The notes below the pieces were generated by a model, which saw only the letters and a program-made list of their open reading frames with translations, was not told the origin of the DNA and ran no database searches. Shown piece after piece: positions 1 to 64,000 of a stretch of 64,000 nucleotides of DNA (positions within the stretch are counted from its first letter, which is position 1; each line of letters starts with the position of its first letter). A program made the translations under genes and the position numbers. Where the stretch lies: contig CAZGHS010000005.1 of assembly GCA_964525495.1 (NCBI GenBank), positions 12,599 to 76,598 on the forward strand, given 5' to 3'. The DNA comes from an uncultured Gammaproteobacteria bacterium (GTDB taxonomy: Bacteria > Patescibacteriota > Microgenomatia > JALYQM01).

Positions 1-1
1 T

Positions 2-349
2 ATGTTCACTCAATTGGCAACAGTTACAGACATTACAGGAGACAGTATTATAGAAACGCAGGAAACGACACAGAGACAAGAATTATTCATTACTGAGCCA
101 AGTGCCGATGAATTATACAGTTTTTATACAGGACAAATTTTAAGCATCATTTTTAAACAAACGGCCTACGAATTCGAATTAGCACGCCATGCGTCGCGTA
201 TTAAAACTCTTGAAGAATCTCTACAGCACGCCGAAAATAACAAAAAAAACCAAGAAAAACTACTTAATCGCATTATGAAATTAGAGCAAGACAAGAAACA
301 ACAAAGCAAACTATCATATATATGGGCAAAAAAAAGATATGAACAATAA
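2..349 (+). CDS. atpG: F0F1 ATP synthase subunit gamma, C-terminal part (5' end lies outside the window)
   Basis: Sits immediately upstream of atpD and overlaps it, in the canonical atpG-atpD-atpC order. The C-terminal helix is weakly alignable to the gamma subunit (EP...ELARHASRI compared with EPDP...EQAARMVAM), but the Lys/Glu-rich tail is divergent. Confidence 0.55.
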   Translation: MFTQLATVTDITGDSIIETQETTQRQELFITEPSADELYSFYTGQILSIIFKQTAYEFELARHASRIKTLEESLQHAENNKKNQEKLLNRIMKLEQDKKQQSKLSYIWAKKRYEQ

Positions 350-1691
350 GGGAAAAATCATCACGATATCCGGGCAAGTAGTGGAAGTGGAGTTTTTAGA
401 AGAAAAACCACAAATCCATGAATTACTGTACGTAGAAAATATTCCCGAAGCTCGTTTAGAGGTAATCGAATCTTCACAAAACAACATATTATTTTGCCTA
501 TGTTTATCCAGTCAAGAATTACTGTATAGAGGAGCCTCTGTAACACCACTTAACACCTCCCTCAGTATTCCAGTTGGTGAGGAAGTACTGGGAAGAGCAA
601 TAAATATATTCGGGCAACCCTTAGATAATAAAGGTGAGATAACAGCCTATCGTGTACAACCCATTCACACTGTAAACATAAACGTAAAGAAAGTAGCAAT
701 CCCCAATAGAGTTATGCAGACAGGTATTAAAGCCGTAGATTTCTTCTGCCCTATTCTACTTGGTGGAAAAATTGGTATTGTCGGAGGTGCAGGTGTCGGA
801 AAAACTACTATTTTGACTGAAATTATCAATAATATAGTTATCCAAGGTCAAGAGAAGTCAGTTTCTGTATTTGCCGGGGTGGGAGAACGTTTAAGAGAAT
901 GTCACGAGCTATATGAAACATTCCAAGACGCAAAAGTATTACCGTCTGTGGCACTAATATTTGGAACAATGGGAGAAAACCCCGCAGTTCGCTTGCGTAC
1001 CGCCGCTGCTGGAGTGAAAATAGCCGAATTCTTCAGAGACACAGGCTGGAAAAACATCCTATTCTTTATCGATAACGTCTTCCGTTTCGCACAGGCAGGG
1101 TATGAGTTATCCACGTTAACCAATAATATCCCATCAGAAGGAGGATATCAGGCTACTCTCAATTCTGAATTAGCACACTTACATGAGCGCTTGTATTCAC
1201 AAGATAACTCGTGGATTACTTCGATGGAAGCAGTCTACGTACCAGCCGACGACCAGCTCGATTATGCGGTGCAGGCAATATATCCATATCTTGATTCAGT
1301 AGTTTTACTATCCCGCAACGTCTACCAGGAAGGTCGTTTCCCTGCTATAGACGTATTAAACTCAGCTTCAAGTGCTGTTAAACCTGAAATCATTGGCGAG
1401 TATCATTACATGATCCTACTCGAAGCACAACAGCTTCTCAAAGAAACCGCTACGATTGAGCGTATCGTGTCGCTCGTGGGCGAAGCCGAGTTAAGCAAAG
1501 AAAAGCGAATTACCTACAGACGTGGTCAAACGTTAAAAAATTATATGACACAAGACTTCCATGTCATTGAAAATCAAACGGGGCGAAAAGGAGTGTCTGT
1601 TCCTCTCGAAGAAACAATCGAAGTTGTAAGAGAAATTTTAAATGGAAAATACGATAATAAAGACCCAAATGAAATGCTATACAAACAATGA
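339..1691 (+). CDS. atpD: F0F1 ATP synthase subunit beta
   Basis: Walker A motif GGKIGIVGGAGVGKTT. Beta-subunit motifs IFGQPLD and YQATLNSELAHLHERL are present. 450 aa, overlaps atpG by 11 nt. Confidence 0.9.
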   Translation: MNNKGKIITISGQVVEVEFLEEKPQIHELLYVENIPEARLEVIESSQNNILFCLCLSSQELLYRGASVTPLNTSLSIPVGEEVLGRAINIFGQPLDNKGEITAYRVQPIHTVNINVKKVAIPNRVMQTGIKAVDFFCPILLGGKIGIVGGAGVGKTTILTEIINNIVIQGQEKSVSVFAGVGERLRECHELYETFQDAKVLPSVALIFGTMGENPAVRLRTAAAGVKIAEFFRDTGWKNILFFIDNVFRFAQAGYELSTLTNNIPSEGGYQATLNSELAHLHERLYSQDNSWITSMEAVYVPADDQLDYAVQAIYPYLDSVVLLSRNVYQEGRFPAIDVLNSASSAVKPEIIGEYHYMILLEAQQLLKETATIERIVSLVGEAELSKEKRITYRRGQTLKNYMTQDFHVIENQTGRKGVSVPLEETIEVVREILNGKYDNKDPNEMLYKQ

Positions 1692-1972
1692 GCAACGAAC
1701 AAAACAAAATAAAAGTAACTATCCGCACTCCAGAAGGAGTAATTTTTGACGAAGAATGTGCCTCTGTATCCTCGCGCAATATTTTAGGCAATTTCGATAT
1801 TCTTCCATTTCACACCAATTTCATTACACACATCAACGATAATCTCACTATACGAACCCTAGATAATAATGCTAAAATAATTCCAGTTCAAATTGGAGTA
1901 GTTCGTGTAAAACGAAATATTATGGATGTATACATAATCCTTTCTCCCATTCTTCATCCATCAGATAAATAA
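1688..1972 (+). CDS. atpC: F0F1 ATP synthase subunit epsilon
   Basis: 94 aa. N-terminal beta-sandwich pattern (KIKVTIRTPEGVIFDEE...ILPFH) typical of the epsilon subunit. ATGA overlap with the atpD stop. Confidence 0.75.
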   Translation: MSNEQNKIKVTIRTPEGVIFDEECASVSSRNILGNFDILPFHTNFITHINDNLTIRTLDNNAKIIPVQIGVVRVKRNIMDVYIILSPILHPSDK

Positions 1973-2062
1973 TTTTTCAGCTTTTTTTAATTTCATTCCT
2001 TGAAAATTTCAGGCAAATGTTCATACTAGAATATACGGGGTTTTAGGCCTTCGGCTTTTGGT

Positions 2063-5000
2063 ATGAAAATGAAAAAATTACATATAGGAATACTTGTCAC
2101 TGTCTTGGTTGTGCTTATTGGGGTTCCGGTAACGGTTTCCGTCGGCGTGGCAGGATTAAACAAAGTAAACAAGCTAGCAAGTTCAAAAACTGCTAAATCA
2201 ACAACAGGTTTAGAAGCAGTTCCTCTCAATGGCCAAGTACTACAAGCAGCAACTGAGGCAACAGGTGCAAGCGTCATAAACTTTAATGCGCCAGCTATCT
2301 TTAACGAACCAACCAGATTCAATGCAGATATCGATGCAAGTGATAACAATCTCACATTGGGTGAAGGAGAATTAACAGCATCAAACGTAATTTACTCAAT
2401 TCAAGGCATCAATGGTATTACCGTAACAGGTGGACAAAATGCAGTAATATCCTTTACGGGTTTAACTGGAATTCTTGCGGGCGACGGAATAGAGCTCACA
2501 ACAGGCTCAACACCAACATTAACCAACACAGGTGTCACGTCGTTTCAGGGCGAGTCCGGAGCTATCACACTAGATGAAGGAGACGGGATCGAAATAAGTG
2601 GAACAGAAATTTCAAACGATGACCCCGGTACTGCTCAAGACATTTTCAAAATAATTGCAGTATCTGGACAAAATGATATTGAAGCTGACGAAAACAATGA
2701 CACATTAACATTCGTGGCTGGATCAAACATTACCCTCACAACAAATGACTCTGGTGACGCTCTAACAATTTCTTCTGCCGCAAGTGCTGTTAGCGGCTGG
2801 GAAGATGACGGCACTGATGTTAGGCTCTCAACTATCACAGATAATGTTGGTATCGGAACTGCAACGCCCGGTTCCAAGTTGCATGTAGTTGGTACGACAA
2901 CCATTTCATCTACCTTAACTCTGGGTGGAAGCATGGTTTTAGGAAGCGATACCGTCAATGATTTAACGGGGGACGGCCTTGCAGTGAGCGGCAGCGCATT
3001 AACTGTTAATTTAACAACATCAGGCAGCGCTGGTTCTACATCGTCAAATTCGGGATTAGAGGTCTCTACAGCTGGATTAACCATGATTAAAGGCTGTGCA
3101 GATGGAGAGCTTCTCAAGTGGGACAATACCGCAAATCTATGGGAATGTGCAACTGATGATGGTGGAACAACAGGCATAATCAATGTACAGGAAGGCGACG
3201 TAACCGTAAGTGCAAGTGCAGGTACGTTAGATTTCCTTGGAAATGATTTTGCATTAACAGAATCACCTGCCGGCGAGATCAACGTTGCCATTGATTACAC
3301 AAACTCAAATATTACCCGCACAAATCAAAATGAAACCATCACAGGGACTTGGACATTTAGTAATGTAATTACGGCAAATGGCGGATTGACTATTGCGGGA
3401 GGTCAATCATTAACGCTGGGCAGTGACGCGGTAACTGACCTTACAGGAACAGGCATAACAGTTTCAGGAGGCTCACTACAAACAACTTTAGGCACATCAG
3501 TTGACTTAGCTTCTGCAGAAGTAACGGGCACGCTCCCTGTTGGAAATGGCGGTACAGGTGCTACTTCGTATACTGCAGGATCAGTAGTATTTTCGAATGG
3601 AACTATTCTCACACAAGATAATACAAATTTATTTTGGGACGATACAAACAACCGTCTTGGTATAGGAGATAACTCGCCAAACTCTGCTTTAACAATTGGT
3701 GCAAGTGATGCCTTCCAAGTCAACTCATCCGGAGCAGTCGCAGCCGCAACAGGCATTTCTTCCTCAGGTAATTTAAACTTTACTGGATCAGGCACATACA
3801 CGCTTGCAAACATTGCGAGCGGGGCGTCCTTTAGCGGAAGCAGAATAGTTGGAGTATCTCAAACAGGTGTGTTAACCACCGTGGCTGATGGAAGTGACGA
3901 TCAAGTATTAACAACTGACGGCGCAGGCGTATATACCTGGAAAGACATTGGTTCAATCCTTGAACCGACAAATGCCTTTATTAACAACGGAAATTCATTT
4001 GCTGCTTCTGCGACATTAGGTACAAACGATACAAATAGTTTAGCACTTGAGACAGACGGGACGACTCGAATTACAATTCTCGCCACTGGCAATACAGGTA
4101 TCGGCGATGCATCTCCCGCGTCATTGTTTACAGTAGGCTCAGGAGATTTATTTCAAGTAAACTCATCAGGAGCAATCGCAGCAGCAACAGGAGTAACCTC
4201 ATCTGGAACGATTACATTTACGGGATTAGGCTCTGGTTCTGGGTCAACACTATGTATAGACGGGTCAAATCAGGTTGTAACCTGTGCAGTCTCTCCAGGA
4301 GATATAACAGCAGTGGGAGATATTACGTCTGGCGCAGCATTCGACGGTACTCAAGGCAATACATTGTATTTCGAAGGAACATCAATAGATGCGAACGAAA
4401 TTGCACTATCAGGTGCTGATGCAACGGTAGATCGGACAATTACACTTCCAGATCTTTCAGGCACAGTTGCTCTCTTAGAAAATTCACAAACATTTTCTGG
4501 AGCTAAAACATTTACTGCTGCCATGACAATTGACGGAAATTTAGCCATCAATAGCTCAAGTACAACTATCGGTGACTCTGGCTCTGACAGCTTAACAATC
4601 AATGCGACAATCTTAGTTGGTTCACCATTAGTATTCGAAGGTTCGACGGCTGACGGCAACGAGACAACCCTAACAGTAACTGACCCCACTGCAGATCGAA
4701 CTATTACTATTCCAGACCTAACAGGTACCGTTGCACTGCTTGAAAATGCACAAACATTCTCTGGAGCGAAAACCTTCAGCGCTGGACTCATCGTTTCTGC
4801 AAGTGGAGCATCAATAACAGGAGGAATAGATAATAACTCTGGAGGCATCACAGAGGCAGGAGCAATATCCGGAGTTACTACTTTGTCAGCATCTTCTACA
4901 GTAACGCTCACTGGTTTAGGTTCAGGGACCGGATCCTATTTGTGCTTGGACGGGTCAAACAATGTAGTTACATGTTCTGGAACAACGGGAGATATAACCG

Positions 5001-8000
5001 CAGTCGGTGATGTAACATCAGGCGCTGCATTTACGCAGACAGCAGGAAATGACGGAAACAATATATATTTTGAAGGATCAAGTGCTGACGGAAACGAAAT
5101 AGCCTTAACAGCAGCAGATCCAGGATCTGACTTAACGGTTACATTACCAGCGATCACGGGAACGTTAGCTTCTCTCGCAGGATCACAAACATTTACAGGA
5201 GCAAAAACATTCAATGCTACAACCACATTTGACGGTGCAATCGCTGCCAATACAGATATAGATCTCACATTTGCAGCGGCAGAAAACATGACTCTCACAA
5301 ACTCTTCTGCTTCTACAGATCAATTATCATTATCTATCACCGGTGTTACGACAGACGGAGTTGACGCGTTTGCAATTGCTTATACTCAAGCAGACGACGC
5401 TGATTCAACAGACACAAATAGTGCAGTAAATATAGCGTTAACATCATCCTCAGGCGATGCTGATGCCCTATACGGCCTCCAGTTTGCAGACTTTACCAGT
5501 GGCTCTGCAACTGAAACAGCGCTCCGATTCGGAACGGGTTTTGACAATATCCTCGAAATCGAAGGATCTACAGCAGATGCAAACGAAACATTTCTTACAT
5601 TCACAGACCCAACGTCAGATCGCACAGTTACATTCCCAGATGCATCAGGAACAGTGTGTTTGACATCTGGTAACTGTGCAGGTGTCGGTGGGGTAGGAAC
5701 AATTACAGCAGTCGGTGACATCACATCAGGGGCGGCTTTTACGCAGACCGCAGGCAACGATGGGAACAATATATACTTCGAAGGTTCAAGTGCTGACGGA
5801 AACGAAATAGCGTTAACAGCAGCAGATCCAGGGTCTGACTTAACGGTTACACTACCAGCAATAACAGGAACACTCGCGTCTTTGGCAGGTACTCAAACAT
5901 TTACAGGCGCAAAAACATTCAACGCAACAACTACATTCGACGGTGCCATAGCAGCTAATACAGATATAGACCTAACCTTTGCTGCTGCAGAGAATATGAC
6001 GTTAACAAATACGTCCGCCTCCTCAGATCAACTCTCCCTTTCAGTGACAGGAGTAACCACCGATGGTGTCGATGCCTTTGCAATTGCCTATACTCAGGCC
6101 GACGACGCTGATTCTACAGATACCAACAGTGCAATCAACATTGCTCTAACATCTTCATCGGGAGACGCCGACGTTTTCTATGGACTTCAGTTTGCAGATT
6201 TTACAGCAGGAACAGCAACTGAAACAGCGTTCAGAATCGGAACCGGATTCGATAATGTTTTAGAAATCGAAGGCAGCACGGCAGATGGCAATGAAACCTC
6301 CGTAGCGTTTGCTGACCCTACAGCCGATCGAACGGTCACATTCCCGGATTCATCTGGTACAGTTTGTCTCTCATCGGGAAACTGCGCTGGCGGCGCAGGA
6401 GGATCAAAATGGACAGATAGTGGAACGCTAACATATCTAACTGACTCAACTGACAGCATAACAATTGGTTCGACATCTGAATTGGCAAAATTAGCTGTCG
6501 ATGGCGACGCAGACGAAATTCAACTATTGATCCAAGGTAACGGCACCCAAACGTCAAGCCTATTAGTACTCGAAACCTCCGCTGGAACAGATCAATTAAC
6601 AGTATCGAATGCCGGAGCATTAGGGTTAGAAGGTGCAATCTCAGATATTACTGGTGCTACAGTTGAAATAAACGACGATCTTCAAGTAACTGGCAACGAC
6701 ATCTTAGATTCTGGTTCAACATCCCGAGTCACACTTGGATCTAATACTATATTAACAAACACAACAACAACGTTATCTGGAACAACAACGCTTACCGCAA
6801 GTTCGCTTGCAACACTTACTACAGCAGCCACACTAGATATGACTGCAACAACAACGCTAAACTGTACAGATTGTATTAACTTTGACGACCTATCAGATTC
6901 GCTATCACTTGATGCAGGTACAACAATAGCCTTAGGGACTAATACATTAACGCTTAACGCAAGCGGTACAGGGGATGTAATATTCCAGGACAATGGAACA
7001 CCGGTCTTGACTTTCAACGACTCAGGCAATACTGTCTGGTCACTTCCAGCAGGAAACAATATACAAATTGACGGAGCCACAGCAGATTCAACTACAACTA
7101 CCGGCGTTGTTGATGTCGACGTAGATTCCGCAACAGACAATAACATCGGTATGTCGATTGATTATCAAGATACAAATACCGGAGCTTCACAAACAAAATA
7201 CGCCCTGAGAACAGATATAACCATTGATACAAATGGAACCGGTAACGACACGGTGTATGGAAACTACATCTCATTTACTCAGGACGACGCGGCAGCCACC
7301 GCATATGGCTTATATGTAACAGGTGAGGATCGCAACTATTTCTCGGGAAATGTTGGAATCGGAGACAGCTCACCTACAGCTGCATTAACAGTAGGTTCGG
7401 GTGATGCATTCCAAGTAAACTCATCAGGTGCTGTTGCAGCTGCAACAGGGATAACTTCTTCAGGAACAATTACATTCTCAGGGTTGGGCACCGGTGTAGT
7501 GCAGTCCAACGGCTCAGGAGTTCTTTCCTCTGGTGCGCTTGATCTAGCAGGAGGCGCAAGCTATATAACTGGTGTCCTTCCTCTTGGAAATGGTGGCACT
7601 GGATTCTCTACGTATACTCAGGGAGACTTATTATATGCATCTGCAGCAAATACACTTTCAAAACTAGCTGTCGGTGGAAACACTACTGTCTTAACAGTAG
7701 CAGGAGGAGTACCTACATGGGCTACTGCTACTGTCGCGTTTAATAACATTTCAGGCGGAACCAATACAACTGCGGCAATGGTTGTCGGAACAGGATCATC
7801 CCTTAACTTTACAGGCTCAGGAACAATTAATGCCTCTACTCTATTGGGATCAACATGGGCGTCTCCAGGGACAATCGGATCAACTGCACCAAATACTGGT
7901 GCATTCACTTCACTTACAACATCAGGAAATACATCACTAACTACCGGAGCTGGCAACGACACAACAATTGGCAACGCCACCGGGACTTTCGAGTTAGTTT

Positions 8001-11000
8001 CGGACGCATTAGATATTTCAACAACAGGCGCGCTTTCAGGTGCAACGGGCTTATCGTCCTCTGGAAATCTGACCTTCACAGGTTCTGGAACATATACGCT
8101 CGCAAACATTGCGTCTGGTGCGTCTTTCTCAAACAATCGACTTGTCCAAACAACAAGTGCAGGTGTGCTTTCAACCATCCCAGATGGAAGCACTCCAAAC
8201 CAGGTACTAATCACCGACAGCAATGGCAATTTCTCTTGGACAAGCGCAGCTGGGGTTATTGCTCCAGACTCACTAGATTTCACAGAATTCAGTGACTCGA
8301 TGTCTCTCGATGCTTCAACTTCAATTGCTTTTGACGCTGCAGAAGTACTTACGCTAAACGCAGCAACTGTGGATACCACCACCACAGGCGGTGTACTAGA
8401 CATGAATATTGATGCAGGGAACGCAGCAGTGATTGGATTAAATGTAGACTTTGCGCAATCCAACGGTGCAACAGCAGCAACAGACGCAGTCGCACAAAGG
8501 CTTACATTATCCGCAAATGATGCTGACGGCGACATGTTTGGATTACAAATAGTAGGAGCTGCAACAACGAACGCAGCTGCAGGAAGTTACGAGGCAGCCC
8601 TCTCAATAGACAATGTTGAAGATACTGTGGCATCCATGACCGACGCAATCCTCATAACATCATCAGGAGTAAATAATGGTGTAACAGACGCCATCGATAT
8701 ATCCGCAGCAAACATTAACAACGCTATTAATGCAGGTGCAAATTTCATACTTATGGATGGAATTCGCATATTCGAAGGTACAACAGGCACCATAACAATC
8801 GAAGATACTGCAGGTAACGACCTCATGACTATCGCTGATGGCGGAACAGTCGGTAATGCATCCATAACAGGCACGCTTGCTGTGTTAGGATCTACGATTG
8901 GACTCGACAGTGATGCTGATGCAGATAATTTGATAGGAACAGCAGCAGCAGGTGGCGCTGCAGCTTCAAATCTTTATTGGGGGAATAGGCTTCTCTGTGA
9001 TGCCACACAAGTAAACTGTGGATGGTCCGCAGTAGGTGGCAATGCTCCATGGACGACAACATCAAATGTGGTAAATCTTAATACTGCAACAGATAACGTA
9101 ACTGTAGGATCTGCAACAAATTTAGCAAAACTCGCAGTTGATGGCGACACAGACGAAATACAGTTACTAATCCAAGGCAACGGAACACAGACGGCAAATC
9201 TTGTAGTATTCGAAACATCAGCAGGGACGGATCAACTGACGCTATCAAACGCGGGTGCCTTAGCAATCGAAGGTGCAATTTCCGACATAAGTGGGACAGT
9301 TTTAGAAGTTAACGACGATCTGAAAGTAACAGGCAACGATATTATCGACTCAGGTGACGTAACACGAATATCATTAGGAGCAACCACAACACTTACTAAT
9401 TCCGCTACGACACTATCTGGAACAACGACCCTTACGGCTACCTCATTGGCCACGTTTTCTACAGCTGCAACACTCGACATGACATCTACAACAACACTTA
9501 ACTGTACTGACTGTGTTAATTTCGACGACATGTCGGACTCCCTTGCACTCGACGCGTCAACCTCAATAGCCTTCGATGCCGCTGAAGTATTAACACTCGA
9601 TGCAGCATCAACAGATACTACTACTACTGGTGGCGTGCTAGACTTCAACATTGACGCAGGCAATGCGGCTGTCCTAGGTTTGAATATCGATTTTGCTCAG
9701 TCCAACGGTGCAACAGCAGCAACAGACGCAGTAGCACAAAGGCTAACCTTATCAGCAAATGACGCAGACGGAGACATGTTTGGTTTACAAATCATCGGCG
9801 CCGCAACAGCAAATGCTGCAGCTGGTTCTTACGAAGCTGCAATATCGATAGATAATGCTGAAGACACTGCAGCTTCCATGACAGATGCAATTTTAATCAC
9901 CTCATCAGGCGTAAATAATGGTGTAACCGACGCGATAGATGTCTCTGCTGCAAACATAAACAACGCAATCAACGTAGGTGCAAACTTCATATCAATGGAC
10001 GGGGTGAGAATGTTTGAAGGTTCAACGGGAACACTTACTTTTGAAGACACGTCCGGAAATGATTTAATGACGATTGTTGATAATGGCACAAATGGAAATG
10101 TAACGATCACAAACAATCTCTCAGTAACAGGCACAATCACTGCTAACACAGATGAAACAATCAATGGACTAGATATCAACGCAGGTGCAATATCTGACGC
10201 AACGAGCCTAGCTATCTCTTCAGCAGCAAGCACGGCAATTGCACTAACCAGAAGTTCGGCTGGACAATGGATGTCTTTCAATGACGGCACAGATGCCTGG
10301 GGTTTATATAACACAGCTGGCTCGCCGGAAGGAGTGCTCGCAGCCAATACAGGTGCACTTTCAATGGATACCACTAACGGCACTTTGTATGTCAAAACTG
10401 ACGATGGTGACAATACTGGCTGGGTAAATCTCGCAACCGGAGGAAGTTCTCCATGGCAAACAACATCTAACGTTACCAATCAAGTCACTTCAACAGACGA
10501 TGTGACAGTCGGCTCAGCTGTTGATTTAGCAAAACTGGGTGTCGATGGAGATTCAGACGAAATTCAATTCTTAGTACAAGGCAACGGAACACAAACAGCT
10601 GGCTTACTAGTATTAGAAACCTCAGCAGGAACAGATCAATTTACGGTATCTAATGCTGGTGCAGTGGGTATCGAAGGAGCAATCTCAGATATTACCGGAA
10701 CAGTTGTTGAAGTAAATGATGATTTGAAAGTAACAGGCAACGACATCATTGATTCAGGTGACACAACACGTATTTCACTTGGCGCAACAACAACCTTAAC
10801 AAATACAACAACAACGCTATCAGGCACAACAACCTTGACTGCATCATCTTTAGCAACTCTGACAACTGCGGCAACGCTTAGTATGGCTTCAACAACAACA
10901 TTAAACTGTGGTGATTGTATCGACTTTGATGATATGAAAGACTCGCTATCAATAGATGCTGCAACAGATATTAACCTTGGAGCTAACGCGCTTACAATCG

Positions 11001-12943
11001 ATATGGATTCGACGGGCGATTTCTCAATTAGAGATGGTACAACAGATATTATGGCATTCACAGATAGTGGTGCTGTAAGTATCACTCCAACATCCGGACA
11101 GAATCTCACCGTAACAGCGGCAGGTGCAGGAACAGTAAATGTTACAACTGCAACAGGATCACAAACATACACATCTTCAGTTGTATCAGGAACAACAACA
11201 ACTTCTGCATTTATATTCGATGCAACTGCAATTACAACAGGTACAGGTATGTACGTAACAACGGATAGTATTACGCAAGGAAATCTAATGGATATTTCAA
11301 CAACGGGCAATACGCTAACATCAGGAAATGTATTAAATCTAAGTTCCACATCAACAGCATTAACCTCAGGAAGACTAGCATCACTTGATTGGTCTCCAGG
11401 ATCAACAACAACTGCTACGGGCGATTTATTCCGTATTAATATCGGCTCAAACGGAAACGCAGCAAATCTATTCAATGTAACAGATAATACGTCGTCATTA
11501 TTCAGTGTGGCAGAAAATGGTATTACTTCAGCTGTACCACACTCATTCACAGCTGCTGGAGATGTTGCTATTGCCTACGACCTACAATTCACCAATCAAA
11601 CAGCATCATACATCAAATCCAATGCACCACTATACATAGAAGCAGGCGAAGCTTTTGAAAGCAACGATATTACAATTCGCTCATTCAATAGTGGTGGAAT
11701 AATTCTTGAAGGATCAGGTAACACATCTGTAAAGGGATCAGATGTAGTCATTTCAAGCGATGGAACATTGGATTCAACAAATATCGGCGGAACAGGTTTA
11801 TTGGCGTACGGAGCAATCTGCGCTGATGATTCTCTCGACAATGCTGACGATTGTATTGATGCTGCACGTTCAGCTGGAACTGTATACGGTATTGCTTCAA
11901 GTTTCGCAATTGACGACGTTGCTGAAAACTTCCCAACGCTTGACTCTTCTATCGAAGCTGCAGATATAGTTGCACTCGACTATCAAGAACCACTAGATAC
12001 TCCAGTAGCAAGCGACGCTGCACAGGCATATGAAACAGAGTTCGTAAAGAAAGCCACTTTATCTGATAATCAAAAGGTACTTGGTGCAATCTCCGGCAAA
12101 CCAGGTGTGTTACTCGGAGGATGGAGTCAAAAGCGTGATCCAAGATCTGTACAAGAAGTAGCCGTAGGTTTATCTGGGCGTATACCGATAAAAGTGACCT
12201 CAGTAAATGGCCCAATTGAGCCAGGAGATTATATTGCGTTGTCAAACACGCCAGGTGTCGGAGCAAAAGCAAATGATAAGGGGTATGTAGTTGGTATGGC
12301 GCTTGGTCGATACGATAACGCCGATTCATCACACATAGGCTCGGTCTTAGTTTTCTTACAAAGAATGTATTACAATCCAATCACATCTGAATTAGCAGGA
12401 GAAAACGAGTTAACTCCTGAGTCATTATCTTCTACAACAATGCCAAACCTCTTAGTTTCAGGAACTGCAGAATTTAGCGACGTAAAAGTAACAGGAGAGA
12501 TATTAGCTGGTAACCTCTCGATCACAGGTCTTGCAGCAGGGGGCGGAGCAGATGTGTCAACTCTAACTGGCCCATTACGAATACAACCAGACGCAGGAAA
12601 CAATGTTGAAATAATGGGCGGCAAAGTAATTATCGATACAGAGGGAAATATCTATGCGGATGAAGGAACCTTAACCGCAAAAACAATTTCCGCCGAAAAG
12701 ATCAATGTATCTGGACAGGGGAGCGATGCCTCCATTGGTTCAGCAACAATTGCAGCATGGCAAACACAAGTTACAATAGATTCATCCGCTGTAACAGAAA
12801 ACTCACAAATATTTGTAACTGCTAAATCCCGTTCACGACAACCACTCGCTGTAACAGCAACGGTTTCAGGTGAATCATTTACAGTTGAGATACCAGAGGA
12901 ACAAGAAGAAGAACTCGTATTCAGCTGGTGGATAATAAACTAA
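2063..12943 (+). CDS. Giant (3,626 aa) Thr/Gly/Ser/Ala-rich repetitive surface protein, fibre/adhesin-like, with an N-terminal signal anchor
   Basis: Single uninterrupted ORF. N-terminal hydrophobic segment ILVTVLVVLIGVPVTVSVGVAGL. Extreme T/G/S/A/D/N bias with many nested internal repeats, including recurring GNGGTG and TFTG/SGAKTF motifs. Non-repetitive roughly 390-aa C-terminal domain. Reverse-strand ORFs across it are low-complexity artefacts. Confidence 0.85.
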   Translation: MKMKKLHIGILVTVLVVLIGVPVTVSVGVAGLNKVNKLASSKTAKSTTGLEAVPLNGQVLQAATEATGASVINFNAPAIFNEPTRFNADIDASDNNLTLGEGELTASNVIYSIQGINGITVTGGQNAVISFTGLTGILAGDGIELTTGSTPTLTNTGVTSFQGESGAITLDEGDGIEISGTEISNDDPGTAQDIFKIIAVSGQNDIEADENNDTLTFVAGSNITLTTNDSGDALTISSAASAVSGWEDDGTDVRLSTITDNVGIGTATPGSKLHVVGTTTISSTLTLGGSMVLGSDTVNDLTGDGLAVSGSALTVNLTTSGSAGSTSSNSGLEVSTAGLTMIKGCADGELLKWDNTANLWECATDDGGTTGIINVQEGDVTVSASAGTLDFLGNDFALTESPAGEINVAIDYTNSNITRTNQNETITGTWTFSNVITANGGLTIAGGQSLTLGSDAVTDLTGTGITVSGGSLQTTLGTSVDLASAEVTGTLPVGNGGTGATSYTAGSVVFSNGTILTQDNTNLFWDDTNNRLGIGDNSPNSALTIGASDAFQVNSSGAVAAATGISSSGNLNFTGSGTYTLANIASGASFSGSRIVGVSQTGVLTTVADGSDDQVLTTDGAGVYTWKDIGSILEPTNAFINNGNSFAASATLGTNDTNSLALETDGTTRITILATGNTGIGDASPASLFTVGSGDLFQVNSSGAIAAATGVTSSGTITFTGLGSGSGSTLCIDGSNQVVTCAVSPGDITAVGDITSGAAFDGTQGNTLYFEGTSIDANEIALSGADATVDRTITLPDLSGTVALLENSQTFSGAKTFTAAMTIDGNLAINSSSTTIGDSGSDSLTINATILVGSPLVFEGSTADGNETTLTVTDPTADRTITIPDLTGTVALLENAQTFSGAKTFSAGLIVSASGASITGGIDNNSGGITEAGAISGVTTLSASSTVTLTGLGSGTGSYLCLDGSNNVVTCSGTTGDITAVGDVTSGAAFTQTAGNDGNNIYFEGSSADGNEIALTAADPGSDLTVTLPAITGTLASLAGSQTFTGAKTFNATTTFDGAIAANTDIDLTFAAAENMTLTNSSASTDQLSLSITGVTTDGVDAFAIAYTQADDADSTDTNSAVNIALTSSSGDADALYGLQFADFTSGSATETALRFGTGFDNILEIEGSTADANETFLTFTDPTSDRTVTFPDASGTVCLTSGNCAGVGGVGTITAVGDITSGAAFTQTAGNDGNNIYFEGSSADGNEIALTAADPGSDLTVTLPAITGTLASLAGTQTFTGAKTFNATTTFDGAIAANTDIDLTFAAAENMTLTNTSASSDQLSLSVTGVTTDGVDAFAIAYTQADDADSTDTNSAINIALTSSSGDADVFYGLQFADFTAGTATETAFRIGTGFDNVLEIEGSTADGNETSVAFADPTADRTVTFPDSSGTVCLSSGNCAGGAGGSKWTDSGTLTYLTDSTDSITIGSTSELAKLAVDGDADEIQLLIQGNGTQTSSLLVLETSAGTDQLTVSNAGALGLEGAISDITGATVEINDDLQVTGNDILDSGSTSRVTLGSNTILTNTTTTLSGTTTLTASSLATLTTAATLDMTATTTLNCTDCINFDDLSDSLSLDAGTTIALGTNTLTLNASGTGDVIFQDNGTPVLTFNDSGNTVWSLPAGNNIQIDGATADSTTTTGVVDVDVDSATDNNIGMSIDYQDTNTGASQTKYALRTDITIDTNGTGNDTVYGNYISFTQDDAAATAYGLYVTGEDRNYFSGNVGIGDSSPTAALTVGSGDAFQVNSSGAVAAATGITSSGTITFSGLGTGVVQSNGSGVLSSGALDLAGGASYITGVLPLGNGGTGFSTYTQGDLLYASAANTLSKLAVGGNTTVLTVAGGVPTWATATVAFNNISGGTNTTAAMVVGTGSSLNFTGSGTINASTLLGSTWASPGTIGSTAPNTGAFTSLTTSGNTSLTTGAGNDTTIGNATGTFELVSDALDISTTGALSGATGLSSSGNLTFTGSGTYTLANIASGASFSNNRLVQTTSAGVLSTIPDGSTPNQVLITDSNGNFSWTSAAGVIAPDSLDFTEFSDSMSLDASTSIAFDAAEVLTLNAATVDTTTTGGVLDMNIDAGNAAVIGLNVDFAQSNGATAATDAVAQRLTLSANDADGDMFGLQIVGAATTNAAAGSYEAALSIDNVEDTVASMTDAILITSSGVNNGVTDAIDISAANINNAINAGANFILMDGIRIFEGTTGTITIEDTAGNDLMTIADGGTVGNASITGTLAVLGSTIGLDSDADADNLIGTAAAGGAAASNLYWGNRLLCDATQVNCGWSAVGGNAPWTTTSNVVNLNTATDNVTVGSATNLAKLAVDGDTDEIQLLIQGNGTQTANLVVFETSAGTDQLTLSNAGALAIEGAISDISGTVLEVNDDLKVTGNDIIDSGDVTRISLGATTTLTNSATTLSGTTTLTATSLATFSTAATLDMTSTTTLNCTDCVNFDDMSDSLALDASTSIAFDAAEVLTLDAASTDTTTTGGVLDFNIDAGNAAVLGLNIDFAQSNGATAATDAVAQRLTLSANDADGDMFGLQIIGAATANAAAGSYEAAISIDNAEDTAASMTDAILITSSGVNNGVTDAIDVSAANINNAINVGANFISMDGVRMFEGSTGTLTFEDTSGNDLMTIVDNGTNGNVTITNNLSVTGTITANTDETINGLDINAGAISDATSLAISSAASTAIALTRSSAGQWMSFNDGTDAWGLYNTAGSPEGVLAANTGALSMDTTNGTLYVKTDDGDNTGWVNLATGGSSPWQTTSNVTNQVTSTDDVTVGSAVDLAKLGVDGDSDEIQFLVQGNGTQTAGLLVLETSAGTDQFTVSNAGAVGIEGAISDITGTVVEVNDDLKVTGNDIIDSGDTTRISLGATTTLTNTTTTLSGTTTLTASSLATLTTAATLSMASTTTLNCGDCIDFDDMKDSLSIDAATDINLGANALTIDMDSTGDFSIRDGTTDIMAFTDSGAVSITPTSGQNLTVTAAGAGTVNVTTATGSQTYTSSVVSGTTTTSAFIFDATAITTGTGMYVTTDSITQGNLMDISTTGNTLTSGNVLNLSSTSTALTSGRLASLDWSPGSTTTATGDLFRINIGSNGNAANLFNVTDNTSSLFSVAENGITSAVPHSFTAAGDVAIAYDLQFTNQTASYIKSNAPLYIEAGEAFESNDITIRSFNSGGIILEGSGNTSVKGSDVVISSDGTLDSTNIGGTGLLAYGAICADDSLDNADDCIDAARSAGTVYGIASSFAIDDVAENFPTLDSSIEAADIVALDYQEPLDTPVASDAAQAYETEFVKKATLSDNQKVLGAISGKPGVLLGGWSQKRDPRSVQEVAVGLSGRIPIKVTSVNGPIEPGDYIALSNTPGVGAKANDKGYVVGMALGRYDNADSSHIGSVLVFLQRMYYNPITSELAGENELTPESLSSTTMPNLLVSGTAEFSDVKVTGEILAGNLSITGLAAGGGADVSTLTGPLRIQPDAGNNVEIMGGKVIIDTEGNIYADEGTLTAKTISAEKINVSGQGSDASIGSATIAAWQTQVTIDSSAVTENSQIFVTAKSRSRQPLAVTATVSGESFTVEIPEEQEEELVFSWWIIN
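4994..6409 (+). repeat. Near-identical tandem direct repeat (2 x about 708 nt = 2 x 236 aa) inside the giant gene; a more diverged third copy lies upstream (about 4301-4993)
   Basis: Protein segments starting ITAVGDVTSGAAFTQTAGNDGNNIYFEGSSADGNEIALTAADPGSDLTVTLPAITG... (from nt 4994) and ITAVGDITSGAAFTQTAGNDGNNIYFEGSSADGNEIALTAADPGSDLTVTLPAITG... (from nt 5702) are roughly 95% identical over 236 aa. The nucleotide copies are also highly similar. Confidence 0.85.
6482..10970 (+). repeat. Dispersed intragenic module repeats in the giant gene: module M1 (LAKLAVDGD..DEIQLLIQGNGTQT...NCTDC.NFDD) at about 6482, 9122 and 10526; module M2 (SIAFDAAEVLTL...GVNNGVTDAID...ITGTL) at about 8317 and 9568
   Basis: Translated segments of 150-190 aa recur with roughly 70-90% identity at these offsets. 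Spacing between M1 copies is 2640 nt and 1404 nt. Confidence 0.8.
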
Positions 12944-15900
12944 ATATTTTAAAGAATATGTTTAAAAGAATTTTTAATAGAAAAAATAAGCAAACGAAAA
13001 TTTTTGTAACCTCACTTGCACTTGTTCTAATTGCCGGTGTAATCTTCATGATCTGGTATCCAACACGTGCTCGAGCAGCGTGGTTTGATGACAATTATAG
13101 TTACCGCCAACCAACATCTTTTACACACAACGCAGCACTTACCAATCGTCGCGTCACCATAACTATTGATACCGCAACGCTAATTACAAATGGCAAAATG
13201 CAATCAGATTGTGACGACACTCGGTTTACTGATAACAGTGGAAAAGTACTACGCTATCAATTAACAGGAGCCTGCAATAATGCTGCCACTACATATGATG
13301 TTGCTTTTCCAACTATTATCAACGGCTTAAATGCAGCATATATATATTATGGAAACGCCTCTGCTGCATCTGCAAGTGATGCAACTGTCGCTTCACTAAC
13401 AAGCTTGTCTCCAAGCGGGGGTGCAGCAGCACAAGGTTCAGAAGAAAAAGGTGAAACGCCAGTACTCTACTGGTCTCTGAATGATGCAACAGGGACAACA
13501 GTTCAAGATGGCAGTATAAACAATAACGACGGCACTCGTTCAAATGCAACTTGGAAAACACCAGATAACTGTTATGCAAATAGTTGTCTTCAATTTGACG
13601 GTTCTGGCGACAGTGTAAGTAAAACATATTCAAGTGATACTGAGCTCAACCCAGGCACGGGTGATTTTTCTGCAGAACTTTTCTTTAAACATCCAACCGC
13701 TATTAGTGCTAATGAATTTCTAGTTAGTCGATTTAGCGGCTCAGGTTACAAAATATATATGAACTCCAGTGGGAATATCTGTTTTGGAATAGATGATGAT
13801 TCAACCTGGACACCAGATGACGCTGCCTGTACAACAATCACCTACAATGACAATAACTGGCATTTTCTTTCAATTGTGAAGTCGGGTACATCGTCGATCA
13901 CCGTATATATAGACGGCAATCAACAAGCGCAAGATGCATCAATTGCCGCAACCGCCACTATCTCAGGATCCTCTCCAACCATATATCTAGGTATCGATTC
14001 TGACGGCACATCAAACAGTTGGAACGGATTTATCGACGAATTCAAAGTATTCAATTATGCAAAAACAACAGCGCAAATTAAATTGGATCTTGCCGCAAAA
14101 AATTCCTTAAACGGAGTAGCTCAATCTATGGGTGATCCTAATGCAAATAGCTTAACACAAGGACTAGTCGGGTGGTGGAAAACTGATGAAGGTTCAGGTA
14201 CTTCAACGACAGCAGATGCTTCAGGAAATGGTATCACCGGAAACCTCACTGCAATAGATAGTGGCGATTGGGTAGGAGGAAAATATGGTTTTGGACTAGA
14301 TATGGATGGCAGCGCAGAATACATTGACATGAACGACCCTTCAAGTGGAGTACTAGACTTTGTTGATGGAGTAGATTTCACTCTCTCCGCCTGGATATAC
14401 AATGACACGGTAACAACGGAAGATGTAATTATGTGCAAAAAAAACATTCCTACTGATAGTTCTGCGGGATATTGTCTGATGAGATATGCAAATGCGAATG
14501 GCGGTGTTATATGTCTCTATATAGCAGATGGAACAGACACATGGGAGATGTGCTCATCAACAACAGTGACAACTGCAGCTACTTGGAATCATGTTGTCGC
14601 GGTAGTAAACGATAATAGTCCATCCGAGTCAAATATTTATGTAAACGGTTTACCAACTAAAACCACGACATTAGGAACCATGAGTAATGTAGATTCTCTC
14701 GCGATTGGTGAAGATTTTAGGATTGGATCCTACGGATCAGGTAGTGCGGGGCAACCGTTCGATGGAAGAGTAGATGACACAAGAGTCTACAATAGAGCAC
14801 TAACTGCAGGAGAAGTAAGACAATTATATACTACACCACCACCACCTGTCGGTTATTGGAAATTCGACGAAGGCACTGGGACATCCGTAAGTGATTCAAG
14901 CGGTAATGGCGTAACCGCAACTATTGTCGACGGAGGTGGAAATGTCGGTAGATGGACTCCTGGGAAATTTGGTAAAACATATTTTTCAGCAGGAAGAAAT
15001 GGTTCTGCCGATACTATTAGTCTTGCAAGTTCGACCAATGTAGGAACCCAACACACGGTATCCTTTTGGGCCAACTTTGATACGTTCGAAGATGGATCAG
15101 GCAATGGCACCGCAGTTGTTGGAAACGGAACAGATGCAAGTGCTGGGTATGCTTTCTATATTGACAATACCAGTATTTATTCTCGTCCTGCAGCCACAAG
15201 TGCTGTTTCTATTACTAATACATTAAGCACAGACACTTGGTATCACATCGCAGTTGTCAGAGACGGTACAACGGTTAAATTTTATGCCAATGGCATACAA
15301 ATAGGAGCTACTCAGACACTAGGCGAAAATAACAACTATAGCTACGATAATCTTTCAAACTTTGAGGCTGGTACTCAAGCCTTTCCTGTCGAAGGGCAGC
15401 TTGATGAAGTAAAAGTGTATAACTATGCACGCACTCAAGCACAAATCATAGAAGACATGAACGGTGGACATCCGATCGTTGGCACACCGATTGGTGGACC
15501 AGTAGGCCATTGGAGTCTTGACGATGGAAATGGAACAACAGCCCAAGACAAATCTCCAAACAACAACGACTTAACATTATCAACTGCATCATGGACAAAC
15601 GACGGAAAATTAAATAAAGCTTGGAACGGAACAGGTGCACTATGGCTATCCCGAGCTGATGATGCTGATTTTGATTTTATCGCCGGTGCTGATTTCTCCC
15701 TCAGTGCTTGGGTCAGATCTGATAGTGCCAGTAATCCAGCTGCCGCAGAATATATAATCAGTAAAGAAACATCATCAGCCGGATACGCACTTTGGTTCAC
15801 AACCGGCGGGGAAATAGTCTGCGGTATCGACGACGATGCGTCATCCTTCCCCGAAGATTCTGCCGGAGATACCGCTTCAAATACCGACTATTATGACGCA

Positions 15901-17691
15901 ACCTGGCATCATGTCATTTGCGTCCGCAATACTGTCTCCGGAAGGCTTGAACTCTACATAGACGGGAAACTATTCGACGCTGATACCTCACTCTCGGCAA
16001 CAGGTGATTTATCAAACGCAGATTCACTCACAGTCGGCGATCGCAATGCTACCAACGACACAGACGATTTTAATGGAGATATTGACGAAGTCAAAATATA
16101 TCGCGCAGCACTTTCATCAACCGATGTCCTAACCGAATATAGTCAAGGGAAAATTGGGGTGCTAGGAGCAGTATCCACCGCCAGTGATGGTACAACAGCC
16201 AGTTTTGCCTCTGCTCGAGATTATTGTGTCCCTGGTGATACTTCTACCTGCGATGCACCGGTTGGTGAATGGAAATTAGACGAAAATACAAGCACATCAG
16301 CATTAGATACCAGTGGCAATGTCGTAACTGGGACATTCAATGGTAATGCTACTTGGGGTAGAGGAAAGTTTGGATCAGCGGTCAATCTACCAGATGGGAC
16401 GACTGATTTCATTAGTTTAGGAGATAATTTAGACATGGCAGATGGAGATGCCTTCAGCATTTCGTTATGGTTTTACCCTACTGCAGACACGGCACAATCA
16501 GACTTAGTTTCAAAAAAACTCTCAACATCAGCGTCTGATATAGGATACCAAATTACATGGTTTCATACTACATTTGGTGGCAATACCTGTCTCTATGCTT
16601 CTGATGGATCTGGAGCTGGGTCTGATCAATACGAAACATGTACTGCTGACAATACCACAACCACACTTAATACGTGGTATCATCTTGCAGTTGTATACGA
16701 CAACACATCAACTGCGGGGTCTGGGATCTATCTTAATGGTGTGAACGTGGAACATACTCCATATGAAGCATGTACAAACTGTGCTGCTTTGTCTGAAATC
16801 GGAACACTTTCAAACGCAAACACACTTCGAATAGGAGCTAACAGCGGAAGTTCAACAAGCTTTCAGGGTAGAATTGATAATGTCAAAATCTACAGATACG
16901 CGCGCACTCCAGCACAAATTGCTTGGGAATTCAACCAAGGAAAACCTGTAGCACTATATAAAATGGATGAGTGTTCAGGAACCACGATATACAACAGTGT
17001 TGTAAGCGCAACCAACGGATCCTCAGGTATCAATGGCACTTGGTCAGGATCAGGCGGAGGCAATACTGCAGCGGGGAGTTGTACATCTGCAAACTCCGCT
17101 CATGCCTGGTACAACGGAGCAACAGGCAAATACTCAAATAGTTTAGATTTTGATGGAAGCGATGATGTTGTCACGGTAACAAATACATCTCGAATCGATC
17201 TTAACGAAGCCTTAACACAAGGGCTTACTTGGTCCGCTTGGGTAAATCCTGATTCTGACGGAGAGGGGGATGCTGGCAGAATCTTTGATAAAGGTACGAA
17301 TACGTATTGTAGAACAGGCAATGAGTCTGGGGGGCGAGTCGATCTCATATGCAGACTTGATCTTACAACAGATGCCGATTTTACTGTTTCCTCCGCTATC
17401 CCCACTGGGCAGTGGTCACATGTAGCACTCGCCTGGTCAAATGACAGTGATGACGAAGTCACAGTCTGGGTTAATGGTCGAGCCAATACTTCATCTGCGA
17501 CATTTGCCGGCGATCCAGCTACAGACACCAGCAATCTATTTATTGGAAATAACAGTGCCGGGTCTGCAACCTTTGATGGCAGGATCGACGATGCAAGAAT
17601 CTATAGTTACGAGTTAACATCTCAGCAGATAAAAATGGTAATGAATGAGTCATCATCACTGCGGTTCGGACCGCAGACAGGGTCGCCGTAA
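12928..17691 (+). CDS. DUF2341 domain plus about six LamG (concanavalin A-like lectin/Laminin_G_3) domain surface protein, 1,587 aa, N-terminal signal anchor
   Basis: N-terminal TM segment then AWFDDNYSYRQP...DDTRFTD.SGKVLRYQL, the DUF2341 signature. Repeated LamG units with hallmark W[WK].DEGSGT..D.SGNG...L....W, FT.SAW, W.HV..V and FDG.IDDV[RK]IY.RAL. Start overlaps the giant gene by 16 nt. Confidence 0.8.
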   Translation: MDNKLNILKNMFKRIFNRKNKQTKIFVTSLALVLIAGVIFMIWYPTRARAAWFDDNYSYRQPTSFTHNAALTNRRVTITIDTATLITNGKMQSDCDDTRFTDNSGKVLRYQLTGACNNAATTYDVAFPTIINGLNAAYIYYGNASAASASDATVASLTSLSPSGGAAAQGSEEKGETPVLYWSLNDATGTTVQDGSINNNDGTRSNATWKTPDNCYANSCLQFDGSGDSVSKTYSSDTELNPGTGDFSAELFFKHPTAISANEFLVSRFSGSGYKIYMNSSGNICFGIDDDSTWTPDDAACTTITYNDNNWHFLSIVKSGTSSITVYIDGNQQAQDASIAATATISGSSPTIYLGIDSDGTSNSWNGFIDEFKVFNYAKTTAQIKLDLAAKNSLNGVAQSMGDPNANSLTQGLVGWWKTDEGSGTSTTADASGNGITGNLTAIDSGDWVGGKYGFGLDMDGSAEYIDMNDPSSGVLDFVDGVDFTLSAWIYNDTVTTEDVIMCKKNIPTDSSAGYCLMRYANANGGVICLYIADGTDTWEMCSSTTVTTAATWNHVVAVVNDNSPSESNIYVNGLPTKTTTLGTMSNVDSLAIGEDFRIGSYGSGSAGQPFDGRVDDTRVYNRALTAGEVRQLYTTPPPPVGYWKFDEGTGTSVSDSSGNGVTATIVDGGGNVGRWTPGKFGKTYFSAGRNGSADTISLASSTNVGTQHTVSFWANFDTFEDGSGNGTAVVGNGTDASAGYAFYIDNTSIYSRPAATSAVSITNTLSTDTWYHIAVVRDGTTVKFYANGIQIGATQTLGENNNYSYDNLSNFEAGTQAFPVEGQLDEVKVYNYARTQAQIIEDMNGGHPIVGTPIGGPVGHWSLDDGNGTTAQDKSPNNNDLTLSTASWTNDGKLNKAWNGTGALWLSRADDADFDFIAGADFSLSAWVRSDSASNPAAAEYIISKETSSAGYALWFTTGGEIVCGIDDDASSFPEDSAGDTASNTDYYDATWHHVICVRNTVSGRLELYIDGKLFDADTSLSATGDLSNADSLTVGDRNATNDTDDFNGDIDEVKIYRAALSSTDVLTEYSQGKIGVLGAVSTASDGTTASFASARDYCVPGDTSTCDAPVGEWKLDENTSTSALDTSGNVVTGTFNGNATWGRGKFGSAVNLPDGTTDFISLGDNLDMADGDAFSISLWFYPTADTAQSDLVSKKLSTSASDIGYQITWFHTTFGGNTCLYASDGSGAGSDQYETCTADNTTTTLNTWYHLAVVYDNTSTAGSGIYLNGVNVEHTPYEACTNCAALSEIGTLSNANTLRIGANSGSSTSFQGRIDNVKIYRYARTPAQIAWEFNQGKPVALYKMDECSGTTIYNSVVSATNGSSGINGTWSGSGGGNTAAGSCTSANSAHAWYNGATGKYSNSLDFDGSDDVVTVTNTSRIDLNEALTQGLTWSAWVNPDSDGEGDAGRIFDKGTNTYCRTGNESGGRVDLICRLDLTTDADFTVSSAIPTGQWSHVALAWSNDSDDEVTVWVNGRANTSSATFAGDPATDTSNLFIGNNSAGSATFDGRIDDARIYSYELTSQQIKMVMNESSSLRFGPQTGSP

Positions 17692-17770
17692 TCCATACCA
17701 AATGCAGAAAAACTAGAACACATCACTTCGCTTTAGTTACGAAAAATTCTAACAAAGTTAGAAATAGATA

Positions 17771-17797
17771 TTGACGTAATCGCAGTATTGATATAAA
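17771..17797 (+). promoter_or_regulatory. Putative sigma70-type promoter (-35 TTGACG, extended -10 TGATATAAA) upstream of the 17814 gene
   Basis: TTGACG at 17771-17776, TATAAA at 17792-17797 preceded by TG. The spacer is short (15 nt), but the extended -10 element compensates. It lies 17 nt upstream of the ATG in the only sizeable intergenic gap of the surface-protein block. Confidence 0.4.
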
Positions 17798-17813
17798 ACC
17801 ATAGTAATCATTA

Positions 17814-20800
17814 ATGAACAAACACGTCAAAAAACTCGCATACACATTTTCGTCACTACTTTTATTAAGCAGTTTAATCGGTAGTGATAATTCTATTTTT
17901 GATCCAAAATCCGCATTCGCAAACCCGCCAGTCAACTTTACAAACGAAATTCTTACGACAAATCTTACAGAACCCACAGGATTAACATTCACACCTGACG
18001 GTCGAATGTTATTTATAGAGCGAGCAGGAACGATTAGAGTAGTTGCTGCGGGTGGAACAACACCTAACACAACACCATTTCACCAAATAACAAACATCAA
18101 CACGAGCGACGGAGAAAGAGGATTAGTGGGAATTGCGGTAGATCCAAATTTCACTTCAAACAATTATTATTATGTTTTTTACACAGCAAACTCACCTTTG
18201 CGAGATCGAGTATCTCGATTCACCGCAAATGGGGATACCACAGTATCCGGCAGTGAAGTAGTAATTTGGCAGGAACCAACACAAGCCGGCCTTTGGCATC
18301 ATGGTGGAACAATTGCATTTGGTCCAGACGGAAAACTATATATCTCAACAGGAGATGGATTTGATTCTGGTTCAGGATCAAATCATGTTTCACAAAGACT
18401 AGATAGCGTAAGAGGAAAAATACTTCGCATTAATTCCGACGGAACAATTCCTTCGGACAATCCATTTAATGACGGTGGAGGATCAAACTTTGACGAAATA
18501 TGGGCGCGCGGTTTACGCAATCCATTTAGATTCTCATTTGATTCTACAAACGGCACTATGTATATAGGTGATGTAGGTGGAAACTCAACGGTAAGCTCGA
18601 TAGAAGAAGTAAACAGGGGTGCCGTTGGAGCTAATTTCGGTTGGCCAATTTGCGAAGGAACCTGTTCCACTTCGGGTATGACCAATCCTATCTACACATA
18701 TAATCACGGAGGACGAGATGCGTCAGTAACAGGTGGTTTTGTGTATCGAGGTTCGCTATTCCCCACAGAATATCAGGGAACATATTTTTATGGTGACTAC
18801 GTACGCAATTGGGTAAGATATCTCACATTTAATACCAATGGAACAGTGAGTGGATCAACCAACTTCGAACCAACAAACGGAACAGAAGACGGACCATATG
18901 GTGAGATCGTAGATATAAAAATGGGACCAGACGGCAATATATATTACGTAGATTACGGTACAACCTGGGAAGGTCAAAGCAATCCAGGAAAAATCAGAAG
19001 AATAAAATATACTGGAACAACAAATCAGCCACCAATTATCACTTCAGCGACTGCAAATCCTTCAAACGGGCCAGGTCCAATACTAGTAACAGATTTTTCA
19101 GTTGCTGCATCCGATCCAGAAAATAATACATTAAGCTATTTGTGGAATTTTGGAGACGGAAACACTTCTTCACAGCAGAGCCCAAGCCATACATATACAG
19201 AGCCAGGAGAATACATAGCTCGAGTAACGGTTTCAGACGGTACAAATCAAACTCTTTCAAATCCCATTAATATTACTGTCGGTAATAGACCAGTAGTATC
19301 AATTGCCTCGCCGACAATAAATCAATCGTTTAGAGGTGGAGATAGTATTTCATTTAGTGGGTCAGCAACTGATCCAGATGAGGACCTTCCGTTATCAGCG
19401 TATTCTTGGAGAGTAATATTCAACCACGAATCACACACGCATCCAGCCGCCGGCCCTATCGAAAACACGACGTCAGGTTCCTACACAATTCCTACAACAG
19501 GTCACGATTTTTCTGGGAACACAAGTTATGACATTTTACTTACGGTAACAGACAGTACGGGATTACAGGGAACCGCTTCTGTCAGAATTAATCCTGAAAA
19601 AGTTAATCTTACATTCAACACTTCACCAACAGGACTCGGCCTTAACTTCGACGAGCAGACTAATATAACAACATCATTTGTGAGAGATACTTTAATCAAC
19701 TTTCAACACACTGTCGAAGCCCCAGTAACACAGCTGCTCGCAGGTAATACGTATACATTCCAATCATGGTCAGATAGTGGTGCAGCTCAGCATATAATCA
19801 CTGCCCCTGCTACAAGTCAAACATACACTGCAAACTATCAGTTAACAGCAAGTCCTACCCCGACTGCTGCACCTACGGCTACACCAGTGCCAACGGCAAC
19901 ACCAACTGGAACCCCATCGCCAGCTCCTACTGCGATACCCACCACAGGTACAAGTCTACAATTTGATGGGGGAGACATGGTATCTGGTACGAACGTTCCT
20001 TTGCTTACGCAGTTTACCTATGAAGCATGGATAAAACGAACAGCTGACAACGGGACTTACCAAACATTTCTATCTGACGCAAATACAAACTATAACGCAG
20101 CCATGGTCACGCTGTTTGTAGACGGAGGAAATAGTGATTGCGGAAGCTCACCAACTGATCAGATCGCATATTTTCAATTGCAATCAGGGGGCAGTTCGAC
20201 TCAATGTTCAGGGGTAACGGCCACGCTTAATCAGTGGTACCACGTAGCTGTAACGCGAGATGCAGCAGGAACACGCAGGGTATTTATCGACGGAACACTA
20301 AGATCGACAAATACAAGTACAGTAGCTCCAGCAGATAGCACAGGTCTCATGACATTAGGGCGAGCTGGTTCGAGCAGTGACGAGTACTTCACTGGACGGA
20401 TTGATGATGTACGGGTTTCAAATACAGCCAGATACACTACAAACTTTACACCATCAGCTATCAGTGGGTCAGATGCAAACACTATCTTCGCATGGAATAT
20501 CAACGAAGGATCAGGACAGACACTTGCTGACCTATCAAGCAACAATCGTAACGGAACACTAGGCAGTAACACAAATGTTGAAGCAACTGATCCTGTTTGG
20601 TCAACAGATAGCCCCTTGGGCGGAGCAGCTCCTAGCCCAACACCAACAGGCACTCCAGCACCGACGGCAACCCCTATTTCTACAGCAACTCCTGCTCCAA
20701 CTGCGACGCCAATAATAACTCCAACACCGATACCAACGGCAGCACCAACCGGAACCCCTATACCTACAGCTACACCAATTCCTACTCCTACCGCCACTCC

Positions 20801-21575
20801 GGCAATAACACCTACCCCAGTTCCCACAGCAACACCTACGGCTGTCCCAACAGCGACACCAATTCCTACCTCGACCCCGACATCAACTCCAGTTCCTACG
20901 GGAACAACGCTTAACTTTGCCGGGGACGATGTAGTACAGACAGTAAATATTCCTTTAGCAACACAATATACATTTGAAGTATGGGTAAAGCGTTCGGCTG
21001 ACAGTGGAGGATACGAAACATTTGTATCCGATGCAAACAGCGCATACAATCGCGCGATGGTCACGCTATTTATTGACGGAGGAAACAATGACTGTACAGG
21101 GGTATCTGACCAATTCGCGTTTTATGAGTCAAGAGCGAACGGATCGAGCACTCAGTGTTCGGGAGTAACAGCTTCATTGAATCAGTGGTTCCATATTGCC
21201 GTAACACGAGATGCTGCAGGCACTCGACGATTCTTTGTTGACGGCACTTTGCGGACAACACAGACAGGAACGGCAACGCCAACTGACAGTGCTGGAGTAC
21301 TTACTTTCGGTCGTGCTGGTGATTCTAGTTCGGAATATTTCAGTGGAAGAATAGACGACGTGCGTGTAGTAAGCAACGCAGTCTATACTACAAACTTCAC
21401 AAGGCCAACAGCACCGCTCACTACCGTGACAGGAACAATTGGACTCTGGAACATTACAGCAGGAAGTGGACAAACTGTAGCAGACACTTCTGGCAACAAT
21501 CGCAATGGACGATTAGGTACTTCAAATTCCGCTGATTCACGTGATCCAAGTTGGGTGTCAGATAATCCATATTAA
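17814..21575 (+). CDS. Secreted multidomain protein: PQQ-dependent sugar dehydrogenase-like (GSDH/YliI-type) beta-propeller + 2 PKD-like domains + Thr/Pro linkers + 2 LamG domains
   Basis: Signal peptide. The GSDH-family motifs (LT.P.G..F.PDGR, GLVGIA.DPNF, WHHGG.I.FGPDGKLYI..GDG, LRGKILRIN.DG.IP.DNPF, GLRNPFRF) are all present. PKD signature WNFGDGNTS...HTY.EPGEY...TVSDG. Two LamG units with W.KR.AD, W.H.AVTRD and GRIDDVRV. Confidence 0.8.
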   Translation: MNKHVKKLAYTFSSLLLLSSLIGSDNSIFDPKSAFANPPVNFTNEILTTNLTEPTGLTFTPDGRMLFIERAGTIRVVAAGGTTPNTTPFHQITNINTSDGERGLVGIAVDPNFTSNNYYYVFYTANSPLRDRVSRFTANGDTTVSGSEVVIWQEPTQAGLWHHGGTIAFGPDGKLYISTGDGFDSGSGSNHVSQRLDSVRGKILRINSDGTIPSDNPFNDGGGSNFDEIWARGLRNPFRFSFDSTNGTMYIGDVGGNSTVSSIEEVNRGAVGANFGWPICEGTCSTSGMTNPIYTYNHGGRDASVTGGFVYRGSLFPTEYQGTYFYGDYVRNWVRYLTFNTNGTVSGSTNFEPTNGTEDGPYGEIVDIKMGPDGNIYYVDYGTTWEGQSNPGKIRRIKYTGTTNQPPIITSATANPSNGPGPILVTDFSVAASDPENNTLSYLWNFGDGNTSSQQSPSHTYTEPGEYIARVTVSDGTNQTLSNPINITVGNRPVVSIASPTINQSFRGGDSISFSGSATDPDEDLPLSAYSWRVIFNHESHTHPAAGPIENTTSGSYTIPTTGHDFSGNTSYDILLTVTDSTGLQGTASVRINPEKVNLTFNTSPTGLGLNFDEQTNITTSFVRDTLINFQHTVEAPVTQLLAGNTYTFQSWSDSGAAQHIITAPATSQTYTANYQLTASPTPTAAPTATPVPTATPTGTPSPAPTAIPTTGTSLQFDGGDMVSGTNVPLLTQFTYEAWIKRTADNGTYQTFLSDANTNYNAAMVTLFVDGGNSDCGSSPTDQIAYFQLQSGGSSTQCSGVTATLNQWYHVAVTRDAAGTRRVFIDGTLRSTNTSTVAPADSTGLMTLGRAGSSSDEYFTGRIDDVRVSNTARYTTNFTPSAISGSDANTIFAWNINEGSGQTLADLSSNNRNGTLGSNTNVEATDPVWSTDSPLGGAAPSPTPTGTPAPTATPISTATPAPTATPIITPTPIPTAAPTGTPIPTATPIPTPTATPAITPTPVPTATPTAVPTATPIPTSTPTSTPVPTGTTLNFAGDDVVQTVNIPLATQYTFEVWVKRSADSGGYETFVSDANSAYNRAMVTLFIDGGNNDCTGVSDQFAFYESRANGSSTQCSGVTASLNQWFHIAVTRDAAGTRRFFVDGTLRTTQTGTATPTDSAGVLTFGRAGDSSSEYFSGRIDDVRVVSNAVYTTNFTRPTAPLTTVTGTIGLWNITAGSGQTVADTSGNNRNGRLGTSNSADSRDPSWVSDNPY
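19950..21572 (+). repeat. Intragenic duplication of a LamG domain (about 19950-20610 and 20905-21572) separated by a Thr/Pro/Ala linker (about 20625-20900)
   Basis: Both copies share TQ[FY]T[FY]E.W.KR.AD.G.Y.TF.SDAN..YN.AMVTLF.DGGN.DC...STQCSGVTA.LNQW[YF]H.AVTRDAAGTRR.F.DGTLR. The linker is almost pure PT/AT repeats (TPAPTATPISTATPAPTATPIITPTPIPTAAPTGTPIPTATPIPTPTATP...). Confidence 0.8.
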
Positions 21576-21598
21576 AATATAATAAAAAAGAGGTGCAT

Positions 21599-24500
21599 AT
21601 GTTACTAGGTGAAAGATATTTTAAATTAGGCACACTATCTCTTTTCATAGTGCTCATCTTAGGGATGAGTTTTTTTTATACATCGGCTCATGCTGATTCA
21701 AACATATATCAGATAACTGCCAGCGCAAATGATGTGAATCAAGACGGTAATACACTTGATATTACAAGCGCAAACATGTGGTTAGGTACTGGTGCTAGTA
21801 CGTCAAGTTCTTATACTGGATTGCGGTTTACAAACATAAATATACCTAAAGGAGCAACAATCAACTCGGCAAAGCTTCAGGTCTTTTCACCTTCATCAAG
21901 TTGGATATCGATGACTTTTGATTTCGCAGCTGAAGCAGCAGATAACAGTGCAATATTCTCAACAACAAGCAAACCTTCACAACGAACAGTAACAAACACA
22001 AAAATACGGCACTCAAGCAATAACTCATGGTCAGCAAATACGAATTATACGCTTGACGAAATAAACACAGTGGTACAAGAAGTCATCAACAGGCCGGGAT
22101 GGACCAGTGGTAACAGCCTATCACTTGTCCTAAAAGGAGCAGGAAGTTCCTATGGAAGAAAAAGTATCCGTGCATACAACGGTACTCCAGCCAACGCGCC
22201 AAAACTTTTAGTAACATTTTCCGTAGCTGGTACACCGACCCCTGCACCAACGAGCACGCCGACCGCAACACCCACAGCAACTCCAGTACCAACGACTACC
22301 CCTACTGTTGCACCAACAGCTACCCCCACTATATCTCCTACAGCAACATCGACGCCTATACCAACTGCAACTCCCACCTCGCAACCAAGTAATGTTGCCT
22401 ATTACAATATAAATACTTCTACCTCAACTAGCGCAGGATACGATGCCGTTTCGTGGTCACAAGGATACCCCATCACTGTAGATAAATTTGGAAAATATAT
22501 AGTACCTATACAACGTCATGGATTCAGCAGCGAAAACTTTGCAGTCAGTAATGATGCCGGAGCAACATGGATAGAGCTAGACGGCTCAGGTATCCTCAAT
22601 AGATCATCTATTGCATACGATAGTATAAATGACACGCTCCAAGTAGTAACAACTGCAAACGCAGTGGCTTATAGTAAATATTCAATAGTTCGTGATGGCA
22701 ATAACAACATTACGAGTCTAGCACTTGATGGAATAATGAATATAGAAACTGGGGCAGGTTGTACTGCAATGGATATTAGAAATCCTATAGCACTATGGAA
22801 AGATGACGGAGCAAACGGACAGGTGGTTGCGTTCTGGTCAGTTAGTAAAACATGTTCAGGATCAAGCATAGTAGAAACACGTGCCGCTATGCGAACACTT
22901 TCAAACTCGGCCGCAGATAGAACAGCATCAAATTGGAAAGCATTAAACGGAGTCTCAAGTGCACCAGGATCTGTCGGTCCTGCGCTTGTTGCATACAATA
23001 AAATATATGGAATTAATACAGCGTATGACCGTCCATTTCAACACTCCGCAATGATCCAAGGCGGAGGCGGAGTTCATAGCAATGATATTTACTATTTCAA
23101 CATAGATCAAAACGATACTCACGGATTCCAAAGGTTAACGTGGAATCCTGCATTAAATGATTGGTCAGGTTCATGGACATCGAGGGCAGTATTTGGAGGA
23201 AATGTAGGAGATAATCTTGGATATAATTTAAAGAAAGAGCTATTAAGTAAACCTGTTTATGCTTCAAATAGCAACAGAGTATATGTAGGAATATCTAGAT
23301 GGTTAACAGGCGGGGCTGGTGACTCTCAATCACTATTCTATGTAGATGACAGTGATATCGTTATCGAAGCAGGAAACGTATACTCTGCTAATGGTACCGC
23401 GTTCCTCTATCCGACATTTGATCTTATGTACGATCAAGTAACAGGTTTAGTAAATTTCTTCTATCTCACCACAGGAGTAAATCAGAACGGTCATGTATAT
23501 TACAAATCATATGACGGTTCGAACTTCTCTACAGCAAAACCATTTTTTACAGCAGCCGGACAAACGGTAGATATTCCAATCGTCTATCAGTCGAGAATAG
23601 ATAATAAAGCAGTCTTGTTCTTCAGAAAAAACAAAACAAGTGATCCAAACACACCTCCTCATGAAATATTTTTTGGCTACGCAAAGCTTGATACTCCTGT
23701 TCCAAACCCAACGCCTACAGCCACTCCTACAGTCGCCCCGACCGCAACTCCAGTACCCACGTCCACTCCTACTGTCGCGCCAACAGCTACGCCCACACCG
23801 ACTAGCACCCCAACACCTACAGCAACACCAACAACCGCTCCAACCAACCCGCCTGGGGAAACAGTAAAAGGGTCATTTGAAATAGGACAGGGAGGCTCCG
23901 ATGTGATTCCGCATCAAATAGTTCGCACTCAAGATGACAAAGTATATACGTTTGGATATGCTGGCCAATACCAACCAGTGCTCAAGGCATATTGGACAAA
24001 TGGTACAGGTATACCAACACAGACTAGTCATTTCAGTGGTTCAACACAAGTTACCGACAGCTCAAACTTAATCTCTGTAGATGCAGTCTATGATGGAAGC
24101 GCTATTATCCACGTCATAACAAACACACAGGGTGGAATTACCAAAGATTATCCATTTGACACAACAACAAATACTTTCAGGTCACCTCAAACTGTTGCTA
24201 CGAACACTAAAACAGTCAGTGGAGATTACGTAGGATCAAGCGGAGTATCAGCAATGTTCGACACGGCTGGAGATCTGCACATCGCATATTGGACGAATGA
24301 TAACTATGTCAAATACGGAAAATATCAGTATAGCAACAATACAAACACGCTAACGCAAGTTGAAGGTCCAACCACAGTAGATGCCGACGTAAACGCAAAC
24401 CATCCAAGTCTCGCAGTGTCTCCACTAGACAACTCAATTTCAGTAGCTTGGATATCACAGAGTGGAACACCTCGCATTTTATACCGCGAAAAGACAGTAA

Positions 24501-25723
24501 ACGGGTGGAATCCTATTCAACAAGTAAGTACGTCTCGTCCGTGGACAAGCAACAACTTTGGTGTGAACATCGACCAAGGCCCAACAATAATAATAGATAC
24601 AAATGGTAAAAAATACCTTACATACATCGAAGATTTTGATAATACAGGCGATTATGGAAGTATTCATTATGTAACAAATGCATCGGGATCCTGGATAGAC
24701 ACGGAGCTATCAAATACATATAGCCACGATCCAGTATTAGCATTAGCTCAAAACGGTGACCAATATCTTATTGGTCACGGGCATCCTAACAACACATCAT
24801 GTAAATTAATGACGGTAATGTGTACAAAGAAACGAAATACAAACGGAGTATGGGATTCATCACTCGAGTTTGCTACACCAACAGGATCAGATTCATACGA
24901 TTCAAGCCCAAGTATTAAATGGTCTGTAGTAGGATTTAATCGTCCTGAAACTATAGAATTCGTCTTCCCAAGGATAATAAATAATAACTACAACACATCA
25001 AGTCTTATGTACGGATACATTAATTACAATACTCCAACACCGACACCAACTGCCGCTCCGACCGCAACACCAGTTCCAACTCCTACTGCTACTCCGGCCA
25101 TAACACCAACCCCTGTACCAACGATCACTCCAACTTCCGCACCAGTTACAATAACCTATACAGTTCCATCAAATGATAGAGACGCATGGTCGGGTAATGC
25201 GCACACTGGCAATCCAAATAACGAAGTAAGAGTAAACGGTTATAACAACACAAATGAACCGTACTTATTCGTCAGTAATGACAGTGATGAAGAATCTGCG
25301 GGGATGCAGTTCCAAATCGATGTGCCGCAAAATGCTACTATTCAAAACGCGTTTTTGACAGTCACTGCTGGTTCATTCCAAAGTCCTAGTGCAACGGGGG
25401 GAATGGGAATTCAGATCTATGATGTCGGCAATACAACGGCCTTTCAAAATGGGTTTTTGGGAGATCTTATAAATCATCACCCTCGTTATGGAACAAGTAT
25501 CATGTGGTCAGATCCAACAACGTGGACAAATGGGTCTATAAAAAGCTCGCCAAACATCAACGCACTTGTCCAGCACATAGTGAATAGGACTGATTATGCA
25601 CAAAATAACTTTATAGGGTTTGTGATTGACGAAGGAACCTTGCAAAGCGGAAAATATTACGGATGGGACGACTACTTTGGCGGAGATCCTGCAAGGTTAA
25701 CCGTGACATATACAACAAATTAA
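21599..25723 (+). CDS. Secreted 1.37k-aa surface protein with a BNR/Asp-box-containing domain, three Thr/Pro linkers and similar N- and C-terminal capping domains
   Basis: Signal peptide. Asp-box SNDAGATW. TP linkers at about 22225-22385, 23700-23850 and 25035-25140. The N-terminal (about 21690-22200) and C-terminal (about 25150-25720) domains share a pattern (..NEP.LF / GLRF.NI.IPKGATI..A.L.V compared with QFQIDVPQNATIQNAFLTV). A GTG at 21593 is an alternative start; the ATG at 21599 is preferred given the upstream AGAGG. Confidence 0.75.
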   Translation: MLLGERYFKLGTLSLFIVLILGMSFFYTSAHADSNIYQITASANDVNQDGNTLDITSANMWLGTGASTSSSYTGLRFTNINIPKGATINSAKLQVFSPSSSWISMTFDFAAEAADNSAIFSTTSKPSQRTVTNTKIRHSSNNSWSANTNYTLDEINTVVQEVINRPGWTSGNSLSLVLKGAGSSYGRKSIRAYNGTPANAPKLLVTFSVAGTPTPAPTSTPTATPTATPVPTTTPTVAPTATPTISPTATSTPIPTATPTSQPSNVAYYNINTSTSTSAGYDAVSWSQGYPITVDKFGKYIVPIQRHGFSSENFAVSNDAGATWIELDGSGILNRSSIAYDSINDTLQVVTTANAVAYSKYSIVRDGNNNITSLALDGIMNIETGAGCTAMDIRNPIALWKDDGANGQVVAFWSVSKTCSGSSIVETRAAMRTLSNSAADRTASNWKALNGVSSAPGSVGPALVAYNKIYGINTAYDRPFQHSAMIQGGGGVHSNDIYYFNIDQNDTHGFQRLTWNPALNDWSGSWTSRAVFGGNVGDNLGYNLKKELLSKPVYASNSNRVYVGISRWLTGGAGDSQSLFYVDDSDIVIEAGNVYSANGTAFLYPTFDLMYDQVTGLVNFFYLTTGVNQNGHVYYKSYDGSNFSTAKPFFTAAGQTVDIPIVYQSRIDNKAVLFFRKNKTSDPNTPPHEIFFGYAKLDTPVPNPTPTATPTVAPTATPVPTSTPTVAPTATPTPTSTPTPTATPTTAPTNPPGETVKGSFEIGQGGSDVIPHQIVRTQDDKVYTFGYAGQYQPVLKAYWTNGTGIPTQTSHFSGSTQVTDSSNLISVDAVYDGSAIIHVITNTQGGITKDYPFDTTTNTFRSPQTVATNTKTVSGDYVGSSGVSAMFDTAGDLHIAYWTNDNYVKYGKYQYSNNTNTLTQVEGPTTVDADVNANHPSLAVSPLDNSISVAWISQSGTPRILYREKTVNGWNPIQQVSTSRPWTSNNFGVNIDQGPTIIIDTNGKKYLTYIEDFDNTGDYGSIHYVTNASGSWIDTELSNTYSHDPVLALAQNGDQYLIGHGHPNNTSCKLMTVMCTKKRNTNGVWDSSLEFATPTGSDSYDSSPSIKWSVVGFNRPETIEFVFPRIINNNYNTSSLMYGYINYNTPTPTPTAAPTATPVPTPTATPAITPTPVPTITPTSAPVTITYTVPSNDRDAWSGNAHTGNPNNEVRVNGYNNTNEPYLFVSNDSDEESAGMQFQIDVPQNATIQNAFLTVTAGSFQSPSATGGMGIQIYDVGNTTAFQNGFLGDLINHHPRYGTSIMWSDPTTWTNGSIKSSPNINALVQHIVNRTDYAQNNFIGFVIDEGTLQSGKYYGWDDYFGGDPARLTVTYTTN

Positions 25724-25789
25724 TTTGTCATAGGAACAGCGTAAAAAATAGCTTTATCATTCTCCTTAAAGATGCTACTCTAATAGAGA

Positions 25790-28390
25790 ATGAAAAAAAT
25801 ATTAGCTTCATTTGCTGTTATTCTCTTAATAGGGTTAGGGGTGTTTGCTTATACAAACACTAGAGCCGATGGAACATATGCATCCCTCGGTACAACTGAT
25901 GCTGGAGATGGAAGCAATGACGCTATCAACTTCTCCCAAGGACGTGTCTGGACAATTGACCAATATGGCAAATACATCTGGCTGACCCAAACTCGCGTTT
26001 CTACAACTACCCATTGGGCTTGGTCAAATGATAATGGAGCCAATTGGTCACAAAGCTCCGAAAGCTACACATTTTTAACGCGAGGATCCGTCGCCTATGA
26101 TTCAATCAACGATGTTTTACATGTCATTTGGGCTGCAACCGATACTAATGATGGAATTATTTATCGCCGCTACGGCATTACACGCGACGGGTCAAACAAT
26201 ATCACCGCCATCGCCCGCATCAATACCGGAGTCAATTTACAGTTAGACACCTCTTCCTCGCGCAACTTAGATCAACCAGTCGCACTCTGGGTCAATGATG
26301 GAACAACAGATGGTACACTCGTCGCAATCTGGCCTAAACACGGCTCAAGCATCAACGAGGTCAGAGCCTCGCGAAGACGACTATCAATGACAGACGCCGA
26401 TGGAGTAGCCGGTAACTGGTTATCACTTGACGGTACAGCCGATACCATCTCAACCGATCCTCCAGCAGTCGCAGCCGATCAAATATATTTTGATACTTCT
26501 GGAGCAGTTGCAGTCTCAGCCAGTGTTCGCGGAGGAACCGGATCACGTAAAGACAACCTCTATGTATTCGTGGCCGAAGAAGACGATAATAGCGGAGATC
26601 AGTTATTAGCGTACCGTGCAACTTGGAATTCAGGCAGTACCAACTGGAGTGGTGGTTGGGCACAAGTCGGAGTGATGGGGGCGATGGACACATCATCAGG
26701 CTATACACTCAAATACCAGCTTGTTACCAAGCCAGTCCTCGACACAACCAACGACAAACTCTATGTAGGATGGGCGCGTTGGAAAGATGGTACAAACGGA
26801 GATACGGTAAGCATGGCCTCGTTGAATAGTTCTGACGCGATCTCTTCAACGGTCGACATTTACTCAGCACTCGGCACCCATGCCTATGCACCTACCATAG
26901 ACCTCGCATACGATGACAAACAAGACTATATCTATGCCTCATACATCCAGTCTACAACTAACGGCGGCAACGGTCATATTGATTACAAAACATACGATGG
27001 AACAACACTCAGCTCTGCCACTAGATTTTACACCTCGCCAGGTGGCTCAGCTGGAGCTGACGGCGGCGCAGATATCCCTATTCTCTACCAAAATAGAAGT
27101 AACAACAGGCTACTATTTGGATTTCGTATCAACGGCGCTCTACCGCCAACCGGTGTGAATCCTCACTCCATCTATTGGGGGTATGTCACGCTTCCAACTC
27201 AACCAACTGTCCAGTTCACATCGACTTCCGCATCAGGATCAGAAGGTACGACTTCCGTAACTTTGCCAGTTTCGCTTTCCGGATCATTTTCTCGAGATGT
27301 CACTGTCAGTTATTCCGTAACAGGTGGTACTGCAACCGGTTCGGGGAGTGACTATACGCTTTCATCTGGAACTGCCACAATAACAGCTGGCAGCACCTCA
27401 ACGACAATTCCCGTTACTGTGGTAAACGATTCAACTGACGAATCAGACGAAACCGTTATCGTAACACTTTCTAGTCCAACATTCTCTACACTGGGATCGA
27501 ATACTGCCTATACGTACACTATTACCGACAACGATGACGCTGCAACTACTTCTTCAGGTTCATCTTCTAGTAACAATAATACAGCAAGTTCAAATGAGCC
27601 ACCAGTTTGTGCAGACAGAAAACCTGATCAGACTCCAAGATTGTATGCTTCATCAAGTGAAGGAAAGTCATCAATAAAAATCTATTTTGCTGACGATTCT
27701 CAAAACGTCAATAAATACGCAATTGAATACGGCACACAGTCAGGTAAATATACATACAGCGCAGATAATATAGGCGGAAAAGGAGCACGAACTTATACAA
27801 TTCAATCGCTCACAGAAAACACGATCTATTATGTCAGGATTCGCAATGGCAACGGTTGTGCAACAGGTTCGTGGTCATCAGAAATATCCTCGAAAACTGA
27901 GGGAACAGATAATACTATTGCAATAACAAATATCACACAGCCACAAGAAAGCACACAAAAACCCTCACCTAACCCCTCAGCATCTCCAACCAATGCTTGG
28001 ACAAGTAGGCCATCGCCCACACCATCAGCGCAAGTTGCTGGATACACAGTAAAAATTAAAGTAAATGATGACGATAAAAAGCCGGTGGAGAACGCTAAGG
28101 TAACGCTCCATTCAACTCCACGGACTGCATTTACAAACAAAGAAGGTATTGCTGAATTCAAAGATGTTGAAAGAGGTAATCACAAAGTTGAAATTGCGTA
28201 TGATGGATATCAAGGGCAGCAACAGTTAACGTTAGAAGGAGAAGTCAAAGAATTTAATATTAGTGTCGAGATTAAAAAAACTGACAGTAGTATCTCAAAC
28301 TACGTATATGCTGCACTTGCAGGTGTAATCATTTTATTAATTTTAGTAATAGTAGTGATGAAATCACGTAATAAGAATAATCGTACTTGA
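25790..28390 (+). CDS. Cell-surface protein: BNR/Asp-box domain (paralog of the preceding gene) + Calx-beta + fibronectin type III + CarboxypepD_reg-like domain + C-terminal TM anchor with a basic tail
   Basis: Signal peptide. About 430 aa are paralogous to gene 21599 (SVAYDSINDVLHVIW compared with SIAYDSINDTLQVV; Asp-box SNDNGANW; YKTYDGTT compared with YKSYDGSN). Calx-beta pattern (SGSEGTTSVTLPVSLSG...VTVSYSVTGGTATGSGSDYTLSSGTATI.AGSTS.TIPVTVVND...DETVIVTLSSP). FN3-like segment. C-terminus YVYAALAGVIILLILVIVVMKSRNKNNRT. Confidence 0.8.
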   Translation: MKKILASFAVILLIGLGVFAYTNTRADGTYASLGTTDAGDGSNDAINFSQGRVWTIDQYGKYIWLTQTRVSTTTHWAWSNDNGANWSQSSESYTFLTRGSVAYDSINDVLHVIWAATDTNDGIIYRRYGITRDGSNNITAIARINTGVNLQLDTSSSRNLDQPVALWVNDGTTDGTLVAIWPKHGSSINEVRASRRRLSMTDADGVAGNWLSLDGTADTISTDPPAVAADQIYFDTSGAVAVSASVRGGTGSRKDNLYVFVAEEDDNSGDQLLAYRATWNSGSTNWSGGWAQVGVMGAMDTSSGYTLKYQLVTKPVLDTTNDKLYVGWARWKDGTNGDTVSMASLNSSDAISSTVDIYSALGTHAYAPTIDLAYDDKQDYIYASYIQSTTNGGNGHIDYKTYDGTTLSSATRFYTSPGGSAGADGGADIPILYQNRSNNRLLFGFRINGALPPTGVNPHSIYWGYVTLPTQPTVQFTSTSASGSEGTTSVTLPVSLSGSFSRDVTVSYSVTGGTATGSGSDYTLSSGTATITAGSTSTTIPVTVVNDSTDESDETVIVTLSSPTFSTLGSNTAYTYTITDNDDAATTSSGSSSSNNNTASSNEPPVCADRKPDQTPRLYASSSEGKSSIKIYFADDSQNVNKYAIEYGTQSGKYTYSADNIGGKGARTYTIQSLTENTIYYVRIRNGNGCATGSWSSEISSKTEGTDNTIAITNITQPQESTQKPSPNPSASPTNAWTSRPSPTPSAQVAGYTVKIKVNDDDKKPVENAKVTLHSTPRTAFTNKEGIAEFKDVERGNHKVEIAYDGYQGQQQLTLEGEVKEFNISVEIKKTDSSISNYVYAALAGVIILLILVIVVMKSRNKNNRT

Positions 28391-28424
28391 AATTTAATTA
28401 AAGATAAGAGAGAATAAACAAGTT

Positions 28425-28829
28425 ATGGAAAAAAAACCAAGTAAAAAACTAATTATTTCAGTTGTAGTCGTTATTGTTCTAGGACTTTGGGTCGCTGGAT
28501 CAATAGCATTAGGTTTGGAGTATTGGAATCTCAAACAAAAAACAGAAAAGAATGATGCAAAAGCTGTAGTAGAAAAACTTAAAGTTCTTATGACTGTTCC
28601 AGCAGAAGAGCCTCTCGTTGCTACTATTACTGATGCAATTAAGCTTAAGCAATCAGAACCGTTTTATAAAAATGCACAAAATGGAGATAAGGTGGTTATC
28701 TGGAAAGATAAAGCTGTTATCTATCGCATGGATCAAAACAAGATCGTAGATTTTGGTGTTGTAATTCGGACCCAGCAGCCAGGTGTAGCTGGTGTAGCGA
28801 CCCCGTCAGGTGAACAAGAAAATAGATAA
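28425..28829 (+). CDS. Small N-terminally membrane-anchored hypothetical protein (134 aa)
   Basis: ORF with an N-terminal TM helix (LIISVVVVIVLGLWVAGSIALGL) followed by a soluble domain. No recognisable family. Confidence 0.45.
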   Translation: MEKKPSKKLIISVVVVIVLGLWVAGSIALGLEYWNLKQKTEKNDAKAVVEKLKVLMTVPAEEPLVATITDAIKLKQSEPFYKNAQNGDKVVIWKDKAVIYRMDQNKIVDFGVVIRTQQPGVAGVATPSGEQENR

Positions 28830-28866
28830 TTCAAAATAAGCTACAAAAGATATAAAATACCCTTAA

Positions 28867-30493
28867 ATGAAGAAATATCTCATTGTCATACTCTTTCTTG
28901 CAGCTATATTTCGCATCCCATTTCTAGATACTCACATGCCAGCCTTATATGGTGACGAGATATCAATCGGATATAATGCTTATTCAATCTTAACAACAGG
29001 CAAAGATGAGTTTGGGAAATTTCTTCCAATACAGTTTGAATCATGGGGCGACCAAAAAAATCCGGTCTACATCTATATTGTTTCTCTTTTCCAGATTGTG
29101 TTTAAGCTATTGGAGTGTGCGATTACCTTCAGCTCTTGCCGGCATTGGCGCGGTATATCTTACGTATCTATTATCCAAAACATTACTAAGTCTTAAATCA
29201 GATAAAGATAAAAACGTCGAAGTAACATCACTTATAGCAGCACTATTACTCGCCTGTAGCCCATGGCACATACATATTAGTAGGGGAGGGTATGAGGCAA
29301 ACCTCGCGCTCGCTTTAGGATTACTTGGAATAATATATCTTATAAATTTTATTGCTAACCCCTCTTCTAAAGCTTTTTATATAAGTTTGGGAGCATTCAC
29401 TCTTAGCATGTACACCTACTACACCACCAAAATGTTTATTCCTTTACTTATTATAGTTCTATTACTTTGGGGATGGGTGTATCTACAAAAATCAAAAACA
29501 TATGTCGTTCATTCACTAAAATATCTCGCGTTATTTTTTATAGTATGTCTTCCTATTGGGTATCTCGGTTTATTCGACAAGGGACAAGCACGGTTCCAGA
29601 CGATAAACATTTTTGCAAATCCTCAAGTACAGGAACGCGTTATCGCAGCACGAGCAAAATATCCCGCAGATTCATTCACTGTGTCATTACTTGAGAACAA
29701 ATACACATACTATGTAAGAGACTTCTTGGAGTATTATTTTGATAATCTTTCAGGACAATTCTGGTATGTATCGGGCGACAGCTCGCTACGATACACAGTA
29801 GGTAATCACGGAATGTTTTATCTTATCGAAGTCCCATTTCTTCTGATAGGTATTATCCTCATGTTCAAAAACAATAAAAAGGTCGCAGTACTACTTTTAG
29901 CCTGGCTATTGCTCGCACCACTACCTACGTCGCTTGTAGGAAAAGCCTATGGCCTGCGCTCCTTAGCAATGCTTCCTATACCGATGATTTTTGTAGCATA
30001 TGGTCTCGCGAATTCGCTCAACGCAGTCAGAAAATACAAATATCCTGCTATTGTGTCGGTTGCTGTTATCTACTGCATCTCAGTCATAAACTGGTCAGCA
30101 CGATACATAGTGCTTTATCCAACGTATGGACAATACTGGTATGACAGTATGCAGAAGGAAATGATTGATTATGCAAAAGCAAACGAAGACGACTATGATA
30201 ACATCATTCTAACGCGATTCTATGGTAAAACAGAAATGTATTATGCGTTCTATGAAAAAGTGGAGCCACAACAATACCAAGAGCTAAGTCAGAAAAAAAC
30301 CGAAATAGCAAATACACCTATGGTAAAATTTGGTAAATACTATTTCGGAGACATCGCAACAGCAGGTAAAGATTTTTCGCAATTACAACTCCCCCCACGC
30401 ACACTTGTAGTAGCTTCTCCGCAATTTGCATTTGGAACAGAAACGATCAACGCCAAAGACGATAAACGAATTCTATTCAAAGTAGTAAAATAG
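28867..30493 (+). pseudogene. GT39/PMT_2 (ArnT/PMT-like) GT-C glycosyltransferase paralog interrupted by a frameshift near 29105-29115 (two ORFs, 28867-29196 and 29006-30493, in different frames)
   Basis: The first ORF matches paralog N-termini (YGDEISIGYNAYSI...KNPVYIYIVSLFQIVFKLL) and the second continues the alignment (WSVRLPSALAGIGAVYLTYLLSK compared with WTTRFPSAFFGTLSIIVTYYL in the 30501 paralog). A 1-nt indel is required to join them. This could be true gene decay or a sequencing or assembly error. Confidence 0.6.
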
Positions 30494-30500
30494 ACAGATT

Positions 30501-32249
30501 ATGAAAGAAAAAATCCTCCTCAGTCTCATCATCCTCGCTGCAATAGTTATTCGTTTTTATAATCTTGGCCAAAATCCTCCCTCACTTTACTGGGATGAAA
30601 TAGCCTTGGGCTACAATGCCTATTCGATTGCCGAAACTGCAAAAGACGAGGAAGGTGCCTTCCTGCCTGTTCAATATTTTAGGTCATTTGGAGATTTTAA
30701 ACCGCCTGTATATATATATGCAGCCGTCCCGATGATCAAGCTATTGGGCTTAAATGAGTGGACCACTCGATTTCCTTCTGCTTTCTTCGGAACGCTTTCT
30801 ATAATAGTAACGTATTACCTAACAAGAAAAATCCTCATACGACAGACAAAATCAAATAAAGAAAACGAATTTTTAACTCAAAAAAGAATAAATTATATCG
30901 CTCTCATAGCAGCACTACTCCTAGCCCTATCGCCGTGGCATACACAAATATCACGAGTCGCGTATGAGGCAAATGTTGCGCATTTCCTAGCTTTAGTCGG
31001 AATATGGTTTTTCTTCATCGGCTTAGATAAACATAAATGGAAGCTAGGGTTCTTTCTCGGTTCTGGAATCAGTTTTACGCTCGCTATGTACACATTTAAC
31101 TCAAGTAGGGTATTTATACCGCTTTTGGTAGCGTCACTCCTATTTATATATATTAAGGAATTAGTGTCAAAAGAACAGCGCAATCTGAAGCCGTTCATTA
31201 TAGCGGCAATTATTTCTTTAGTATTAACCTTACCAGCACTACAACACATGCTGTCATCACAGGGTCAGTTGAGATATAAGGAAGTAAATATTTTTTCTAA
31301 CCAGGAGGTAGTCAAGCTCTCAAATCAACGCATTGAGCAAGCAGGTCACGCCTGGTGGGCAAACATTTTTAATAACAGACGAGTATTATTCGCTCAGGAC
31401 TGGCTCGACGGCTATTTTAGGCATTTTTCCGCGAAATTCCTACTTATATCTGGAGACGTAAACCCACGTTTTTCAATACAAGACATCGGTCAGCTCTACT
31501 TAGTAGAAATACCATTCCTTCTTATTGGTTTATATGTGATGCTCTCGCGACCAAATAAAAACTATGCATTTATCTTAGTTTGGTTACTGATGGCCCCTAT
31601 ACCTGCAGCATTTGCGCGCGAAGTACCTCACGCGCTACGAACATTAAATATACTTCCTACATTCCAAATTATAACTGCACTAGGATTTCTCTATACGATA
31701 TATGCGCTGCAACAGCGTGCAGGTAAATTCAATAGATATGCTGCACAAGGGATTATCGCAGGAAGCACGATATTGCTTATCGGACAACTATACTATTATC
31801 AGCACAATTATTACGACCACTACCCTAAATACTCTGAAACCGAATGGCAATATGGCTACAAACAAATGATGCAGGAGCTTTCTAAAATTGATCAAAATTA
31901 CGATCGCGTAGTTATCACCGATGGTCTAGGTCGCCCCTATATAAATGTACTCTTCTATAAACAATATTCACCTGCACTGTTCCAAGTCGAGCGAAAAGCA
32001 GAAACTGATCAAACAGGGTTTGGATTTATTAATGTATATGCTTTTAATAAATACCAATTTAGAGGAATAAATTGGAAAAAAGAGATAGCAGATCAGAAAA
32101 CAGAGGAAAAAGTATTAGTAGTAGGCACTCCGCAAGAAATTGAGGAAAACAAATTCACAAAGGCAACAGTAAAAAACCTCAAAGGACAAACTGTATTCAT
32201 ACTGAATGAAATACCCAAAGGACAGGATGCCTTACTTGAACTCAAATAA
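30501..32249 (+). CDS. GT-C fold glycosyltransferase, family 39/PMT_2 (ArnT/protein O-mannosyltransferase-like), polytopic membrane protein
   Basis: N-terminal TM segment then the conserved first-loop DE motif (LYWDEIALGYNAYSI). Many TM helices, 582 aa. Paralog of the genes at 28867, 32259, 39460 and 42867. Confidence 0.8.
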   Translation: MKEKILLSLIILAAIVIRFYNLGQNPPSLYWDEIALGYNAYSIAETAKDEEGAFLPVQYFRSFGDFKPPVYIYAAVPMIKLLGLNEWTTRFPSAFFGTLSIIVTYYLTRKILIRQTKSNKENEFLTQKRINYIALIAALLLALSPWHTQISRVAYEANVAHFLALVGIWFFFIGLDKHKWKLGFFLGSGISFTLAMYTFNSSRVFIPLLVASLLFIYIKELVSKEQRNLKPFIIAAIISLVLTLPALQHMLSSQGQLRYKEVNIFSNQEVVKLSNQRIEQAGHAWWANIFNNRRVLFAQDWLDGYFRHFSAKFLLISGDVNPRFSIQDIGQLYLVEIPFLLIGLYVMLSRPNKNYAFILVWLLMAPIPAAFAREVPHALRTLNILPTFQIITALGFLYTIYALQQRAGKFNRYAAQGIIAGSTILLIGQLYYYQHNYYDHYPKYSETEWQYGYKQMMQELSKIDQNYDRVVITDGLGRPYINVLFYKQYSPALFQVERKAETDQTGFGFINVYAFNKYQFRGINWKKEIADQKTEEKVLVVGTPQEIEENKFTKATVKNLKGQTVFILNEIPKGQDALLELK

Positions 32250-32258
32250 AGGATTTCT

Positions 32259-33995
32259 GTGCGACTAAAACTTCTTATAGCAATCATCTTCTTAGCTGCT
32301 GTACTCAGATTTTCGGGACTAGGATCAAATCCTCCAAGTCTGAACTGGGACGAAATTGCCATTGGCTGGAATGCCTATTCAATTCTACAAACAGGAAAAG
32401 ACGAGTTTGGACAGTATCTGCCATCTACATTTCGCTCGTTTGACGACTATAAATCTCCTGCATACATCTATGCAACAACTATTTCTATTGCACTATTCGG
32501 CAAAACAGAGTTCGCAGTCCGCTTCATGTCGGCATTAGCGGGAACAGCAACTGTGCCGCTGATGTATTACTTTGTAAAAACGTTACTTGTACAGAAAAAA
32601 GATGATACACCCAAAGACCAATACTGGATAAATAGAATAGATAATATGGCACTTTTTTCAGCAGGAATGTTAGCAATAACGCCATGGCATATTCACTTTT
32701 CTCGAGTCGCATTTGAGTCAAACTTTGCATTGTTTTGGGAAGTGCTCGGGGCGTGGCTCTTCCTGTTATCGTTACATAAATTCAAACAAAGCACGGTACT
32801 ACTTTTTGCTTCAGTCATAGCCTTCGGTATAGCACTTTACTCATATGCAAATGCACGGCTCTTCATAGTTCTTTTATTAATGGGATGGGGGATCTATTTC
32901 TTCAGAAAGCTTCTGAGCATGAAGAAAGGTTTAATTTTTGCAATAATCTTTGGTCTAATAATAGCGGTGCCTTTGATAAATCAGATGACGCAGGGAGTCG
33001 GTCTAGCACGATTCCAGGCGACGTCGATAGTTAATCGCCCAGAAGTATTCGCACGCAATAAAGAGCAGGCAGTAGAAGATTATCACGATGGGCAAGGCAC
33101 ATTAAGTGTCGTAGTACACAATGTGCGCCTTCCTTTAGTTCGGCAAGTTATTCAAAACTATTTAGACCATTACCAGTATTCATTTTTAGTCGTCAAAAGT
33201 GATTTACCCCGACATCAAGTTCCAGGCTTTGGATTACTCTATCCTTGGCAACTACCCCTCATTATTATCGGTACTGTATTTTTAATAAGCAGAAGAAAAC
33301 ACATCAATGCATTCCTACCACTCTGGTGGCTTCTGATTGCTCCCATACCGGCTGCAATCACCTGGCAAGTACCGCACTCAATTCGTTCACAACTCATGCT
33401 CCCTATACTCAGTATACTTTCTGCTATTGGACTATGGGCACTTTTAAAATATTTCCAACAGCTTGATTTGATTTCATATACACGATCACAAAAAAATAGA
33501 CTCATGTATACAGCGCATTGGGTGGGACCAAAAGTAGCATTTCTAGGGATTCTGGGTATAATTGGGCTATCTACGCTCCACTTTTCGCTCAACTATCAGC
33601 TCTATCTCCCTAAAGAATTCGCCAAGCAATGGTTGTATGGCCGTAAAGAAATGGTCGAAATAGTTGAGGCGGAAAAAGATAAATATGACACAATTATTGT
33701 AGATCTTTCAGTCGATTGGGCATATCTCTGGTTTTTGTGGTACGGAAACTACACGCCAGAGTGGTATTTAGCACAAGGAGGCACAGTCAGTGGTGGTTTC
33801 GAAGAAACTCAGAATAAGATAGGCAAGATTCAATTTAAACCATTCAATTTTGACCCTACATACTTTGGTTCGCAAAACATGCCGCCCAATTCGCTCTTTA
33901 TCGCCTTACCTGAGAGATTCCCTGGGAAACTCATACCATATAAAATGGTAAGAGATCCGGCGGGGAAACCAGCCATATATATTGTAAAAAGTTGA
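32259..33995 (+). CDS. GT-C fold glycosyltransferase, family 39/PMT_2-like (paralog)
   Basis: LNWDEIAIGWNAYSI loop motif; same architecture as 30501; 578 aa. Start codon is apparently GTG. Confidence 0.8.
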   Translation: MRLKLLIAIIFLAAVLRFSGLGSNPPSLNWDEIAIGWNAYSILQTGKDEFGQYLPSTFRSFDDYKSPAYIYATTISIALFGKTEFAVRFMSALAGTATVPLMYYFVKTLLVQKKDDTPKDQYWINRIDNMALFSAGMLAITPWHIHFSRVAFESNFALFWEVLGAWLFLLSLHKFKQSTVLLFASVIAFGIALYSYANARLFIVLLLMGWGIYFFRKLLSMKKGLIFAIIFGLIIAVPLINQMTQGVGLARFQATSIVNRPEVFARNKEQAVEDYHDGQGTLSVVVHNVRLPLVRQVIQNYLDHYQYSFLVVKSDLPRHQVPGFGLLYPWQLPLIIIGTVFLISRRKHINAFLPLWWLLIAPIPAAITWQVPHSIRSQLMLPILSILSAIGLWALLKYFQQLDLISYTRSQKNRLMYTAHWVGPKVAFLGILGIIGLSTLHFSLNYQLYLPKEFAKQWLYGRKEMVEIVEAEKDKYDTIIVDLSVDWAYLWFLWYGNYTPEWYLAQGGTVSGGFEETQNKIGKIQFKPFNFDPTYFGSQNMPPNSLFIALPERFPGKLIPYKMVRDPAGKPAIYIVKS

Positions 33996-34018
33996 GTAAA
34001 ACGGTATCCTATCGATAT

Positions 34019-34585
34019 ATGAAAAATGCAAAAATAGGTGTATTAGTACTTTTAATTGCGATAGCATTCACATCGTGTAGCTCAAAGCAACCAACAGAGT
34101 CGATCAGTCAAAGCGCAAATACTGTTGCATCCGCAGCTCCTCAAATTGATCCACAAGTACTCAAAGATACGTCAAAATGGAAGAAAGTTTCAAGCGATTC
34201 TCGATTTTTCAAATTTAACTTAATGGTTCCTGAAGGTGCAAAATATCAGTTCTCACCAGATACCGTCATGGGAACAGAAAACGGCGTATTTATCGCAGAA
34301 GATAGATTTCCGAACGGCTTAACTATTGAATACAATGCATTAAACGACCGAGATGCCCGGACTGTCACATTCAAATCTGACTATGTTAAGGGTAAACCAT
34401 CAGATATTGATTTTGGATTACCGAACGCAATAGTCGCGGAAGGAACGAATACTCGGGGACTCGCATATACACGTTACTTAGTTCGTAAAGATGACAATCT
34501 GTATATTCTATCAATCCAGACCAAGAACCCAGCGTATACCGAGGTATATAAAAACATAATCAAGAGCTTCAAAATCGAGAAATAA
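34019..34585 (+). CDS. Putative lipoprotein (hypothetical)
   Basis: MKNAKIGVLVLLIAIAFTSC signal with a lipobox-like FTSC. The ORF track starts at an upstream TTG (33992) overlapping the previous gene. No recognisable family. Confidence 0.5.
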   Translation: MKNAKIGVLVLLIAIAFTSCSSKQPTESISQSANTVASAAPQIDPQVLKDTSKWKKVSSDSRFFKFNLMVPEGAKYQFSPDTVMGTENGVFIAEDRFPNGLTIEYNALNDRDARTVTFKSDYVKGKPSDIDFGLPNAIVAEGTNTRGLAYTRYLVRKDDNLYILSIQTKNPAYTEVYKNIIKSFKIEK

Positions 34586-34592
34586 AATCTAA

Positions 34593-35265
34593 ATGAATCA
34601 CTTTCGATTCAATTCTTATCTGCCTACATTAAGTAGCATTTCAGATGTTATAAAGCAGATGGAGTTACTCCAAGCAGAGCTTGAATCAAGCGATCTACGA
34701 AACCTACGTTTTTTTAATCGAACCTATCTGTTGATCACCCTAGCCGTACAAAACAAACTTGGTGCTCACTTTCTCGACAATGATCAACGCATGGTCAATT
34801 TTGACATCGCCTTTGCCAAATACTATTTTGATGCGCTAAGAGAATATTGCCTAAATAAGCAAATCGCACCTGCTTGGCAACAGTGTTTCGAAAGCGCGCG
34901 CTCCAAAAAACTACCTCATACTATATATGGCGCTCGGAGTCAACGCACACGTCAATAACGACCTGCCACTCGTACTCCAAGGCTGTCAATTAGGAAATGA
35001 ATACAAATCAGATTTTAAAAAAATAAATACAGTAATCGCGCAACAATTACACGACGTTTTTAATTCATTGCATGAAACAGATCTACTATTCCGACTCCTC
35101 ATACAGCTTCAAATAATATTTTTTCCACTACTTAGCGCGACTATCGGGAATTGGAGAGCTGCTGCTTGGAACAACTACGAAAAATTGTTAGCAGGAGAAA
35201 CTAACAAAAATAAAATTGAACACGAAGCATGGTTAGGTAGCCAATTCCTTCTCAAATTGTCGTAA
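34593..35265 (+). pseudogene. Conserved hypothetical gene split into two ORFs (34593-34958 and 34927-35265) by a +1 frameshift at an A6 homopolymer (34903-34908)
   Basis: Removing one A from the run joins the frames to give ...SKNYLILYMALGVNAHVNNDLPLVL..., a continuous plausible sequence containing a conserved-looking LG[VM]NAH[IV]N.DLP motif. The ORFs are co-directional and overlapping. Confidence 0.5.
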
Positions 35266-35754
35266 TTGATCAATCTGTGTTGTAGTAGGCCGAATAAACG
35301 TACGAACTTTTTTAACAAATTCGTACGCATCCTGAAATGTCATACCAGTAAACATTAAATAAGCGATTACCATTGAAGGACCTCGGCCTTCACCCCAGTG
35401 GCAATGAACGTACACACTCCCGCCTTTTTTTATCTCCTCATCCATAAACTGTACTCCCTTCCTTAAATTCTCAAGCGTTGGCGCATGAAAGTCAGGGGTA
35501 GGTAAGTGCAATATACGAAAATCTTGTTGAGCAGTCGGATTATGAATCGCGCTCATACGCATGTTCACAATGGCTGTAATACCAAGCTTTTTAAGTGAAG
35601 ATATACGCCTCAAGCTATACTGACCACCCAAAAACAGATTTTTAGTCAACATACTTCGTTTCACTTGCGGCATCCCTCGTACATGCAGCCAAAGGTGATC
35701 GATAGCCCGTTGTATTTCTACTCGTAATTTAGCAAAGTAGTTAAATATACTCAT
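35233..35754 (-). CDS. Dual-specificity/tyrosine-type protein phosphatase (CX5R active site)
   Basis: VHCHWGEGRGPS matches the HCxxGxxR(S/T) P-loop. 173 aa. Confidence 0.7.
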   Translation of the reverse strand: MSIFNYFAKLRVEIQRAIDHLWLHVRGMPQVKRSMLTKNLFLGGQYSLRRISSLKKLGITAIVNMRMSAIHNPTAQQDFRILHLPTPDFHAPTLENLRKGVQFMDEEIKKGGSVYVHCHWGEGRGPSMVIAYLMFTGMTFQDAYEFVKKVRTFIRPTTTQIDQLRQFEKELAT

Positions 35755-35760
35755 ACAAGA

Positions 35761-36666
35761 TTATGCAGTGGGAACTAATATCCGCAGTGCTTGTGGAATA
35801 ATTTTAGCGCTAATATTTTTTGTTGTCATTTCTAAATCATCACACATAACTGTTTGACTAGAAGGCACAACAATCGATACTTCCTTAGCTTGCCAATGTG
35901 AATACACGTCCTCAGCTTTTTGCTGCATTAAAGCACTTCCCGCAGCTTTCATAACCGAAGGGAGATCACCCTTATGCAAAACTATTACATCAAGCATTCC
36001 ATCAGTGCTATCACTATCCGGAACCATCGAGACATCTTGAAGTCCAATATTGCCGACATTTCCAATCACGATAGCCACACCTTCAACATCTTTCGTTACA
36101 CCATCAATTATCAAAGAATATTTCTGAGGTTCAGATTGTAAAATATGAGAAATTGCAGTAACACCATATGCCAACTGTCCGATAGCCGCCTTCAAATTCG
36201 GATCTGCTTTAGATACCATATCAGCAACAAAGCCTATATTAATACGCAAAAGAAAATAATCATCACCGCACATGCCAATATCCATCCGCTTTTCAGTTAG
36301 AGAACCGGTCTTTATGAGATCAAGAGCGGCTTTACTATCGATAGGCATTTTTAACTCTTTAGCAACAACATTCGCAGTGCCACCAGGCAGTACAAACATA
36401 GGAATATCTTGATGAGCCAAAGCTTGCGCTACCTGACAGACCGTACCGTCACCTCCATAAACACATATAAGATCAGCTCCTGAGTGTATTAAACCTTCTG
36501 CAAATTCCTTTGCATCGCCCTCTTTTTTAGTAACAAGCACGTCCCAATGAATCTCCGAATCCTTAAAAGCTTCAGCTATAAAAGACAAAATAGCTTCATC
36601 TTTACCTGAAACCGGATTGACAATTATTTTAATATTTTTATACACAACAGTATAAATATAACACAC
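35761..36666 (-). CDS. Lipid kinase of the diacylglycerol-kinase catalytic domain family (YegS/BmrU-like)
   Basis: IIVNPVSGK...LICVYGGDGTV...LPGGTANVVAKEL are DAGK_cat signature motifs. 301 aa. Confidence 0.7.
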   Translation of the reverse strand: MCYIYTVVYKNIKIIVNPVSGKDEAILSFIAEAFKDSEIHWDVLVTKKEGDAKEFAEGLIHSGADLICVYGGDGTVCQVAQALAHQDIPMFVLPGGTANVVAKELKMPIDSKAALDLIKTGSLTEKRMDIGMCGDDYFLLRINIGFVADMVSKADPNLKAAIGQLAYGVTAISHILQSEPQKYSLIIDGVTKDVEGVAIVIGNVGNIGLQDVSMVPDSDSTDGMLDVIVLHKGDLPSVMKAAGSALMQQKAEDVYSHWQAKEVSIVVPSSQTVMCDDLEMTTKNISAKIIPQALRILVPTA

Positions 36667-36741
36667 ACCAACAACATTAATAGCAGTGATGAATAACCGA
36701 TTCTAAAAACCTATCGAGAGCAGTATAATAGCAAATACTGC

Positions 36742-37929
36742 ATGAAAAACTATATCAACCTTATCCCCATCCTATTCGGATTACTAATAATAATACTAAC
36801 GGTTTTCTTTCTGTCCATGAAATCTAAAAATAATTCTACCACGGATAACACACAAGCCATTCTTCAATCCTCATGGCAGCAGTACAAAAAAGATTTCATC
36901 ACGCCAGAAGGTAGAGTAGTGGATCCAACGCAGAACAACACCACAACATCCGAAGGCCAAAGCTATGCGCTACTGCGCTCTGTCTGGATAAACGACAAGA
37001 TAATGCTTGACAGGGTCTGGAAATTTACCAAAGAAAATATGAAGCGCCCTTCAGATAATCTCTTCGGATGGAAGTGGGGTCGGAGATCAGACAACACAAA
37101 TGGGCCCCCACCAAATGGAGGAGAGGGTTCCGCAAGTGATGCATCAAACGACATCGCACTAGCCTTAATCCTAGCTTCTAATAAATGGAACGATCCCGCG
37201 TACATTACTGAAGCAAAATTAGTGCTCACAAGTTTGTGGGAAGTAGAAACCGCTGAAGCAAACGGCAAAAGATACCCAACAGCAGGAAATTGGGCTACTT
37301 CAAACACAGAAATAGTGATTAACCCATCATATTTCACTCCGTATGCCTGGAGAATTTTCGCAGCAGTCGACCAAGATCACGATTGGAACTCACTGATAAA
37401 TCCATCCTACGAGCTTTTAACGAAAGCATCACAAAGCAATTTAGATAAATCGTCATCAGCAAATCTGCCTCCGGATTGGGTTATTATAAACAGGCAAACA
37501 GGAGAATTATCTGCAGTAAAAAATCCCGATCTTACCACCAAATACTCCTACGACGCGATCCGTATACCATGGCGAATCGCTCTAGATTATCAATGGAACA
37601 AAGATCCACAAGCAGCAACCTATTTAAGTCAATTAAAATTTTTGTCACAAGAATACAATCAAAACAAAAAACTTTTTGCTGAACATACACATGATGGTCA
37701 AATAGTGGGAAGATATGAAAGTGCTTCAATGTATGCAACTGCCCTGGGATATTTCATGATTCACGACAAAAAAAATGCTGATGAGATATATCAACAAAAA
37801 ATCCTTCAGCAATACGTCACTACAGAAAATACATTTAAAAAAGATGTACCTTATTACGAACAAAACTGGCTATGGTTTGGAATAGGACTGTATAAAGATG
37901 TACTTACAAGGTATAACATTACTAAGTAA
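36742..37929 (+). CDS. Glycoside hydrolase family 8-like (endoglucanase/BcsZ-type) with an N-terminal membrane anchor
   Basis: TSEGQSYALL resembles the GH8 catalytic-region motif TSEGQ[SG]Y. N-terminal TM segment; 395 aa. A TATAAT at about 36724 lies just upstream. Confidence 0.65.
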   Translation: MKNYINLIPILFGLLIIILTVFFLSMKSKNNSTTDNTQAILQSSWQQYKKDFITPEGRVVDPTQNNTTTSEGQSYALLRSVWINDKIMLDRVWKFTKENMKRPSDNLFGWKWGRRSDNTNGPPPNGGEGSASDASNDIALALILASNKWNDPAYITEAKLVLTSLWEVETAEANGKRYPTAGNWATSNTEIVINPSYFTPYAWRIFAAVDQDHDWNSLINPSYELLTKASQSNLDKSSSANLPPDWVIINRQTGELSAVKNPDLTTKYSYDAIRIPWRIALDYQWNKDPQAATYLSQLKFLSQEYNQNKKLFAEHTHDGQIVGRYESASMYATALGYFMIHDKKNADEIYQQKILQQYVTTENTFKKDVPYYEQNWLWFGIGLYKDVLTRYNITK

Positions 37930-37938
37930 AATTAAATT

Positions 37939-39456
37939 ATGCTTAATCTAAAAGTGCTCCAAAAGAAACTTCAGCGAGTAGACCAAAAAACCGCACTCAT
38001 ATATAGTACCCTCGCCGTAATAGTCCTGGTTGGTTTATTCCTCCGTATCAATGATTTCTCCAATCGCATTTACATTGGAAACGAACAGGGGCGCGACTTT
38101 TTCATTAGCCTCGTTGCCGCTCAGGAGCTCCAGTTACCCATGACTGGCCCATGGTCATCCATCGGCCCGATCACAACCGGACCCTGGTACTGGTATTACC
38201 TCATTCTCATGCGACACCTAATTCCGCACATGTTATCACCTTGGATTGCAACGACCATAGCCTCTCTTCTTACAATCCCCATAATGTATAAAATAGGTAG
38301 CTTAATCTATGACAGATATTTCGGTCTAATATTAGCTGCTCTGGCAGCCTTTTCAATCACACTTATTGAAGCAAGTATTTATCTCACAAACCCATACTTA
38401 TTGGGGTTTACCTCATCACTGACAGTACTCTGTTTCCTTTTGAGCTTCCGTAGCAAGCGTATGATTTATCCGGCGCTTACGGGTCTGTTAGTAGGTATCG
38501 ATTTACAAATTCACTATCAGGCACTTATGCTTGTAGTGCTCCTATTCGGATTTTTTCTTTTGCCTTCTCAGAAAATCAAAGCATTTGCATACTCACTCTT
38601 AGGTTTGTTCATATCCGCAATCCCAATGGGGTTCTTTGAACTGAATAATCATTACTTCAACATATGGCACATGGCCGACTTCTATTTCAATGTCTCAGAA
38701 ACATTCTATACACCACGCCGATGGCTTACTTTCACTACAAACACCTTTCCTAAACTCTGGGGAGATGTGACGGGAGGCGGACTACTTATTGGCAGATTAG
38801 GAATGGTCCTCTCAGGGGTGACGCTCGCGTTTCTCTGGTGGAAAAAGAAGCTCAATAAGGAATCAGTAATTCTAATTATTGTTTTCGCTATACAAATAAT
38901 AAGTATTCGGTATTGGGTAGGGGAAATCTATGTAGCCCGCATACAGTATTTAATTCCATGGATACTGCTATTCACTGGAGCTGTACTCTATACTGCGATT
39001 CGTATACATAAACTTCTAATAGTACTTTTGCCGTTATATATACTTCTCATTTGGTCATCAGTAAGCTCTTATGTGTTCTCACCCAACAAGGATCTAGTAA
39101 GAATCAGACAAGAATTACAACAAATACAACAGAGATATCCGAATGAAAAATTTAGCATTTATTATTGTGAGGTAGACCGTATTTCAAGGGATATGAAGGA
39201 TAACTATTTCATGACTATGTATATGGAAAATATGTATAGCGAAAACGGAAGAAAGATCGCCATATGGCGAAAACGAAATATTCCAATCGTAGACGAAGAA
39301 TGTGGAACCCCGACAAACATTGTACCTGTCATAACTAGTGTTTGGGACATAAATGATGATGAAAATGATGCGTTAACTAAAAAGGGATGGAAAGAGGAGT
39401 CACCAACAAATTTGTACAATCGCTCAGTAAAGTGGTGGTACGACGAAAAGCCATAA
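37939..39456 (+). CDS. Polytopic membrane protein, possible uncharacterised GT-C-like glycosyltransferase
   Basis: 505 aa, more than 10 predicted TM helices, with an N-terminal TM segment followed by an acidic loop (GNEQGRDFF) in the position of the DE loop of GT39 enzymes. No confident family match. Confidence 0.4.
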   Translation: MLNLKVLQKKLQRVDQKTALIYSTLAVIVLVGLFLRINDFSNRIYIGNEQGRDFFISLVAAQELQLPMTGPWSSIGPITTGPWYWYYLILMRHLIPHMLSPWIATTIASLLTIPIMYKIGSLIYDRYFGLILAALAAFSITLIEASIYLTNPYLLGFTSSLTVLCFLLSFRSKRMIYPALTGLLVGIDLQIHYQALMLVVLLFGFFLLPSQKIKAFAYSLLGLFISAIPMGFFELNNHYFNIWHMADFYFNVSETFYTPRRWLTFTTNTFPKLWGDVTGGGLLIGRLGMVLSGVTLAFLWWKKKLNKESVILIIVFAIQIISIRYWVGEIYVARIQYLIPWILLFTGAVLYTAIRIHKLLIVLLPLYILLIWSSVSSYVFSPNKDLVRIRQELQQIQQRYPNEKFSIYYCEVDRISRDMKDNYFMTMYMENMYSENGRKIAIWRKRNIPIVDEECGTPTNIVPVITSVWDINDDENDALTKKGWKEESPTNLYNRSVKWWYDEKP

Positions 39457-39459
39457 GAG

Positions 39460-41109
39460 ATGAAACAACTGACAGCATACATCTTTCATATAATTTTTGC
39501 TGCAATCATAGTACTTGCAACAGGGTTACAATTATTCCGTCTCAATTCTGCACCTGGTGGGGGCTTGGTAGACGAACCAGCCTTTGGATATAGCGCGTAT
39601 TCAATGCTGACTGACTTAAAAGACGAACACGATGTCTTTTTGCCGCTCGTGTTCGAATCATATGGCGATCAGAAAATGCCCCTCTACGTGTATATACTCG
39701 TCCCATTCATTAAAATATTAGGACTAACAGATGCTGCAGTCAGGCTACCGGCCGTACTCAGCGCAATAGTACTGATTCCTTTAGCATACATATTACTCAG
39801 ACAGTGCGGTGTTTCAAAATGGGGAGCAGTTACAACCTGTGCAGTTTTTGCCTTCTCACCATTTGCTTTCATGATGGGCAGAATCGGGCGTGAATCAACT
39901 CTTGGTCTAGTTTTTTATATTCTCGCCCTTATAACATTCTTCCACGCGCTCAAAACAAAAAAATATCTCTACATAATTCTTTCCGTTATATGTTTCGCAG
40001 GTTCCTGGTACAGCTATGTTGCGTATAGATTTGTAACGATCTTTACCTTACCTGTCCTCTACGGAGTATCACTATGGAAAAACCAACTACCGTTCAAACA
40101 GGCAATCATTGCAGCTTTTGCCTTCATACTTCTCATAATTCCTTCAGCCACCGCTGGCTCCATCTTAACTGCTCGAGTAAACCAAGTAGGTATATTCGCT
40201 GACAAAGGCGCTGCGCTTGAGATTACGGAGAAACGGCAGTATTGTGCGCAAAATAACGGAGGAGTGTTATGTCGAATAAACGCAAATAAAGGCGTAGTCT
40301 ATGGCAGAAGAATTATTTCCGAATGGATACAAGCCTTCTCCCCTCAATATTTATTTTTGACGGGAGACAAAGAACTTTTTGTACAAAACGTCGAAAACTA
40401 TGGTCAATTTAGTCTATTTACATTACCCCTCTATTATCTCGGCCTGTTCGCATACTTTCGTAATAGAAAAGAGTACAACCAAACTCATTGGTATATATTT
40501 CTCCTTATCATCCCACTCGCAGTCCTTCCAGCAGTTATCGCTGGACTCCATCAGAAAATGCGTACTGCACCTTTCGTATTCCTTAGTCTGATTCCTATAG
40601 CGTTCGGATTAGACTATGCACTGAATACAGTGCGTTCATATACGAATCATTACAAAGTGATAAGTGCATTAATACTAACCTTTTTAATTTTCGTTTCAAC
40701 AATCATTTTTCAGTTAGACTTTCATACAGTTCATATCTCAAAATATAGCACGCTGTATAACGCACAGCTCACACCCCTCATGAAATTTTTAAAACAATAT
40801 GAAGACAAGACTCCCGTATACATAGCGACATTCTCAAGTGACCCGATTATGTTTTACGCGTTTTATAACCAAGTATCCCCTGTAGACTACAGAAAAAACG
40901 TGACCTACTTTGACCGAGACGGTGGGGGATTCAAACATGCACAATCATATAAGCAAATCAGAATTCAAGATATTGACCCTCAAACAATCCAAGAAAAAAG
41001 ATTTCTGTATGTTACAGATAAGAAATTACCTTACAAACAAATATATGTAGGGAAAACAGAAAACAAAGTGCACGAACTAGTTTATGTCTACGAAATAGAG
41101 AAAAACTAA
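39460..41109 (+). CDS. GT-C fold glycosyltransferase, family 39/PMT_2-like (paralog)
   Basis: LVDEPAFGYSAYSM loop motif after the first TM segment; 549 aa; polytopic. Confidence 0.75.
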   Translation: MKQLTAYIFHIIFAAIIVLATGLQLFRLNSAPGGGLVDEPAFGYSAYSMLTDLKDEHDVFLPLVFESYGDQKMPLYVYILVPFIKILGLTDAAVRLPAVLSAIVLIPLAYILLRQCGVSKWGAVTTCAVFAFSPFAFMMGRIGRESTLGLVFYILALITFFHALKTKKYLYIILSVICFAGSWYSYVAYRFVTIFTLPVLYGVSLWKNQLPFKQAIIAAFAFILLIIPSATAGSILTARVNQVGIFADKGAALEITEKRQYCAQNNGGVLCRINANKGVVYGRRIISEWIQAFSPQYLFLTGDKELFVQNVENYGQFSLFTLPLYYLGLFAYFRNRKEYNQTHWYIFLLIIPLAVLPAVIAGLHQKMRTAPFVFLSLIPIAFGLDYALNTVRSYTNHYKVISALILTFLIFVSTIIFQLDFHTVHISKYSTLYNAQLTPLMKFLKQYEDKTPVYIATFSSDPIMFYAFYNQVSPVDYRKNVTYFDRDGGGFKHAQSYKQIRIQDIDPQTIQEKRFLYVTDKKLPYKQIYVGKTENKVHELVYVYEIEKN

Positions 41110-42791
41110 TCTGCAATTTTTTCTTTAATAAAACCTTTTTCTAACAATCGAGCAGTAACTTCGTCCACAGCATCTTTGCGGATATAAAGTTTTGCTTCAA
41201 TATCCACCTTCAACGTTATCGACGTAGTAGTAACATATGCTTTGTTCCCTTTGCGGTAATCAACGTAATGCACGTACTCTTCCGACAAGAAATCCAAAAA
41301 AGGCACACCAAATGTTTCCGGACTTTTACCTAAAACATAAAAATATTTATCAAAATAGATAACTTTGGGGCGTTTACTACGAATCTCATCAGTCATTGGT
41401 TGGACCAATCCCGCCTCTTTCATCGCTGGGATCATGATCTGGTATCGAGAAGGCACTTGAGCATTCATGTACCACAAATCCTCAAAAGCAAATGGACCTA
41501 TCCACGCATAGTCGTCTTTAGTTATTGCTGCATTCACCATAGGAGCAATGTCAGGACGATCATAAATTAATGGCATTAGACCCATATATTTACTGTAGGC
41601 TTTATCGGAAAAATATTTAATAAATGTCAGTGAAGAGAAGCTAAACAAAATTCCACAAATACCAAACAACCCATATAATATAAACATTTGCGGCCGGTTA
41701 AATGACTTGTCACGCAAGGCAACATACGCTCTCCACAAAAACACAAACGAAACAAATAAACACAACACAAAATACACAGCAATCTGGTAATCAGGCTCTT
41801 TAGACGTCAAAGGATTACTACGAACATTGGCAAAAGTTAAAACACCTAATGTAAACGCAGCGAATATAAACTGTTTTCTAAATAACAAATAGATCACAAA
41901 ACACACAAACCCCACAGCCAAAGCAACATTCACAGGATACTGCAAACTAGCACTAGGAACCTGCGTCAACAGGCTTAGCGTATTTGAAAAAAACATATAC
42001 GTAATGGCTACTGCATAACGAATCGGATTAAACGAAGACGATCCTTCCGGTCGAGGATAATTATAAATATAATAATTTTTGTTAAATTCATACGCCTGGC
42101 GATAAAAATCTCCAAGATTACCTTGAATAGCAAATACAACAAACAAAAATATAAATGGAGCGCTCAAAAAACCAATAGCCGTAAATGCTTCTTTTAATAC
42201 GATTTTTTTACCATTGAAAAAATACCGATACAGCAAGAATGAATAGAACAAAGAACACACAAAAAAGTAAGTAAACGAACTCGTAAGCGCAAGAAAAACC
42301 AGCAGTCCAGGTACGAAAAGTTCTCTCGGGGTAATAGAACGCTCATATAGTACAAGCCCGGTACAGAATGCAAACACAGGCAATAAGAAAAGTGCCGCAA
42401 TACTGTCAGCAAGCAACATGTGTCCCCAAAAATAGGTCAGTGTAACCTGAAGAAAAAACAGAAACAGCAAGTATAGTCGACTAAATTCTGAAGGAAAACG
42501 TTTCCGTATAAACCAGTAACTCCATAAGAGATAGATACAAAGCAAAATGGCATACACTATGCGGAAACCAAAAAACGAAATGCCTGAAAACAATTGAGGT
42601 ATAACTGCAACAAAATATGCAGTCGGTCCATGGTGGGTAAAAAAGTCAGAATAAATCGGCTTACCTTCAATTAGGTACCGGCCTCCCAGAATATTGTCAA
42701 ACTCATCTGGATAGGACTCATGGACAGTATTTATCAGTCCAATACTAAAAAACAGGATAATTAAAAGAGTAACCTTTAAGTAATGCCACAT
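41106..42791 (-). CDS. Polytopic membrane protein, possible GT-C-like glycosyltransferase (opposite strand, within the GT39 array)
   Basis: 561 aa. N-terminal TM segment then SYPDEFDNILGGRYL (a DE-containing first loop), followed by many TM helices. No confident family match. Confidence 0.4.
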   Translation of the reverse strand: MWHYLKVTLLIILFFSIGLINTVHESYPDEFDNILGGRYLIEGKPIYSDFFTHHGPTAYFVAVIPQLFSGISFFGFRIVYAILLCIYLLWSYWFIRKRFPSEFSRLYLLFLFFLQVTLTYFWGHMLLADSIAALFLLPVFAFCTGLVLYERSITPRELFVPGLLVFLALTSSFTYFFVCSLFYSFLLYRYFFNGKKIVLKEAFTAIGFLSAPFIFLFVVFAIQGNLGDFYRQAYEFNKNYYIYNYPRPEGSSSFNPIRYAVAITYMFFSNTLSLLTQVPSASLQYPVNVALAVGFVCFVIYLLFRKQFIFAAFTLGVLTFANVRSNPLTSKEPDYQIAVYFVLCLFVSFVFLWRAYVALRDKSFNRPQMFILYGLFGICGILFSFSSLTFIKYFSDKAYSKYMGLMPLIYDRPDIAPMVNAAITKDDYAWIGPFAFEDLWYMNAQVPSRYQIMIPAMKEAGLVQPMTDEIRSKRPKVIYFDKYFYVLGKSPETFGVPFLDFLSEEYVHYVDYRKGNKAYVTTTSITLKVDIEAKLYIRKDAVDEVTARLLEKGFIKEKIAD

Positions 42792-42866
42792 ATTCCAAAT
42801 TCAGTATATCACTCAAAATATAGTATGCACGCCCACGATCCGGTATAATACCAAAAGAACAACAGC

Positions 42867-44513
42867 ATGATAAAAAAAGCCATTATTTTAGCCATTATTG
42901 TCATCGGAATTACACTCAGGTTCTATAACCTCGGAGAGGTTCCTTATTCAATGGACTGGGATGAAGTTTCACTGGGGTACAACGCGTATTCCATGTTATT
43001 GCAAGGAACCGACGAATACGGCAATACCTGGCCTCTCTCCATTCGTTCATTCAACGACTACAAACCACCAGCTTACGCGTACTTCACAATTCCTTCTATC
43101 GCACTCTTCGGACTTGATCAGTTTTCTATTCGTGCACCAAGCGCATTCTTTGGCTCGCTTACCATCATTTTTGTTTACCTGTTAACTCGTGAATTTTTTA
43201 AAAACTCAAAAAACAGCCAACTTCGTGAATATGCACCATTGACTGCGATGTTCATTTTTGCGATCTCGCCCTGGTCTCTGCAATTTTCTCGAGCAGCATT
43301 CGAAGCAAACATAGCAGTCTTCTTTGTGGTATCAGGAATGTGGGCAATCCTTCATTATTTGAATACTCAAAAGCCTAAATGGATCTACCTCAGCGCACTA
43401 TTATTGGCGGCTTCATTTTACTGTTATCACGCACCCCGCCTCGTAGTTCCACTTCTTCTTCTCGGCGTACTAATACGCTATCGTAATGCATTCAAACAGC
43501 AATACAAACATGTAATTATTGCCTCAGTTATCGCCCTCATATTCATAGCGCCTCTGGTAATTGTTCTGTTCCGAGGTACCGCTTCATCGCGCTTCACATC
43601 GGTCTCAGTGTTTAAGCCTTCCTTCGAAATGTTGCGAACCTTAGAATACGCCAGAGAAGACGAAGTAAAAGGCAAATGGGAATCCATATTTCACAATAGA
43701 AGAATGATTTACGCCTTGAGCATTGTAGAAGGATACGCAGACCATTTTTATCCCAGCAGTATGTTCCTCAAAGGAGATCCAGTACAACGTCATCATGCTC
43801 CCGGCATGGGTCATTTCTACTTACTCGAATTTCCTTTCTTCATCATTGGACTTATATTTCTTCTAAAAAAGAAGTTCAACTTTAAATGGCTATTCTTCTA
43901 TTGGTACTTTATTGCGCCAATTCCTGCAGCAATCTCAACCGGCACACCGCACGCCATTCGCAGTATTTTATTCTTGCCCATCCCACAGATCATGATTGCG
44001 GTTGGACTGATCGTGGCAATAAACTGGTCAAGGCAACAAATACAAAAAATCTCAAAATCCAAAGCACTCATATATTTCCCAGCTATACTCGTTATCCTCT
44101 CGTACATAGCAAACTTCACGTATTATCTCAATCAATATTACGTAAACTTAGATAAAGAGTACGCTCGTGAATGGCAATATGGCTATAAAGAATTAGTAGA
44201 AACGCTCAAGCCTATAGAAGATAAATATGACAAAATTCTGGTAACTACCGCCTGGGACCAGCCATATATATACTTTCTCTATTACAAAAACTATGATCCT
44301 CGAGTTTGGATAAACAATGGAGAATTCAATAAAGGGTTCGATAAATACGAATTCCGGCGTGTAATCTGGGCAGAGGACAGGAATTTAAAAAATACATTAA
44401 TAGTGGGAAGTTTCGGAGAAATTCCAGAAGGTGAGTCAGGAACGCTAAAAGTTATTACATTTCCTGATGGGAAACTCGACGCTTTTAGAATCTATGATAA
44501 TCCCAACGACTAG
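42867..44513 (+). CDS. GT-C fold glycosyltransferase, family 39/PMT_2-like (paralog)
   Basis: MDWDEVSLGYNAYSM loop motif; 548 aa; polytopic. Confidence 0.8.
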   Translation: MIKKAIILAIIVIGITLRFYNLGEVPYSMDWDEVSLGYNAYSMLLQGTDEYGNTWPLSIRSFNDYKPPAYAYFTIPSIALFGLDQFSIRAPSAFFGSLTIIFVYLLTREFFKNSKNSQLREYAPLTAMFIFAISPWSLQFSRAAFEANIAVFFVVSGMWAILHYLNTQKPKWIYLSALLLAASFYCYHAPRLVVPLLLLGVLIRYRNAFKQQYKHVIIASVIALIFIAPLVIVLFRGTASSRFTSVSVFKPSFEMLRTLEYAREDEVKGKWESIFHNRRMIYALSIVEGYADHFYPSSMFLKGDPVQRHHAPGMGHFYLLEFPFFIIGLIFLLKKKFNFKWLFFYWYFIAPIPAAISTGTPHAIRSILFLPIPQIMIAVGLIVAINWSRQQIQKISKSKALIYFPAILVILSYIANFTYYLNQYYVNLDKEYAREWQYGYKELVETLKPIEDKYDKILVTTAWDQPYIYFLYYKNYDPRVWINNGEFNKGFDKYEFRRVIWAEDRNLKNTLIVGSFGEIPEGESGTLKVITFPDGKLDAFRIYDNPND

Positions 44514-44573
44514 CGCTCATTTGCGTAATTTATGCGAATCAGATAAAGTATAAAAGAATAAAAAGGAATATAT

Positions 44574-46091
44574 ATGAATGAAACAGGTAAAAAAGTAGTA
44601 ATTCTCGGAGCAGGACTCGCAGGTTTAGCCTGTGGGCACGAGCTCACTAAGAAGTCCGATACTCAAGTGACATTAGTTGAAAAAAACCCCTATGCTGGTG
44701 GTTTAGCTGTTACATTCCGTAAAAATGGCTTTGTCTTCGACTCTGGGCCTCATCGATGGTTCACCAAATCTGACGAAATTGACGAGTGGATGCGAGATCT
44801 TCTCAAAGGAGAGCTTACTGACGTCAATCGCCTCACCCGTATCTACTATAAAGGTAAATACTATAACTACCCACTCAAGCCGCTCAACGCGCTTGCAAAT
44901 CTCGGTATCTTTCATGCAGTCTGGGCTATTTTGTCATATTTCAAAACACGTATCGCCATAAAAACTGGCCTTCGTACACCCTCAAACGAAAACATGAAAG
45001 ACGCCTATATTAACCTTTTTGGCACCAAACTATACTACGAATTCTTCCACTATTATACAGAAAAACTCTGGGGTAAAAAAACCACTGAACTTTCAGGCGA
45101 CTGGGTCTCGCAGCGCGCAAAAGGTTTAAGTATCTGGGGTGCAGTCAAAGATTCGTTTATTAAATCTAAAAACGTTGTCAGTTTAATAGACAAATTTATC
45201 TACCCCAAAACCGGGTTTGGTCGCATCGCCGAAAAGCTCGAGGAAGATATTCTTAAAAAATCACAGAACAAGATCCAACTCTCCCAAGATGTCATAAAAA
45301 TTGATTGGTCAGAGAAAGATGGCGAAAAACACATCAACTCCATAACCGTCACCCAAACACACGCAAAAGATATCCACGACGAACACATAGAAATTAGCCG
45401 CAAAGAACTTGGAAGTAAGCCGACCGCACAGAGCGATCAAACAGAAACATTAACTGCTGAGAACTTTGTTTCTAGTATCCCGCTCACAGAATTAGTACTT
45501 AAACTTACTCCAGCAGCCGATGAAAACGTTATTCAAGCAGCCAAAGGCTTATCCTATCGCGACGAAATACAAGTCACAGTTATGGTCAACAAAGCACACT
45601 TCACTCCAGACAACTGGGTCTATACCCAAGACTCCAAACTTATTTTCGTGCGTCTCATGGAAATGGATGCTTGGACCGACGGTCTTTCACCTGAAGGCAC
45701 GACATCAATAGTATTCGAACTCGCATGCCAAGAGGGTGACGAGCTATGGAACATGAAGGACGAGGACATTGTGACTAAAGTAGCCGAAAACTATATCGCA
45801 GAATTCCATTACTTCGAAAAAGAAAATATTGTGGGCTCATACGTTCACCGTGTACCAAAAGAATATCCTGTCTACGATCTCGGCTACAAAGAAAAAGTCG
45901 AAGCGCTTAAAGAGTATCTCAAAGGATTCAAAAATCTCCAGATCATCGGCCGCAATGGAACATTCAAGTATAACAACTCAGACCACTCAATCCAAATGGG
46001 TCTCTATGCTGCCAGAAATATCATGGGTGAAAATTACGATCTCGAAAACGTCAACACCGACCGTGCATATCACGAAGTAAAAAAGGTTTAA
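44574..46091 (+). CDS. FAD/NAD(P)-binding oxidoreductase (amine-oxidase/UDP-galactopyranose-mutase-like Rossmann fold)
   Basis: N-terminal dinucleotide-binding motif VVILGAGLAGLACGHEL...VEKNPYAGG; 505 aa. The exact substrate cannot be assigned from sequence alone. Confidence 0.65.
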   Translation: MNETGKKVVILGAGLAGLACGHELTKKSDTQVTLVEKNPYAGGLAVTFRKNGFVFDSGPHRWFTKSDEIDEWMRDLLKGELTDVNRLTRIYYKGKYYNYPLKPLNALANLGIFHAVWAILSYFKTRIAIKTGLRTPSNENMKDAYINLFGTKLYYEFFHYYTEKLWGKKTTELSGDWVSQRAKGLSIWGAVKDSFIKSKNVVSLIDKFIYPKTGFGRIAEKLEEDILKKSQNKIQLSQDVIKIDWSEKDGEKHINSITVTQTHAKDIHDEHIEISRKELGSKPTAQSDQTETLTAENFVSSIPLTELVLKLTPAADENVIQAAKGLSYRDEIQVTVMVNKAHFTPDNWVYTQDSKLIFVRLMEMDAWTDGLSPEGTTSIVFELACQEGDELWNMKDEDIVTKVAENYIAEFHYFEKENIVGSYVHRVPKEYPVYDLGYKEKVEALKEYLKGFKNLQIIGRNGTFKYNNSDHSIQMGLYAARNIMGENYDLENVNTDRAYHEVKKV

Positions 46092-46159
46092 GTGGAGTCT
46101 GGACATCCGCCTCCAACTGCGGTACGCTATCTACGTATAGTCTATCTAAAGGGGTTCTC

Positions 46160-46744
46160 ATGAAAAAATTTATCGCTATTGCAGGTACTGCACTTTTATT
46201 AGCAGCTTGTACACCTAAAGCTCCCGCAACCACAGAAACAGATATTATGGAACCAGTAGCCACGCCGGTAGTGACAGCGCGTCCAACAGGCACACCTATT
46301 GCTATGATGAATGAAGGATCAAGCAGCGCAAAACCATCTTTCAAACTCACTGCACAAAACAATTCCAAGCAAGACGGCACAGTAATGTTTGAAGAAGTCG
46401 CCGGAAAAGTAAAAGTAACTGTCCAGGTTGCAAACGCAACAGCAGCAGCTGAGCCAGCACACATTCATGCAGGTGTCTGTCCTAAGCCAGGTGACGTAAA
46501 ATATCCACTCACAGACGTAGTAAACGGAAAGTCTGAAACAACATTACCAGCAGGTGTAACACTCGCTTCACTCGCAGATCTCGGTAAACTATCTGTAAAT
46601 GTACACAAGTCTAAAGCTGAGATAGCAACCTATCTATCTTGCGGCAACCTAGACTTTTCAGCATCAATGACAAAAGCAAGCCCATCAGGTTCAGCGATGA
46701 CTTCAAGCAAAGCATCTGCTTCACCAAAAGCATCGGCTATGTAA
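46160..46744 (+). CDS. CHRD-domain lipoprotein
   Basis: Lipobox LLAAC. PAHIHAGVCPKPGDV and LSVNVHKSKAEIATYL fit the CHRD AHIH.G..G and YVNVHT patterns. Confidence 0.55.
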   Translation: MKKFIAIAGTALLLAACTPKAPATTETDIMEPVATPVVTARPTGTPIAMMNEGSSSAKPSFKLTAQNNSKQDGTVMFEEVAGKVKVTVQVANATAAAEPAHIHAGVCPKPGDVKYPLTDVVNGKSETTLPAGVTLASLADLGKLSVNVHKSKAEIATYLSCGNLDFSASMTKASPSGSAMTSSKASASPKASAM

Positions 46745-46770
46745 TAATTTAACTAACTCACGTAACGCTA

Positions 46771-46803
46771 AAAGCCCTCCTAAAACTCGAGGGCTTTTTT
46801 AAT
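46771..46803 (+). terminator. Rho-independent terminator downstream of the CHRD lipoprotein gene
   Basis: 9-bp stem AAAGCCCTC/GAGGGCTTT with a 9-nt loop, followed by TTTTTT. Confidence 0.75.
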
Positions 46804-46825
46804 ACACATCACAAACGCAACTCTA

Positions 46826-46854
46826 TTGCAATTGAAAATAATCTACTGTATAAT
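46826..46854 (+). promoter_or_regulatory. Sigma70-type promoter for the metal ABC transporter operon (-35 TTGCAA, 17-nt spacer, -10 TATAAT)
   Basis: TTGCAA at 46826-46831 and TATAAT at 46849-46854, 7 nt before the ATG region. Follows the terminator. Confidence 0.6.
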
Positions 46855-46860
46855 ATAAGT

Positions 46861-47772
46861 ATGAAGTTAAGGCACGTTGCGTTATTTATTTGTACTATCG
46901 GACTAGGCATCTTCCTACTCACATTCCTAACTAGCCCTAAAAAAACAGATCACAACACGCAGAACAAACTCCATGTAACCACAAGTTTCTATCCGCTCCA
47001 ATTTCTGGCGCAAGAAGTAGGGAAAGACAACCTCATCGTCACATCCATTGTTCCTGCTGGTGTTGAACCACACGACTTCGAACCAAAACCTCAAGATATT
47101 ACCAATTTACTCTCATCAGATTTACTCATATACAACGGCGCCGGATTTGAAACCTGGATAGACAAACTCACACCTGACTTACAAAAGGAAAACATACAAC
47201 TAATCGATGCCAGTCAAGATCTTGTCCTCCTCCCTCAGGAGTCTGGCTACGACCCTCACATCTGGCTCGATCCAGTACTCGCCATACAAATTACAGACAA
47301 GATAACGCAAGCCTTTATTACAAGTGATCCACAAAACCAAGCAAGTTATGAAGTAAACGCAGCAGACCTTAAAACTAACCTAACGCAACTACACAACCAG
47401 TTTAATAACCTCGGTACTTCCTGCGCACGATCTGAAATAATCACATCCCATAACGCCTTCGGATACCTTGCATCACGATATGGTTTTGTTGCAAACTCCA
47501 TATCCGGGCTCTCTCCTGACGAAGAACCATCTCCGCAGAAGCTAGCGGAGTTAGTCGAACTCGCAAAACAAAAAAATATTAAGTATATTTTCTACGAATC
47601 ACTCATTTCTCCGCGCATATCTGCTACAATAGCCCAAGAGGTAGGCGCCCAAACACTACTCTTTAATCCAATCGAAGGATTAACAGACGAAGAGATCGCA
47701 CAAGGCCAAAATTACATAACTATTCAACAGCAAAACCTTGCCAATCTCAAAATCGCGCTAGAATGCCAATGA
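46861..47772 (+). CDS. Metal (Zn/Mn) ABC transporter substrate-binding protein, ZnuA/TroA family
   Basis: N-terminal anchor. TroA-like pattern (VTTSFYPLQFLAQEVG...EPHDFEP) with cluster-9 SBP layout. Followed by cognate ATPase and permease genes. Confidence 0.75.
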   Translation: MKLRHVALFICTIGLGIFLLTFLTSPKKTDHNTQNKLHVTTSFYPLQFLAQEVGKDNLIVTSIVPAGVEPHDFEPKPQDITNLLSSDLLIYNGAGFETWIDKLTPDLQKENIQLIDASQDLVLLPQESGYDPHIWLDPVLAIQITDKITQAFITSDPQNQASYEVNAADLKTNLTQLHNQFNNLGTSCARSEIITSHNAFGYLASRYGFVANSISGLSPDEEPSPQKLAELVELAKQKNIKYIFYESLISPRISATIAQEVGAQTLLFNPIEGLTDEEIAQGQNYITIQQQNLANLKIALECQ

Positions 47773-48479
47773 ACACACCAATAGTACAGCTCAAAGATAT
47801 CTGTTTCGGATACGGAGAAGAAGAAGTCCTCTGCAGTATTTCGCTAGATATTCACAAAGGAGACTTCATCGGCATTATCGGCCCAAATGGCAGTGGCAAG
47901 ACCACTCTTATCCGTATTCTCCTAGGACTAATGAAGCCGGGGAGCGGGGATATAAAACTCTTTGGTAAATCACTCAACAAATTCAAAGAATTTTCCAAAA
48001 TAGGATATGTTCCACAAAAAGCCACGCAGATAGATATCACTACACCTATCACAGTAGAAGAAATTATCTCACTCGCAACAGAAAATAAAAAAAATGTAGC
48101 AGATGCACTCCATGCCGTAGATCTCACCAGCAAAAAAGATAAACTCATCAGAGAGCTCTCAGGCGGCCAACAGCAGCGGGCTTTTATCGCCAAAGCACTT
48201 GCCTCCCAACCAGATCTTTTGATCCTCGACGAGCCAACCACAGGCGTTGACGTCAACACACAGGACGAGTTCTACAGTCTCCTCGCAAAACTCAACAAAA
48301 CTGGGCTGACCATAGTACTTGTCTCTCACGACATTGATGTAGTGGTAAATGAAGTGAATAAACTCGTCTGTCTCAATAAAAAACTCGTCTACCAAGGAAC
48401 ACCCAAACAATTTGTTAAAGATGAATACCTAGAAAAATTATATGGCAGCACGCGAAGGATGATTATTCACAAGCATTAA
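47763..48479 (+). CDS. Metal ABC transporter ATP-binding protein (ZnuC-like)
   Basis: Walker A GPNGSGKTTL, signature LSGGQQQR and Walker B LILDEPTTGVD. Confidence 0.85.
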   Translation: MPMNTPIVQLKDICFGYGEEEVLCSISLDIHKGDFIGIIGPNGSGKTTLIRILLGLMKPGSGDIKLFGKSLNKFKEFSKIGYVPQKATQIDITTPITVEEIISLATENKKNVADALHAVDLTSKKDKLIRELSGGQQQRAFIAKALASQPDLLILDEPTTGVDVNTQDEFYSLLAKLNKTGLTIVLVSHDIDVVVNEVNKLVCLNKKLVYQGTPKQFVKDEYLEKLYGSTRRMIIHKH

Positions 48480-48483
48480 AACT

Positions 48484-49275
48484 ATGGAAATCTTTCAATA
48501 CACATTCATGATTCGCGCACTCACAGCAGGCATAATTATTGCCTTCATCGCACCACTCATCGGAATATTCCTTGTTAACAAAAAATATTCCCTGATGGCT
48601 GACACCCTCGCACACGTATCGCTCGCCGGAGTTGCTATCGGTTTACTCACCCAAGTCTATCCTGTTTACACTGCCCTTATCGTCACTGTTCTCGCAGCCA
48701 TCATGATTCAAAAACTTAACCAGGACAAAAAACTCAGCGGCGAAGCCACACTCGCACTTTTCTTATCCGGAGGTTTAGCGCTCGCAACAGTTCTCATCAG
48801 CTTTGCCCGAGGATTCAACGTTGACCTATTTGCTTACCTCTTCGGCAGCATCACCACTGTGACCACTACAGACATCTATATCGCACTCACAGTAGGAGTA
48901 ATCGTCTCACTCACCATCGCCGCAATATACAAACAATTACTCTATGTCTCAGTTGATGAAGAAGCAGCCCAGGTCAGCGGTATCAAGGTAAATAAAGTTA
49001 ATTACATTTTCATGATTCTGACCGCCATCACTATCGCACTATCCATTCGCATCATCGGAATTCTATTAGTCAGCGCACTCATGGTCATCCCCGTACTCAC
49101 CGCGTCACAAATCGCTAAAAGCTTTGTCCAAACTCTGCTCTATGCCATCATTTTCAGCATTTACTTTGTCATCGCCGGACTCTATCTATCTTTCTATTTC
49201 AACCTAGCCGCAGGGGGAGCCATTGTTCTCTTCGCGCTCGCAAATTTCTTAGTAATAAAAGTAATCAAGAAATAA
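48484..49275 (+). CDS. Metal ABC transporter permease (ABC-3/ZnuB-like)
   Basis: 263 aa polytopic protein with ABC-3 family features, directly following the ATPase. Confidence 0.8.
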   Translation: MEIFQYTFMIRALTAGIIIAFIAPLIGIFLVNKKYSLMADTLAHVSLAGVAIGLLTQVYPVYTALIVTVLAAIMIQKLNQDKKLSGEATLALFLSGGLALATVLISFARGFNVDLFAYLFGSITTVTTTDIYIALTVGVIVSLTIAAIYKQLLYVSVDEEAAQVSGIKVNKVNYIFMILTAITIALSIRIIGILLVSALMVIPVLTASQIAKSFVQTLLYAIIFSIYFVIAGLYLSFYFNLAAGGAIVLFALANFLVIKVIKK

Positions 49276-49276
49276 A

Positions 49277-50446
49277 TTATTTAGCAGGCACTAGTCTGTA
49301 AATCTTATCATCCTTATCCTTAACACTCCCACGTCCATCTCGATTACTTGACGAGAAATAAATATTGCCATCTGGTCCTGTCACAACGTCACGCACTCGT
49401 CCAACATCCACGCCTGCGAGTTTGTTATGCGACAATACGTTTGTTCCATCTGTATTCAACACTGCCCGGTAAATTCCTTGTCCGCGTAATGCACCATAAA
49501 AGAAATTATTCTCAAATTGAGGAAATACTTTTCCTGTATAAAAACTTCCAGATCCAGGAGCAATCGCAGGTGTATACAAAACTTGTGGATCCATCATGCC
49601 ATCTCGGCGTTTATCATGAGACACAACAGGCCAACCATAATTTGCAGCCCGCTCAATCATATTCACTTCGTCACCTCCGCCTGGTCCGTCACCTCCAGAA
49701 GGCCCGTGCTCAGTCTCCCACATAGTTTTCGTCACTGGATGCCAATCAATTCCTTGAGGATTACGATGACCATACGACCAGACATACGAATTAGGAAATG
49801 GATTATCGCTCGGAATCGACCCATCGCTATTCATACGCAATATTTTCCCAGCCAGCGAGGTTTTATCCTGTGCCAATTCTTTTTGAGACGCATCACCAGT
49901 AGTCATATATAGTTTTCCATCCGGTCCAAACTTCAGACGGCTCCCCGCATGAACTTGCGCTGCAGGCACGCCTTCAATCAAAGTTTTATCCACACGCAAT
50001 TTGTCACCTTCATCAACAGCCCGCACTACTCGATCAGCGCCACGTCCACTCGCATAGGTATACGCAATATACACATATTTATTTGAAGCATAATTCGGAT
50101 CCAAAGTCATTCCTAGTAATCCATCTTCAGACCGAGTCGAGACATCAAAGGTAATCATCGGCTCTTTACGCACAACACCTTTTTCTACTACTTTCACTGC
50201 ACCACTTCGTTCAGTTACCAAAACCCGATCCGCAGAAGTGAACACGATACTCCATGGTACAAACAAGGAATCTGCATACACCTCTACTTTGTATCCCACC
50301 GCAACAGGACTCTCTTCGCTCGTATTCGTAGGCGAAGTAGTTCCATTGGATGAATTCTGAGGTAATGCAGTAGATTGCTGAGAAGTACACGCAGTTAACA
50401 GGAGAACACTCAGTAAAATAACAGTCAAAGATGTAACTTTATGCAT
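49277..50446 (-). CDS. PQQ-dependent sugar dehydrogenase-like (glucose/sorbosone dehydrogenase, YliI-type beta-propeller) lipoprotein
   Basis: Lipobox LLTAC. GSDH family motifs (LGMTLDPNY, G.RLKFGPDGKLYMTTGD, GKILRMNSDGSIPSDNPF, ANYGWP). Confidence 0.75.
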   Translation of the reverse strand: MHKVTSLTVILLSVLLLTACTSQQSTALPQNSSNGTTSPTNTSEESPVAVGYKVEVYADSLFVPWSIVFTSADRVLVTERSGAVKVVEKGVVRKEPMITFDVSTRSEDGLLGMTLDPNYASNKYVYIAYTYASGRGADRVVRAVDEGDKLRVDKTLIEGVPAAQVHAGSRLKFGPDGKLYMTTGDASQKELAQDKTSLAGKILRMNSDGSIPSDNPFPNSYVWSYGHRNPQGIDWHPVTKTMWETEHGPSGGDGPGGGDEVNMIERAANYGWPVVSHDKRRDGMMDPQVLYTPAIAPGSGSFYTGKVFPQFENNFFYGALRGQGIYRAVLNTDGTNVLSHNKLAGVDVGRVRDVVTGPDGNIYFSSSNRDGRGSVKDKDDKIYRLVPAK

Positions 50447-50792
50447 ACTAGTAATATACTAAAAACAAAAGCTATTGACCAGCATTACGCCAGTCATCGT
50501 CGCTGACAGTCACATCTTGGCCATTAACAACTTCTCTTGAATAAATCTCTCGATCATTAAGTCGGATCAAACCACCATGCTTTGGACGCAATTGATCAGC
50601 ATATTTTTTCTCCAATGCCACAATTTATAAACATAGTCATTCCCTCAGCTGTACTTCACAAAAAAAGAGAAGGAAACCGCAATAGCAATTTTCTCTATGT
50701 TGAAATATTACCAGACGAGCGAGGCGACGGTTGGCAAGCAACAGAAATAGATTACGTAGACTTCTGATAGTAATGATATAATTAAATAAAAT

Positions 50793-51449
50793 ATGAGCGA
50801 GGGCAGAACAAAAATTTCACCAGAACAATTTAATACCGAACAACAACAATTTTTAGAAGAGCTTAATCGCATAGCAGGACACCATCCTCCACGAAGAATC
50901 CCTGAACTTTCCAACTTAGCATTGTCTGGTTCAAACTTCCTCTATCAGGACTTATCAAACAATCCGGTAAGACAACGACTAGACGCAGCAAAAGTGCAGG
51001 AAGGTATCCGCGCTGTTTGGTATGGAATACAGGGGCGGCAAATGTCTGCGGCTAATATAATAAATAATCTCGATGCCTGGTTAGACGGAAAAAATTTAAG
51101 AGCAGTGAGTCATGACTTTATATCCAAAGTGGCGGAGATTCGAACGTCCTGGACGGCGGATGCTATAAATAACAGTGAGTGTCTATTTCCTACATCACAG
51201 TTATCTTTTCCTAAAGTGGCAGCCATGCTTGAATTTATAGCTCAGCATGCAGCTGAGCAAGAGGGGCAAGCAGCCTTGTCTGAAGAAGAACAAGCAGTAT
51301 ATTTTCTGGCAGCGACTATAGCACGCACAGTAGCCGGGGATCTCGCGCTCGTAGTAACTGATAGGGGATCACTAGATACTGATAAAACTATAGAGCTATT
51401 AGAAACACCACTCAATAAAGCCGGAATAAGTTTAAGAAGACTAATCTAA
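50793..51449 (+). CDS. Hypothetical protein (orphan, 218 aa)
   Basis: ORF only; no recognisable motifs. Locally higher GC than its surroundings. Ends 3 nt before the tRNA on the opposite strand. Confidence 0.4.
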   Translation: MSEGRTKISPEQFNTEQQQFLEELNRIAGHHPPRRIPELSNLALSGSNFLYQDLSNNPVRQRLDAAKVQEGIRAVWYGIQGRQMSAANIINNLDAWLDGKNLRAVSHDFISKVAEIRTSWTADAINNSECLFPTSQLSFPKVAAMLEFIAQHAAEQEGQAALSEEEQAVYFLAATIARTVAGDLALVVTDRGSLDTDKTIELLETPLNKAGISLRRLI

Positions 51450-51451
51450 AG

Positions 51452-51523
51452 TACCCCCGACCAGAATCGAACTGATATCTATCCCTTAGGACGGGACTGT
51501 TCTATCCGTTGAACTACGGGGGC
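51452..51523 (-). tRNA. tRNA-Arg (anticodon CCU)
   Basis: The reverse complement folds as a cloverleaf: acceptor GCCCCCG/CGGGGGT (with a G1-U72 wobble), U8, D-stem GTTC/GAAC, anticodon stem GTCCC/GGGAT with loop GTCCTAA, T-arm ATCAG-TTCGATT-CTGGT, discriminator A. No encoded CCA. Confidence 0.7.
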
Positions 51524-51567
51524 ACAATCTTCTCGATTATATCATTTAAGCCTGAAGATCTTTTAAA

Positions 51568-52488
51568 CTAGCTATTCTGATTACGCATTTCCCAATACTT
51601 CACATAACTAGTTCGGATATGCAACGCAGAATAAATAGCCCAGACCAATCCGGCAAATCCATCCATAAAGCCTTTATGCCGAAAGTAAAGGCTAAAAAAG
51701 GTCTTACTCGGGATATAGAACATCCATTTAAAAAGCGAAAATATATCAGTTCCAGGGGCAAAATTACTTTTTGCTCCAGGTTTTTTTTGAAAATTATCCA
51801 GCCATTCCTGAGCTTGCAAGCTAGTATAGCGATTCGAACGCTGCAAATAGCGAGAAAAAGTTGGATCGGCCATGTGGATTAAGTCAGACGACAGCACGGA
51901 TATTTGGCCATCAATAATCATCTGATCATGCACTTCTTTCAATGCAAAATGTGCTTTTCCTTTTTTAACCAAACGCACAGTCCCATCTGGATATGCGCCA
52001 CCATGCATCAAAAATTTTCCCAAGAAATAATTCCGACGAGGTAAATAAAATGCCACAATAGGACCATCTTTTGTTCCTACACTACCATCTCGCTCCTCGA
52101 GCTGCGTTAAATGTCGAATAAGTAAATCATATTTAGTAGGATCCACACTATGATTTTCTAAATCCGCCTTTTTTGACGATACGACTTTAATGATTTCTTC
52201 AGCTAATTCATGTGAAACTCGTTCATCAGCATCAAGCTGCAAAACCCACTCGCCTGTAGCCGCATCAAGTGCTTTTTGCTTATTAATATGAAAAATTGGA
52301 GGGTTATCTGTCTTAATTATCTTTGCACCAAATGTCTCAGCTATTTCAACAGTTTTATCAGTGCTTCCACCATCTACAATCACAATTTCCTGGGCAATGT
52401 CTTTAACTGATTCTAAGCACTCTTTTAGGTTAGCTTCCTCATTAAAAACAGCTAAAACCACAGATAAATTAGTTTGTTTTCCGTCCAT
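51568..52488 (-). CDS. Family 2 glycosyltransferase (GT-A fold)
   Basis: LSVVLAVFNEE...IVIVDGGSTD...LQLDADE (DxD motif); 306 aa. Confidence 0.75.
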   Translation of the reverse strand: MDGKQTNLSVVLAVFNEEANLKECLESVKDIAQEIVIVDGGSTDKTVEIAETFGAKIIKTDNPPIFHINKQKALDAATGEWVLQLDADERVSHELAEEIIKVVSSKKADLENHSVDPTKYDLLIRHLTQLEERDGSVGTKDGPIVAFYLPRRNYFLGKFLMHGGAYPDGTVRLVKKGKAHFALKEVHDQMIIDGQISVLSSDLIHMADPTFSRYLQRSNRYTSLQAQEWLDNFQKKPGAKSNFAPGTDIFSLFKWMFYIPSKTFFSLYFRHKGFMDGFAGLVWAIYSALHIRTSYVKYWEMRNQNS

Positions 52489-52490
52489 AA

Positions 52491-53285
52491 TTAGCGTAAT
52501 TGTACCAAAGCAGAAGGATATATAACATCAGTCCACAAAATGTACTCTTTTGATGAAGGATGCAGTCCATCCCAGTTAATCAAGCTCATATCTTTACCCA
52601 TACCTTTACTTAATTCAAAGATATCGACATAAGTAACATTTTTTTTACGACTTTCTTCCATAACTATTTCATTAAACGATGAGACACCTTCAGAAATATC
52701 TCGTCCTCCTCCGTACGCTTTACCTGTCGGTGTAACACCAAAATCAGGGATAGTTACCACAAGTAAGCGCTTAGAGGAGGGGAGAGTAGTGAGCATCTGA
52801 TCAAGCAAGAAAAGGAAATTTTTTCGAAATGTGTCTTCATCAATACCTTGAACCCAGTCATTTACGCCGATCAAAAGTGTAGCAAAATCTGCTTTAGATT
52901 CTTTATAAATAGGTAAGCCAGTATCAATCAGATTCTGAGTAGTCCAGCCTGTCCGAGCGACATTCCCAACAAGTTCTACCCCAATTCCATTCTCATTTAA
53001 TCGCTTCGTTAATTCATTAGGCCAGCGTTCAGGTTCTTTCACGCCTTCACCAATGGTATATGAGTCTCCCATAGCTATATAGCGTAATCGTGAGCTATCG
53101 GTTGTCGCAGGCAATGAGGAATCAATAGTAATCGGACCTTTATTTTGTCGCAGCAAAAGAATTACGCACAAACCGGCTACTATAAGAACACCGATAGGCA
53201 AAATATAATTCATACGTTTAGTATACATCTGATAGCGTGGTAACAATATTTCGAAGCGGTTCACGACCAAACACATACAATTCAT
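52491..53285 (-). CDS. SGNH/GDSL-family hydrolase (lipase/esterase/acylhydrolase) with an N-terminal anchor
   Basis: YIAMGDSYTIGEGV is the block I GDS(L) motif. The true start is probably an internal Met (about 53213-53228), because the ORF otherwise overlaps the upstream gene. Confidence 0.65.
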   Translation of the reverse strand: MNCMCLVVNRFEILLPRYQMYTKRMNYILPIGVLIVAGLCVILLLRQNKGPITIDSSLPATTDSSRLRYIAMGDSYTIGEGVKEPERWPNELTKRLNENGIGVELVGNVARTGWTTQNLIDTGLPIYKESKADFATLLIGVNDWVQGIDEDTFRKNFLFLLDQMLTTLPSSKRLLVVTIPDFGVTPTGKAYGGGRDISEGVSSFNEIVMEESRKKNVTYVDIFELSKGMGKDMSLINWDGLHPSSKEYILWTDVIYPSALVQLR

Positions 53286-55137
53286 TCATCGCACGCGTTA
53301 GCGCAACGTACAACAAATCATGATTTACTTTCCGCAATTCTCTTCCCAGTTCTGATGAAGTGTCTCCAATTACAAAATATTGTCGATCAACTCCTACCAA
53401 AAATACTGCATCAAACTCGACACCCTGCGCTTCATTTATAGTCATCATCTTCACATCGGAATTTTCTGCAAATACTTTTCTATAAGCTTCTAAATACTCA
53501 TCATTTTTTGCCAAAATTCCCACAACGCCGCCATCGCGCGCTTCGATCAGATCTTCAATCTTCTCGATCTCCATAGCTTTTGTAGTCAAAACATGTTCCT
53601 GTACTTCCTTACCTAGATTCACGCCGTCAGGAATCGTAGTACTAAATCCAACTGATTGAATATATTCCAATATTTGTCGAGTATTACGATATACTTTTTG
53701 TAAAACAACTTTACGGCCCTCACCAAAAGACTCGCCCACGAGATTCCAGTCTTCAATAGTAAAAGCACGTGTCTTCTGAGCCAGATCTCCCACGTAGAGC
53801 ATCGCTTTGGTCTTCTTACTCACACACTGGAGTAAAATTTCGATCTGTTCTTGTAAAAAGTTTTCTGCTTCGTCGACAACAATCAAAGAATACTGCAAAG
53901 GAACTTCCTTAAAAGTTTTTTTGAATTTCATTCCCTTTAATAATTCGTACTCTGCTTTCTGCTCCTTTAGTGCCCCTTCTTGCAAGATCGCACACTTGCC
54001 CAGGAGGGACAAGTCGAACCGATCAATCACTCGATCGTGCATTTGTCGTGCCCATACTTCCATAAGAGAGGACGAAAAATAAGGGGAATAATATTCTGAC
54101 AAGAACCCAAAAATATCTTTCTGTTGTACGACTTTTTTTTCGGGGACAGCACTAGTGAGTGCTTTGAGAGCACCGTTCTTTGCAAATTCATACAGATCTT
54201 TTTCGCTCTCATGTGCACCATATTTCTGCACAAAGTGCACATTCTTTAGTCCAAGTTTTTCAATAATCCATTCGTCAAATGTTACAATCGTGACTTTTTT
54301 AATACCAAGGTCGGGCAGGAGGTTCGAGAAATATGCTTTCGTTGACGCATCCTGTACAAACACAATTATCGAGTGAGCAGGAAACGCCGTTTCAGTTTCT
54401 GGAGCTTGTGTTAGGTACGCAACACGGTGCAACGCCAGTGTAGTCTTACCCGATCCAGCTGGACCCGAGATCAGAAACGATCCCCGCCAATGCGCACGGA
54501 TCACTTCGTCTTGAGCCTTTTCCATCTGCTCGACTATTTCCGGCAGGATAAAGTCAGATTTTTTGCGAGCGAGTCGTTCTTGGTACACCAATTCGCGAGG
54601 CTGACCGATACCTTCCATAGCCATAAATACAATATGGCCGTCTACTATCATGTATTGTTCTTTATAGTTTAAAGATCCGTCGACTGGACGATCGTTCAAG
54701 TTCATGTAGGTAAATCGGCCAGGAGCTTCAAAGCGCAACCGCGCGATAGGAGTCGTCCAAGATGAAATCGAATCATTTGAAAAAGGAAATTTACCTATAT
54801 ATCGCACTGTTTCTGCTGAGTCTTTATCAAATTGCAATCGAATTTGGGTGAAGTAAGGCGAGTCCTTTAATTTCTGCAATTCATCCAGGCGTTTTTTACC
54901 TTCTTCAAGCTTTACCTTTTCAACATCCGTATAACCTTCGTCATGTGATCCTTTTTCAGCACCCTTAATCACATCCTCAAAAAACTCATTCTGCTCGCGC
55001 ACTTTAGCAATCTCGTCAACAATATGTGTTTGGACAGTATGTACATGTCGCTGTGCGTGTTCCCGCAGCTCATCTTTTGCAAGCTGATCCATGAGAGCCT
55101 CCGGAGTAAACAGGGGATAAGACTTGCAGCATAGCAA
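53218..55137 (-). CDS. UvrD-like superfamily I helicase, HelD (helicase IV)-like
   Basis: Walker A FLISGPAGSGKTTLALHRVAYL and Walker B-like IVVDEAENF, with a long N-terminal domain and a C-terminal YVALTRAMNELYVF motif typical of UvrD/HelD. The start is probably at MDQLAKDE (about 55092). Confidence 0.65.
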   Translation of the reverse strand: MLCCKSYPLFTPEALMDQLAKDELREHAQRHVHTVQTHIVDEIAKVREQNEFFEDVIKGAEKGSHDEGYTDVEKVKLEEGKKRLDELQKLKDSPYFTQIRLQFDKDSAETVRYIGKFPFSNDSISSWTTPIARLRFEAPGRFTYMNLNDRPVDGSLNYKEQYMIVDGHIVFMAMEGIGQPRELVYQERLARKKSDFILPEIVEQMEKAQDEVIRAHWRGSFLISGPAGSGKTTLALHRVAYLTQAPETETAFPAHSIIVFVQDASTKAYFSNLLPDLGIKKVTIVTFDEWIIEKLGLKNVHFVQKYGAHESEKDLYEFAKNGALKALTSAVPEKKVVQQKDIFGFLSEYYSPYFSSSLMEVWARQMHDRVIDRFDLSLLGKCAILQEGALKEQKAEYELLKGMKFKKTFKEVPLQYSLIVVDEAENFLQEQIEILLQCVSKKTKAMLYVGDLAQKTRAFTIEDWNLVGESFGEGRKVVLQKVYRNTRQILEYIQSVGFSTTIPDGVNLGKEVQEHVLTTKAMEIEKIEDLIEARDGGVVGILAKNDEYLEAYRKVFAENSDVKMMTINEAQGVEFDAVFLVGVDRQYFVIGDTSSELGRELRKVNHDLLYVALTRAMNELYVFGREPLRNIVTTLSDVY

Positions 55138-55178
55138 ATACGTCGAGATTTAGCAATAAAAGCATTAAAAAACTAACT

Positions 55179-55718
55179 TTAGCAATCTAATTTTTCAAAT
55201 ACCAAATAGGCAAGTAACGGATAAGCGTATTCATCACACGCAATCATTTTTTTTACTTCATCAATACTCATAAGATGAACAGAATCAATATACTCATCTT
55301 CATCAAGATTTTGGTTATGAGATTTAACACAATTCTTAGCTAAATACAGATAGCGCTTTGCAGTCGTATACGCTCCGTCAAATCCTGCTCGCAACAGTGA
55401 AATATCATCAGAAGTATAGCCAGTTTCTTCTTGTAACTCGCGAAGTGCCTCAACCTGAGGATCATCTCCGTTGTCCAAACTCCCGGCTGGGGACTCATAA
55501 AAATATTTATCAGGACCAACACGAAATTGTCGTATCAAAATTACTTGATTATCAGGAGTTAAGGCAAAAACATGGCCAAATGGCCCTTCGTCTTTCAATT
55601 CTACCGTTTTCTTCCGCCCGTCTTCACATTCATAAACTCTTTTCTGAACGCGCAGCCCTTTAGAAGAAGTTTCAAAAATAGTTTCATTAGAAATCAGTTT
55701 CCAGGAAAGATCAGACAT
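55179..55718 (-). CDS. NUDIX hydrolase
   Basis: Nudix box G.LDNGDDPQVEALRELQEETGY (GX5EX7REUXEEXGU). Confidence 0.8.
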   Translation of the reverse strand: MSDLSWKLISNETIFETSSKGLRVQKRVYECEDGRKKTVELKDEGPFGHVFALTPDNQVILIRQFRVGPDKYFYESPAGSLDNGDDPQVEALRELQEETGYTSDDISLLRAGFDGAYTTAKRYLYLAKNCVKSHNQNLDEDEYIDSVHLMSIDEVKKMIACDEYAYPLLAYLVFEKLDC

Positions 55719-55777
55719 AAAGCCTCCAATATTAATAAGGCGATTATATCAAAGCTAAAAGTGATATAATTACCTAT

Positions 55778-56407
55778 ATGAAAAATCTATATTTTCTCTC
55801 AACTGTTCTCCTCGTAATGACACTCGCAGCCTGCACACAAAACACACCAGAAACACCATCTGCAGAAAATTCAACTGAAAATATGCAGACAGAAAATCAA
55901 AATAGTACTAATAATTCTGACCAGAAAGTGAATATTATGAAAAAAGCTACAATTGAAACAAACATGGGCAATATTACAATAGAATTCTATCCAACAGACG
56001 CGCCTAAAACAGTCGAAAACTTCCAGAAACTCGCATCAAGCGGTTTCTATAACAATGTCGTCTTCCACCGCGTTATCAAAGGCTTCATGATCCAAGGTGG
56101 CGACCCAACAGGTACAGGAACAGGTGGTCCAGGCTACAAATTCAATGATGAAATTAATAAAACCAGCGATTTATACAAAACAGGCTATAAAAAAGGTGTT
56201 GTGGCAATGGCAAATGCAGGTCCAAACACCAACGGAAGTCAGTTCTTTATAATGCACGCAGACTACCCACTCCCACCTAGTTATACAATCTTCGGAAGAG
56301 TTGTCGAAGGACTAGATGTTGTAGATAAAATTGCAAATTCGCCAACTGATCCGAGCGATAAGCCTGTCACAGCAGTGACAATGAAATCAGTTAAGCTTTC
56401 TGACTAA
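55778..56407 (+). CDS. Cyclophilin-type peptidyl-prolyl cis-trans isomerase lipoprotein
   Basis: Lipobox LAACTQ. FHRVIKGFMIQGGDPTGTGTGGPGYKFNDE and GSQFFI are cyclophilin signatures. Confidence 0.85.
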   Translation: MKNLYFLSTVLLVMTLAACTQNTPETPSAENSTENMQTENQNSTNNSDQKVNIMKKATIETNMGNITIEFYPTDAPKTVENFQKLASSGFYNNVVFHRVIKGFMIQGGDPTGTGTGGPGYKFNDEINKTSDLYKTGYKKGVVAMANAGPNTNGSQFFIMHADYPLPPSYTIFGRVVEGLDVVDKIANSPTDPSDKPVTAVTMKSVKLSD

Positions 56408-56427
56408 CTCGTGTATAATCGTAGCTA

Positions 56428-57483
56428 ATGAAGGTTGCAATTGACGTATCTCCACTCAGTTCAGGTCATGCCGTGCGTGGTATAGGATTCTATACAAAAT
56501 CACTCGTTGAAGGGCTACAATCCCGAAATGATGGCAATGAATACAATCTAGTCGAGTCAGAGGTAGAAATCGATGCAATTAAACCAGACCTCATTCACTA
56601 TCCTTTTTACGATCTATTTTTTCCAACCGCCCCAGATCGTAAAAATATACCAGTGATCGTAACCCTTCACGATGTTACTCCACTCGTATTGCCCGAACTC
56701 TTTCCTAAAGGAATCAAAGGTTGGTGGAATCTCCGACAACAACTCAAAAAACTAAAAAAAATGGACGGTGTTATCACGGACTCCGAATGTTCTAAGCGCG
56801 ACATCCATTCGTTATGCAACATTTCGAAAGAAAAAATAGAAACTGTCTATCTTGCCTGCGATCCAACATATAAACCAGAAACAAATACCCAGAAGCTCGA
56901 AGAAGTAAAACGAAAATATAACCTTCCAGAAAAATATTGTATAAAAGTAGGAGATATAAATAAGCACAAGAACTTCAGAGTATTATTTGATGCGCTTACT
57001 CGATTGCCAGATGTACATTTAATTCTAGTCGGCAAAGCGCTCGATGAAAAAAGTCCGTTAGTACCAGAACTAAAAGAAATCGTAGAAGATATTCAAGCCT
57101 TTGGTTTACAGAACCGAGTGCACAGGTTAGGATTCGTTCCGACTGAAGATATGAATGCACTTTATTCACTTGCCCGCTGCACCGTCCAGAACTCGTTGTA
57201 TGAAGGGTTCGGATTAACAGCACTCGAATCTATGACATGTGGCACCCCTGTGATCGTAGGCAGCACAGGAAGCCAACCAGAAGTAGTTGGAACTGCTGGG
57301 ATACTAATTAATCCAGAAGATGTAACGGAAACAGCAGATGCGATCGAACGTATGTTCAAATTAGAGCAGGACCAGTACGATATACTCAAACAAAAATCAC
57401 TTGATCAATCCAAAAAATTCTCAGTACAAAAAATGGTCGACGAAACAGCGCATATATATGAAAAATTTAAACCAATACATTAA
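56428..57483 (+). CDS. Family 4 glycosyltransferase (GT-B fold, GT1/GT4 superfamily)
   Basis: C-terminal EGFGLTALESMTCGTPVI nucleotide-sugar binding motif. TGTATAAT at 56412-56419 lies immediately upstream. Confidence 0.75.
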   Translation: MKVAIDVSPLSSGHAVRGIGFYTKSLVEGLQSRNDGNEYNLVESEVEIDAIKPDLIHYPFYDLFFPTAPDRKNIPVIVTLHDVTPLVLPELFPKGIKGWWNLRQQLKKLKKMDGVITDSECSKRDIHSLCNISKEKIETVYLACDPTYKPETNTQKLEEVKRKYNLPEKYCIKVGDINKHKNFRVLFDALTRLPDVHLILVGKALDEKSPLVPELKEIVEDIQAFGLQNRVHRLGFVPTEDMNALYSLARCTVQNSLYEGFGLTALESMTCGTPVIVGSTGSQPEVVGTAGILINPEDVTETADAIERMFKLEQDQYDILKQKSLDQSKKFSVQKMVDETAHIYEKFKPIH

Positions 57484-58825
57484 TATATTAAAATCCGATC
57501 CTATTGCGCGTGGATCAGCAATACTTTTTGTAGGATCATTCGTAGTCAACATATTCAGCTATATTTATAACCTTATCATAGGGCGTATGTTGGGACCCGT
57601 ACTGTATGGTGAATATCTCTCCCTTATAACAATCGTATATCTCGTGAGCATACCGTTTGGAACTGTCCAAACGATCGTCATTAAGTATGTATCACAACTT
57701 AATTCACAAAACGAGTCACAAAAAATCAAAATATTACTTATCATGTTGACTAAATACATAACCATTTTTGCTTCGATAGTAAGTATCGTGTTGATCCTTA
57801 CAACACCTGTAATCAGCAACTTCCTGAAAATTGACGACATCCCAGCAATCGTTCTTATGGGAATTACATTCACAGCCTTCACAGTTCCAACAGTATTAGT
57901 ATCTGCCTTTAACGGTCTTGAGAGATTTCTCGAGGGAACTGTGATCAACGGAGTTGCATTAATTTTCCGTATAGTTATGTCAATCCTAGCAATCGGTTTA
58001 GGATTCGGTGTGGGAGGAGTATTTGGCGCATTGATTGTAGGATCAATGTTTGGGTATGGGTTGCTGTGGTACTATCTTAATAAATATTTGGACTCAGCAA
58101 GTCATAAAAGAAATTTAATAACAAAAATAAATTCATTTTTTAGAAGACTTGCTGCAGGGACAACAAACGAAATAACTTCCCTCAAAGAAGACATAATTAA
58201 ATTTACTATTCCTGCTGTCATCTCAACTATCGGGATTGCTGCTATCACCCAAGTTGATATAATCTTTGCCAAAGCTTTTTTCTCGCCAGAGGACGCAGGA
58301 ATATATAGTTCATTAGCAATCATCGGCAAAGTAATTCCATTTTTTACAATTCCACTACTCACCGCACTATTTCCTCAACTTGTCGCAAAAGTTACACGCA
58401 AGGAAAATTTTCTAAAACCTTTTTATGCAATTTTAGGAATCATTACCGTCGCTTCATTATGTTTATCAATATTTTATTTTATTTTTCCAGAGTTCATAAT
58501 AAACATGTTTTTTGGAAAACAGTATATGAACGCCGTACCATACATAGGATTATTCGGTCTTTTCCAGACAGTGTATGCAATTATGAATGCCTATGTGAAT
58601 TTTTTCCTAGCCATCGGAAAAAACAAACTGGCTGCACAAGCTATTGTGGCTGTAATTCTTCAATCATTTCTCATAATGATATTTCACAAATCACTTTATG
58701 ATTTAATATTAGTGTCACTTTGTGTATGTGCGTTGTTCACAATATACTATAGTGTATGTACATTACAACTGGCGTATAATACAAAAAAAATATCGCATGA
58801 ACCAATCAAAAAAAATATCATATAG
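57458..58825 (+). CDS. Oligosaccharide/polysaccharide flippase (MOP superfamily, Wzx-like)
   Basis: About 14 predicted TM helices with Wzx-like organisation. The start is taken at MKNLNQYI, overlapping the previous gene by 26 nt; the ORF track's upstream Met is at 57401. Confidence 0.65.
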   Translation: MKNLNQYINILKSDPIARGSAILFVGSFVVNIFSYIYNLIIGRMLGPVLYGEYLSLITIVYLVSIPFGTVQTIVIKYVSQLNSQNESQKIKILLIMLTKYITIFASIVSIVLILTTPVISNFLKIDDIPAIVLMGITFTAFTVPTVLVSAFNGLERFLEGTVINGVALIFRIVMSILAIGLGFGVGGVFGALIVGSMFGYGLLWYYLNKYLDSASHKRNLITKINSFFRRLAAGTTNEITSLKEDIIKFTIPAVISTIGIAAITQVDIIFAKAFFSPEDAGIYSSLAIIGKVIPFFTIPLLTALFPQLVAKVTRKENFLKPFYAILGIITVASLCLSIFYFIFPEFIINMFFGKQYMNAVPYIGLFGLFQTVYAIMNAYVNFFLAIGKNKLAAQAIVAVILQSFLIMIFHKSLYDLILVSLCVCALFTIYYSVCTLQLAYNTKKISHEPIKKNII

Positions 58826-59600
58826 ACTATCAGTAATTATCCCTGCATATAAGCAGGAAAAAACAATTATAGAGGATTTAGAGAATATTCAGTCAATCTT
58901 GAACCAATTACGCTACGATTATGAAATGATAATAGTAAACGATGGTTCGCCTGATAAAACAAAAGAAAAAATAGAAGATTTTATAGAAAAAACAGCATCA
59001 CCTAAATCAAAGGCAAAAATTATATCCTACGAAAAAAACCAAGGCAAAGGTCATGCCGTACGTATCGGAATCTCCAAAGCAGAAGGAGCGTATATTGCTT
59101 TCATAGATTCTGGAATGGATCTTAATCCCAATGGTCTATCGATGCTGCTCGAACATATGGAATGGTATAAAGCAGATATAATAGTAGGTTCCAAAAGGCA
59201 TCCAGCATCCAAAGTACAATATCCACTAATACGCCGTATTTACAGCCTTGGGTATCAGATATTTTGCTCACTATTATTCGGATTAAACATTAAAGATACA
59301 CAAACCGGGCTGAAGATATTTAAAAGGGAGGTCATACAGGACGTAATGCCTCGCTTATTGATAAAAAAGTGGGCTTTCGATATCGAGATGCTTGCTGTTG
59401 CTAACCATCTTGGACATACTAAAATTTATGAAGCTCCAATTGAACTTCGGCATATTTTTACAAATTCGAATATTAATAAAAAGGTAGTGTGGAATATGTT
59501 GTGGGATACTGCTGCAGTATTTTATCGAATGCATATTTTGCATTATTACGACAATGCGAACAAAAAAAGCTGGGCATCCAATCTTTCTGAGCCGAAGTAG
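58797..59600 (+). CDS. Family 2 glycosyltransferase, polyprenyl-phosphate sugar synthase-like (DPM1/GtrB/ArnC-type)
   Basis: LSVIIPAYKQE...IIVNDGSPD...YEKNQGKGHAVRIG...FIDSGMDL resembles dolichyl/undecaprenyl-phosphate glycosyltransferases. The start is probably MNQSKK (58797). Confidence 0.65.
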   Translation: MNQSKKISYRLSVIIPAYKQEKTIIEDLENIQSILNQLRYDYEMIIVNDGSPDKTKEKIEDFIEKTASPKSKAKIISYEKNQGKGHAVRIGISKAEGAYIAFIDSGMDLNPNGLSMLLEHMEWYKADIIVGSKRHPASKVQYPLIRRIYSLGYQIFCSLLFGLNIKDTQTGLKIFKREVIQDVMPRLLIKKWAFDIEMLAVANHLGHTKIYEAPIELRHIFTNSNINKKVVWNMLWDTAAVFYRMHILHYYDNANKKSWASNLSEPK

Positions 59601-59605
59601 TAGTT

Positions 59606-60364
59606 TTACAATATACCCTTCCGTCGCCAATAGTGAGTATGAGCAAGAGAGAAAGCTCCATCTACAGCAAGAGTTTGTCCCGTAATATATCCAGACTTGT
59701 CAGAAGCAAGAAACACCATTGCATTTCCTACATCCTCAGGAGATCCTAAATAACCCCGTGGGACCTGTTGCGAAGACTTATCTTCAAGATTCCAAATATC
59801 AATAGCTCCAGGAGCAACACCATTTACACGAATGCCGTATTCAGCCAGTTCCAAAGCTGAATCCTTAATAAACATTTCAAGTGCAGCTTTTGAAGAAGAA
59901 TAAGCAGGTCGCAGTATTGTAACCTTACTGTGAGTGGATGTAGTAAAAAGAATTGAGCCTGCAATTTGTTTATCAATCATAACACCAACAACTTTTTGTG
60001 TTAAGAAAAAAGGGCCAATCAGATTTGTGTAATACACTTGCTCAATTTCTTCACGAGTAAGATCTAAAAGACCTTTTCCTGCGCTCATTCCTGCGTTATT
60101 TACTAATATATCTATTCGTCCATATTCTGACATCACCATATCTACCAATGCAGTCGTTGCATCATAATCACGGACATCGCATTGTACACAAGAAACTGAG
60201 CCTCCAAATGTTTCCATTTCCGATCGAACTTCATCAAACAAAGTCGGATCAATATCCGAGATTACGACGTGCGCACCTTCTCGTGCCATTGCTTTTGCAA
60301 TTCCCCGGCCAATTCCTCGAACCGCTCCTGTTACTATTACAACTTTATCCGCCAATGTCTTCAT
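59606..60364 (-). CDS. Short-chain dehydrogenase/reductase (SDR) family oxidoreductase
   Basis: TGAVRGIGRGIA cofactor motif, NNAG, and YSSSKAALEMF (YxxxK catalytic motif). Confidence 0.85.
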   Translation of the reverse strand: MKTLADKVVIVTGAVRGIGRGIAKAMAREGAHVVISDIDPTLFDEVRSEMETFGGSVSCVQCDVRDYDATTALVDMVMSEYGRIDILVNNAGMSAGKGLLDLTREEIEQVYYTNLIGPFFLTQKVVGVMIDKQIAGSILFTTSTHSKVTILRPAYSSSKAALEMFIKDSALELAEYGIRVNGVAPGAIDIWNLEDKSSQQVPRGYLGSPEDVGNAMVFLASDKSGYITGQTLAVDGAFSLAHTHYWRRKGIL

Positions 60365-60411
60365 GTCCAGATTGTAACACAATATAAAGCAGATTCAGAT
60401 ATAATGGTCTT

Positions 60412-61527
60412 ATGAAAGTTTTGTGGTTATCATGGAAAGACATAACGCACCCAGATTCGGGCGGTGCAGAGATGTCAGGTCTAGAGCATGCCAAGGCATG
60501 GACACAAGCAGGTCATTCTGTACACTGGGTAAGTACAGGATACACAAACAGCAAACAACAGGAAGTCGTAGATGGAATAGTATACGAGCATATAGGCTCA
60601 AAGTGGATGTGGTATCTGGGAGTCATCCATATACTCATGGCATACAAATATATAACGCAATGGAAAAATGAATATGATTTCATAGTCGACGAAATACATG
60701 GGCCACCGCTGCTCACACCACTCTACGCAAAAAAGCCAAAAATAGTAATTATTCATGAAGTAGCAGGGGATATCTGGAAAAAAACAGTCCCTTTTCCAAT
60801 CAGCTGGATTGCGCAACACATCGTCGAGCCATTCTTTTTTAAAGCATACACAAAAGTTCCCTTCATAGTAGGCGCGCAGACAACTAAAGACGACCTTATC
60901 AAGGTTGGTATATCAGAGCAAAATATAACCCTCATTCCATACGGAGTCACTATTCCCATACAGAAAACAAATTATCCCAAAGAGGTAACACCAACACTAA
61001 TTTTCTTAAGCAGTCTACGCCCTATCAAAGGGTTTGATCGAGTTTATGAAGCATTTAAATCAATTCAAAAGGAAATCCCGGAAATAAAACTCTGGGTAGT
61101 AGGGGATGATTCCCTTCCTTACGGACAAAAGTTAAAGCAAAAAGTATTACGAGAAAATAAAAACGTAATTTTTAATGGAAAAGTTTCCCAAGAAGAAAAG
61201 TTTGAGCTTCTACAGCGAGCACATATATTAACTCATGGATCATATAAAGAAGGATGGGGACTAGTAGTAATCGAGTCTAATGCAGTCGGCACACCAGCTG
61301 TTGTATTTGATGCAGCAGGCTTAAGAAATAGTATAATAAGTGACAAAACAGGGTATCTAGCTCGTTCGGAAAGAGAGTTCTGTGGTTACATAGTTGAATT
61401 ACTTAACAACACAGAAAAATATACTAAAATGCAGCAGGATGCCAAGGTTTGGAGTAAGCAGTTCTCTTGGGGAAATTCGACTGCTCAATCATTACAAATT
61501 ATTAGTAAGATGCTAAATTCGAAATGA
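60412..61527 (+). CDS. Family 4 glycosyltransferase (GT-B)
   Basis: EGWGLVVIESNAVGTPAVVFD motif; 371 aa. Confidence 0.75.
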   Translation: MKVLWLSWKDITHPDSGGAEMSGLEHAKAWTQAGHSVHWVSTGYTNSKQQEVVDGIVYEHIGSKWMWYLGVIHILMAYKYITQWKNEYDFIVDEIHGPPLLTPLYAKKPKIVIIHEVAGDIWKKTVPFPISWIAQHIVEPFFFKAYTKVPFIVGAQTTKDDLIKVGISEQNITLIPYGVTIPIQKTNYPKEVTPTLIFLSSLRPIKGFDRVYEAFKSIQKEIPEIKLWVVGDDSLPYGQKLKQKVLRENKNVIFNGKVSQEEKFELLQRAHILTHGSYKEGWGLVVIESNAVGTPAVVFDAAGLRNSIISDKTGYLARSEREFCGYIVELLNNTEKYTKMQQDAKVWSKQFSWGNSTAQSLQIISKMLNSK

Positions 61528-62576
61528 AAACCTTTTCAGTAATTATTCCAACTCTCAATGCACAACGTACACTAGAAGAATGCTTGCAATATATTTCCTT
61601 ACAAAACTATTCCAAAGAGCAATTCGAAGTAATTATTGCTGATGGTGGGTCGACAGATAATACTTTAGAAATCGCTAAACAATACAATTGTATCGTTGTA
61701 CCTAATATGCTCAAAACTGCAGAAGCTGGAAAAATGACAGCTTTGAAGGCGGCAAAAGGAAAATATATCATTTCGATCGATTCAGATAATGTTTTATTGG
61801 ACAAGGACTGGTTTTTAAAAATGCAAAAAGTTTTGGACACTGATGCGGATATCGTTGCTGCCGAGCCAATTGAGTTCGTCTGTCGTCCTACCGATCACCC
61901 TTTAGTGCGATATTTTGCATACCTCGGAATGGGAGATCCACTAAATCTATTTCTTGGAAATTATGACAAAATCAGTGCAGTAACAGGTAAATGGACATCT
62001 CTTAATATTAAAGAGCAAGAAAAAAAAGATGGGTATATAAAAATTAGGTTATATCAGCATGATCAGCTCCCCACGATAGGTGCAAATGGTTTTGTAGTAA
62101 GACGAGAATTGCTTTCATCACTACAAGATAAACAATATCTTTTCGACGTTGACGTTTTAGATAGTTTAATGATTCAAGAAAGCAATTCATGTTATATAGC
62201 AAAAGTAGATACGGGTGTGGTCCATCTATTCGTCACTGATTTTAAAACATTGATAAGAAAACTCAGAAGGAAAGTGAAAGATTATGTATATTATCAGTCA
62301 AAAGATTTGCGCGTCACACATAAAAATACAAATCCTATTTTAAGGTTACTTTATCCAGGCGGTCCCAATTTCACTGGACTACTTCTTTTCATAGTTTGTT
62401 GTGTAAGTGTTATCCCTCTTATAATTCAAGCAACGATTGGCTATATTCGTAAGCCAGATTGGGTCTGGATATATCACCCGGTGGTCTGTTGGATTGCGCT
62501 CTACGTATATGGTACAGAGAGAATAAAAAGCATCTTCAAAAAATCTATTTACGATCGGAGTTCTTGGAGTCAGTGA
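61524..62576 (+). CDS. Family 2 glycosyltransferase (GT-A)
   Basis: FSVIIPTLNAQ...VIIADGGSTD...ISIDSDN (DxD); 350 aa; ATGA overlap with the preceding GT4. Confidence 0.7.
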   Translation: MKTFSVIIPTLNAQRTLEECLQYISLQNYSKEQFEVIIADGGSTDNTLEIAKQYNCIVVPNMLKTAEAGKMTALKAAKGKYIISIDSDNVLLDKDWFLKMQKVLDTDADIVAAEPIEFVCRPTDHPLVRYFAYLGMGDPLNLFLGNYDKISAVTGKWTSLNIKEQEKKDGYIKIRLYQHDQLPTIGANGFVVRRELLSSLQDKQYLFDVDVLDSLMIQESNSCYIAKVDTGVVHLFVTDFKTLIRKLRRKVKDYVYYQSKDLRVTHKNTNPILRLLYPGGPNFTGLLLFIVCCVSVIPLIIQATIGYIRKPDWVWIYHPVVCWIALYVYGTERIKSIFKKSIYDRSSWSQ

Positions 62577-63978
62577 TTTGCAACACTCCTAAACTACATA
62601 CAACACAGGAAATAAAACAGGTAAGCCCGACGGAAGAAAACAACAACACCAATAAATTTAAATTAAAAATCTGCAGAATAAGACAGATGCTAAGAAGAAT
62701 AAGAGTCAAAAAATATAAAATTTGTAGACGAACTGCATTAAAGGCTACCATACATATCGAAGAAATAGTTATGCCTATAAGCAATGTTGTGTTAATTGCA
62801 TTCCAACTTATCAATTGAGCTCCCATAAAAAAAATAAAAACAGCTAAAAATATGAAACTTACCGCGTAAATTACACTATACATCCATGAAACAATTATTG
62901 TGAATTTCCTAGCATATGCGGTATTAAAGATAAATTTAAGCGCTCGAGTTCTAAGGAGATAAAAGAATTTATAAAGAAAAATTCTAAATAAATAGACAAA
63001 AAATAGTATCCAGATAATAATGATTAAAGTAAAATATCTCAGTTGAAAAACCGGAACAATAGTAAGTGTGTAGTTGGAAGGATCATGATGTGTTTGCTCA
63101 GTTACTTTCCAATTAGTTCCAAGTTGTTGACGAATCTGTTCGTCTTGACTTAGATATGTATTTCGCACAGAGACGTTATATGAACTATCGTCGCCTTTAC
63201 TAATAGATACACTTGGAGTTCTTCCAGGAAGAGCAGCAACTCGATCAAGTTGTAAGTATGGTTCATAAACCGGGAGTACTTGGACTGTAATGCCGGAAAG
63301 TTCACTCTCAGGGATGCCAACTTTATTAACAAGTTCAATGCCAGCAGTAGAATCAGAAGAACTTTTCATAAAAACAAGATAATTTGTGTAATCCCTTGGA
63401 TGAAAATTAGTTTTACGAAGGACCGTATTAAGCAAATCGTGGCGTGAAGAAGATAACTCAAAGACATTTAAATTTACGTCGCGTGACAATCGATACTTCA
63501 TCTGTAACAAATATGTCTGATTAGGTTCAAAATGAGAGATAGAAAAGTGATATCTTTGGAATTCATCCGTTGAAGAGATTTTCTGCCATGATCCTAAATA
63601 AGGTGACGGAGTAAATCCAGACAGAGTAAAAATATTTCTAACCGGTTCATTAACTCGAACATTGGGATAAGTGAACAGAGTTGTTCCGTCCGCCTGTGTA
63701 ACCTCACTAACACGTTGTATCTGCCCAGATGAAGTCTGCAGTGCAAGTTGAGCGCGCATGCTGGCGGGAACAAAACTCAAATTAAAGGATGCATTAAAAA
63801 GACCCTGCTCCTTTCGCTCAGTAATTGATTTCAAATCATAGCGAATTTCGTGTGGATACCGATTAGAAGAAATGGGGTCGATTTTTTCTAAAAGTGAATC
63901 AAAAATAGAATCGGCTAATGACTGCAAATATTTAGAGTCTTGTTCAGATCTCTTATTCTTTCCTTCTGCAATCCGCAT
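62545..63978 (-). CDS. Hypothetical protein with a soluble N-terminal domain and a C-terminal polytopic membrane region (may extend beyond the window end)
   Basis: 477-aa ORF. The last roughly 170 aa are highly hydrophobic. No stop codon lies between the first Met and the window edge. Confidence 0.45.
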   Translation of the reverse strand: MRIAEGKNKRSEQDSKYLQSLADSIFDSLLEKIDPISSNRYPHEIRYDLKSITERKEQGLFNASFNLSFVPASMRAQLALQTSSGQIQRVSEVTQADGTTLFTYPNVRVNEPVRNIFTLSGFTPSPYLGSWQKISSTDEFQRYHFSISHFEPNQTYLLQMKYRLSRDVNLNVFELSSSRHDLLNTVLRKTNFHPRDYTNYLVFMKSSSDSTAGIELVNKVGIPESELSGITVQVLPVYEPYLQLDRVAALPGRTPSVSISKGDDSSYNVSVRNTYLSQDEQIRQQLGTNWKVTEQTHHDPSNYTLTIVPVFQLRYFTLIIIIWILFFVYLFRIFLYKFFYLLRTRALKFIFNTAYARKFTIIVSWMYSVIYAVSFIFLAVFIFFMGAQLISWNAINTTLLIGITISSICMVAFNAVRLQILYFLTLILLSICLILQIFNLNLLVLLFSSVGLTCFISCVVCSLGVLQITDSKNSDRK

Positions 63979-64000
63979 ATCTACTTTATCGCGGTGTGAT

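Follow-up and report, generated by a model that had tools for sequence, protein, structure and literature searches.

How ultrasmall CPR/Patescibacteria recognise and grip their hosts is a central open question, and the giant proteins of these bacteria are mostly unannotated. The window analysed here, a 64,000-nucleotide stretch of DNA, raises this question in a concrete form: five co-oriented plus-strand ORFs (G1-G5) of 3626, 1587, 1253, 1376 and 866 aa extend across positions 2063-28390 and sum to 8708 aa, or 41% of the window. An earlier note on this DNA had described five giant genes of exactly these sizes behind the ATP synthase operon. The location proved correct, with atpC ending 90 nt before G1 (Table 1); the atpC product shares 37-43% identity (E 1e-17 to 1e-20) with ATP-synt_DE_N-annotated genes at two other loci (L021 and L023). 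Reading frames of such length cannot come by chance in DNA of 40% GC and are thus regarded as real. The internal repeats of G1 combine saturated synonymous divergence (pS 0.62-0.76) with low non-synonymous divergence (pN 0.07-0.16), which marks G1 as a translated gene under purifying selection. The saturation of synonymous sites also led us to reject recent duplication as the origin of G1 modules that are 90-95% identical; these are old and constrained.

Thr and Ser together account for 22-26% of the residues in G1-G5, in agreement with their earlier description as Thr/Ser-rich. Signal peptides or anchors had been claimed for all five proteins: G1, G2, G4 and G5 have a clear hydrophobic leader at the N-terminus and G3 a weak one, and G5 has in addition a C-terminal transmembrane helix. 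The raised GC content of the block is an effect of codon position 2 and hence of amino acid composition, while GC3 is the same as in the flanks. There is therefore no compositional island, and horizontal transfer was rejected on the basis of GC3 and codon usage. A gap at 17.7 kb, previously considered promoter-like, showed no plus-strand promoter consensus above background, and promoter and terminator scans of the locus gave background level only. We consider it probable that G1-G5 provide a Patescibacteria (CPR) bacterium with a glycan-directed apparatus of fibre and lectins at its cell surface. The architecture of the locus is well supported; the role in adhesion is what we infer from it.

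Table 1 Features of the G1-G5 locus (positions within the window)
Feature	Position	Strand	Basis or remark
atpC (F1 epsilon, N-terminal domain only, 94 aa)	1688..1972	+	final atp operon gene; 90 nt upstream of G1
G1, giant fibre protein anchored N-terminally, 3626 aa	2063..12943	+	ORF; HTH-less member of large CPR family
G1 transmembrane signal-anchor, aa 8-30	2084..2152	+	hydropathy
G1 conserved juxtamembrane module, aa ~57-140, 'GxVLxA...FxVN...'	2231..2482	+	TM-anchored alignment, 14 family members
G1 repetitive shaft, aa ~270-3014	2870..11104	+	fragment self-BLAST, DNA repeats
G1 shaft module family C	4988-5683, 5696-6391	+	fragment self-BLAST, DNA repeats
G1 shaft module family D	6347-7012, 9014-9607, 10409-11053	+	fragment self-BLAST, DNA repeats
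G1 shaft module family E	8267-8893, 9509-10135	+	fragment self-BLAST, DNA repeats
G1 conserved pre-chaperone 'tip', aa 3015-3283, 'PHSFTAAGDVAIAYDLQFTNQT...'	11105..11911	+	alignments A1-A3, family profile
G1 gp12-type intramolecular chaperone core, aa 3284-3439	11912..12379	+	profile and fold match
G1 putative autocleavage motif D3285-V-A-E3288-N-F	11915-11932	+	motif conservation
G1 terminal beta-sandwich, aa 3554-3626, '...VTxK...GFxVE...FxWWI'	12722..12940	+	family-wide conserved C-terminal end; pLDDT
G2, 1587 aa, GTG start	12928..17691	+	leader, DUF2341, six LamG/ConA-like domains
G2 DUF2341	13207-13386	+	Pfam
G2 LamG x6, period ~235 aa	13579-17637	+	Pfam Laminin_G_3 E 2.7e-126; domain map
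G3, signal peptide, 1253 aa	17814..21575	+	ORF, Pfam
G3 GSDH-type beta-propeller	17964-18950	+	Pfam
G3 PKD	19023-19280	+	Pfam
G3 LamG x2	19950-20450, 20904-21401	+	Pfam; LamG map
G4, signal peptide, 1376 aa, GTG start	21593..25723	+	module map from homologues
G4 N-module, weak DNRLRE-like	21695-22222	+	homologue map
G4 propeller A, propeller B	22400-23785, 23990-25162	+	homologue map
G4 C-module	25310-25720	+	homologue map
G5, signal peptide, 866 aa	25790..28390	+	ORF
G5 A-type propeller, 36% identical to G4 module A	25877-27262	+	
G5 Calx-beta	27200-27532	+	Pfam
G5 FN3, under Pfam cut-off	27656-27889	+	
G5 CarboxypepD_reg-like	28046-28261	+	
G5 C-terminal TM anchor	28304-28360	+	

The first protein, G1, matched no family in Pfam, NCBIfam or PHROG, and phmmer against the PDB returned low-complexity CopC/PETase noise only. 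The earlier portrayal of all five proteins as assemblies of beta-rich domain modules holds by Pfam for G2, G3 and G5, but not for G1 and G4, both of which are without a Pfam match. With the non-repetitive C-terminal 600 aa of G1 as query, a large family was recovered. The resulting C-terminal profile (A2) matched 24,005 cluster representatives, 2,692 of them at E<=1e-30, always at the extreme C-terminus of CPR proteins that are often giant (up to 7,954 aa). Public labels in this family of >24,000 sequence clusters read 'hypothetical' or, mistakenly, 'MerR family transcriptional regulator'. The broader alignment A3 was too diverse for a scan of loci, and the tighter A5 gave only seven metagenome loci.

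The shaft modules of G1 were found by BLAST of fragments against the whole protein, a self-comparison of the entire protein yielding the diagonal only; the motif 'GIGDxSPxxxLTVGSGDxFQVNSSG' occurs four times. The tip is conserved in alignments A1-A3, whereas the shaft is divergent even in comparison to the closest orthologue, L015. G1 keeps the C-terminal module and the transmembrane and juxtamembrane module of a CPR family of HTH-TM-giant-fibre proteins annotated as 'MerR family regulator'. The complete HTH-TM-fibre-chaperone architecture was present in 24 of the 144 top family representatives; the MerR/HTH_17 domain is absent from G1, as it is from 32 of these 144. Because the transmembrane helix of G1 aligns with the internal transmembrane helix of the HTH-bearing members, it is most likely uncleaved and oriented N-in/C-out.

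The likeness of G1 to phage fibres, proposed earlier, was confirmed for its C-terminal chaperone domain by profile and fold searches. The family profile A3 matched the phi29 gp12 structure 3gqh_A (E 2.6e-5), beginning at the very residue with which the cleaved fragment starts. The corresponding Pfam family, PF11962 Peptidase_G2, was matched by three of 27 G1 relatives (best 2.4e-6) and not by G1 alone at E<=0.01. Relatives of G1 carry Pfam matches to Peptidase_G2, K1-lyase_C, S74 or collagen. The S74 match occurred in one of the 27 (P0002), with its motif outside the G1-aligned region, and G1 itself has no Peptidase_S74 match. In the AF2 model the chaperone core reached a pLDDT of mostly 90-96, with dips to 58-77, and the terminal beta-sandwich block means of 76-93; monomer models of shaft and tip were of low confidence. 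The best Foldseek matches of the core were 3suc (1.3e-4) and 3gqh_A (1.8e-4, TM 0.53), and in BFVD a viral 'Preneck appendage protein' (E 5.5e-11, TM 0.63), besides tail fibres and K1-lyase_C proteins. The modelled core shares the fold of the gp12-type intramolecular chaperone, the link being remote at 15-23% identity and TM 0.53-0.63. Across 183 domains the cleavage-site motif is strongly conserved (D 96%, A 93%, E 96%, aromatic residue 94%). The gp12 fragment begins with DFAEYF, and we take the D and E residues at this site to be catalytic.

In phi29, gp12 forms homotrimers; virions lack its intramolecular chaperone, and residue 691 is the last one of mature gp12* (PMC9863714, PMC6542822). 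G1 resembles this protein (PF11962; 3gqh, 3suc) in the C-terminal beta-rich fold that follows a fibrous repetitive region, in the profile match starting at the cleavage-site residue and in the motif D-Phi-A-E-x-[YF]. Unlike gp12, it is cellular, membrane-anchored, about four times longer and without a detectable enzymatic beta-helix, continues for ~190 residues beyond the chaperone core (stalk and beta-sandwich) and stays under every Pfam threshold. The S74 endosialidase-type chaperones, including that of MYRF, follow a similar concept, with a C-terminal self-cleaving domain that drives triple-beta-helix trimerisation, but differ in fold and chemistry (helical coiled coil, Ser-Lys dyad). Eukaryotic MYRF is membrane-bound and joins a DNA-binding domain to a recruited phage tailspike domain (PMC8326128, PMC3742443).

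G2 reached 417.6 bits and G3 147.5 bits with Laminin_G_3 (cut-off 27.6), a family-level assignment. The at least eight LamG domains of the earlier note were recovered, G2 having six and G3 two, and its DUF2341 was found as a Pfam match in G2. An identity of G2 as TafC family fimbrial protein (NF052521) was rejected, the equivalog cut-off not being reached (181.5 vs 410 bits) and the match involving the repeated LamG stretches only. The leader of G2 may be cleaved at an AxA site after A50. The reported 16-nt overlap between G1 and G2 holds with the GTG start; with the ATG at 12958 instead, a 14-nt gap separates the two genes.

A LamG-array partner directly downstream of a G1-like gene, often overlapping it, was found in ten other loci, with L010, L013, L014, L015, L017, L021, L022, L023 and L026 as named examples; in L010 a full-length G2 orthologue lies 3' of the G1-like gene (E 8e-178). 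In L024 the G2-like gene is an IS-disrupted remnant, and in L025 it is absent. Genes of the G1 family were located <=10 kb from the ATP synthase operon in nine loci and three orientations, the giant genes of the relatives near atp being divergent or upstream. Since the G1-G2 pairing and the atp synteny recur across CPR lineages, G1-G2 is, judged by sequence comparison, a conserved and translationally coupled lineage locus and not a strain-specific island. The block as a whole is not a single variable island. G3 and G4 alone appear to vary, as seen in one comparison: L015, the closest relative found, has neither gene between its G2-like and G5-like genes, and its G5 copy, 66-72% identical and frameshifted, lies 3' of the G2-like gene. 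Fibre genes of phages are known to be followed by a gene for an adhesin or assembly factor, as in T4 gp37-gp38 and in Mu with its fibre and chaperone. The G1-G2 pair resembles these in its order of fibre gene and partner gene, whose codons often overlap. In contrast to the known fibre chaperones, G2 is an unrelated lectin array of 1,587 aa with its own export signal, which might contact G1.

The same conservation could also indicate a housekeeping envelope scaffold, in which G1-G2 would serve as a constitutive S-layer-like fibrous coat or spacer for envelope integrity or cell spacing and would have no part in the recognition of a particular partner. Besides the G1-G2 pair and its place beside the atp operon in several CPR lineages, this explanation is favoured by the conserved pre-chaperone tip, whereas phage receptor-binding tips normally vary, by the missing compositional sign of mobility and by the fibrous material of Vampirococcus, which fills cell-cell as well as epibiont-host space (PMC8080830). 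A mere scaffold agrees poorly with a shaft that is past BLAST recognition between closest relatives, with a six-fold lectin array as partner and lectin-like propellers as neighbours. The disruption or loss of the G2-like gene in two loci would also be unexpected for an essential component. We therefore regard the scaffold as rather unlikely.

The remaining proteins, G3-G5, combine beta-propellers with LamG, PKD, Calx-beta and FN3 modules in a mosaic joined by Pro/Thr linkers, three of which divide the modules of G4. The PKD domain and PQQ-dehydrogenase-like propeller of the earlier note were both Pfam-matched in G3, where aa 51-379 gave 185.5 bits with GSDH (cut-off 25) but 92.7 bits with the equivalog-level model TIGR03606 (cut-off 434.55). 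In G5, the Calx-beta domain was recovered by Pfam, while FN3 reached 21.8 bits, below the cut-off of 25. The AF2 model of G4 contains two all-beta domains. Among the Foldseek matches listed, these resembled the 7-bladed lectins PLL/PHL (TM 0.67-0.74), a PL42 lyase and the glycoside hydrolase BT3686, at only 11-14% identity. The BNR/Asp-box assignment could not be sustained: no BNR Pfam match was obtained, a single Asp-box-like motif occurs in each of G4 (aa 319) and G5 (aa 79), and no sialidase is among the matches listed.

These similarities would likewise suit a glycan-degrading or foraging machinery, in which G1 and some of its neighbours act as depolymerases, lyases or dehydrogenases on host capsule, wall polymers or polysaccharide of the environment and so serve entry or nutrition. 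Depolymerising tailspikes include gp12 and many structural neighbours (PMC9863714), the G4 propellers are as close to the PL42 lyase and BT3686 as to lectins, G3 has its GSDH-type dehydrogenase propeller, and the genes nearby include one of family GH8 and many for glycosyltransferases. No catalytic family was found in G1, however; the propeller matches are of very low identity, G3 stays under the dehydrogenase model at equivalog level and no genes for PQQ synthesis or other cofactors were seen within the window. A degrading or foraging machinery is, in our view, decidedly unlikely.

The locus is most economically read as an apparatus for surface recognition or attachment, given the lectin-type content of G2-G5 and the kinship of G1 to phage fibres and spikes. 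G1 would be exported and its N-terminal helix kept in the membrane. Its repetitive ectodomain of ~3,200 residues would fold, starting at its C-terminal end, into a long shaft resembling a tailspike or tail fibre, probably homotrimeric. The gp12-type (Peptidase_G2-like) intramolecular chaperone would nucleate this folding and would afterwards probably be removed by cleavage before Asp3285. G2, encoded in the abutting or overlapping frame, would be secreted, its six LamG (concanavalin-A-like) domains forming a lectin array, and most likely works with the conserved tip of G1, where it possibly docks. G3-G5 may act as accessory proteins, secreted or C-terminally anchored, which present sugar-binding-type propellers, LamG, PKD, Calx-beta and FN3 domains on Pro/Thr linkers. 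Jointly, the five proteins would bind glycans on the envelope of a partner or host or on other surfaces. Several points speak against this fibre and lectin apparatus: the retention of G2 on the cell is without explanation if its leader is cleaved, the conserved tip and the synteny fit a housekeeping envelope structure equally well, the monomer models of shaft and tip are of low confidence, G1 differs from gp12 in the ~190 residues that follow its chaperone core, the LamG and propeller assignments are at the level of fold or family, the relation to gp12 is remote and has no BLAST-level counterpart in phage genomes or IMG/VR, and G1 itself belongs to no Pfam family. The earlier proposal of surface recognition or attachment is in line with secreted or anchored beta modules of carbohydrate-binding type and with the phage-fibre kinship of G1; a host as the target stays conjectural.

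The apparatus agrees with published views of CPR giant proteins (PMC8080830, PMC13059738, PMC10633639). Giant membrane proteins and fibrous surfaces have been described in Vampirococcus lugosii and Strigamonas methylophilicida (PMC8080830, PMC13059738), and glycan-binding envelope proteins of the cultivated Saccharibacterium Southlakia epibionticum were scored essential and interpreted as adhesins (PMC10633639). There as here, reduced-genome Patescibacteria invest in proteins of >1,400 aa that carry a transmembrane or signal sequence together with domains of adhesion type (PKD, FN3, concanavalin-A-like), and the proposed role is host recognition or attachment. The published epibionts are Absconditabacteria and Saccharibacteria, whereas the lineage studied here is Microgenomates-like. 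The reports list domain content; neither a chaperone family of tailspike type nor a conserved fibre/LamG-array operon nor synteny with atp is described in them. Giant surface proteins of CPR bacteria are already known, while the tailspike-type family, with its synteny, seems not to have been described before.

A phage-derived element, i.e. a prophage remnant or a tailocin or tail-like particle locus with G1 as virion fibre, is largely refuted and very improbable: the nearest structural relatives of the chaperone domain are all phage proteins and G2 and G3 match PHROG 'virion structural protein' families via LamG, but no capsid, portal, terminase, sheath, tube, baseplate or integrase occurs among the annotated ORFs of the window, G1 has a membrane anchor, the atp synteny is found in many genomes, GC3 is native, and there was no tblastn match in 50,697 phage records and none in an IMG/VR scan. 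Equally improbable is a contact sensor, with the fibre as input domain of a membrane-tethered signalling protein comparable to the family members with a cytoplasmic MerR-type HTH. Apart from the occurrence of these members, their genes are often divergent from the atp operon, and divergent transcription is the classical MerR arrangement; in L021 and L022, the shared intergenic regions contain clusters of TTGGACA/TGTCCAA repeats. G1, however, has seven cytoplasmic residues and no HTH, which excludes it as a direct DNA-binding sensor. No detached HTH gene is present in the window, and the heptamer is missing upstream in L001, L024, L026 and the window. The operator-like TTGGACA repeats, seen only in L021-L023, are irrelevant to the HTH-less G1.

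With the fibre and lectin apparatus, G1 gains a testable molecular identity: it would be a fibre of tailspike type, predicted to be cleaved at Asp3285, that has a lectin array as its partner. The conserved fibre/LamG operon and its unexplained linkage to the ATP synthase provide handles for annotation, cryo-ET and proteomics in enrichment cultures, and raise the question whether episymbiotic bacteria have domesticated the receptor-binding hardware of phages. It is conceivable, though quite unlikely, that G1 represents a very large, apparently CPR-centred family of membrane-anchored, tailspike-derived, LamG-paired and atp-adjacent 'cellular tail fibres' that mature through a self-cleaving chaperone of gp12 type and whose HTH-bearing majority form signals host contact directly to transcription. 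If so, the HTH-bearing fibre would be that part of a membrane-tethered MerR-like regulator which reaches out of the cell, the regulator controlling for example the divergent atp operon, and attachment would be coupled to energy metabolism in obligate epibionts.

A connection between the Thr/Pro-rich linkers and six PMT_2 glycosyltransferases was unsubstantiated; no literature was found for it and the adjacency is missing at other loci. Examined as candidate protein O-mannosyltransferases (PMT/GT39), these six downstream GT-C paralogues were far under the cut-offs of the NCBIfam models (Agl23, ArnT), and five of them reached 27.0-51.4 bits with PMT_2 (cut-off 26.1), the sixth (37939-39456) scoring 22.2 bits.

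The best-supported reading of the five-gene block G1-G5 is that it encodes a surface fibre and lectin apparatus. The five open reading frames of the earlier note were recovered, all on the plus strand, together encoding 8,708 aa, occupying 41% of the window and as rich in threonine and serine as claimed (Thr+Ser 22-26%). The block indeed lies directly 3' of the ATP synthase operon; given the end of atpC, G1 begins 90 nt after it. Signal peptides or anchors had been proposed for all five proteins; clear N-terminal hydrophobic leaders were present in G1, G2, G4 and G5, but that of G3 is weak. In G5, a TM helix bearing a basic tail is also present at the C-terminus. The raised GC content of the block is an effect of codon position 2 (0.50-0.55 versus 0.31-0.45 in the flanks), and its GC3 (0.31-0.37) lies within the flank range and thus gives no compositional sign of recent acquisition. 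A promoter-like gap proposed at 17.7 kb found no support, as promoter and terminator consensus scans yielded background levels only.

Searches of Pfam, NCBIfam and PHROGs gave no match to G1, and PDB sequences yielded only noise. The protein is pieced together from five or more families of internal repeats, whose paralogous modules combine saturated synonymous (pS 0.62-0.76) with low non-synonymous divergence (pN 0.07-0.16), indicating ancient repeats under purifying selection. This selection is strong evidence for translation of the ORF. The non-repetitive C-terminal ~600 aa recur in CPR proteins: their profile matched 24,005 proteins among 1.84 billion representatives searched, 2,692 of them at E<=1e-30. 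The matching region maps to the very C-terminal end of these proteins, which are frequently giant (at least 3,000 aa in 31 of the 144 best, the longest 7,954 aa). Against the PDB, the profile retrieved 3gqh (E 2.6e-5), the self-cleaved C-terminal auto-chaperone from the gp12 tailspike of phage phi29, in an alignment opening at fragment residue 1 with 'DFAEYF' opposite 'DVAENF' of G1. The D-x-A-E motif is conserved over 183 aligned domains (D 96%, A 93%, E 96%). These domains stem from 149 proteins, so some family members carry two gp12-type copies. Pfam matches among relatives were Peptidase_G2, K1-lyase_C, Peptidase_S74 and collagen.

The AlphaFold2 model of G1 aa 3015-3626 contains a confident core at aa 3284-3439 (pLDDT mostly 90-96) and a confident terminal beta-sandwich. 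Foldseek placed phi29 gp12 at ranks 1 and 2 in the PDB, with other tailspikes, depolymerases and pyocin fibres among the lower matches; 59 viral models reached E<=1e-3, headed by a 'Preneck appendage protein' (E 5.5e-11, TM 0.63). The earlier term phage-fibre-like therefore holds for the profile and fold of the chaperone, but kinship with gp12 is remote, and phage relatives were found neither by tblastn in 50,697 phage records nor in IMG/VR.

At the N-terminus, 24 of 144 family members carry a MerR/HTH_17 domain and, behind it, a TM helix at aa ~90-200, and 32 start with the TM helix directly, as does G1. The HTH domain with internal TM is common among giant members (P0135-P0277); G1 lacks it, and the window holds neither an HTH remnant nor a detached HTH gene. 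The G1 helix and the adjoining 'GxVLxA...FxVN' module have counterparts, by alignment, in the internal TM and the juxtamembrane region of HTH variants; the helix is most plausibly an uncleaved N-in/C-out anchor. Public records name family proteins 'hypothetical' or 'MerR family DNA-binding transcriptional regulator'; because of the N-terminal domain, NCBI and JGI apply the latter label to surface proteins of 2,000-4,700 aa. Since runs of N break the repetitive G1-like gene of GCA_002293705.1, giant members are probably under-called in MAGs.

In G2, a leader containing an AxA site precedes DUF2341 and six LamG domains spaced ~235 aa apart; together with two LamG domains in G3, this bears out the predicted DUF2341 and at least eight LamG domains. 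The reported 16-nt overlap with G1 applies to a GTG start at 12928, but an ATG at 12958 would leave a 14-nt gap, and the G2 start is ambiguous. G2-type genes follow G1-like genes directly in several relatives (see table) and are missing in L016, L025 and the distant members L011, L019 and L020.

The data demonstrate architecture, homology and fold, motif conservation and synteny; we infer that G1 is anchored in the membrane by its N-terminus, that its trimerisation starts at the C-terminal chaperone and that this domain is probably cut off afterwards, before D3285. In phi29, gp12 is a homotrimer, the IMC domain is missing from the virion and residue 691 is the last of mature gp12* (PMC9863714, PMC6542822). 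Cleavage would uncover the conserved G1 tip, where the co-expressed LamG array G2 may dock, and G3-G5 would contribute more glycan-binding modules, with glycans as presumed ligands and adhesion as the probable role. Competing explanations are that the block forms a housekeeping fibrous envelope scaffold or works as a tailspike-like system for degradation. A phage remnant is largely excluded, as the annotated window ORFs include no phage genes. A contact sensor is excluded for the HTH-less G1.

G3 combines PKD, two LamG domains and a GSDH-type propeller, matching the PKD and PQQ-dehydrogenase-like propeller of the earlier note, and fails the enzyme-level dehydrogenase model. G4, without Pfam match, comprises an N-module, two central modules and a C-module joined by three Pro/Thr linkers. 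Its ~170-aa N-module occurs in 93 of ~120 homologues in many domain combinations. A weakly DNRLRE-like module of this size stands at both G4 ends; its catalytic or binding fusion partners include GSDH+PKD, Kelch/glyoxal oxidase, metallophosphatase and PilY, and its named sources are mostly Chloroflexota and CPR. Both central modules are all-beta in the AF2 model, and Foldseek indicates tandem beta-propellers, whose nearest matches, sharing 11-14% identity, were 7-bladed fucose lectins of Photorhabdus (TM 0.67-0.74), PL42 lyase and the hydrolase BT3686. The suggested BNR/Asp-box assignment found no support, resting on a single Asp-box-like motif in each protein. L015, the nearest relative identified, carries a G5-like gene (66-72% identity) straight after its G2-like gene, with neither G3 nor G4 between them. 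Alignment of G1 with its L015 orthologue is confined to the C-terminal module (41%) and a single internal one (69%); the shaft thus diverges rapidly, in contrast to the conserved tip and chaperone.

An F-type atp operon adjoins the fibre gene in five of six family loci chosen via the fibre gene with sufficient flank visible; in L021-L024 the two are divergent, and in L025 (WWE3) the operon lies directly downstream in the same direction. In the window, atp precedes G1 in the same direction. Among loci chosen via atpD, a family member lies within 10 kb in each of the three closest (L001-L003) and in none of five distant ones checked. Linkage within 10 kb thus survives in three relative arrangements across nine loci (window, L001, L002, L003, L021-L025) and may reflect lineage synteny or functional coupling. 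The heptamer TTGGACA/TGTCCAA clusters, inverted pairs included, between the operon and the HTH-type giant gene (three copies in 369 nt in L021, four in 641 nt in L022; expected <0.1); it does not occur upstream in L001, L024, L026 or the window.

Giant, membrane-targeted proteins with adhesion domains and fibrous surfaces have been reported for CPR bacteria (PMC8080830, PMC13059738), and glycan-binding envelope proteins of a cultivated Saccharibacterium scored essential and were read as adhesins (PMC10633639), so that the overall reading has precedents and is not a new one. Within the limits of a full-text literature search that listed no paper joining CPR terms with tailspike or intramolecular-chaperone terms, the gp12-type chaperone family and its size appear undescribed, as do the fibre/LamG operon and the atp linkage.

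Features of the window and of related loci
Feature	Locus	Position	Remark
atpG	window		partial, upstream of G1
atpD	window	339-1691	upstream of G1
atpC	window	1688-1972	short; 37-43% identity to epsilon subunits annotated in relatives
G1	window	2063-12943 (+)	3626 aa
G2	window	12928-17691 (+)	1587 aa
G3	window	17814-21575 (+)	1253 aa
G4	window	21593-25723 (+)	1376 aa
G4-end module	window	21695-22222	aa 35-210
G4-end module	window	25310-25720	aa 1240-1376
G5	window	25790-28390 (+)	866 aa
PMT_2-type gene	window	29006-30493
PMT_2-type gene	window	30501-32249
PMT_2-type gene	window	32259-33995
DUF5995 ORF	window	34593-34958 (+)	truncated-looking
DSPc	window	35233-35754 (-)	dual-specificity phosphatase
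PMT_2-type gene	window	37939-39456	score under Pfam cut-off
PMT_2-type gene	window	39460-41109
Further ORF	window	41106-42791 (-)	among PMT_2-type genes
PMT_2-type gene	window	42867-44513
Stand-alone GSDH	window	49277-50446 (-)	313.8 bits
G1-like gene region	L010	768-1736	broken by runs of N
G2-type gene directly 3' of G1-like gene	L010		full-length orthologue, E 8e-178; overlap 4 nt
Same	L013
Same	L014
Same	L015		overlap 14 nt
Same	L017		overlap 4 nt
Same	L021		overlap 32 nt
Same	L022		gap 10 nt
Same	L023		overlap 1 nt
Same	L026		overlap 4 nt
G2-type remnant region	L024	19348-21252	201-aa DUF2341 remnant beside IS (DDE transposase) genes
G5-like gene	L015	16264-18045	split by frameshift: pseudogene or sequencing error
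HTH-type giant gene	L015	38-11131
HTH-type giant gene	L021	8001-23072
HTH-type giant gene	L022	8001-26540
HTH-type giant gene	L023	8001-22499
HTH-type giant gene	L026	9001-29535
Heptamer intergenic region	L021	7632-8000
Heptamer intergenic region	L022	7360-8000
Heptamer intergenic region	L023	7506-8000

The named homologues (Gottesmanbacteria, Microgenomates, Woesebacteria, WWE3, 'Patescibacteria group') belong to Patescibacteria/CPR, and no atpD from a GTDB species representative comes closer than 55% identity. The remainder of the window is envelope-centred, with six PMT_2-type GT-C glycosyltransferase paralogues directly 3' of the block (29.0-44.5 kb), GH8, GT2, GT4, a polysaccharide flippase and znuABC. 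NCBIfam assigned no substrate to the six PMT_2-type enzymes, its matches being far under cut-off; the Pro/Thr linkers of the secreted block proteins are a possible O-glycosylation target. The DUF5995 and phosphatase ORFs lie between two glycosyltransferase sub-clusters, and the glucose/sorbosone dehydrogenase-type propeller encoded by the stand-alone GSDH gene is separate from the fused GSDH domain of G3.

Follow-up and report, generated by a model that had tools for sequence, protein, structure and literature searches.

A giant protein of phage-fibre-type modules, probably a cell-surface fibre, in a Patescibacteria-type bacterium

The window, i.e., the whole 64-kb stretch of DNA analysed here, contains a giant open reading frame at positions 2063–12943 of the plus strand, on which all the other features of this gene are also located. 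It encodes an acidic protein of 3,626 amino acids, in which Thr, Ala, Gly, and Ser are abundant. A database protein from an 85,185-bp NCBI contig (P0035) is identical to it. In the body of the chain, Asp and Glu constitute 6–14% of the residues, versus 1–2.5% for Lys and Arg, the share of which is 5.7% in the C-terminal region. In a Kyte-Doolittle scan, a single segment is strongly hydrophobic, namely the N-terminal amino acids 3–33 (nt 2069–2161), which may act as a signal-anchor or a signal peptide. If it were a cleaved signal peptide, the protein would be released rather than anchored.

The middle of the protein contains the repeated modules M1 and M2. The M1 module occurs in three copies: M1a (aa 1446–1638, nt 6398–6976), M1b (aa 2326–2519, nt 9038–9619), and M1c (aa 2794–2986, nt 10442–11020). 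In the fragment BLASTP search, these copies share 66–82% protein identity, with E-values of 1e-48 to 8e-51. M1a consists of a head, LAKLAVDGD.DEIQLLIQGNGTQT, and a Thr-rich shaft, and ends with NCTDCINFDD, while M1b and M1c end with NCTDCVNFDD and NCGDCIDFDD, respectively. The paired cysteines described in the initial annotation are present as NC.DC..FDD in all three M1 ends (aa 1600, 2480, and 2948), and the pairing extends to the entire protein, as all 20 cysteines fall into 10 close pairs spaced by 3–17 residues. The start-to-start distances between the M1 copies obtained in the repeat search, 2640 and 1404 nt, agree exactly with those given earlier. Two full copies of M2, M2a (aa 2069–2290, core 2088–2266, nt 8267–8932) and M2b (aa 2483–2704, core 2502–2682, nt 9509–10174), carrying the signature TDAIDxSxxxIxNAxNxGxN, are 80–91% identical, with E-values down to 8e-67. 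Three short M2 copies accompany them in the reading frame, one of which (aa 1659–1751, nt 7037–7315) was recovered by an iterated HMM at E 2e-19.

Such modular architecture is significant in the formal self-comparison, in which 130 off-diagonal matches occur in the real sequence and none in 20 shuffled versions (ten global, ten local). The interval of 6482–10970 first assigned to the repeats begins around 85 nt inside M1a and stops around 50 nt short of the M1c end. Two further details of the early description did not hold. The stretches between the modules were described as unique and Thr-rich, but the gap between M1a and M2a contains the short M2-like copy and a second LP.GNGGTG module, and the composition scan places the Thr maximum in the M1 modules themselves (20–21%). 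Repeats are a known cause of misassembly, and a collapsed or chimeric array in a metagenome contig could produce a similar picture. This explanation can hardly be credited, however, since the copies are 65–84% identical as DNA and their longest exact matches reach 13–32 nt, so an assembler would not confuse them. Moreover, the frame stays open over 10.9 kb, and the identical protein is recorded from an 85-kb contig.

Other modules are found in the upstream part of the gene. The first copy of the B module (aa 462–635, nt 3446–3967) comprises LPVGNGGTG, NLFWDD..NRLGIG, the core IGD.SP..L.VGSGD.FQVNSSG, and QVLTTDGAGVYTW. The second copy (aa 1749–2068, nt 7307–8266) lies between M1a and M2a and comprises LPLGNGGTG (nt 7577) and QVLITDSNGNFSW (nt 8201). 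Accordingly, the LP.GNGGTG motif is found at aa 491 and 1839, and the QVL.TD..G...W motif at aa 614 and 2047. The micro-repeat FEG..ADGNE, which had been placed within 6482–10970, is located wholly upstream of it, at nt 4331–6370. Its six 44-aa copies (aa 757–804, 854–892, 994–1037, 1157–1200, 1230–1273, and 1393–1436) are detected by HMM with E-values of 4e-26 to 5e-29. The same zone contains a tandem duplication of 236 aa, E1 and E2 (aa 961–1198 and 1199–1436, nt 4943–6370), with 88% amino acid identity and a DNA spacing of 708 nt. Each of the two units includes two micro-repeats and one short M2-like half-domain (aa 1068–1173 and 1304–1409). This duplication was absent from the initial annotation.

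The number and order of these modules vary among the relatives of the protein, which supports the proposed construction by domain shuffling. The syntenic relative from Woesebacteria has one E unit and one full M2, versus two of each here. The divergence between the repeat copies amounts to a pS of 0.66–0.76 versus a pN of 0.09–0.21. As the synonymous sites are saturated, the duplications are old. The internal copies are thus old, lineage-specific duplications maintained under purifying selection, and not products of recent shuffling. A selection against recombination, in which the copies would avoid shared codons, was considered and rejected, because the codon identity is equal to or slightly higher than the random expectation.

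Searches with single sequences assign no Pfam, NCBIfam, or PDB family to the giant protein, and the whole chain together with five of its segments returned nothing usable from Pfam, NCBIfam, and PHROGs. A match of the whole protein to CopC in the PDB sequence search (E 6e-4) was taken as compositional, as it involves a Thr/Ala-rich stretch aligned with low accuracy. The relatives of the individual modules are more informative. For the micro-repeat, more than 581 relatives were confirmed among the IMG/VR viral contigs, and it matches the genes of Pelagibacter phages annotated as tail fiber, peptidase S74, and baseplate, as well as cyanophages. The B module has 24 IMG/VR relatives with identity of up to 74%, and half of the eight tested carriers match PHROG tail-fibre or minor-tail families. 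M2, an unnamed domain of around 180 aa, is rare (350 clusters among 1.84 billion) and occurs in 17 viral contigs; it is encoded beside phage capsid genes. M2-carrying relatives bear a C-terminal Phage_depo_C domain, in two cases, or Peptidase_S74. Among 50,697 isolated phage genomes searched with tblastn, the micro-repeat alone gave matches, and M1, M2, and the B module gave none. At least five module types (B, the 44-aa micro-repeat, M1, M2, and the C-terminal domain discussed below) each have relatives in phage contigs or among phage structural proteins. The likeness of motifs such as LP.GNGGTG to phage fibres, initially an impression, is hence supported as homology at the sequence level by the viral relatives of the micro-repeat, the B module, and M2, and by the match of the C-terminus to the phi29 gp12 auto-chaperone. 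Literature searches turned up no account of such modules from Patescibacteria.

The fold of M2 was modelled on the M2b segment. The AlphaFold2 monomer model based on 60 sequences, which superseded an earlier run with 18 sequences (pLDDT 64.6), has a pLDDT of 84.7, with no helices and no intrachain strands according to DSSP. The chain is confidently modelled, so disorder is not predicted for M2, but the beta-rich, beta-helical fold expected in the initial annotation does not appear as strands in the monomer. All eight weak matches of the model in the PDB are chains of the triple-stranded beta-helix of HylP, the hyaluronate lyase of streptococcal phages (PDB 6WV2, 2YVV), which likewise has an extended chain without intrachain sheets. 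These matches are non-significant (E 4.7–9.3, TM 0.2–0.37, identity 14–20%), and no sequence relation to HylP was found. The M2 profile has no match among the PDB sequences, and the Foldseek search against BFVD gave no meaningful match.

As HylP is the sole resemblance of the M2 model in the PDB, M2 might be a catalytic triple-beta-helix, and the protein mainly an enzyme. In such a case, it would break down the capsule or wall of host or prey cells, which is compatible with a fibre. The phage depolymerase C-terminal domain in two M2-carrying relatives and the nearly invariant acidic and polar residues of M2, e.g., D144 and S146, point in the same direction. This is nevertheless quite improbable: the similarity to HylP is non-significant, with 14–20% identity, no glycosidase or lyase family was matched in Pfam or NCBIfam, and the conserved Asn, Gly, and Asp are equally explicable as structural turn residues.

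The C-terminal region contains a predicted intramolecular chaperone domain similar to that of phi29 gp12 (aa 3285 to ~3470, nt 11915–12472), which starts with D3285-V-A-E3288. A profile of this region built from 14 relatives matches gp12 in the PDB (6qz9_A, E 1.3e-4; 3gqh_A, 4e-4; 3suc_A, 2e-3), and the next match has an E-value of 1.4. The match covers around 60 of the 212 profile positions, in the first third of the domain, and corresponds to gp12 residues 685–743. D3285 and E3288 are invariant in all 14 sequences and align with D692 and E695 of gp12, and the match includes the first residues of the chaperone at the gp12 cleavage site (S691|D692...E695). In the uncleaved crystal chain, 3suc, Gln is present at the position of the conserved Glu. 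Based on this alignment, a self-cleavage site would be located just before D3285. In single-sequence searches, the C-terminal sequence had no match in the PDB, and with E-values of up to 10 allowed, aa 3020–3626 alone matched nothing in Pfam, including the curated Peptidase_G2 IMC model. Peptidase_S74 (PF13884) was not found in the protein by the Pfam search, but the relative P0007 contains it (E 3e-10), and the C-terminal tail (aa 3513–3626, nt 12599–12940) has its homologue in the P0007 segment directly after this domain (27% identity, pairwise E 8e-5). Chaperone domains of this kind are known from trimeric beta-structured phage fibres, from which they are removed after folding (PMC4690869; PMC3357383). 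The C-terminal domain of gp12 drives the trimer folding and is then cleaved off (PMC3357383). Both proteins (gp12: PDB 3GQ7, 3GQH, 3SUC, 6QZ9) share the D-x-A-E start with invariant Asp and Glu. However, gp12 is an enzymatic virion protein of 854 aa with a single-chain beta-helix body, whereas the protein described here has 3,626 aa, an N-terminal membrane helix, and 150 aa past the chaperone-like domain.

The gene is preceded immediately by ATP synthase genes (beta). It is followed by genes of four large proteins with LamG, PKD, and Calx-beta domains, each with a hydrophobic or signal-like N-terminus. Next come PMT_2 glycosyltransferases, an ABC transporter, and a helicase. Among the ORFs annotated in the 64-kb window, none matches a capsid, portal, terminase, tail, or integrase protein. 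A Woesebacteria MAG has conserved the pair of the giant fibre gene and the LamG giant, and the nearest genomic relatives are MAGs of Woesebacteria, Microgenomates, Uhrbacteria, and Kerfeldbacteria. Judging from these relatives, the bacterium that carries the gene is probably of the Patescibacteria type. CPR membrane proteomes rich in giant proteins have been tied to a fibrous cell surface (PMC8080830), and the present protein resembles such giants in its very large size and N-terminal helix. In Vampirococcus lugosii (CPR/Patescibacteria), very large membrane proteins were proposed to form a fibrous surface for host attachment (PMC8080830). Those proteins contain WD40, PKD, integrin, fibronectin, and DUF11 domains, in contrast to the phage-fibre modules without a Pfam match found here.

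Since viral contigs contain relatives of all the module types and the C-terminal chaperone domain is phage-like, the gene could also be viral and encode a fibre of the tail or head, either from a prophage or from phage DNA binned with the genome. Such an origin is highly unlikely in view of the cellular surroundings, with no phage genes among the annotated ORFs and ATP synthase directly upstream, and of the same gene pair in Woesebacteria. The N-terminus is a membrane helix, not a virion-attachment domain, and the viral carriers of M2 differ in architecture, being 585–954 aa long and having M2 at a fixed place close to the N-terminus, in most cases aa 95–280. By its cellular neighbourhood and its N-terminal membrane helix, the protein does not qualify as a virion-attached, phage-encoded tail fibre. 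It is modular and rich in Thr, Gly, and Ser, as are the phage fibres and spikes with Peptidase_S74 (K1F endosialidase, T5 pb1), and it shares the 44-aa micro-repeat and the LPxGNGGTG module by homology with the tail fibres of Pelagibacter phages and cyanophages. In contrast to phage tail fibres, it is 3–5 times longer than most, encoded by the cell, presumably anchored N-terminally, and without a Peptidase_S74 match.

Taken together, the interval 6482–10970 makes up the central part of a single gene, the product of which is probably a giant fibre on the surface of a Patescibacteria-type cell, a reading to which a probability of roughly 0.65 is given. The fibre would be homotrimeric and would probably serve for attachment; its trimeric state, its beta-helix fold, and its function are inferred from the features described above. 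In the proposed mechanism, the chain would be exported and kept anchored by its N-terminus, and the C-terminal chaperone domain would register three chains, which may then form an intertwined beta-structured homotrimeric shaft. M2 would constitute a triple-beta-helix-type segment of the shaft, and the close cysteine pairs may form short disulfide staples. After the folding, the chaperone would be cut off before D3285. The mature fibre, scaled from the long tail fibres of T4, could reach ~0.1–0.2 µm, and the repeated modules would determine how long it is and perhaps how many binding sites it has. By analogy with phage fibres, it may project from the cell and bind another cell or a surface glycan, which would make it an adhesin.

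Many giant bacterial adhesins are monomeric, and the protein might share only the motifs, but not the trimeric fold, with phage fibres, being a repetitive adhesin or S-layer-type protein that consists of a single-chain beta-solenoid or of domains strung like beads. The confident monomer chain of M2 and the neighbouring beads-on-a-string LamG/PKD proteins agree with this possibility. It is rather unlikely, because a compact single-chain solenoid should give intrachain strands in DSSP, of which the M2 model has none, the gp12-type chaperone with conserved Asp and Glu serves trimeric fibres in the described cases, and the relatives bear Peptidase_S74. Trimeric autotransporter adhesins such as YadA and Hia, which are mentioned in PMC3357383, also form long modular fibres on the bacterial surface, contain repeats, and trimerise through a C-terminal element. 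These adhesins are anchored by a C-terminal outer-membrane barrel that is not cleaved, unlike the homotrimeric fibre favoured here, which would be anchored N-terminally. In Pfam and NCBIfam, the protein had no match to the YadA and Hep_Hag families, neither for a YadA-type C-terminal membrane anchor nor for head and stalk repeats.

The finding overturns no current view, as giant fibrous surface proteins are already known from Patescibacteria, and fibre domains of the phage type from cellular proteins. It adds M2 as a rare unnamed domain of ~180 aa common to head-proximal genes of phages and giant surface proteins of bacteria, and the putative self-chaperone predicts a trimer and a testable cleavage site. 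In many relatives, but not in this window, a single membrane helix joins the fibre to a DNA-binding domain of the MerR type in the cytoplasm. A much more speculative reading, held with low confidence, is that Patescibacteria took over the phage receptor-binding toolkit (fibre modules, the triple-beta-helix-type M2, and the self-cleaving C-terminal chaperone) as a membrane-anchored host-recognition fibre of ~0.1–0.2 µm, in effect a cell-mounted tail fibre; the MerR fusions would then be contact sensors wired straight to transcription. An attached life on other cells is assumed for Patescibacteria, and little is known about how they recognize their hosts. The protein described here suggests that some of them display fibres made of the parts with which phages recognize their hosts.

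The interval 6482-10970, for which the initial annotation described nested modular repeats, falls within a single ORF on the plus strand (2063-12943), whose product is 3,626 aa long. The protein was split into 120-aa fragments, and each was compared with the whole protein by BLASTP. This self-comparison gave 130 off-diagonal matches, against none in ten global and ten local-composition-preserving shuffles, so the composition rich in Thr, Ala, Gly and Ser is not the cause of the repeat signal, and the modular repeats are significant. Three copies of the M1 module are located at aa 1446-1638, 2326-2519 and 2794-2986 (66-82% identity, best E 1e-48 to 8e-51), two full copies of M2 at aa 2069-2290 and 2483-2704 (80-91%, E to 8e-67), and the tandem pair E1/E2 at aa 961-1198 and 1199-1436 (85-94% by segment, E to 3e-69). 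The M1 copies start at nt 6388, 9028 and 10432, and the resulting spacings of 2640 and 1404 nt agree exactly with those first reported.

According to module HMMs, M1 consists of a head (86 aa) and a Thr-rich shaft (104 aa) ending in NC.DC..FDD. Three short M2-like copies lie beside the full ones (aa 1068-1173, 1304-1409 and 1659-1751), a 44-aa micro-repeat occurs six times within aa 757-1436, and the N-terminal LP.GNGGTG module recurs between the first copies of M1 and M2. Every motif of the initial annotation was found in the protein, but some were misplaced. The micro-repeat, assigned to the interval, lies upstream of it at nt 4331-6370; LP.GNGGTG and QVL.TD are present in the interval, but one copy of each is upstream. 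The spacers, described as unique and Thr-rich, are mostly repeated sequence, such as the LP.GNGGTG copy and one short M2-like copy, and the highest Thr content is found in the M1 modules themselves. All 20 cysteines form ten pairs with partners 3-17 residues apart, which would fit local disulfide staples of an exported protein. These pairs are often located at module junctions, e.g., NCTDC and CLDGSNNVVTC.

The copies are far closer as protein than as DNA. E1 and E2 share 88% of their amino acids, with 72-84% identity in the DNA of the compared segments, and exact DNA matches between copies reach at most 13-32 nt, depending on the pair. Between copies 68-89% identical as protein (4943-11020), the proportion of synonymous differences is saturated at 0.66-0.76, and that of non-synonymous differences is 0.09-0.21 (Nei-Gojobori). 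Where two copies carry an identical amino acid, they use the same codon about as often as expected by chance from the codon usage of this gene: three copy pairs could not be told apart from random and two were slightly above it, and active avoidance of shared codons was not seen. In the syntenic protein of a Woesebacteria MAG, E and full M2 each occur once and the M1-like heads lie at other places; both window copies of E and of full M2 align better to each other than to the single copy of this relative. The duplications are therefore old and lineage-specific, and the copies are under strong purifying selection. An assembly artefact, the rival origin of the repeats, is excluded by such old, diverged and constrained copies. 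The proposed domain shuffling stands insofar as modules are reordered among relatives, but the age of the duplications disfavors a recent event.

As a single sequence, the protein had no match among Pfam or NCBIfam families and no convincing one among PDB chains; its relatives were found through its modules. These occur at 26 genomic loci in varying number and order, mostly in Patescibacteria, with some MAGs labelled Proteobacteria or Planctomycetes. The micro-repeat matched more than 600 stretches in IMG/VR; tblastn confirmed at least 581, with identities reaching 79%. Among isolated phages, it matched a gene annotated tail fiber in Pelagibacter phage Kolga, a putative peptidase S74 in Mosig, 13 places in HTVC008M, and two cyanophages. 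The LP.GNGGTG / NLFWDD module has 24 viral relatives (identity up to 74%), and four of eight carriers tested matched PHROG tail-fibre or minor-tail families. The M1 head has two viral relatives. One of these contigs, IMGVR_UViG_3300032132_000001 (395 kb), could represent either a jumbo phage or a small cellular genome wrongly classed as viral. Together with M2, described below, these viral relatives support the suggested likeness to phage tail and surface fibres.

M2, a conserved ~180-aa domain, carries the signature TDAIDxSxxxIxNAxNxGxN. An exhaustive profile search of 1.84 billion cluster representatives returned only 350 proteins at E ≤ 1e-3, 120 of them at E ≤ 1e-30; M2 is a rare domain without a family name. 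Many of its carriers are giant, reaching 6,172 aa and as many as 13 matched stretches, for which a local HMM counts 10 domain copies. In 17 viral contigs, M2 belongs to proteins of 585-954 aa and lies near the N-terminus, usually at aa 95-280. In four IMG/VR contigs (L001, L002, L010 and L012), the gene is located directly or closely 3′ of the major head gene, which we infer to be the usual site of a head fibre or decoration protein; these four proteins have no convincing Pfam or PHROG family. In L002, a DGR-type reverse transcriptase adjoins a tail protein gene. The bacterial carriers terminate in Phage_depo_C or Peptidase_S74, and an enzymatic depolymerase fibre is a rival reading of the window protein. 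AlphaFold2 modelled M2b, the second full copy, with pLDDT 64.6 and pTM 0.46 from an 18-sequence alignment, and with pLDDT 84.7 and pTM 0.69 from 60 diverse domain copies. With regard to the beta-helical or fibrous shaft proposed initially, the better model is confident, but DSSP assigns it no strands and only one short helix. Such a confident model lacking intrachain sheets would be expected if M2 is one chain of an intertwined trimer.

The C-terminus, for which a single-sequence search found nothing, contains a domain starting at D3285 (DVAENFPT...) that recurs in many relatives, sometimes in two copies. Against the PDB, a 14-relative profile matched the pre-neck appendage protein gp12 of phi29 with E-values of 1.3e-4, 4e-4 and 2e-3; the next match had E 1.4. 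The alignment begins at residue 1 of the gp12 C-terminal fragment that was crystallised on its own (3gqh, start DFAEYFES), which in the full chain corresponds to S691|D692...E695; the uncleaved crystal chain 3suc has Gln in place of that Glu, and all 14 relatives have Asp and Glu at the corresponding positions. The gp12 C-terminal domain is an intramolecular chaperone, required for trimer folding and then cut off, and the same scheme is used by K1F endosialidase and T5 pb1 (PMC3357383; PMC4690869). The match is confined to the first third of the domain and does not satisfy the Pfam model; the window domain therefore probably, but not certainly, belongs to this chaperone type. The final 114 aa are similar to the stretch after Peptidase_S74 in the relative P0007. 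Another relative of this domain, P0168 (527 aa, JGI metagenome), has precomputed GerE and sigma-70 region 4 HTH matches, a further DNA-binding domain joined to a fibre-type domain.

In the window protein, aa 3-33 are the one strongly hydrophobic segment, and the remainder is acidic. In giant relatives of up to 6,172 aa, of which there are at least 14, the chain begins with a MerR-type helix-turn-helix, a single hydrophobic helix follows at about aa 100-200, and then comes the fibre; these include L018:2606-13696 of the Woesebacteria MAG, P0008 (MerR confirmed by Pfam), P0020, P0040, P0045, P0050, P0058, P0108 and P0162. In contrast, the window protein lacks the MerR-type domain and begins directly with the hydrophobic helix. 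MyRF, a membrane-bound transcription factor of eukaryotes, offers a loose parallel to these relatives, in which a giant extracellular fibre tethers a DNA-binding domain; MyRF contains triple-beta-helix and chaperone domains of phage type (PMC8326128).

The giant gene is preceded by that for ATP synthase beta and by a small ORF encoding a putative epsilon subunit. The region 2063-44513 encodes five consecutive large proteins (3,626, 1,587, 1,253, 1,376 and 866 aa), all with hydrophobic or signal-like N-termini, and LamG, PKD, GSDH and Calx-beta domains occur in the four downstream of the giant. Two proteins are GSDH (glucose/sorbosone dehydrogenase) beta-propellers (17814-21575 and 49277-50446), one of which is the 1,253-aa surface protein, fused to PKD and LamG. 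The 1,376-aa protein (21593-25723) has a hydrophobic N-terminus, no Pfam family and a weak sub-threshold DNRLRE match; M1, M2 and micro-repeat modules were not found in it. Next come seven genes for PMT_2-type glycosyltransferases and one for a GH8 glycoside hydrolase, and then housekeeping genes; as a guess, the transferases may O-glycosylate Thr/Ser-rich surface proteins. The pair of giant fibre and LamG giant is kept in the Woesebacteria MAG, and an identical protein is also recorded from an 85-kb NCBI contig. A prophage gene is a further rival reading; no phage matches were found among the annotated ORFs of the window.

The initial observation is confirmed and its interpretation borne out in its main thrust. 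The window protein is best read as a cell-surface fibre composed of phage-fibre modules. The N-terminus would hold it on the cell, the chain would fold as a homotrimer aided by the C-terminal chaperone, rather than as the monomeric adhesin of a rival reading, the chaperone would self-cleave, and the fibre would serve attachment. The surface-fibre reading agrees with published views in which the fibrous surface of CPR bacteria is attributed to giant membrane proteins (PMC8080830) and adhesion is seen as a frequent role of giant proteins in bacteria (bioRxiv 10.1101/2023.11.21.568195). A phage-fibre-like protein containing the rare M2 domain would here have been turned into a giant cell-anchored fibre.

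Follow-up and report, generated by a model that had tools for sequence, protein, structure and literature searches.

The conserved C-terminal tip of a giant protein

The window (i.e., the whole stretch of 64,000 nucleotides that was analysed) contains a giant ORF of 3,626 amino acids (Table 1), whose translation carries an N-terminal hydrophobic anchor (MKMKKLHIGILVTVLVVLIGVPVTVSVGVAGL). Translating window positions 11750–12940 yielded the tip sequence quoted in the original prediction, and this tip is the unique, non-repetitive C-terminus of the ORF, as had been proposed. When repeats of the 397-aa tip were sought in the other 3,229 residues via blastp, the best match only reached E=0.071, and HMMs of the two tip modules matched nothing else when run against all six reading frames of the window. 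A Pfam search with the full-length 3,626-aa protein gave no match.

In an exhaustive HMMER search of 1.84 billion representatives of 50%-identity clusters, 5,997 tip relatives were retrieved at E≤1e-3, of which 1,861 reached E≤1e-10 and 86 reached E≤1e-30; conservation of the tip is far above chance. The blocks that had merely looked conserved (GKPGVLLGG...VAVGLSGRIPIKV...GPIEPGD...SNTPGVGAKA) indeed make up the conserved core, and in a 140-copy alignment the core columns G112, G143 and G159 of module A are invariant, next to D160 (99%) and S165 (96%). The proteins with this tip carry unrelated passengers (DUF2341, F5/8C, Spherulin4, CBM4_9, and collagen, with collagen repeats in relative P0066), and the closest genomic relatives, as well as most of the named relatives, are found in CPR genomes.

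The tip had originally been regarded as a single domain ending in an acidic tail. Instead, it has more than one domain: a neck leads into module A, which a short linker joins to module B (mean pLDDT of 82.7 for the AF2 model of the tip). The acidic EEQEEE stretch is non-conserved and situated just ahead of the last beta-strand of the model (389–396), and the true C-terminus of the protein is the conserved hydrophobic F-x-W-W-I-I-N.

Table 1. Positions of the giant ORF and of its C-terminal features in the window
Feature	Protein residues	Window position (nt)	Strand	Remark
Giant ORF carrying the cassette		2063..12943	+	Translation
Penultimate conserved stalk domain	about 3040–3220	11180..11722	+	
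Tip		11750..12943	+	
Neck	3240–3284	11780..11914	+	Translation; just 5′ of the predicted scissile bond
Neck Cys pair	C3253 and C3264	11819–11821 and 11852–11854	+	
Predicted autocleavage bond	D3284/D3285	11914/11915	+	Aligned with the phi29 site
D-V-A-E motif	D3285–E3288	11915..11926	+	hhalign and hmmsearch alignment to phi29 S/DFAE
Module A, phi29 gp12 D4-like autochaperone	3285–3439	11915..12379	+	About eleven beta-strands
Short linker	3440–3461	12380..12445	+	pLDDT about 50
Module B, N-terminal part	3462–3554	12446..12724	+	Extended beta-rich segment
Module B, C-terminal beta-sandwich	3555–3626	12725..12940	+	K1-lyase_C type; ends F-S-W-W-I-I-N

Module A resembles the phi29 gp12 D4 autochaperone

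Profile comparisons and structure prediction both identify module A as a divergent homologue of the D4 autochaperone of phi29 gp12 (MEROPS/Pfam Peptidase_G2). Aligning 140 module A copies with the C-terminus of phi29-like gp12 via hhalign yielded a probability of 96.5% (E=7e-10), and a profile of the tip and 50 relatives matched PDB 3gqh/3gqk, the C-terminal fragment of the phi29 preneck appendage, with E=9e-4; the sequence alignment with phi29 spans mostly the first half of module A. Moreover, Peptidase_G2 (PF11962) is matched by 7 of the 51 aligned members, with bit scores among relatives of 32.1 (P0059), 28.8 (P0118), 27.6 (P0088) and 25.2 (P0117) at a Pfam cut-off of 25 bits. Since neither the tip nor the full protein matched PF11962 at E≤1, and the curated threshold was missed, the G2 link rests on profiles, relatives and predicted structure.

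In the AF2 model, module A (tip residues 56–210) shows about 11 strands with a pLDDT mostly above 90. Its best Foldseek match in the PDB was pre-mature gp12 (3suc, E=3.5e-4; TMt of 0.53 for 3gqh_A), and in BFVD a "Preneck appendage protein" (E=1.4e-10, TMt 0.65), while the predicted architecture is consistent with the tandem beta-tulip described for phi29 D4. The resemblance to auto-cleaving chaperones of phage fibres, originally called superficial, is real homology, and the region proved to be neither an unrelated simple domain nor poorly conserved among homologues. Foldseek also matched module A to the phage decoration proteins 8pkh and 9kzj, and Pfam Phage_cement and XM1_gp53 matches were obtained among the relatives. 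Because the beta-tulip fold is described as common to gp12 D4 and cement/decoration proteins (bioRxiv 10.1101/216911), these matches fit gp12 D4 as well. Cement/decoration proteins with this fold (lambda gpD, P74-26 gp87, BB1, T1) are trimer-forming protein–protein interaction modules, but they are free-standing capsid proteins without D-x-A-E, whereas module A is built as one domain into a giant cellular protein.

Like module A, phi29 gp12 D4 (PF11962; PDB 3GQH, 3GQK and 3SUC) sits at the C-terminal end of a long fibre or spike, and both share a beta-rich fold (as predicted for module A), a D-x-x-E at the N-terminal boundary of the domain and detectable sequence homology, although only about 16% identity remains in the structural alignment. 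In gp12, D4 is required for trimerisation and is afterwards cleaved off (PMC3357383; PMC4690869; PMC9863714). However, D4 ends its protein, whereas module A follows a long stalk yet leaves ~190 residues downstream, i.e., the linker and the 165-aa module B.

A predicted cleavage site behind a cysteine-bearing neck

At the start of module A, hhalign pairs ID/DVAENFP with WS/DFAEYFE (the slash marking the bond), such that D3284/D3285-V-A-E3288 coincides with phi29 S/D-F-A-E, the D-F-A-E of which stands at residue 1 of chain 3gqh_A. The 3gqh profile alignment likewise opens at this chain residue (DFAEYFES vs. DlAEnYpt). The predicted D3284/D3285 bond is situated within ...SSFAIDDVAENFPT..., and its motif columns are conserved to 99% (D), 96% (A) and 97% (E), with D-x-[AG]-E being found in 136 of 145 module copies. 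The P1 residue is Asp here and variable in the family, versus Ser in phi29. The D and E of the phi29 motif are reportedly catalytic, and the protease type suggested by the aligned motif is Asp/Glu (G2), not Ser–Lys (S74). The auto-processing put forward in the original prediction is supported, albeit of the G2 type rather than the Ser–Lys type that it had proposed to look for.

The neck, which would become the new C-terminus if the predicted cleavage occurs, harbors the Cys pair noticed before, and this pair is real and belongs to the family pattern: the 45 residues preceding D-x-A-E contain at least two Cys in 84 of 128 module copies, one in 4 and none in 40. Such a conserved neck pair sets the family apart from phi29 gp12. 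Since the Peptidase_G2 Pfam matches in relatives begin about 10–40 residues before the D-x-A-E motif, the Peptidase_G2 model reaches into the neck.

Upstream of the neck, the penultimate domain displays 39–68% identity across over 20 cassette-bearing relatives, and the mature protein probably has no large domain beyond it. Its AF2 model (pLDDT 72.7) has few strands, and Foldseek gave weak matches only, all of them to phage HylP tail-fibre hyaluronidases (E≥0.086); by these models, it is possibly a triple-stranded beta-helix.

Module B ends in a beta-sandwich of the phage tailspike type

The linker between both modules has a median length of about 120 aa among 126 relatives with both modules. 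Heptad-like linkers were read by eye in the sequences of P0010, P0003 and L002, and in some relatives the linker looks like a coiled coil. The N-terminal part of module B is characterised by the motif L-x-x-Q...G-K-x-x-I-D-x-x-G-N, and L276, Q279 and G299 are invariant in a 79-copy alignment of the module. With a pLDDT of 74–87, few strands assigned by DSSP in the model of the monomer and BFVD matches to phage tail-fibre-like proteins, this part is probably an intertwined trimeric beta-structure.

The terminal beta-sandwich is modelled with a pLDDT above 94. PF24146 (K1-lyase_C) matched tip residues 327–380 marginally (27.5 bits vs. a cut-off of 27), and was matched by 26 of 51 relatives (best E=8.9e-11). 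Foldseek, moreover, aligned the sandwich with its C-terminal counterparts in the phage tailspikes 9k4a, 7eea, 4urr and 7w1c, with an rmsd of 2.4–3.6 Å over 73–88 columns. Tailspikes with PF24146 (the K1 lyase of Klebsiella phage NTUH-K2044-K1-1, 7W1C; K64-1 S2-4, 9K4A; cyanophage Pam1, 7EEA; Sf6 TSP) end in a beta-sandwich about 70 aa long, three copies of which make a dome on the trimer axis of the K1 lyase (PMC8822698). Module B differs in its conserved F-x-W-W-I-V-N end, and in being located downstream of the predicted self-cleavage, so that it may be discarded, whereas tailspikes retain their sandwich. No lyase beta-helix was detected upstream of module B.

In 130 of 132 relatives, module B lies at most 10 aa from the C-terminus, with F-x-W-W-I-I/V-N as the family end motif, and some relatives with module A only (P0002, P0005, P0006, P0190) run on into Pro/Thr/Ser-rich tails. 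Collagen (P0066) and the weak HylP matches hint at a trimeric stalk, and the coiled-coil-like linkers and the K1-lyase_C dome are further partners of trimer type.

Retention, sorting or removal of the cassette

We favor, with moderate confidence, the view that the tip is a C-terminal trimerisation/folding cassette that cuts itself off, and hold it to be similarly probable that this cassette is bipartite and either comes from phage tail spikes or is shared with them. It is rather unlikely, albeit worth weighing, that the cassette is retained, whether it stays uncut or remains attached non-covalently after cleavage, with the beta-sandwich and beta-tulips forming the working fibre tip; a glycan-binding cap contacting the host cell would be an example of the same limited plausibility. 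Such retention would agree with the homologous beta-sandwich being part of the mature spike in the K1 lyase and other tailspikes (PMC8822698; Foldseek 9k4a, 7eea and 4urr), and with module B being strongly conserved and always terminal. However, receptor-binding tips usually vary with their target, whereas the cassette is constant over thousands of proteins with unrelated passengers, and the near-invariant D-x-A-E argues for the bond being cut. Cleaved phi29 D4 remains bound until it is released by ATP, which this release reportedly requires, and none is expected outside the cell, in further agreement with a retained head. The protein at hand is membrane-anchored, cellular and presumably extracellular, and ATP-dependent release is unlikely to apply to it. 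Because conservation across thousands of proteins is the opposite of target-specific tips, the receptor-binding or catalytic head of the original prediction is disfavored: the tip is probably not a receptor-binding head, and looks like an auto-chaperone with a phage-tailspike-type end domain instead.

It is considerably less plausible that module B (alone or with A) is a generic C-terminal sorting or anchoring signal for an export/attachment machinery or for envelope binding. An analogy with the T9SS C-terminal domain or wall-binding domains, in which the C-terminus would be cell-proximal, is just as improbable. A small conserved beta-sandwich at the extreme C-terminus behind many different passengers would suit such a signal, and the Pro/Thr/Ser-rich tails of A-only relatives resemble wall-spanning linkers, but in structure B comes closest to domains at the distal end of phage spikes, the protein is already membrane-anchored at its N-terminus, and the conserved autoproteolytic motif upstream would be left unexplained. 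A search for sorting domains (T9SS CTD, PEP-CTERM, LPXTG and similar) in NCBIfam/Pfam yielded no match, which also counts against a sorting signal, and the last 9 residues (LVFSWWIIN) form a beta-strand closing the terminal domain (pLDDT >94), not a TM helix.

That the gene encodes a phage or prophage tail spike or capsid cement instead of a cellular surface protein is highly improbable. Although the closest structural relatives of both modules are phage proteins, the ORF sits directly 3′ of ATP synthase beta, and the genes after it encode LamG, PKD and GSDH surface proteins, PMT-type glycosyltransferases and a GH8 enzyme. Moreover, 0 of the 18 other large ORFs were phage-like in a Pfam scan, a tblastn search of 50,697 phage genomes with the tip gave no match, and both the N-terminal membrane anchor and the CPR origin of the closest genomic and most of the named relatives speak against a phage gene.

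A Peptidase_S74 endosialidase-type chaperone with a Ser–Lys dyad, finally, is effectively refuted, even though it follows the same general logic of a self-cleaving C-terminal fibre chaperone, S165 (96%) and K173 (91%) of module A are conserved (S3394 and K3402), and P0190 carries a true S74 domain, though upstream of module A: PF13884 matched neither the tip nor 51 relatives, a regular-expression search for S-[DE]-x-[RK]-x-K found no such dyad motif in the tip, the P1 of the aligned site is variable with a conserved Asp rather than Ser at P1′, and the predicted fold is beta-rich like phi29 D4, unlike the helical-coiled-coil S74 fold, the two chaperone folds being described as different (PMC4690869). 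Members of this type (K1F endoNF, T5 pb1, GA-1 gp12 and eukaryotic MyRF) are also C-terminal, drive beta-helical fibre trimerisation and then self-remove, yet with unrelated fold and chemistry, i.e., a Ser–Lys dyad in a helical and beta-hairpin domain.

Proposed assembly and maturation

Some observations count against a self-removing cassette, in that a throw-away pro-domain has no obvious need for a module as strongly conserved as B, that residues follow the chaperone where phi29 has its last domain, that a presumably extracellular protein would find no ATP for a release that in phi29 is reportedly ATP-dependent, and that the S74 chaperone upstream of A in P0190 is odd for a simple terminal pro-peptide. 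Since the cassette ends proteins with unrelated passengers, its role would be a generic one.

In the self-removing cassette that we propose, export would proceed N-to-C, with the N-terminal anchor keeping the protein in the membrane. The cassette would emerge last but fold first, setting three chains in register and templating the folding of the fibre-like stalk from C to N. Upon completion of the trimer, the pair of D3285 and E3288 would cut D3284/D3285 and free an A–B fragment of 342 aa (35.8 kDa, predicted). The mature protein (~326 kDa) would then have the disulfide-stapled neck together with the conserved penultimate domain as its true distal end, and, given removal of the cassette, this membrane-distal end is to be sought upstream of nt 11915. 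The cassette lacks annotation, and ultra-small (CPR) bacteria have thousands of surface proteins that end in the same one.

A conserved and modular C-terminal region

Translation of the last 397 codons of the giant open reading frame (the tip) agreed exactly with the stretch quoted in the original prediction, and a blastp comparison with the preceding 3,229 residues of the giant protein gave a best E-value of 0.071, in keeping with its description as non-repetitive. Used alone as a query, the tip retrieved eight relatives in a word-indexed protein search, and the family became visible when 1.84 billion cluster representatives were scanned exhaustively with HMMER, which yielded 5,997 relatives at E ≤ 1e-3 and, at the stricter E ≤ 1e-10, 1,861. 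The tip is strongly conserved among these 5,997 relatives; the lack of conservation that would have spoken against the original prediction was not seen, and the earlier observation of a distinct C-terminal region was confirmed. Single-sequence searches with the tip revealed no matches in PHROGs, NCBIfam, or the PDB (via phmmer), tblastn revealed none in 50,697 phage genomes, and a marginal match to K1-lyase_C was the sole result from Pfam.

Alignments with relatives showed the tip to consist of a neck, module A, a linker, and module B, the last three of which are referred to as the cassette.

Features of the giant gene and the region downstream of it
Feature	Window position (nt)	Strand	Protein residues	Remarks
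Giant ORF	2063–12943	+	3,626 aa	Hydrophobic anchor at N-terminus
Penultimate domain	11180–11722		~3040–3220	Conserved, unannotated; the ~180 residues just before the neck
Tip	11750–12943	+	Last 397 codons	Span includes stop
Neck			3240–3284	Carries Cys pair C3253, C3264
Module A			3285–3439	Starts D-V-A-E
Linker			22 aa
Module B			3462–3626
Next ORF	12928–17691	+	1,587 aa	N-terminal TM, DUF2341, six LamG-type domains
Further large secreted proteins, PMT-type glycosyltransferases, GH8 enzyme	17814–28390 and 29006–44513			Run of genes

Modules A and B occurred together in 126 of 156 representative relatives, in which the linker had a median length of ~120 amino acids and in some cases a coiled-coil appearance. 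In 130 of 132 cases, no more than 10 residues lay between the end of module B and the C-terminus. Module A could reach two to three copies per protein, and the HMMs of both modules found no match elsewhere when the window was translated in all six frames.

The cysteine pair pointed out earlier is real and follows a family rule, i.e., the 45 residues preceding the D-x-A-E motif contained at least two cysteines in 84 of 128 module copies, one in 4, and none in 40, as a disulfide would produce. The “acidic tail”, on the other hand, had been taken for the protein end and is a non-conserved stretch preceding the last β-strand of the model (389–396), the true end being a conserved F-x-W-W-I-I/V-N.

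Homology of module A to the phi29 gp12 D4 autochaperone

Four independent routes converged on the identification of module A as an autochaperone of the phi29 gp12 D4 type. In Pfam, Peptidase_G2 (PF11962, “IMC autoproteolytic cleavage domain”) matched 7 of 51 aligned relatives, and it scored at or above its cut-off in the relatives P0059, P0118, P0088, and P0117. The alignment HMM matched PDB entries 3gqh/3gqk, the C-terminal fragment of the phi29 preneck appendage (E = 9e-4), with the 3gqh alignment opening at chain residue 1 (DFAEYFES... vs. DlAEnYpt...). Moreover, when 140 module A copies were compared by hhalign with the C-terminal end of a phi29-like gp12 (genomic locus L004), the probability was 96.5% (E = 7e-10), and ID↓DVAENFP was paired with WS↓DFAEYFE. 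Finally, in the AF2 model of the tip (mean pLDDT of 82.7), module A mostly exceeded 90, and Foldseek returned pre-mature gp12 (3suc, E = 3.5e-4) as the best PDB match, 3gqh_A at a TMt of 0.53, and a “Preneck appendage protein” as the best BFVD match (E = 1.4e-10, TMt 0.65). Further matches were phage cement and decoration proteins, consistent with the D4 domain of gp12 consisting of tandem β-tulip domains, a fold common to decoration proteins (bioRxiv 10.1101/216911). D4 is needed for gp12 trimerisation and is missing from the mature spike (PMC3357383, PMC4690869, PMC9863714).

The cassette is a divergent, unannotated, and very widespread form of a known phage maturation module. What is new is the architecture of chaperone, linker, and terminal sandwich, and its setting in giant membrane-anchored CPR proteins, for which no literature on the cassette was found.

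Predicted autocleavage site and products

The crystallised phi29 fragment starts at the Asp of D-F-A-E, which corresponds to D3285-V-A-E3288 in the giant protein. Of 145 module copies, 136 contained D-x-[AG]-E, with Asp, Ala, and Glu conserved in 99%, 96%, and 97% of the 140-copy alignment, respectively, whereas the P1 residue was variable (Ala in 39%, then Asp, Tyr, Ser, and others). This motif pattern fits a mechanism based on the downstream Asp/Glu rather than on a nucleophile at the cut site. Because of the conserved Asp/Glu and the variable P1, autocleavage is predicted between D3284 and D3285 (i.e., between nt 11914 and 11915). It would yield a 326 kDa N-terminal part and a 35.8 kDa A–B fragment; the predicted semi-tryptic peptides are SAGTVYGIASSFAID at the C-terminus created by the cut and DVAENFPTLDSSIEAADIVALDYQEPLDTPVASDAAQAYETEFVK at the N-terminus. 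In phi29 gp12, D692 and E695 are reportedly the catalytic residues, and release of D4 is said to require ATP. The auto-processing envisaged in the original prediction is supported by the homology of module A, albeit with another protease family than the Ser-Lys type proposed. An S74 Ser-Lys chaperone is rejected, as no Peptidase_S74 match was seen in the tip or in 51 aligned relatives and the tip lacks an S-[DE]-x-[RK]-x-K motif.

Two relatives with more than one module A, P0045 and P0048, lacked D-x-A-E in the copy adjacent to module B (which reads ...AQDYPT...), so that cleavage, if any, would fall at the upstream copy. This upstream copy has kept the motif in P0048, and is truncated short of the motif in P0045.

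Module B and the upstream domains

The last ~70 residues of module B scored 27.5 bits against K1-lyase_C, i.e., at the threshold (cut-off of 27), while 26 of 51 relatives matched this Pfam family (best E = 8.9e-11). These residues were modelled at a pLDDT above 94, and Foldseek matched them to the terminal β-sandwiches of the phage tailspikes K64-1 S2-4, Pam1, Sf6, and K1 lyase, in the last of which a dome on the axis of the trimer is built from three such sandwiches (PMC8822698). The preceding ~95 residues hold the motif L-x-x-Q...G-K-x-x-I-D-x-x-G-N, of which the L, Q, and final G were invariant in a 79-copy alignment. They were modelled with moderate confidence as an extended chain, which is typical of intertwined trimeric fibres when predicted as monomers.

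The passengers ahead of the cassette were diverse, and included DUF2341, F5/8C, Spherulin4, CBM4_9, and collagen repeats. Since collagen is an obligate trimer, its presence supports the idea of a cassette that serves trimeric passengers. The penultimate domain of the giant protein is common to many cassette-bearing relatives (with three repeats in P0017) and carries the motif W-S-P-G-S-x-T-T-A-T-G-D-L-F...F-T-A-A-G-D-V-S-x-A-Y-D-L-x-F-T-N-Q-T-A-S. It had no match in Pfam or among PDB sequences, and its model (pLDDT of 72.7) yielded weak Foldseek matches, all to phage HylP triple-β-helix (hyaluronidase) tail fibres, suggesting that it may be a triple β-helix.

Some relatives showed unusual combinations. 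In P0190 (653 aa), Peptidase_S74 immediately precedes a module A whose D-L-A-E is intact and which is followed by a long Ser/Thr/Pro-rich tail; these two types of self-cleaving chaperone in tandem are hard to reconcile with module A as a simple terminal pro-peptide. P0004 (527 aa) starts with a cytoplasmic-type DNA-binding LuxR/sigma-70 region 4 followed by a hydrophobic segment, and P0066 (1,124 aa) with a MerR/HTH_17 DNA-binding domain and contains collagen repeats, both proteins also carrying module A. In make-up, the two suggest regulators that are tethered to the membrane and bear a fibre-like ectodomain, and they recall eukaryotic MyRF, except that their cleavage site would be outside.

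Genomic setting and distribution

The giant gene is cellular. It lies downstream of an ATP synthase beta gene and upstream of genes for surface proteins (LamG, DUF2341, PKD, and GSDH), a GH8 enzyme, and several glycosyltransferases of the PMT type. A Pfam scan of 18 other large ORFs showed no phage-like gene among them. A prophage origin is contradicted by this context and by the empty phage-genome search.

The next ORF starts at a GTG 16 nt ahead of the stop of the giant ORF, an overlap that suggests translational coupling; DUF2341 also precedes the cassette as a passenger in relative P0046. The subsequent run includes a GSDH-PKD-LamG protein with Pro/Thr linkers, a 1,376-aa protein without Pfam matches, and a Calx-beta/fn3/CarboxypepD_reg protein with a C-terminal TM, and is followed by at least five paralogous PMT-type (dolichyl-phosphate-mannose-like) glycosyltransferases and the GH8 enzyme. 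Together, these genes look like a surface-protein and glycosylation island.

A single-protein genomic scan found relatives in three genomes, the closest being from Ca. Woesebacteria, WWE3, and a 1-Mb MAG labelled Gammaproteobacteria. The latter (locus L002, CAZFGX010000001.1) is a single ~1 Mb contig labelled “uncultured Gammaproteobacteria” with a cassette relative of 43% identity; its genome size and cassette gene suggest that it is a mislabelled CPR organism. In a collection of 5.8 billion proteins, all relatives were “hypothetical protein”, mainly from CPR lineages, and nearly all were without a precomputed Pfam domain. Some module A proteins (P0203, P0206) bore the label Candidatus Woesearchaeota (DPANN archaea) and others that of Elusimicrobia or Acetothermia; either the cassette has spread across domains among ultra-small episymbionts, or CPR contigs were mis-binned.

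Possible folding and maturation of the giant protein

If the protein is exported by a Sec-type route while anchored at its N-terminus, the C-terminus would exit last. The cassette could then fold by itself, trimerise, and align three chains in register, after which it would nucleate fibre folding from C to N, in the manner of collagen C-propeptides and of the chaperone domains of phages. The trimer would place D3285 and E3288, and the cassette would subsequently cleave itself.

The main rival explanation is that the distal cap is retained, covalently or non-covalently, since ATP is not expected extracellularly and module B, given its strong conservation, is not obviously throw-away. A receptor-binding head, as also put forward in the original prediction, is disfavoured, and no model match supports a C-terminal sorting signal.

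A more far-reaching reading, which we regard as rather improbable, holds that the cassette is a general ATP-independent extracellular folding and maturation device for giant trimeric phage-fibre-like adhesins of CPR/Patescibacteria, and perhaps DPANN, with the conserved, cleaved A–B cap acting as a mask that can come off or as a mechanical fuse. A non-covalent junction would then be what autoproteolysis at D↓D-x-A-E leaves behind, and the cap would be lost upon host contact or force, exposing the real adhesive end, a logic comparable to that of SEA and GAIN domain autoproteolysis. If so, a phage-origin maturation system would have been repurposed throughout a bacterial radiation.

In CPR bacteria, whose way of life is attachment to other cells, few genes are as conspicuous or as poorly understood as those for giant surface proteins. 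If self-cleavage of the cassette is the right reading, these proteins would resemble phage tail fibres in being trimeric, folding from the C-terminus first, and maturing by self-cleavage, so that the annotated C-terminus would not be in the working protein and the host-binding part should be sought upstream of nt 11915. This reading predicts a 35.8 kDa fragment starting with DVAENFP that is lost in D3285N or E3288Q mutants, and provides a family signature (D-x-A-E...G-R-x-P-x-K-V...G-D, ending in W-W-I-V-N) for thousands of “hypothetical” proteins without a Pfam domain. Such maturation in bacterial adhesins was already suspected by the phi29 authors (bioRxiv 10.1101/216911), and a phage maturation mechanism would thereby reach a large cellular protein family. 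This kind of mechanism is known; its scale, its place outside the cell, and a prediction that can be tested sharply nonetheless merit mention.

Follow-up and report, generated by a model that had tools for sequence, protein, structure and literature searches.

The closest described relatives of the protein examined here are the aldose sugar dehydrogenases (Asd) of P. aerophilum (PaeAsd, 3A9G/3A9H), T. thermophilus (TTHA0570, 2ISM) and E. coli (YliI/Asd, 2G8S), together with the sGDH of A. calcoaceticus (1C9U). These PQQ enzymes have the same six-bladed GSDH fold (TM ~0.8) and share with our protein the catalytic His, an Arg-Asn pair, and the EE/DE-x-N and NYGWP motifs. Their cofactor is held by basic residues: in sGDH, K377 binds the C-7 carboxyl of PQQ, and R408 is the counterpart of the AA12 Arg273, which forms an ion pair with the C-2 carboxyl, while the equivalents of R228 and R406 are conserved in sGDH, in Asd and even in the fungal AA12 enzymes (PMC6881789).

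Three further systems are relevant to a propeller that is carried on a larger secreted protein. The AA12 enzymes (CcPDH, TrAA12) combine a secreted GSDH-fold head with a carbohydrate-binding module, and some of the bacterial PQQ-binding residues are missing from them (PMC6881789; PMC4133262); unlike our protein, they keep the R406-equivalent arginine (CcPDH Arg621), carry a cytochrome b domain and are proven to be PQQ-dependent. The beta-propeller of vertebrate HHIP has the GSDH fold without the PQQ function, in an extracellular, multi-domain protein (PMC4133262), but this one is eukaryotic and has a protein ligand. Finally, the pf08450-X173 part of TERTU_3803 from Teredinibacter turnerae, a secreted modular protein that carries the annotation PQQ glucose/sorbosone dehydrogenase, bound no PQQ and did not oxidize glucose (PMC10916295); it differs from our protein by its SGL/pf08450 propeller, its cytochromes c and CBMs, and its host, a gammaproteobacterial lignocellulose degrader.

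The window (the whole stretch of 64,000 nucleotides that was analysed) comes from a CPR bacterium and contains two genes for GSDH propellers, one fused to a long modular tail, which lies within a block of genes for five giant secreted proteins, and one standing alone. Their features are as follows.

17814..21575, + strand: the whole fused gene, a single ORF for a secreted modular protein of 1253 aa
17814..17921, + strand: Sec-type signal peptide (aa 1 to ~36), MNKHVKK followed by the hydrophobic LAYTFSSLLLLSSLIG ... AFA, with presumed cleavage before NPP (sequence by eye)
17925..19013, + strand: six-bladed GSDH-fold beta-propeller with a remodelled cofactor pocket, aa 38-400 (Pfam, AF2, Foldseek)
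19023..19280, + strand: PKD domain, aa 404-489 (Pfam PKD_4, E 7.3e-21)
19284..19598, + strand: Ig-like domain, Big_7/Big_9-like, aa 491-595 (weak Pfam Big_7/Big_9 matches, AF2, Foldseek)
19599..19853, + strand: second beta-sandwich domain, InlB-B-repeat-like, aa 596-680 (AF2 and Foldseek; no Pfam match)
19854..19988, + strand: Thr/Pro linker 1 (composition)
19989..20432, + strand: LamG / concanavalin-A-like module 1, aa 726-873 (Pfam Laminin_G_3)
20613..20957, + strand: Thr/Pro linker 2, ~115 aa (composition: 37 Thr, 30 Pro and 19 Ala among 140 residues)
20964..21380, + strand: LamG module 2, aa ~1051-1189 (Pfam, E 4.8e-21)
21593..25723, + strand: downstream neighbour with an N-terminal DNRLRE-like domain, 17 nt past the stop codon of the fused gene
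49277..50446, - strand: stand-alone PQQ-type aldose sugar dehydrogenase, a lipoprotein (GSDH E 1.9e-93; closest solved relative 3A9G, E 1e-80)

The single ORF, its Pfam domains and the two linkers bear out an earlier note on this DNA, which had described a propeller fused to PKD and LamG domains and Thr/Pro linkers. The propeller assignment was upheld as well: Pfam GSDH (PF07995) covers aa 51-379 (E 2e-54; 185.5 bits, the cut-off being 25), AlphaFold models aa 36-401 with a pLDDT of 93.4 and a pTM of 0.93, and in Foldseek this model finds its best PDB matches in two PQQ aldose sugar dehydrogenases, 3A9G and 2ISM (TM 0.81-0.82), at only 21-26% identity. HHIP scores lower, with 59 bits where the enzyme 2ISM has 115. 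The fused propeller is a descendant of the PQQ sugar dehydrogenases. It falls outside CAZy family AA12, having E364 at the R406 site and a TM of only 0.60-0.67. Both propellers of the window score below the 434.55-bit cut-off of TIGR03606 (NCBIfam non_repeat_PQQ; fused 92.7, stand-alone 170.3), which excludes them from a narrow subfamily only, since this model is tuned to sGDH-like proteins.

Behind the propeller, the PKD_4 (PF18911, 74.5 bits) and Laminin_G_3 (PF13385, two copies, 147.5 bits and E 4e-43 overall) matches both exceed their gathering thresholds. The two LamG modules are 64% identical to each other (BLASTP) and only 26-31% identical to those of the neighbouring 1587-aa protein, which indicates an internal duplication, and we rejected the idea that they were copied from that neighbour. 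The Ig-like region is modelled with a pLDDT of 95.3 and has a bacterial Ig domain (9KVU) as its top Foldseek hit; in a related protein, Flg_new_2 scores across the second beta-sandwich module. The first Ig-like domain has invariant columns at W532, H538, H541, H543, P544 and H564. This four-His domain was considered as a built-in redox partner of the propeller and rejected, because the same His cluster is kept behind galactose-oxidase-like, PA14, NPCBM and cadherin-like heads.

The cofactor pocket was compared across 51 fused-type and 61 stand-alone-type sequences together with sGDH, 3A9G, 2ISM and E. coli YliI (sequence from NC_000913), and then across 71 more diverse representatives of the fused family (33-66% identity). 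The sGDH reference is presumably correct, as it reproduces the known residue numbering and is consistent with how HMMER aligns 1C9U; the conclusions rest also on the tool-derived 3A9G, 2ISM and YliI sequences. Pocket geometry, the metal site and any clash with PQQ were judged from the alignment only. Four stretches of the fused gene define the pocket.

18297..18302, + strand: His162-His163, His162 being the equivalent of His144, the catalytic general base of sGDH, and His163 family-specific (family alignment)
18516..18530, + strand: R235-N236-P237-F238-R239, in which the R228/N229 pair of sGDH, located at the O5/O4 carbonyls of PQQ, is kept, while Phe stands at the Gln231 position and Arg at that of Gly232 (alignments)
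18570..18578, + strand: D253-V254-G255, which lacks the Pro position and stands where the canonical enzymes have the Ca/PQQ loop E-(H/Q)-G-P that keeps the PQQ-bound Ca2+ in place (alignments)
18903..18911, + strand: E364-I365-V366 in place of R-x-R, the PQQ carboxylate binders R406/R408 of sGDH (HMMER against 1C9U and 2ISM; YliI alignment)

What is retained is retained almost without exception. His162 is found in 51 of the 51 close and 69 of the 71 diverse members, and the Arg-Asn pair in all 51 close ones (R235 in 70/71 and N236 in 71/71 of the diverse set). What holds the cofactor in the canonical enzymes is replaced just as consistently. At the K377, R406 and R408 sites, basic residues are the rule in the stand-alone type (R/K in 54/61, R in 61/61 and R in 61/61), whereas the fused type has V/T/A, D/E (48/51) and V (48/51); the protein of the window itself has V330, E364 and V366 there, and F, V and a deletion at the equivalents of Q231, Q246 and P248. 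Among the five commonest residues of the diverse set, neither K nor R occurs at the K377 site and no R at the R408 site (69/71 members covered at each), and R is likewise absent from the five commonest at the R406 site (54/71 members), where D, E, A and N are the residues of the family. Compared with the canonical enzymes, the family also has V for Q246/His (V254, in 46/51 and 70/71 members, against H-G-P in 61/61 of the stand-alone type), the deletion of P248, and, at two positions that flank the cofactor, F/Y for Q231 and L for H227. The earlier note had credited the fused protein with the full motif set of these dehydrogenases, a claim that reduces to H162 and R235/N236, with Q231, Q246, P248, K377, R406 and R408 all changed; the residue check against YliI and sGDH that it proposed gives a divided answer, the catalytic His and the Arg-Asn pair being kept, and the basic carboxylate binders and the Ca/PQQ loop lost.

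The family has acquired pocket residues of its own, and these also set it apart from Asd and sGDH: H298 (66/71 diverse members) and D328 (71/71), Y329 and V254, which count as invariant, and, in most members, H163, R239 (58/71) and an acidic residue at D380, while R301 is present in 26/71. Since the replacement residues are invariant across phyla, the pocket has been remodelled under selection rather than left to decay. By its sequence, the fused propeller resembles HHIP in combining the GSDH fold with the loss of the PQQ-binding residues, and because of this loss the database name 'PQQ sugar dehydrogenase' probably misstates the function of the fused head.

The stand-alone protein provides the counterpart. 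It has a lipobox (LLTAC, Cys20, by eye) and carries the full PQQ/Ca set (H, HRNPQ, EHGP, LRG and GRVRD), in agreement at all positions with the 61-sequence family and with YliI. As every canonical residue is kept, it is, judged by its residues, an aldose sugar dehydrogenase of the ordinary PQQ-dependent kind. Earlier, it had been taken for a second copy of the same propeller; the GSDH lipoprotein ORF is indeed there, but the two propellers share only 33-35% identity and fall into different subfamilies. The window offers a natural control pair within one genome, with a canonical PQQ-type paralogue beside a remodelled one, and the alternatives that had been proposed for both, enzyme or co-opted binder, divide by gene: the stand-alone protein answers to the enzyme, and a lectin-like role is one possibility among others for the fused one. 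Among the ORFs of at least 120 aa that were scanned with Pfam, nothing resembled PqqB, C, D or E, which agrees with the earlier observation that no PQQ biosynthesis genes are visible. This says little, however, because the host is a CPR bacterium and PQQ apo-enzymes are well known in bacteria that do not produce PQQ, such as E. coli with YliI. The stand-alone enzyme would depend on PQQ imported from outside the cell.

The fused layout had been seen as atypical for an enzyme of this kind, a premise that turned out to be wrong, as thousands of homologues share the fusion. The 700-aa core (propeller, PKD and two Ig-like domains) is common to more than 5,800 proteins of the collection; the fused gene is neither rare nor structurally exotic, and propeller + PKD + Ig + Ig is among the commonest GSDH architectures in metagenomes. 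The best 120 of these relatives (48-64% identity) are found in Chloroflexi, Actinomycetes and CPR bacteria; among them the C-terminal modules are interchangeable. The PKD + Ig + Ig (+LamG) cassette also bears other heads, namely galactose-oxidase-like Kelch, esterase and NPCBM. Sources that name members of the clade call them 'PQQ-dependent sugar dehydrogenase' or 'glucose/arabinose dehydrogenase' by automatic annotation, and no characterised member was found in the literature searched. If the PQQ chemistry is lost, thousands of entries bear the wrong label, and a secreted family that is common among the Actinomycetes, Chloroflexi and CPR bacteria of soils and aquatic habitats has an activity worth assaying.

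The reading that we favour, to which we give somewhat less than an even chance, is that the fused protein carries, on a modular stalk, a head that is directed at glycans and does not depend on PQQ; that this head is in addition a PQQ-independent enzyme is put forward a little more tentatively, and within this picture a pure binder is less likely still. The head would no longer be a canonical PQQ hydride-transfer enzyme; losing the carboxylate binders and the Ca/PQQ loop is what one would expect of a propeller co-opted for something other than PQQ chemistry. The T. turnerae protein gives a precedent for this reading, and the enzyme heads borne by the same stalk cassette elsewhere also speak for it. 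The Ig-like domains would form the stalk and the LamG modules, which we infer to bind carbohydrate, the glycan anchors, so that the head would be held at a carbohydrate surface. There its axial pocket would bind, and probably transform, a sugar residue, with His162 as the base and, instead of PQQ, a divalent cation bound by the acidic and His residues. Against this reading, the equivalents of H144, R228 and N229 are the very residues that serve the quinone carbonyls and the substrate; R239 and R301 could be relocated carboxylate binders; and AA12, once thought to lack the bacterial PQQ-binding residues, proved to be PQQ-dependent (PMC4133262).

These objections feed the first rival, which we regard as rather unlikely: a genuine extracellular sugar dehydrogenase, dependent on scavenged PQQ or another quinone through non-canonical binding, and tethered to polysaccharide by its LamG modules as AA12 is by CBM1. 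The near-invariance of H162, R235 and N236 (69-71 of 71) and the conservation of R239 in most members fit it, the nearest solved structures are all PQQ enzymes, and the canonical apo-enzyme in the same genome suggests that the cell has access to PQQ. One PQQ-binding arginine of AA12 comes from elsewhere in the sequence (PMC6881789; PMC4133262), but sGDH, Asd and AA12 all retain the R406 equivalent (PMC6881789). In the fused family, all three basic carboxylate binders are gone, the R406 site mostly has an acidic residue, the Ca/PQQ loop is shorter, and D328 and, in most members, D380 add negative charge to the pocket, to the disadvantage of a tri-anionic cofactor. Pfam found no cytochrome or other electron-acceptor domain in the fused protein, and the CPR host also speaks against this rival, as CPR bacteria are usually described as having no respiratory chain.

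That the head is purely adhesive and lectin-like, as in HHIP, so that the whole protein would serve an episymbiotic CPR cell as an adhesin, is improbable: HHIP does share the fold (TM 0.68-0.76) and keep the His (PMC4133262), the T. turnerae GSDH-annotated domain gave neither PQQ binding nor activity (PMC10916295), PKD, Ig-like and LamG domains and Thr/Pro linkers are what one expects of surface binders, and the gene has giant secreted proteins around it, but the family is as common in free-living Actinomycetes and Chloroflexi as in CPR, the stalk cassette elsewhere carries genuine enzyme heads, and a His/Arg/Asn/His/Asp set conserved over 33-66% identity resembles a catalytic or metal site more than a protein-binding surface.

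Extended to the whole clade, the PQQ-independent reading becomes a more doubtful proposal: the propeller + PKD + Ig + Ig proteins would be PQQ-independent, probably metal-dependent extracellular carbohydrate-active enzymes with a new active site of His162, His298 and Asp328 plus Arg235 and Asn236, which in CPR may pair with the adjoining DNRLRE-like protein. For CPR biology, the fused gene is one further part of a large, probably glycosylated surface-protein repertoire. The adjoining protein matches, at 44-53% identity (BLASTP), the terminal domains of P0014, P0025, P0029, P0009, P0012, P0031, P0069 and P0103, and in relatives the DNRLRE-like domain is covalently joined to the propeller protein; the NCBIfam DNRLRE_dom match on the neighbour itself (E 1.3e-3) is below the cut-off. 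No conserved gene neighbourhood was seen among the three relatives compared (GCA_964607285.1, Kribbella and Woesebacteria), and the gene context there thus gives no hint of function. The higher G+C content across 2-28 kb raised the question of horizontal transfer, but it may simply reflect Thr/Pro-rich coding.

The fused gene at 17814-21575 (+) is an uninterrupted ORF of 1253 aa, in which Pfam recognises the following modules.

Pfam modules of the fused protein
aa 51-379: GSDH, PF07995 (E 2e-54; 185.5 bits, for a cut-off of 25)
aa 404-489: PKD_4 (E 7e-21)
aa 726-873 and about 1051-1189: two Laminin_G_3 (LamG) modules

AlphaFold models the propeller (aa 36-401) with a pLDDT of 93.4 and a pTM of 0.93, and its best solved neighbours are the PQQ aldose sugar dehydrogenases 3A9G, 2ISM, 3DAS, 7CDY and 2G8S, together with the soluble glucose dehydrogenase of A. 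calcoaceticus, sGDH (TM 0.77-0.82). The TM scores are 0.68-0.76 for HHIP and 0.60-0.67 for the fungal AA12 enzymes. The Pfam score, the model and the solved neighbours therefore make the propeller assignment proposed in the earlier note secure, and the fold, the domain order and the family membership of the protein are established.

By inspection, the N-terminus resembles a Sec signal peptide, with basic residues leading into a hydrophobic stretch that is followed by AFA/NPP, and the protein is predicted to be secreted, insofar as a signal peptide can tell. The roughly 190 aa that run from the PKD domain to the first linker give only weak Big_7/Big_9 matches in Pfam; they are modelled (AlphaFold, 47 sequences, pLDDT 95.3) as two beta-sandwich domains, for which the best solved match is the bacterial Ig domain 9KVU, with PKD-like, cadherin-like and adhesin-stalk domains ranking next. 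The Ig-like domain at aa 491-595 (19284-19598) carries an invariant cluster, W532, H538, H541, H543, P544 and H564, that may be a metal site. Because the same residues persist in copies of the domain that stand behind galactose-oxidase-like, PA14, NPCBM or cadherin-like heads, the cluster is no special feature of propeller proteins. Between the two LamG modules, which share 64% identity, lies a linker of about 115 aa rich in Thr, Pro and Ala, and a shorter linker lies ahead of the first module. The LamG modules would bind glycan, with the PKD and Ig domains serving as a stalk. Each LamG is followed by the motif W-N-I-x-x-G-S-G-Q-T-x-A-D...N-G-x-L-G (aa about 890-930 and 1208-1253; about 20480-20600 and about 21440-21572), which is usually found at the start of LamG_3 domains; this placement hints at a permuted or strand-swapped arrangement.

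The earlier note had treated the fusion layout as an oddity, which it is not: of 8,000 candidates scored against the first 700 aa, 5,857 proteins reach E <= 1e-5. In the best 120, 76-99% of the query is aligned, at 48-64% identity; GSDH and PKD occur together in all of them, and most continue into other C-terminal modules (LamG, Big_7, SdrD_B, fn3, CarboxypepD_reg and others). Their named sources include Anaerolineales, Woesebacteria, Actinomycetes, Kribbella and Desertimonas, and their annotation, where there is a name, is always 'PQQ-dependent sugar dehydrogenase' or 'glucose/arabinose dehydrogenase'. The conserved unit is thus propeller + PKD + Ig + Ig, and the LamG pair is one example among many tails that can replace one another. 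Used by itself as a query, the Ig + Ig pair retrieved 5,710 cluster representatives (396 at E <= 1e-30), and a GSDH propeller is present in 96 of the 139 listed representatives that the 700-aa search had not retrieved. Other heads occur as well: the retrieved protein P0271 bears a galactose-oxidase/glyoxal-oxidase-like Kelch head on the PKD + Ig(4-His) + Ig + LamG x2 tail that the window protein also has, so that this tail is a chassis common to different extracellular heads, and further non-GSDH proteins combine Ig + Ig with NPCBM/PA14/LamG, with PA14/fn3/LamG, or with an esterase and a T9SS tail. The tail is therefore a generic extracellular stalk-and-anchor cassette, and several of the heads it carries are enzymes. 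No gene neighbourhood is shared among the three relatives with long contigs, and our literature search found no characterisation of the clade; the fused gene is another member of a very large family with automatic annotation only. The fusion as such is not surprising, and the point of interest is the systematic remodelling of the cofactor pocket.

We aligned the pocket of 51 fused-type propellers (relatives of the fused protein) and 61 stand-alone-type proteins (relatives of the second GSDH copy of the window) with sGDH, 3A9G, 2ISM and E. coli YliI. The sGDH reference sequence matches the published residue numbers and is consistent with the 1C9U alignment made by HMMER; 3A9G and 2ISM were recovered from HMMER alignments, and YliI was taken from NC_000913. 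The catalytic His (sGDH H144, here H162) and the Arg-Asn pair (R228/N229, here R235/N236) are kept without exception in both families (51 + 61), while the other positions are distributed as follows.

Pocket positions, numbered after sGDH: stand-alone-type; fused-type; window protein
H227: H 61/61; L 48/51; L234
Q231: Q 61/61; F/Y 50/51; F238
Q246: H 61/61; V 46/51; V254
P248: P 61/61; deleted in the fused type
K377: R/K 54/61; V/T/A; V330
R406: R 61/61; D/E 48/51; E364
R408: R 61/61; V 48/51; V366

Independently of our own alignment, HMMER also sets E364 and V366 opposite the two arginines in 1C9U and 2ISM. In a second sample of 71 more diverse representatives (33-66% identity), retrieved with the Ig + Ig module, and not the propeller, as query, the five commonest residues include no K or R at the K377 site (covering 69/71), no R at the R408 site (69/71) and no R at the R406 site (54/71). 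Near-invariant in this sample are H162 (69/71), R235 (70/71), N236 (71/71), V254 (70/71), G255 (71/71), H298 (66/71) and D328 (71/71). From the CcPDH structure, sGDH, Asd and fungal AA12 all have the equivalents of R228 and R406, K377 is the partner of the C-7 carboxyl of PQQ, and R408 is the sGDH counterpart of AA12 Arg273, the ion-pair partner of the C-2 carboxyl (PMC6881789). Taken with these published roles, the substitutions thus leave the fused-type family without any ion-pair partner of the PQQ carboxylates, and one of the partner sites is usually acidic. Of the full PQQ motif set that had been claimed for the propeller, H162 and R235/N236 stand, but the basic residues at K377, R406 and R408 and the Ca/PQQ loop are lost; likewise, comparison with YliI and sGDH upholds the catalytic His in the fused protein but not the Ca/PQQ-binding residues. 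By alignment, then, the fused-type propeller has lost the canonical PQQ/Ca determinants and acquired invariant polar residues of its own at sites where canonical enzymes contact PQQ. The residues that took their place are in turn conserved across phyla, and the pocket was rebuilt under selection rather than abandoned.

The fused protein belongs to the same superfamily as the PQQ enzymes but lacks two of their defining features, the basic triad and the Ca/PQQ loop; present evidence does not justify classifying the gene as a PQQ-dependent dehydrogenase. Like HHIP it has a GSDH fold without PQQ determinants, and like AA12 it joins a GSDH head to carbohydrate-binding modules, but it belongs to neither, and the whole family is most aptly seen as a variant, so far undescribed, within the superfamily. 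We infer that the head lacks canonical PQQ binding and that the pocket is still its functional site. The reading we prefer is that of a PQQ-independent, glycan-directed, probably catalytic and probably metal-assisted head, in which, together with the D253/E264/E265 group, H162, H298 and D328 resemble a site for a metal or a substrate; alignment is the sole basis of what we say on sterics and electrostatics in this pocket. A non-canonical enzyme using PQQ or another quinone is a possible, if rather doubtful, alternative, which would keep exactly the retained His/Arg/Asn trio and could use R239 as a relocated carboxylate binder. A secreted T. turnerae domain pair annotated as PQQ glucose/sorbosone dehydrogenase neither binds PQQ nor oxidises glucose (PMC10916295), a precedent that points away from such an enzyme and is only suggestive since it concerns another propeller family, whereas AA12 was once thought to lack PQQ-binding residues and is nevertheless PQQ-dependent (PMC4133262). 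A purely lectin-like head, as in HHIP, which likewise keeps the His (PMC4133262), seems to us unlikely.

The stand-alone gene (49277-50446, -) encodes a 389-aa lipoprotein with the lipobox LLTAC, and its GSDH score is much stronger than that of the fused protein (E 1.9e-93). With E values of 1e-80 against the Pyrobaculum aerophilum aldose sugar dehydrogenase 3A9G and 1e-67 against 2ISM, it is a typical aldose sugar dehydrogenase. It had been taken for a copy of the same propeller, but the two are only 33-35% identical and are therefore of different subfamilies. This canonical paralogue in the same genome offers an internal control, which turns the remodelled pocket into a cheap, testable question. 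As had been remarked, no PQQ biosynthesis genes are visible in the window: nothing similar to PqqB, C, D or E is encoded by the ORFs of at least 120 aa, once those that merely overlap a longer ORF in a different frame or on the other strand are set aside. This is expected and uninformative, because the window comes from a CPR bacterium. Indeed, the named best relatives of its F-ATPase beta (339-1691) are all Patescibacteria/CPR (Levybacteria, Roizmanbacteria, Saccharimonadales, 'Patescibacteria group'; 55-63% identity), and for the stand-alone dehydrogenase most named relatives come from Woesebacteria, WWE3 and Gracilibacteria. E. coli, for its part, keeps the apo-enzyme YliI without PQQ synthesis. 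Just 1 nt separates the end of a ZnuA/ABC/ABC-3 metal-uptake operon (46861-49275, +) from the 3' end of the convergent stand-alone gene, with no evident functional link between the two. A Woesebacteria locus (L003, contig JBDTWD010000005.1) encodes a fused-type and a stand-alone-type GSDH (P0025 and P0191), apparently on one contig of 110,014 bp; since this genome encodes both types, the pairing seen in the window may recur in CPR bacteria.

The surroundings of the fused gene comprise the following features.

Neighbouring genes
2063-28390: block of five consecutive giant secreted-protein genes
2063-12943 (+): 3626-aa ORF, first of the block
21593-25723 (+): 1376-aa protein, beginning 17 nt downstream of the fused gene
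29006-44513: six PMT/PMT_2-type (GT39/GT83-like) membrane glycosyltransferase paralogues, directly after the block
36742-37929: GH8, among the PMT/PMT_2-type genes

The 1376-aa neighbour opens with a domain of about 170 aa (aa 39-209) that has no Pfam match and a sub-threshold NCBIfam match to DNRLRE (E 1.3e-3), and a weaker second copy lies at its C-terminus. This domain is 44-53% identical to domains fused N- and/or C-terminally to fused-type homologues elsewhere (P0014, P0025, P0029, P0009, P0012, P0031, P0069 and P0103), a Rosetta-stone link between the fused propeller protein and its DNRLRE-like neighbour. The 3626-aa ORF has no Pfam or NCBIfam match whatever. The PMT/PMT_2-type paralogues would fit as candidates for O-glycosylation of the Thr/Pro linkers.
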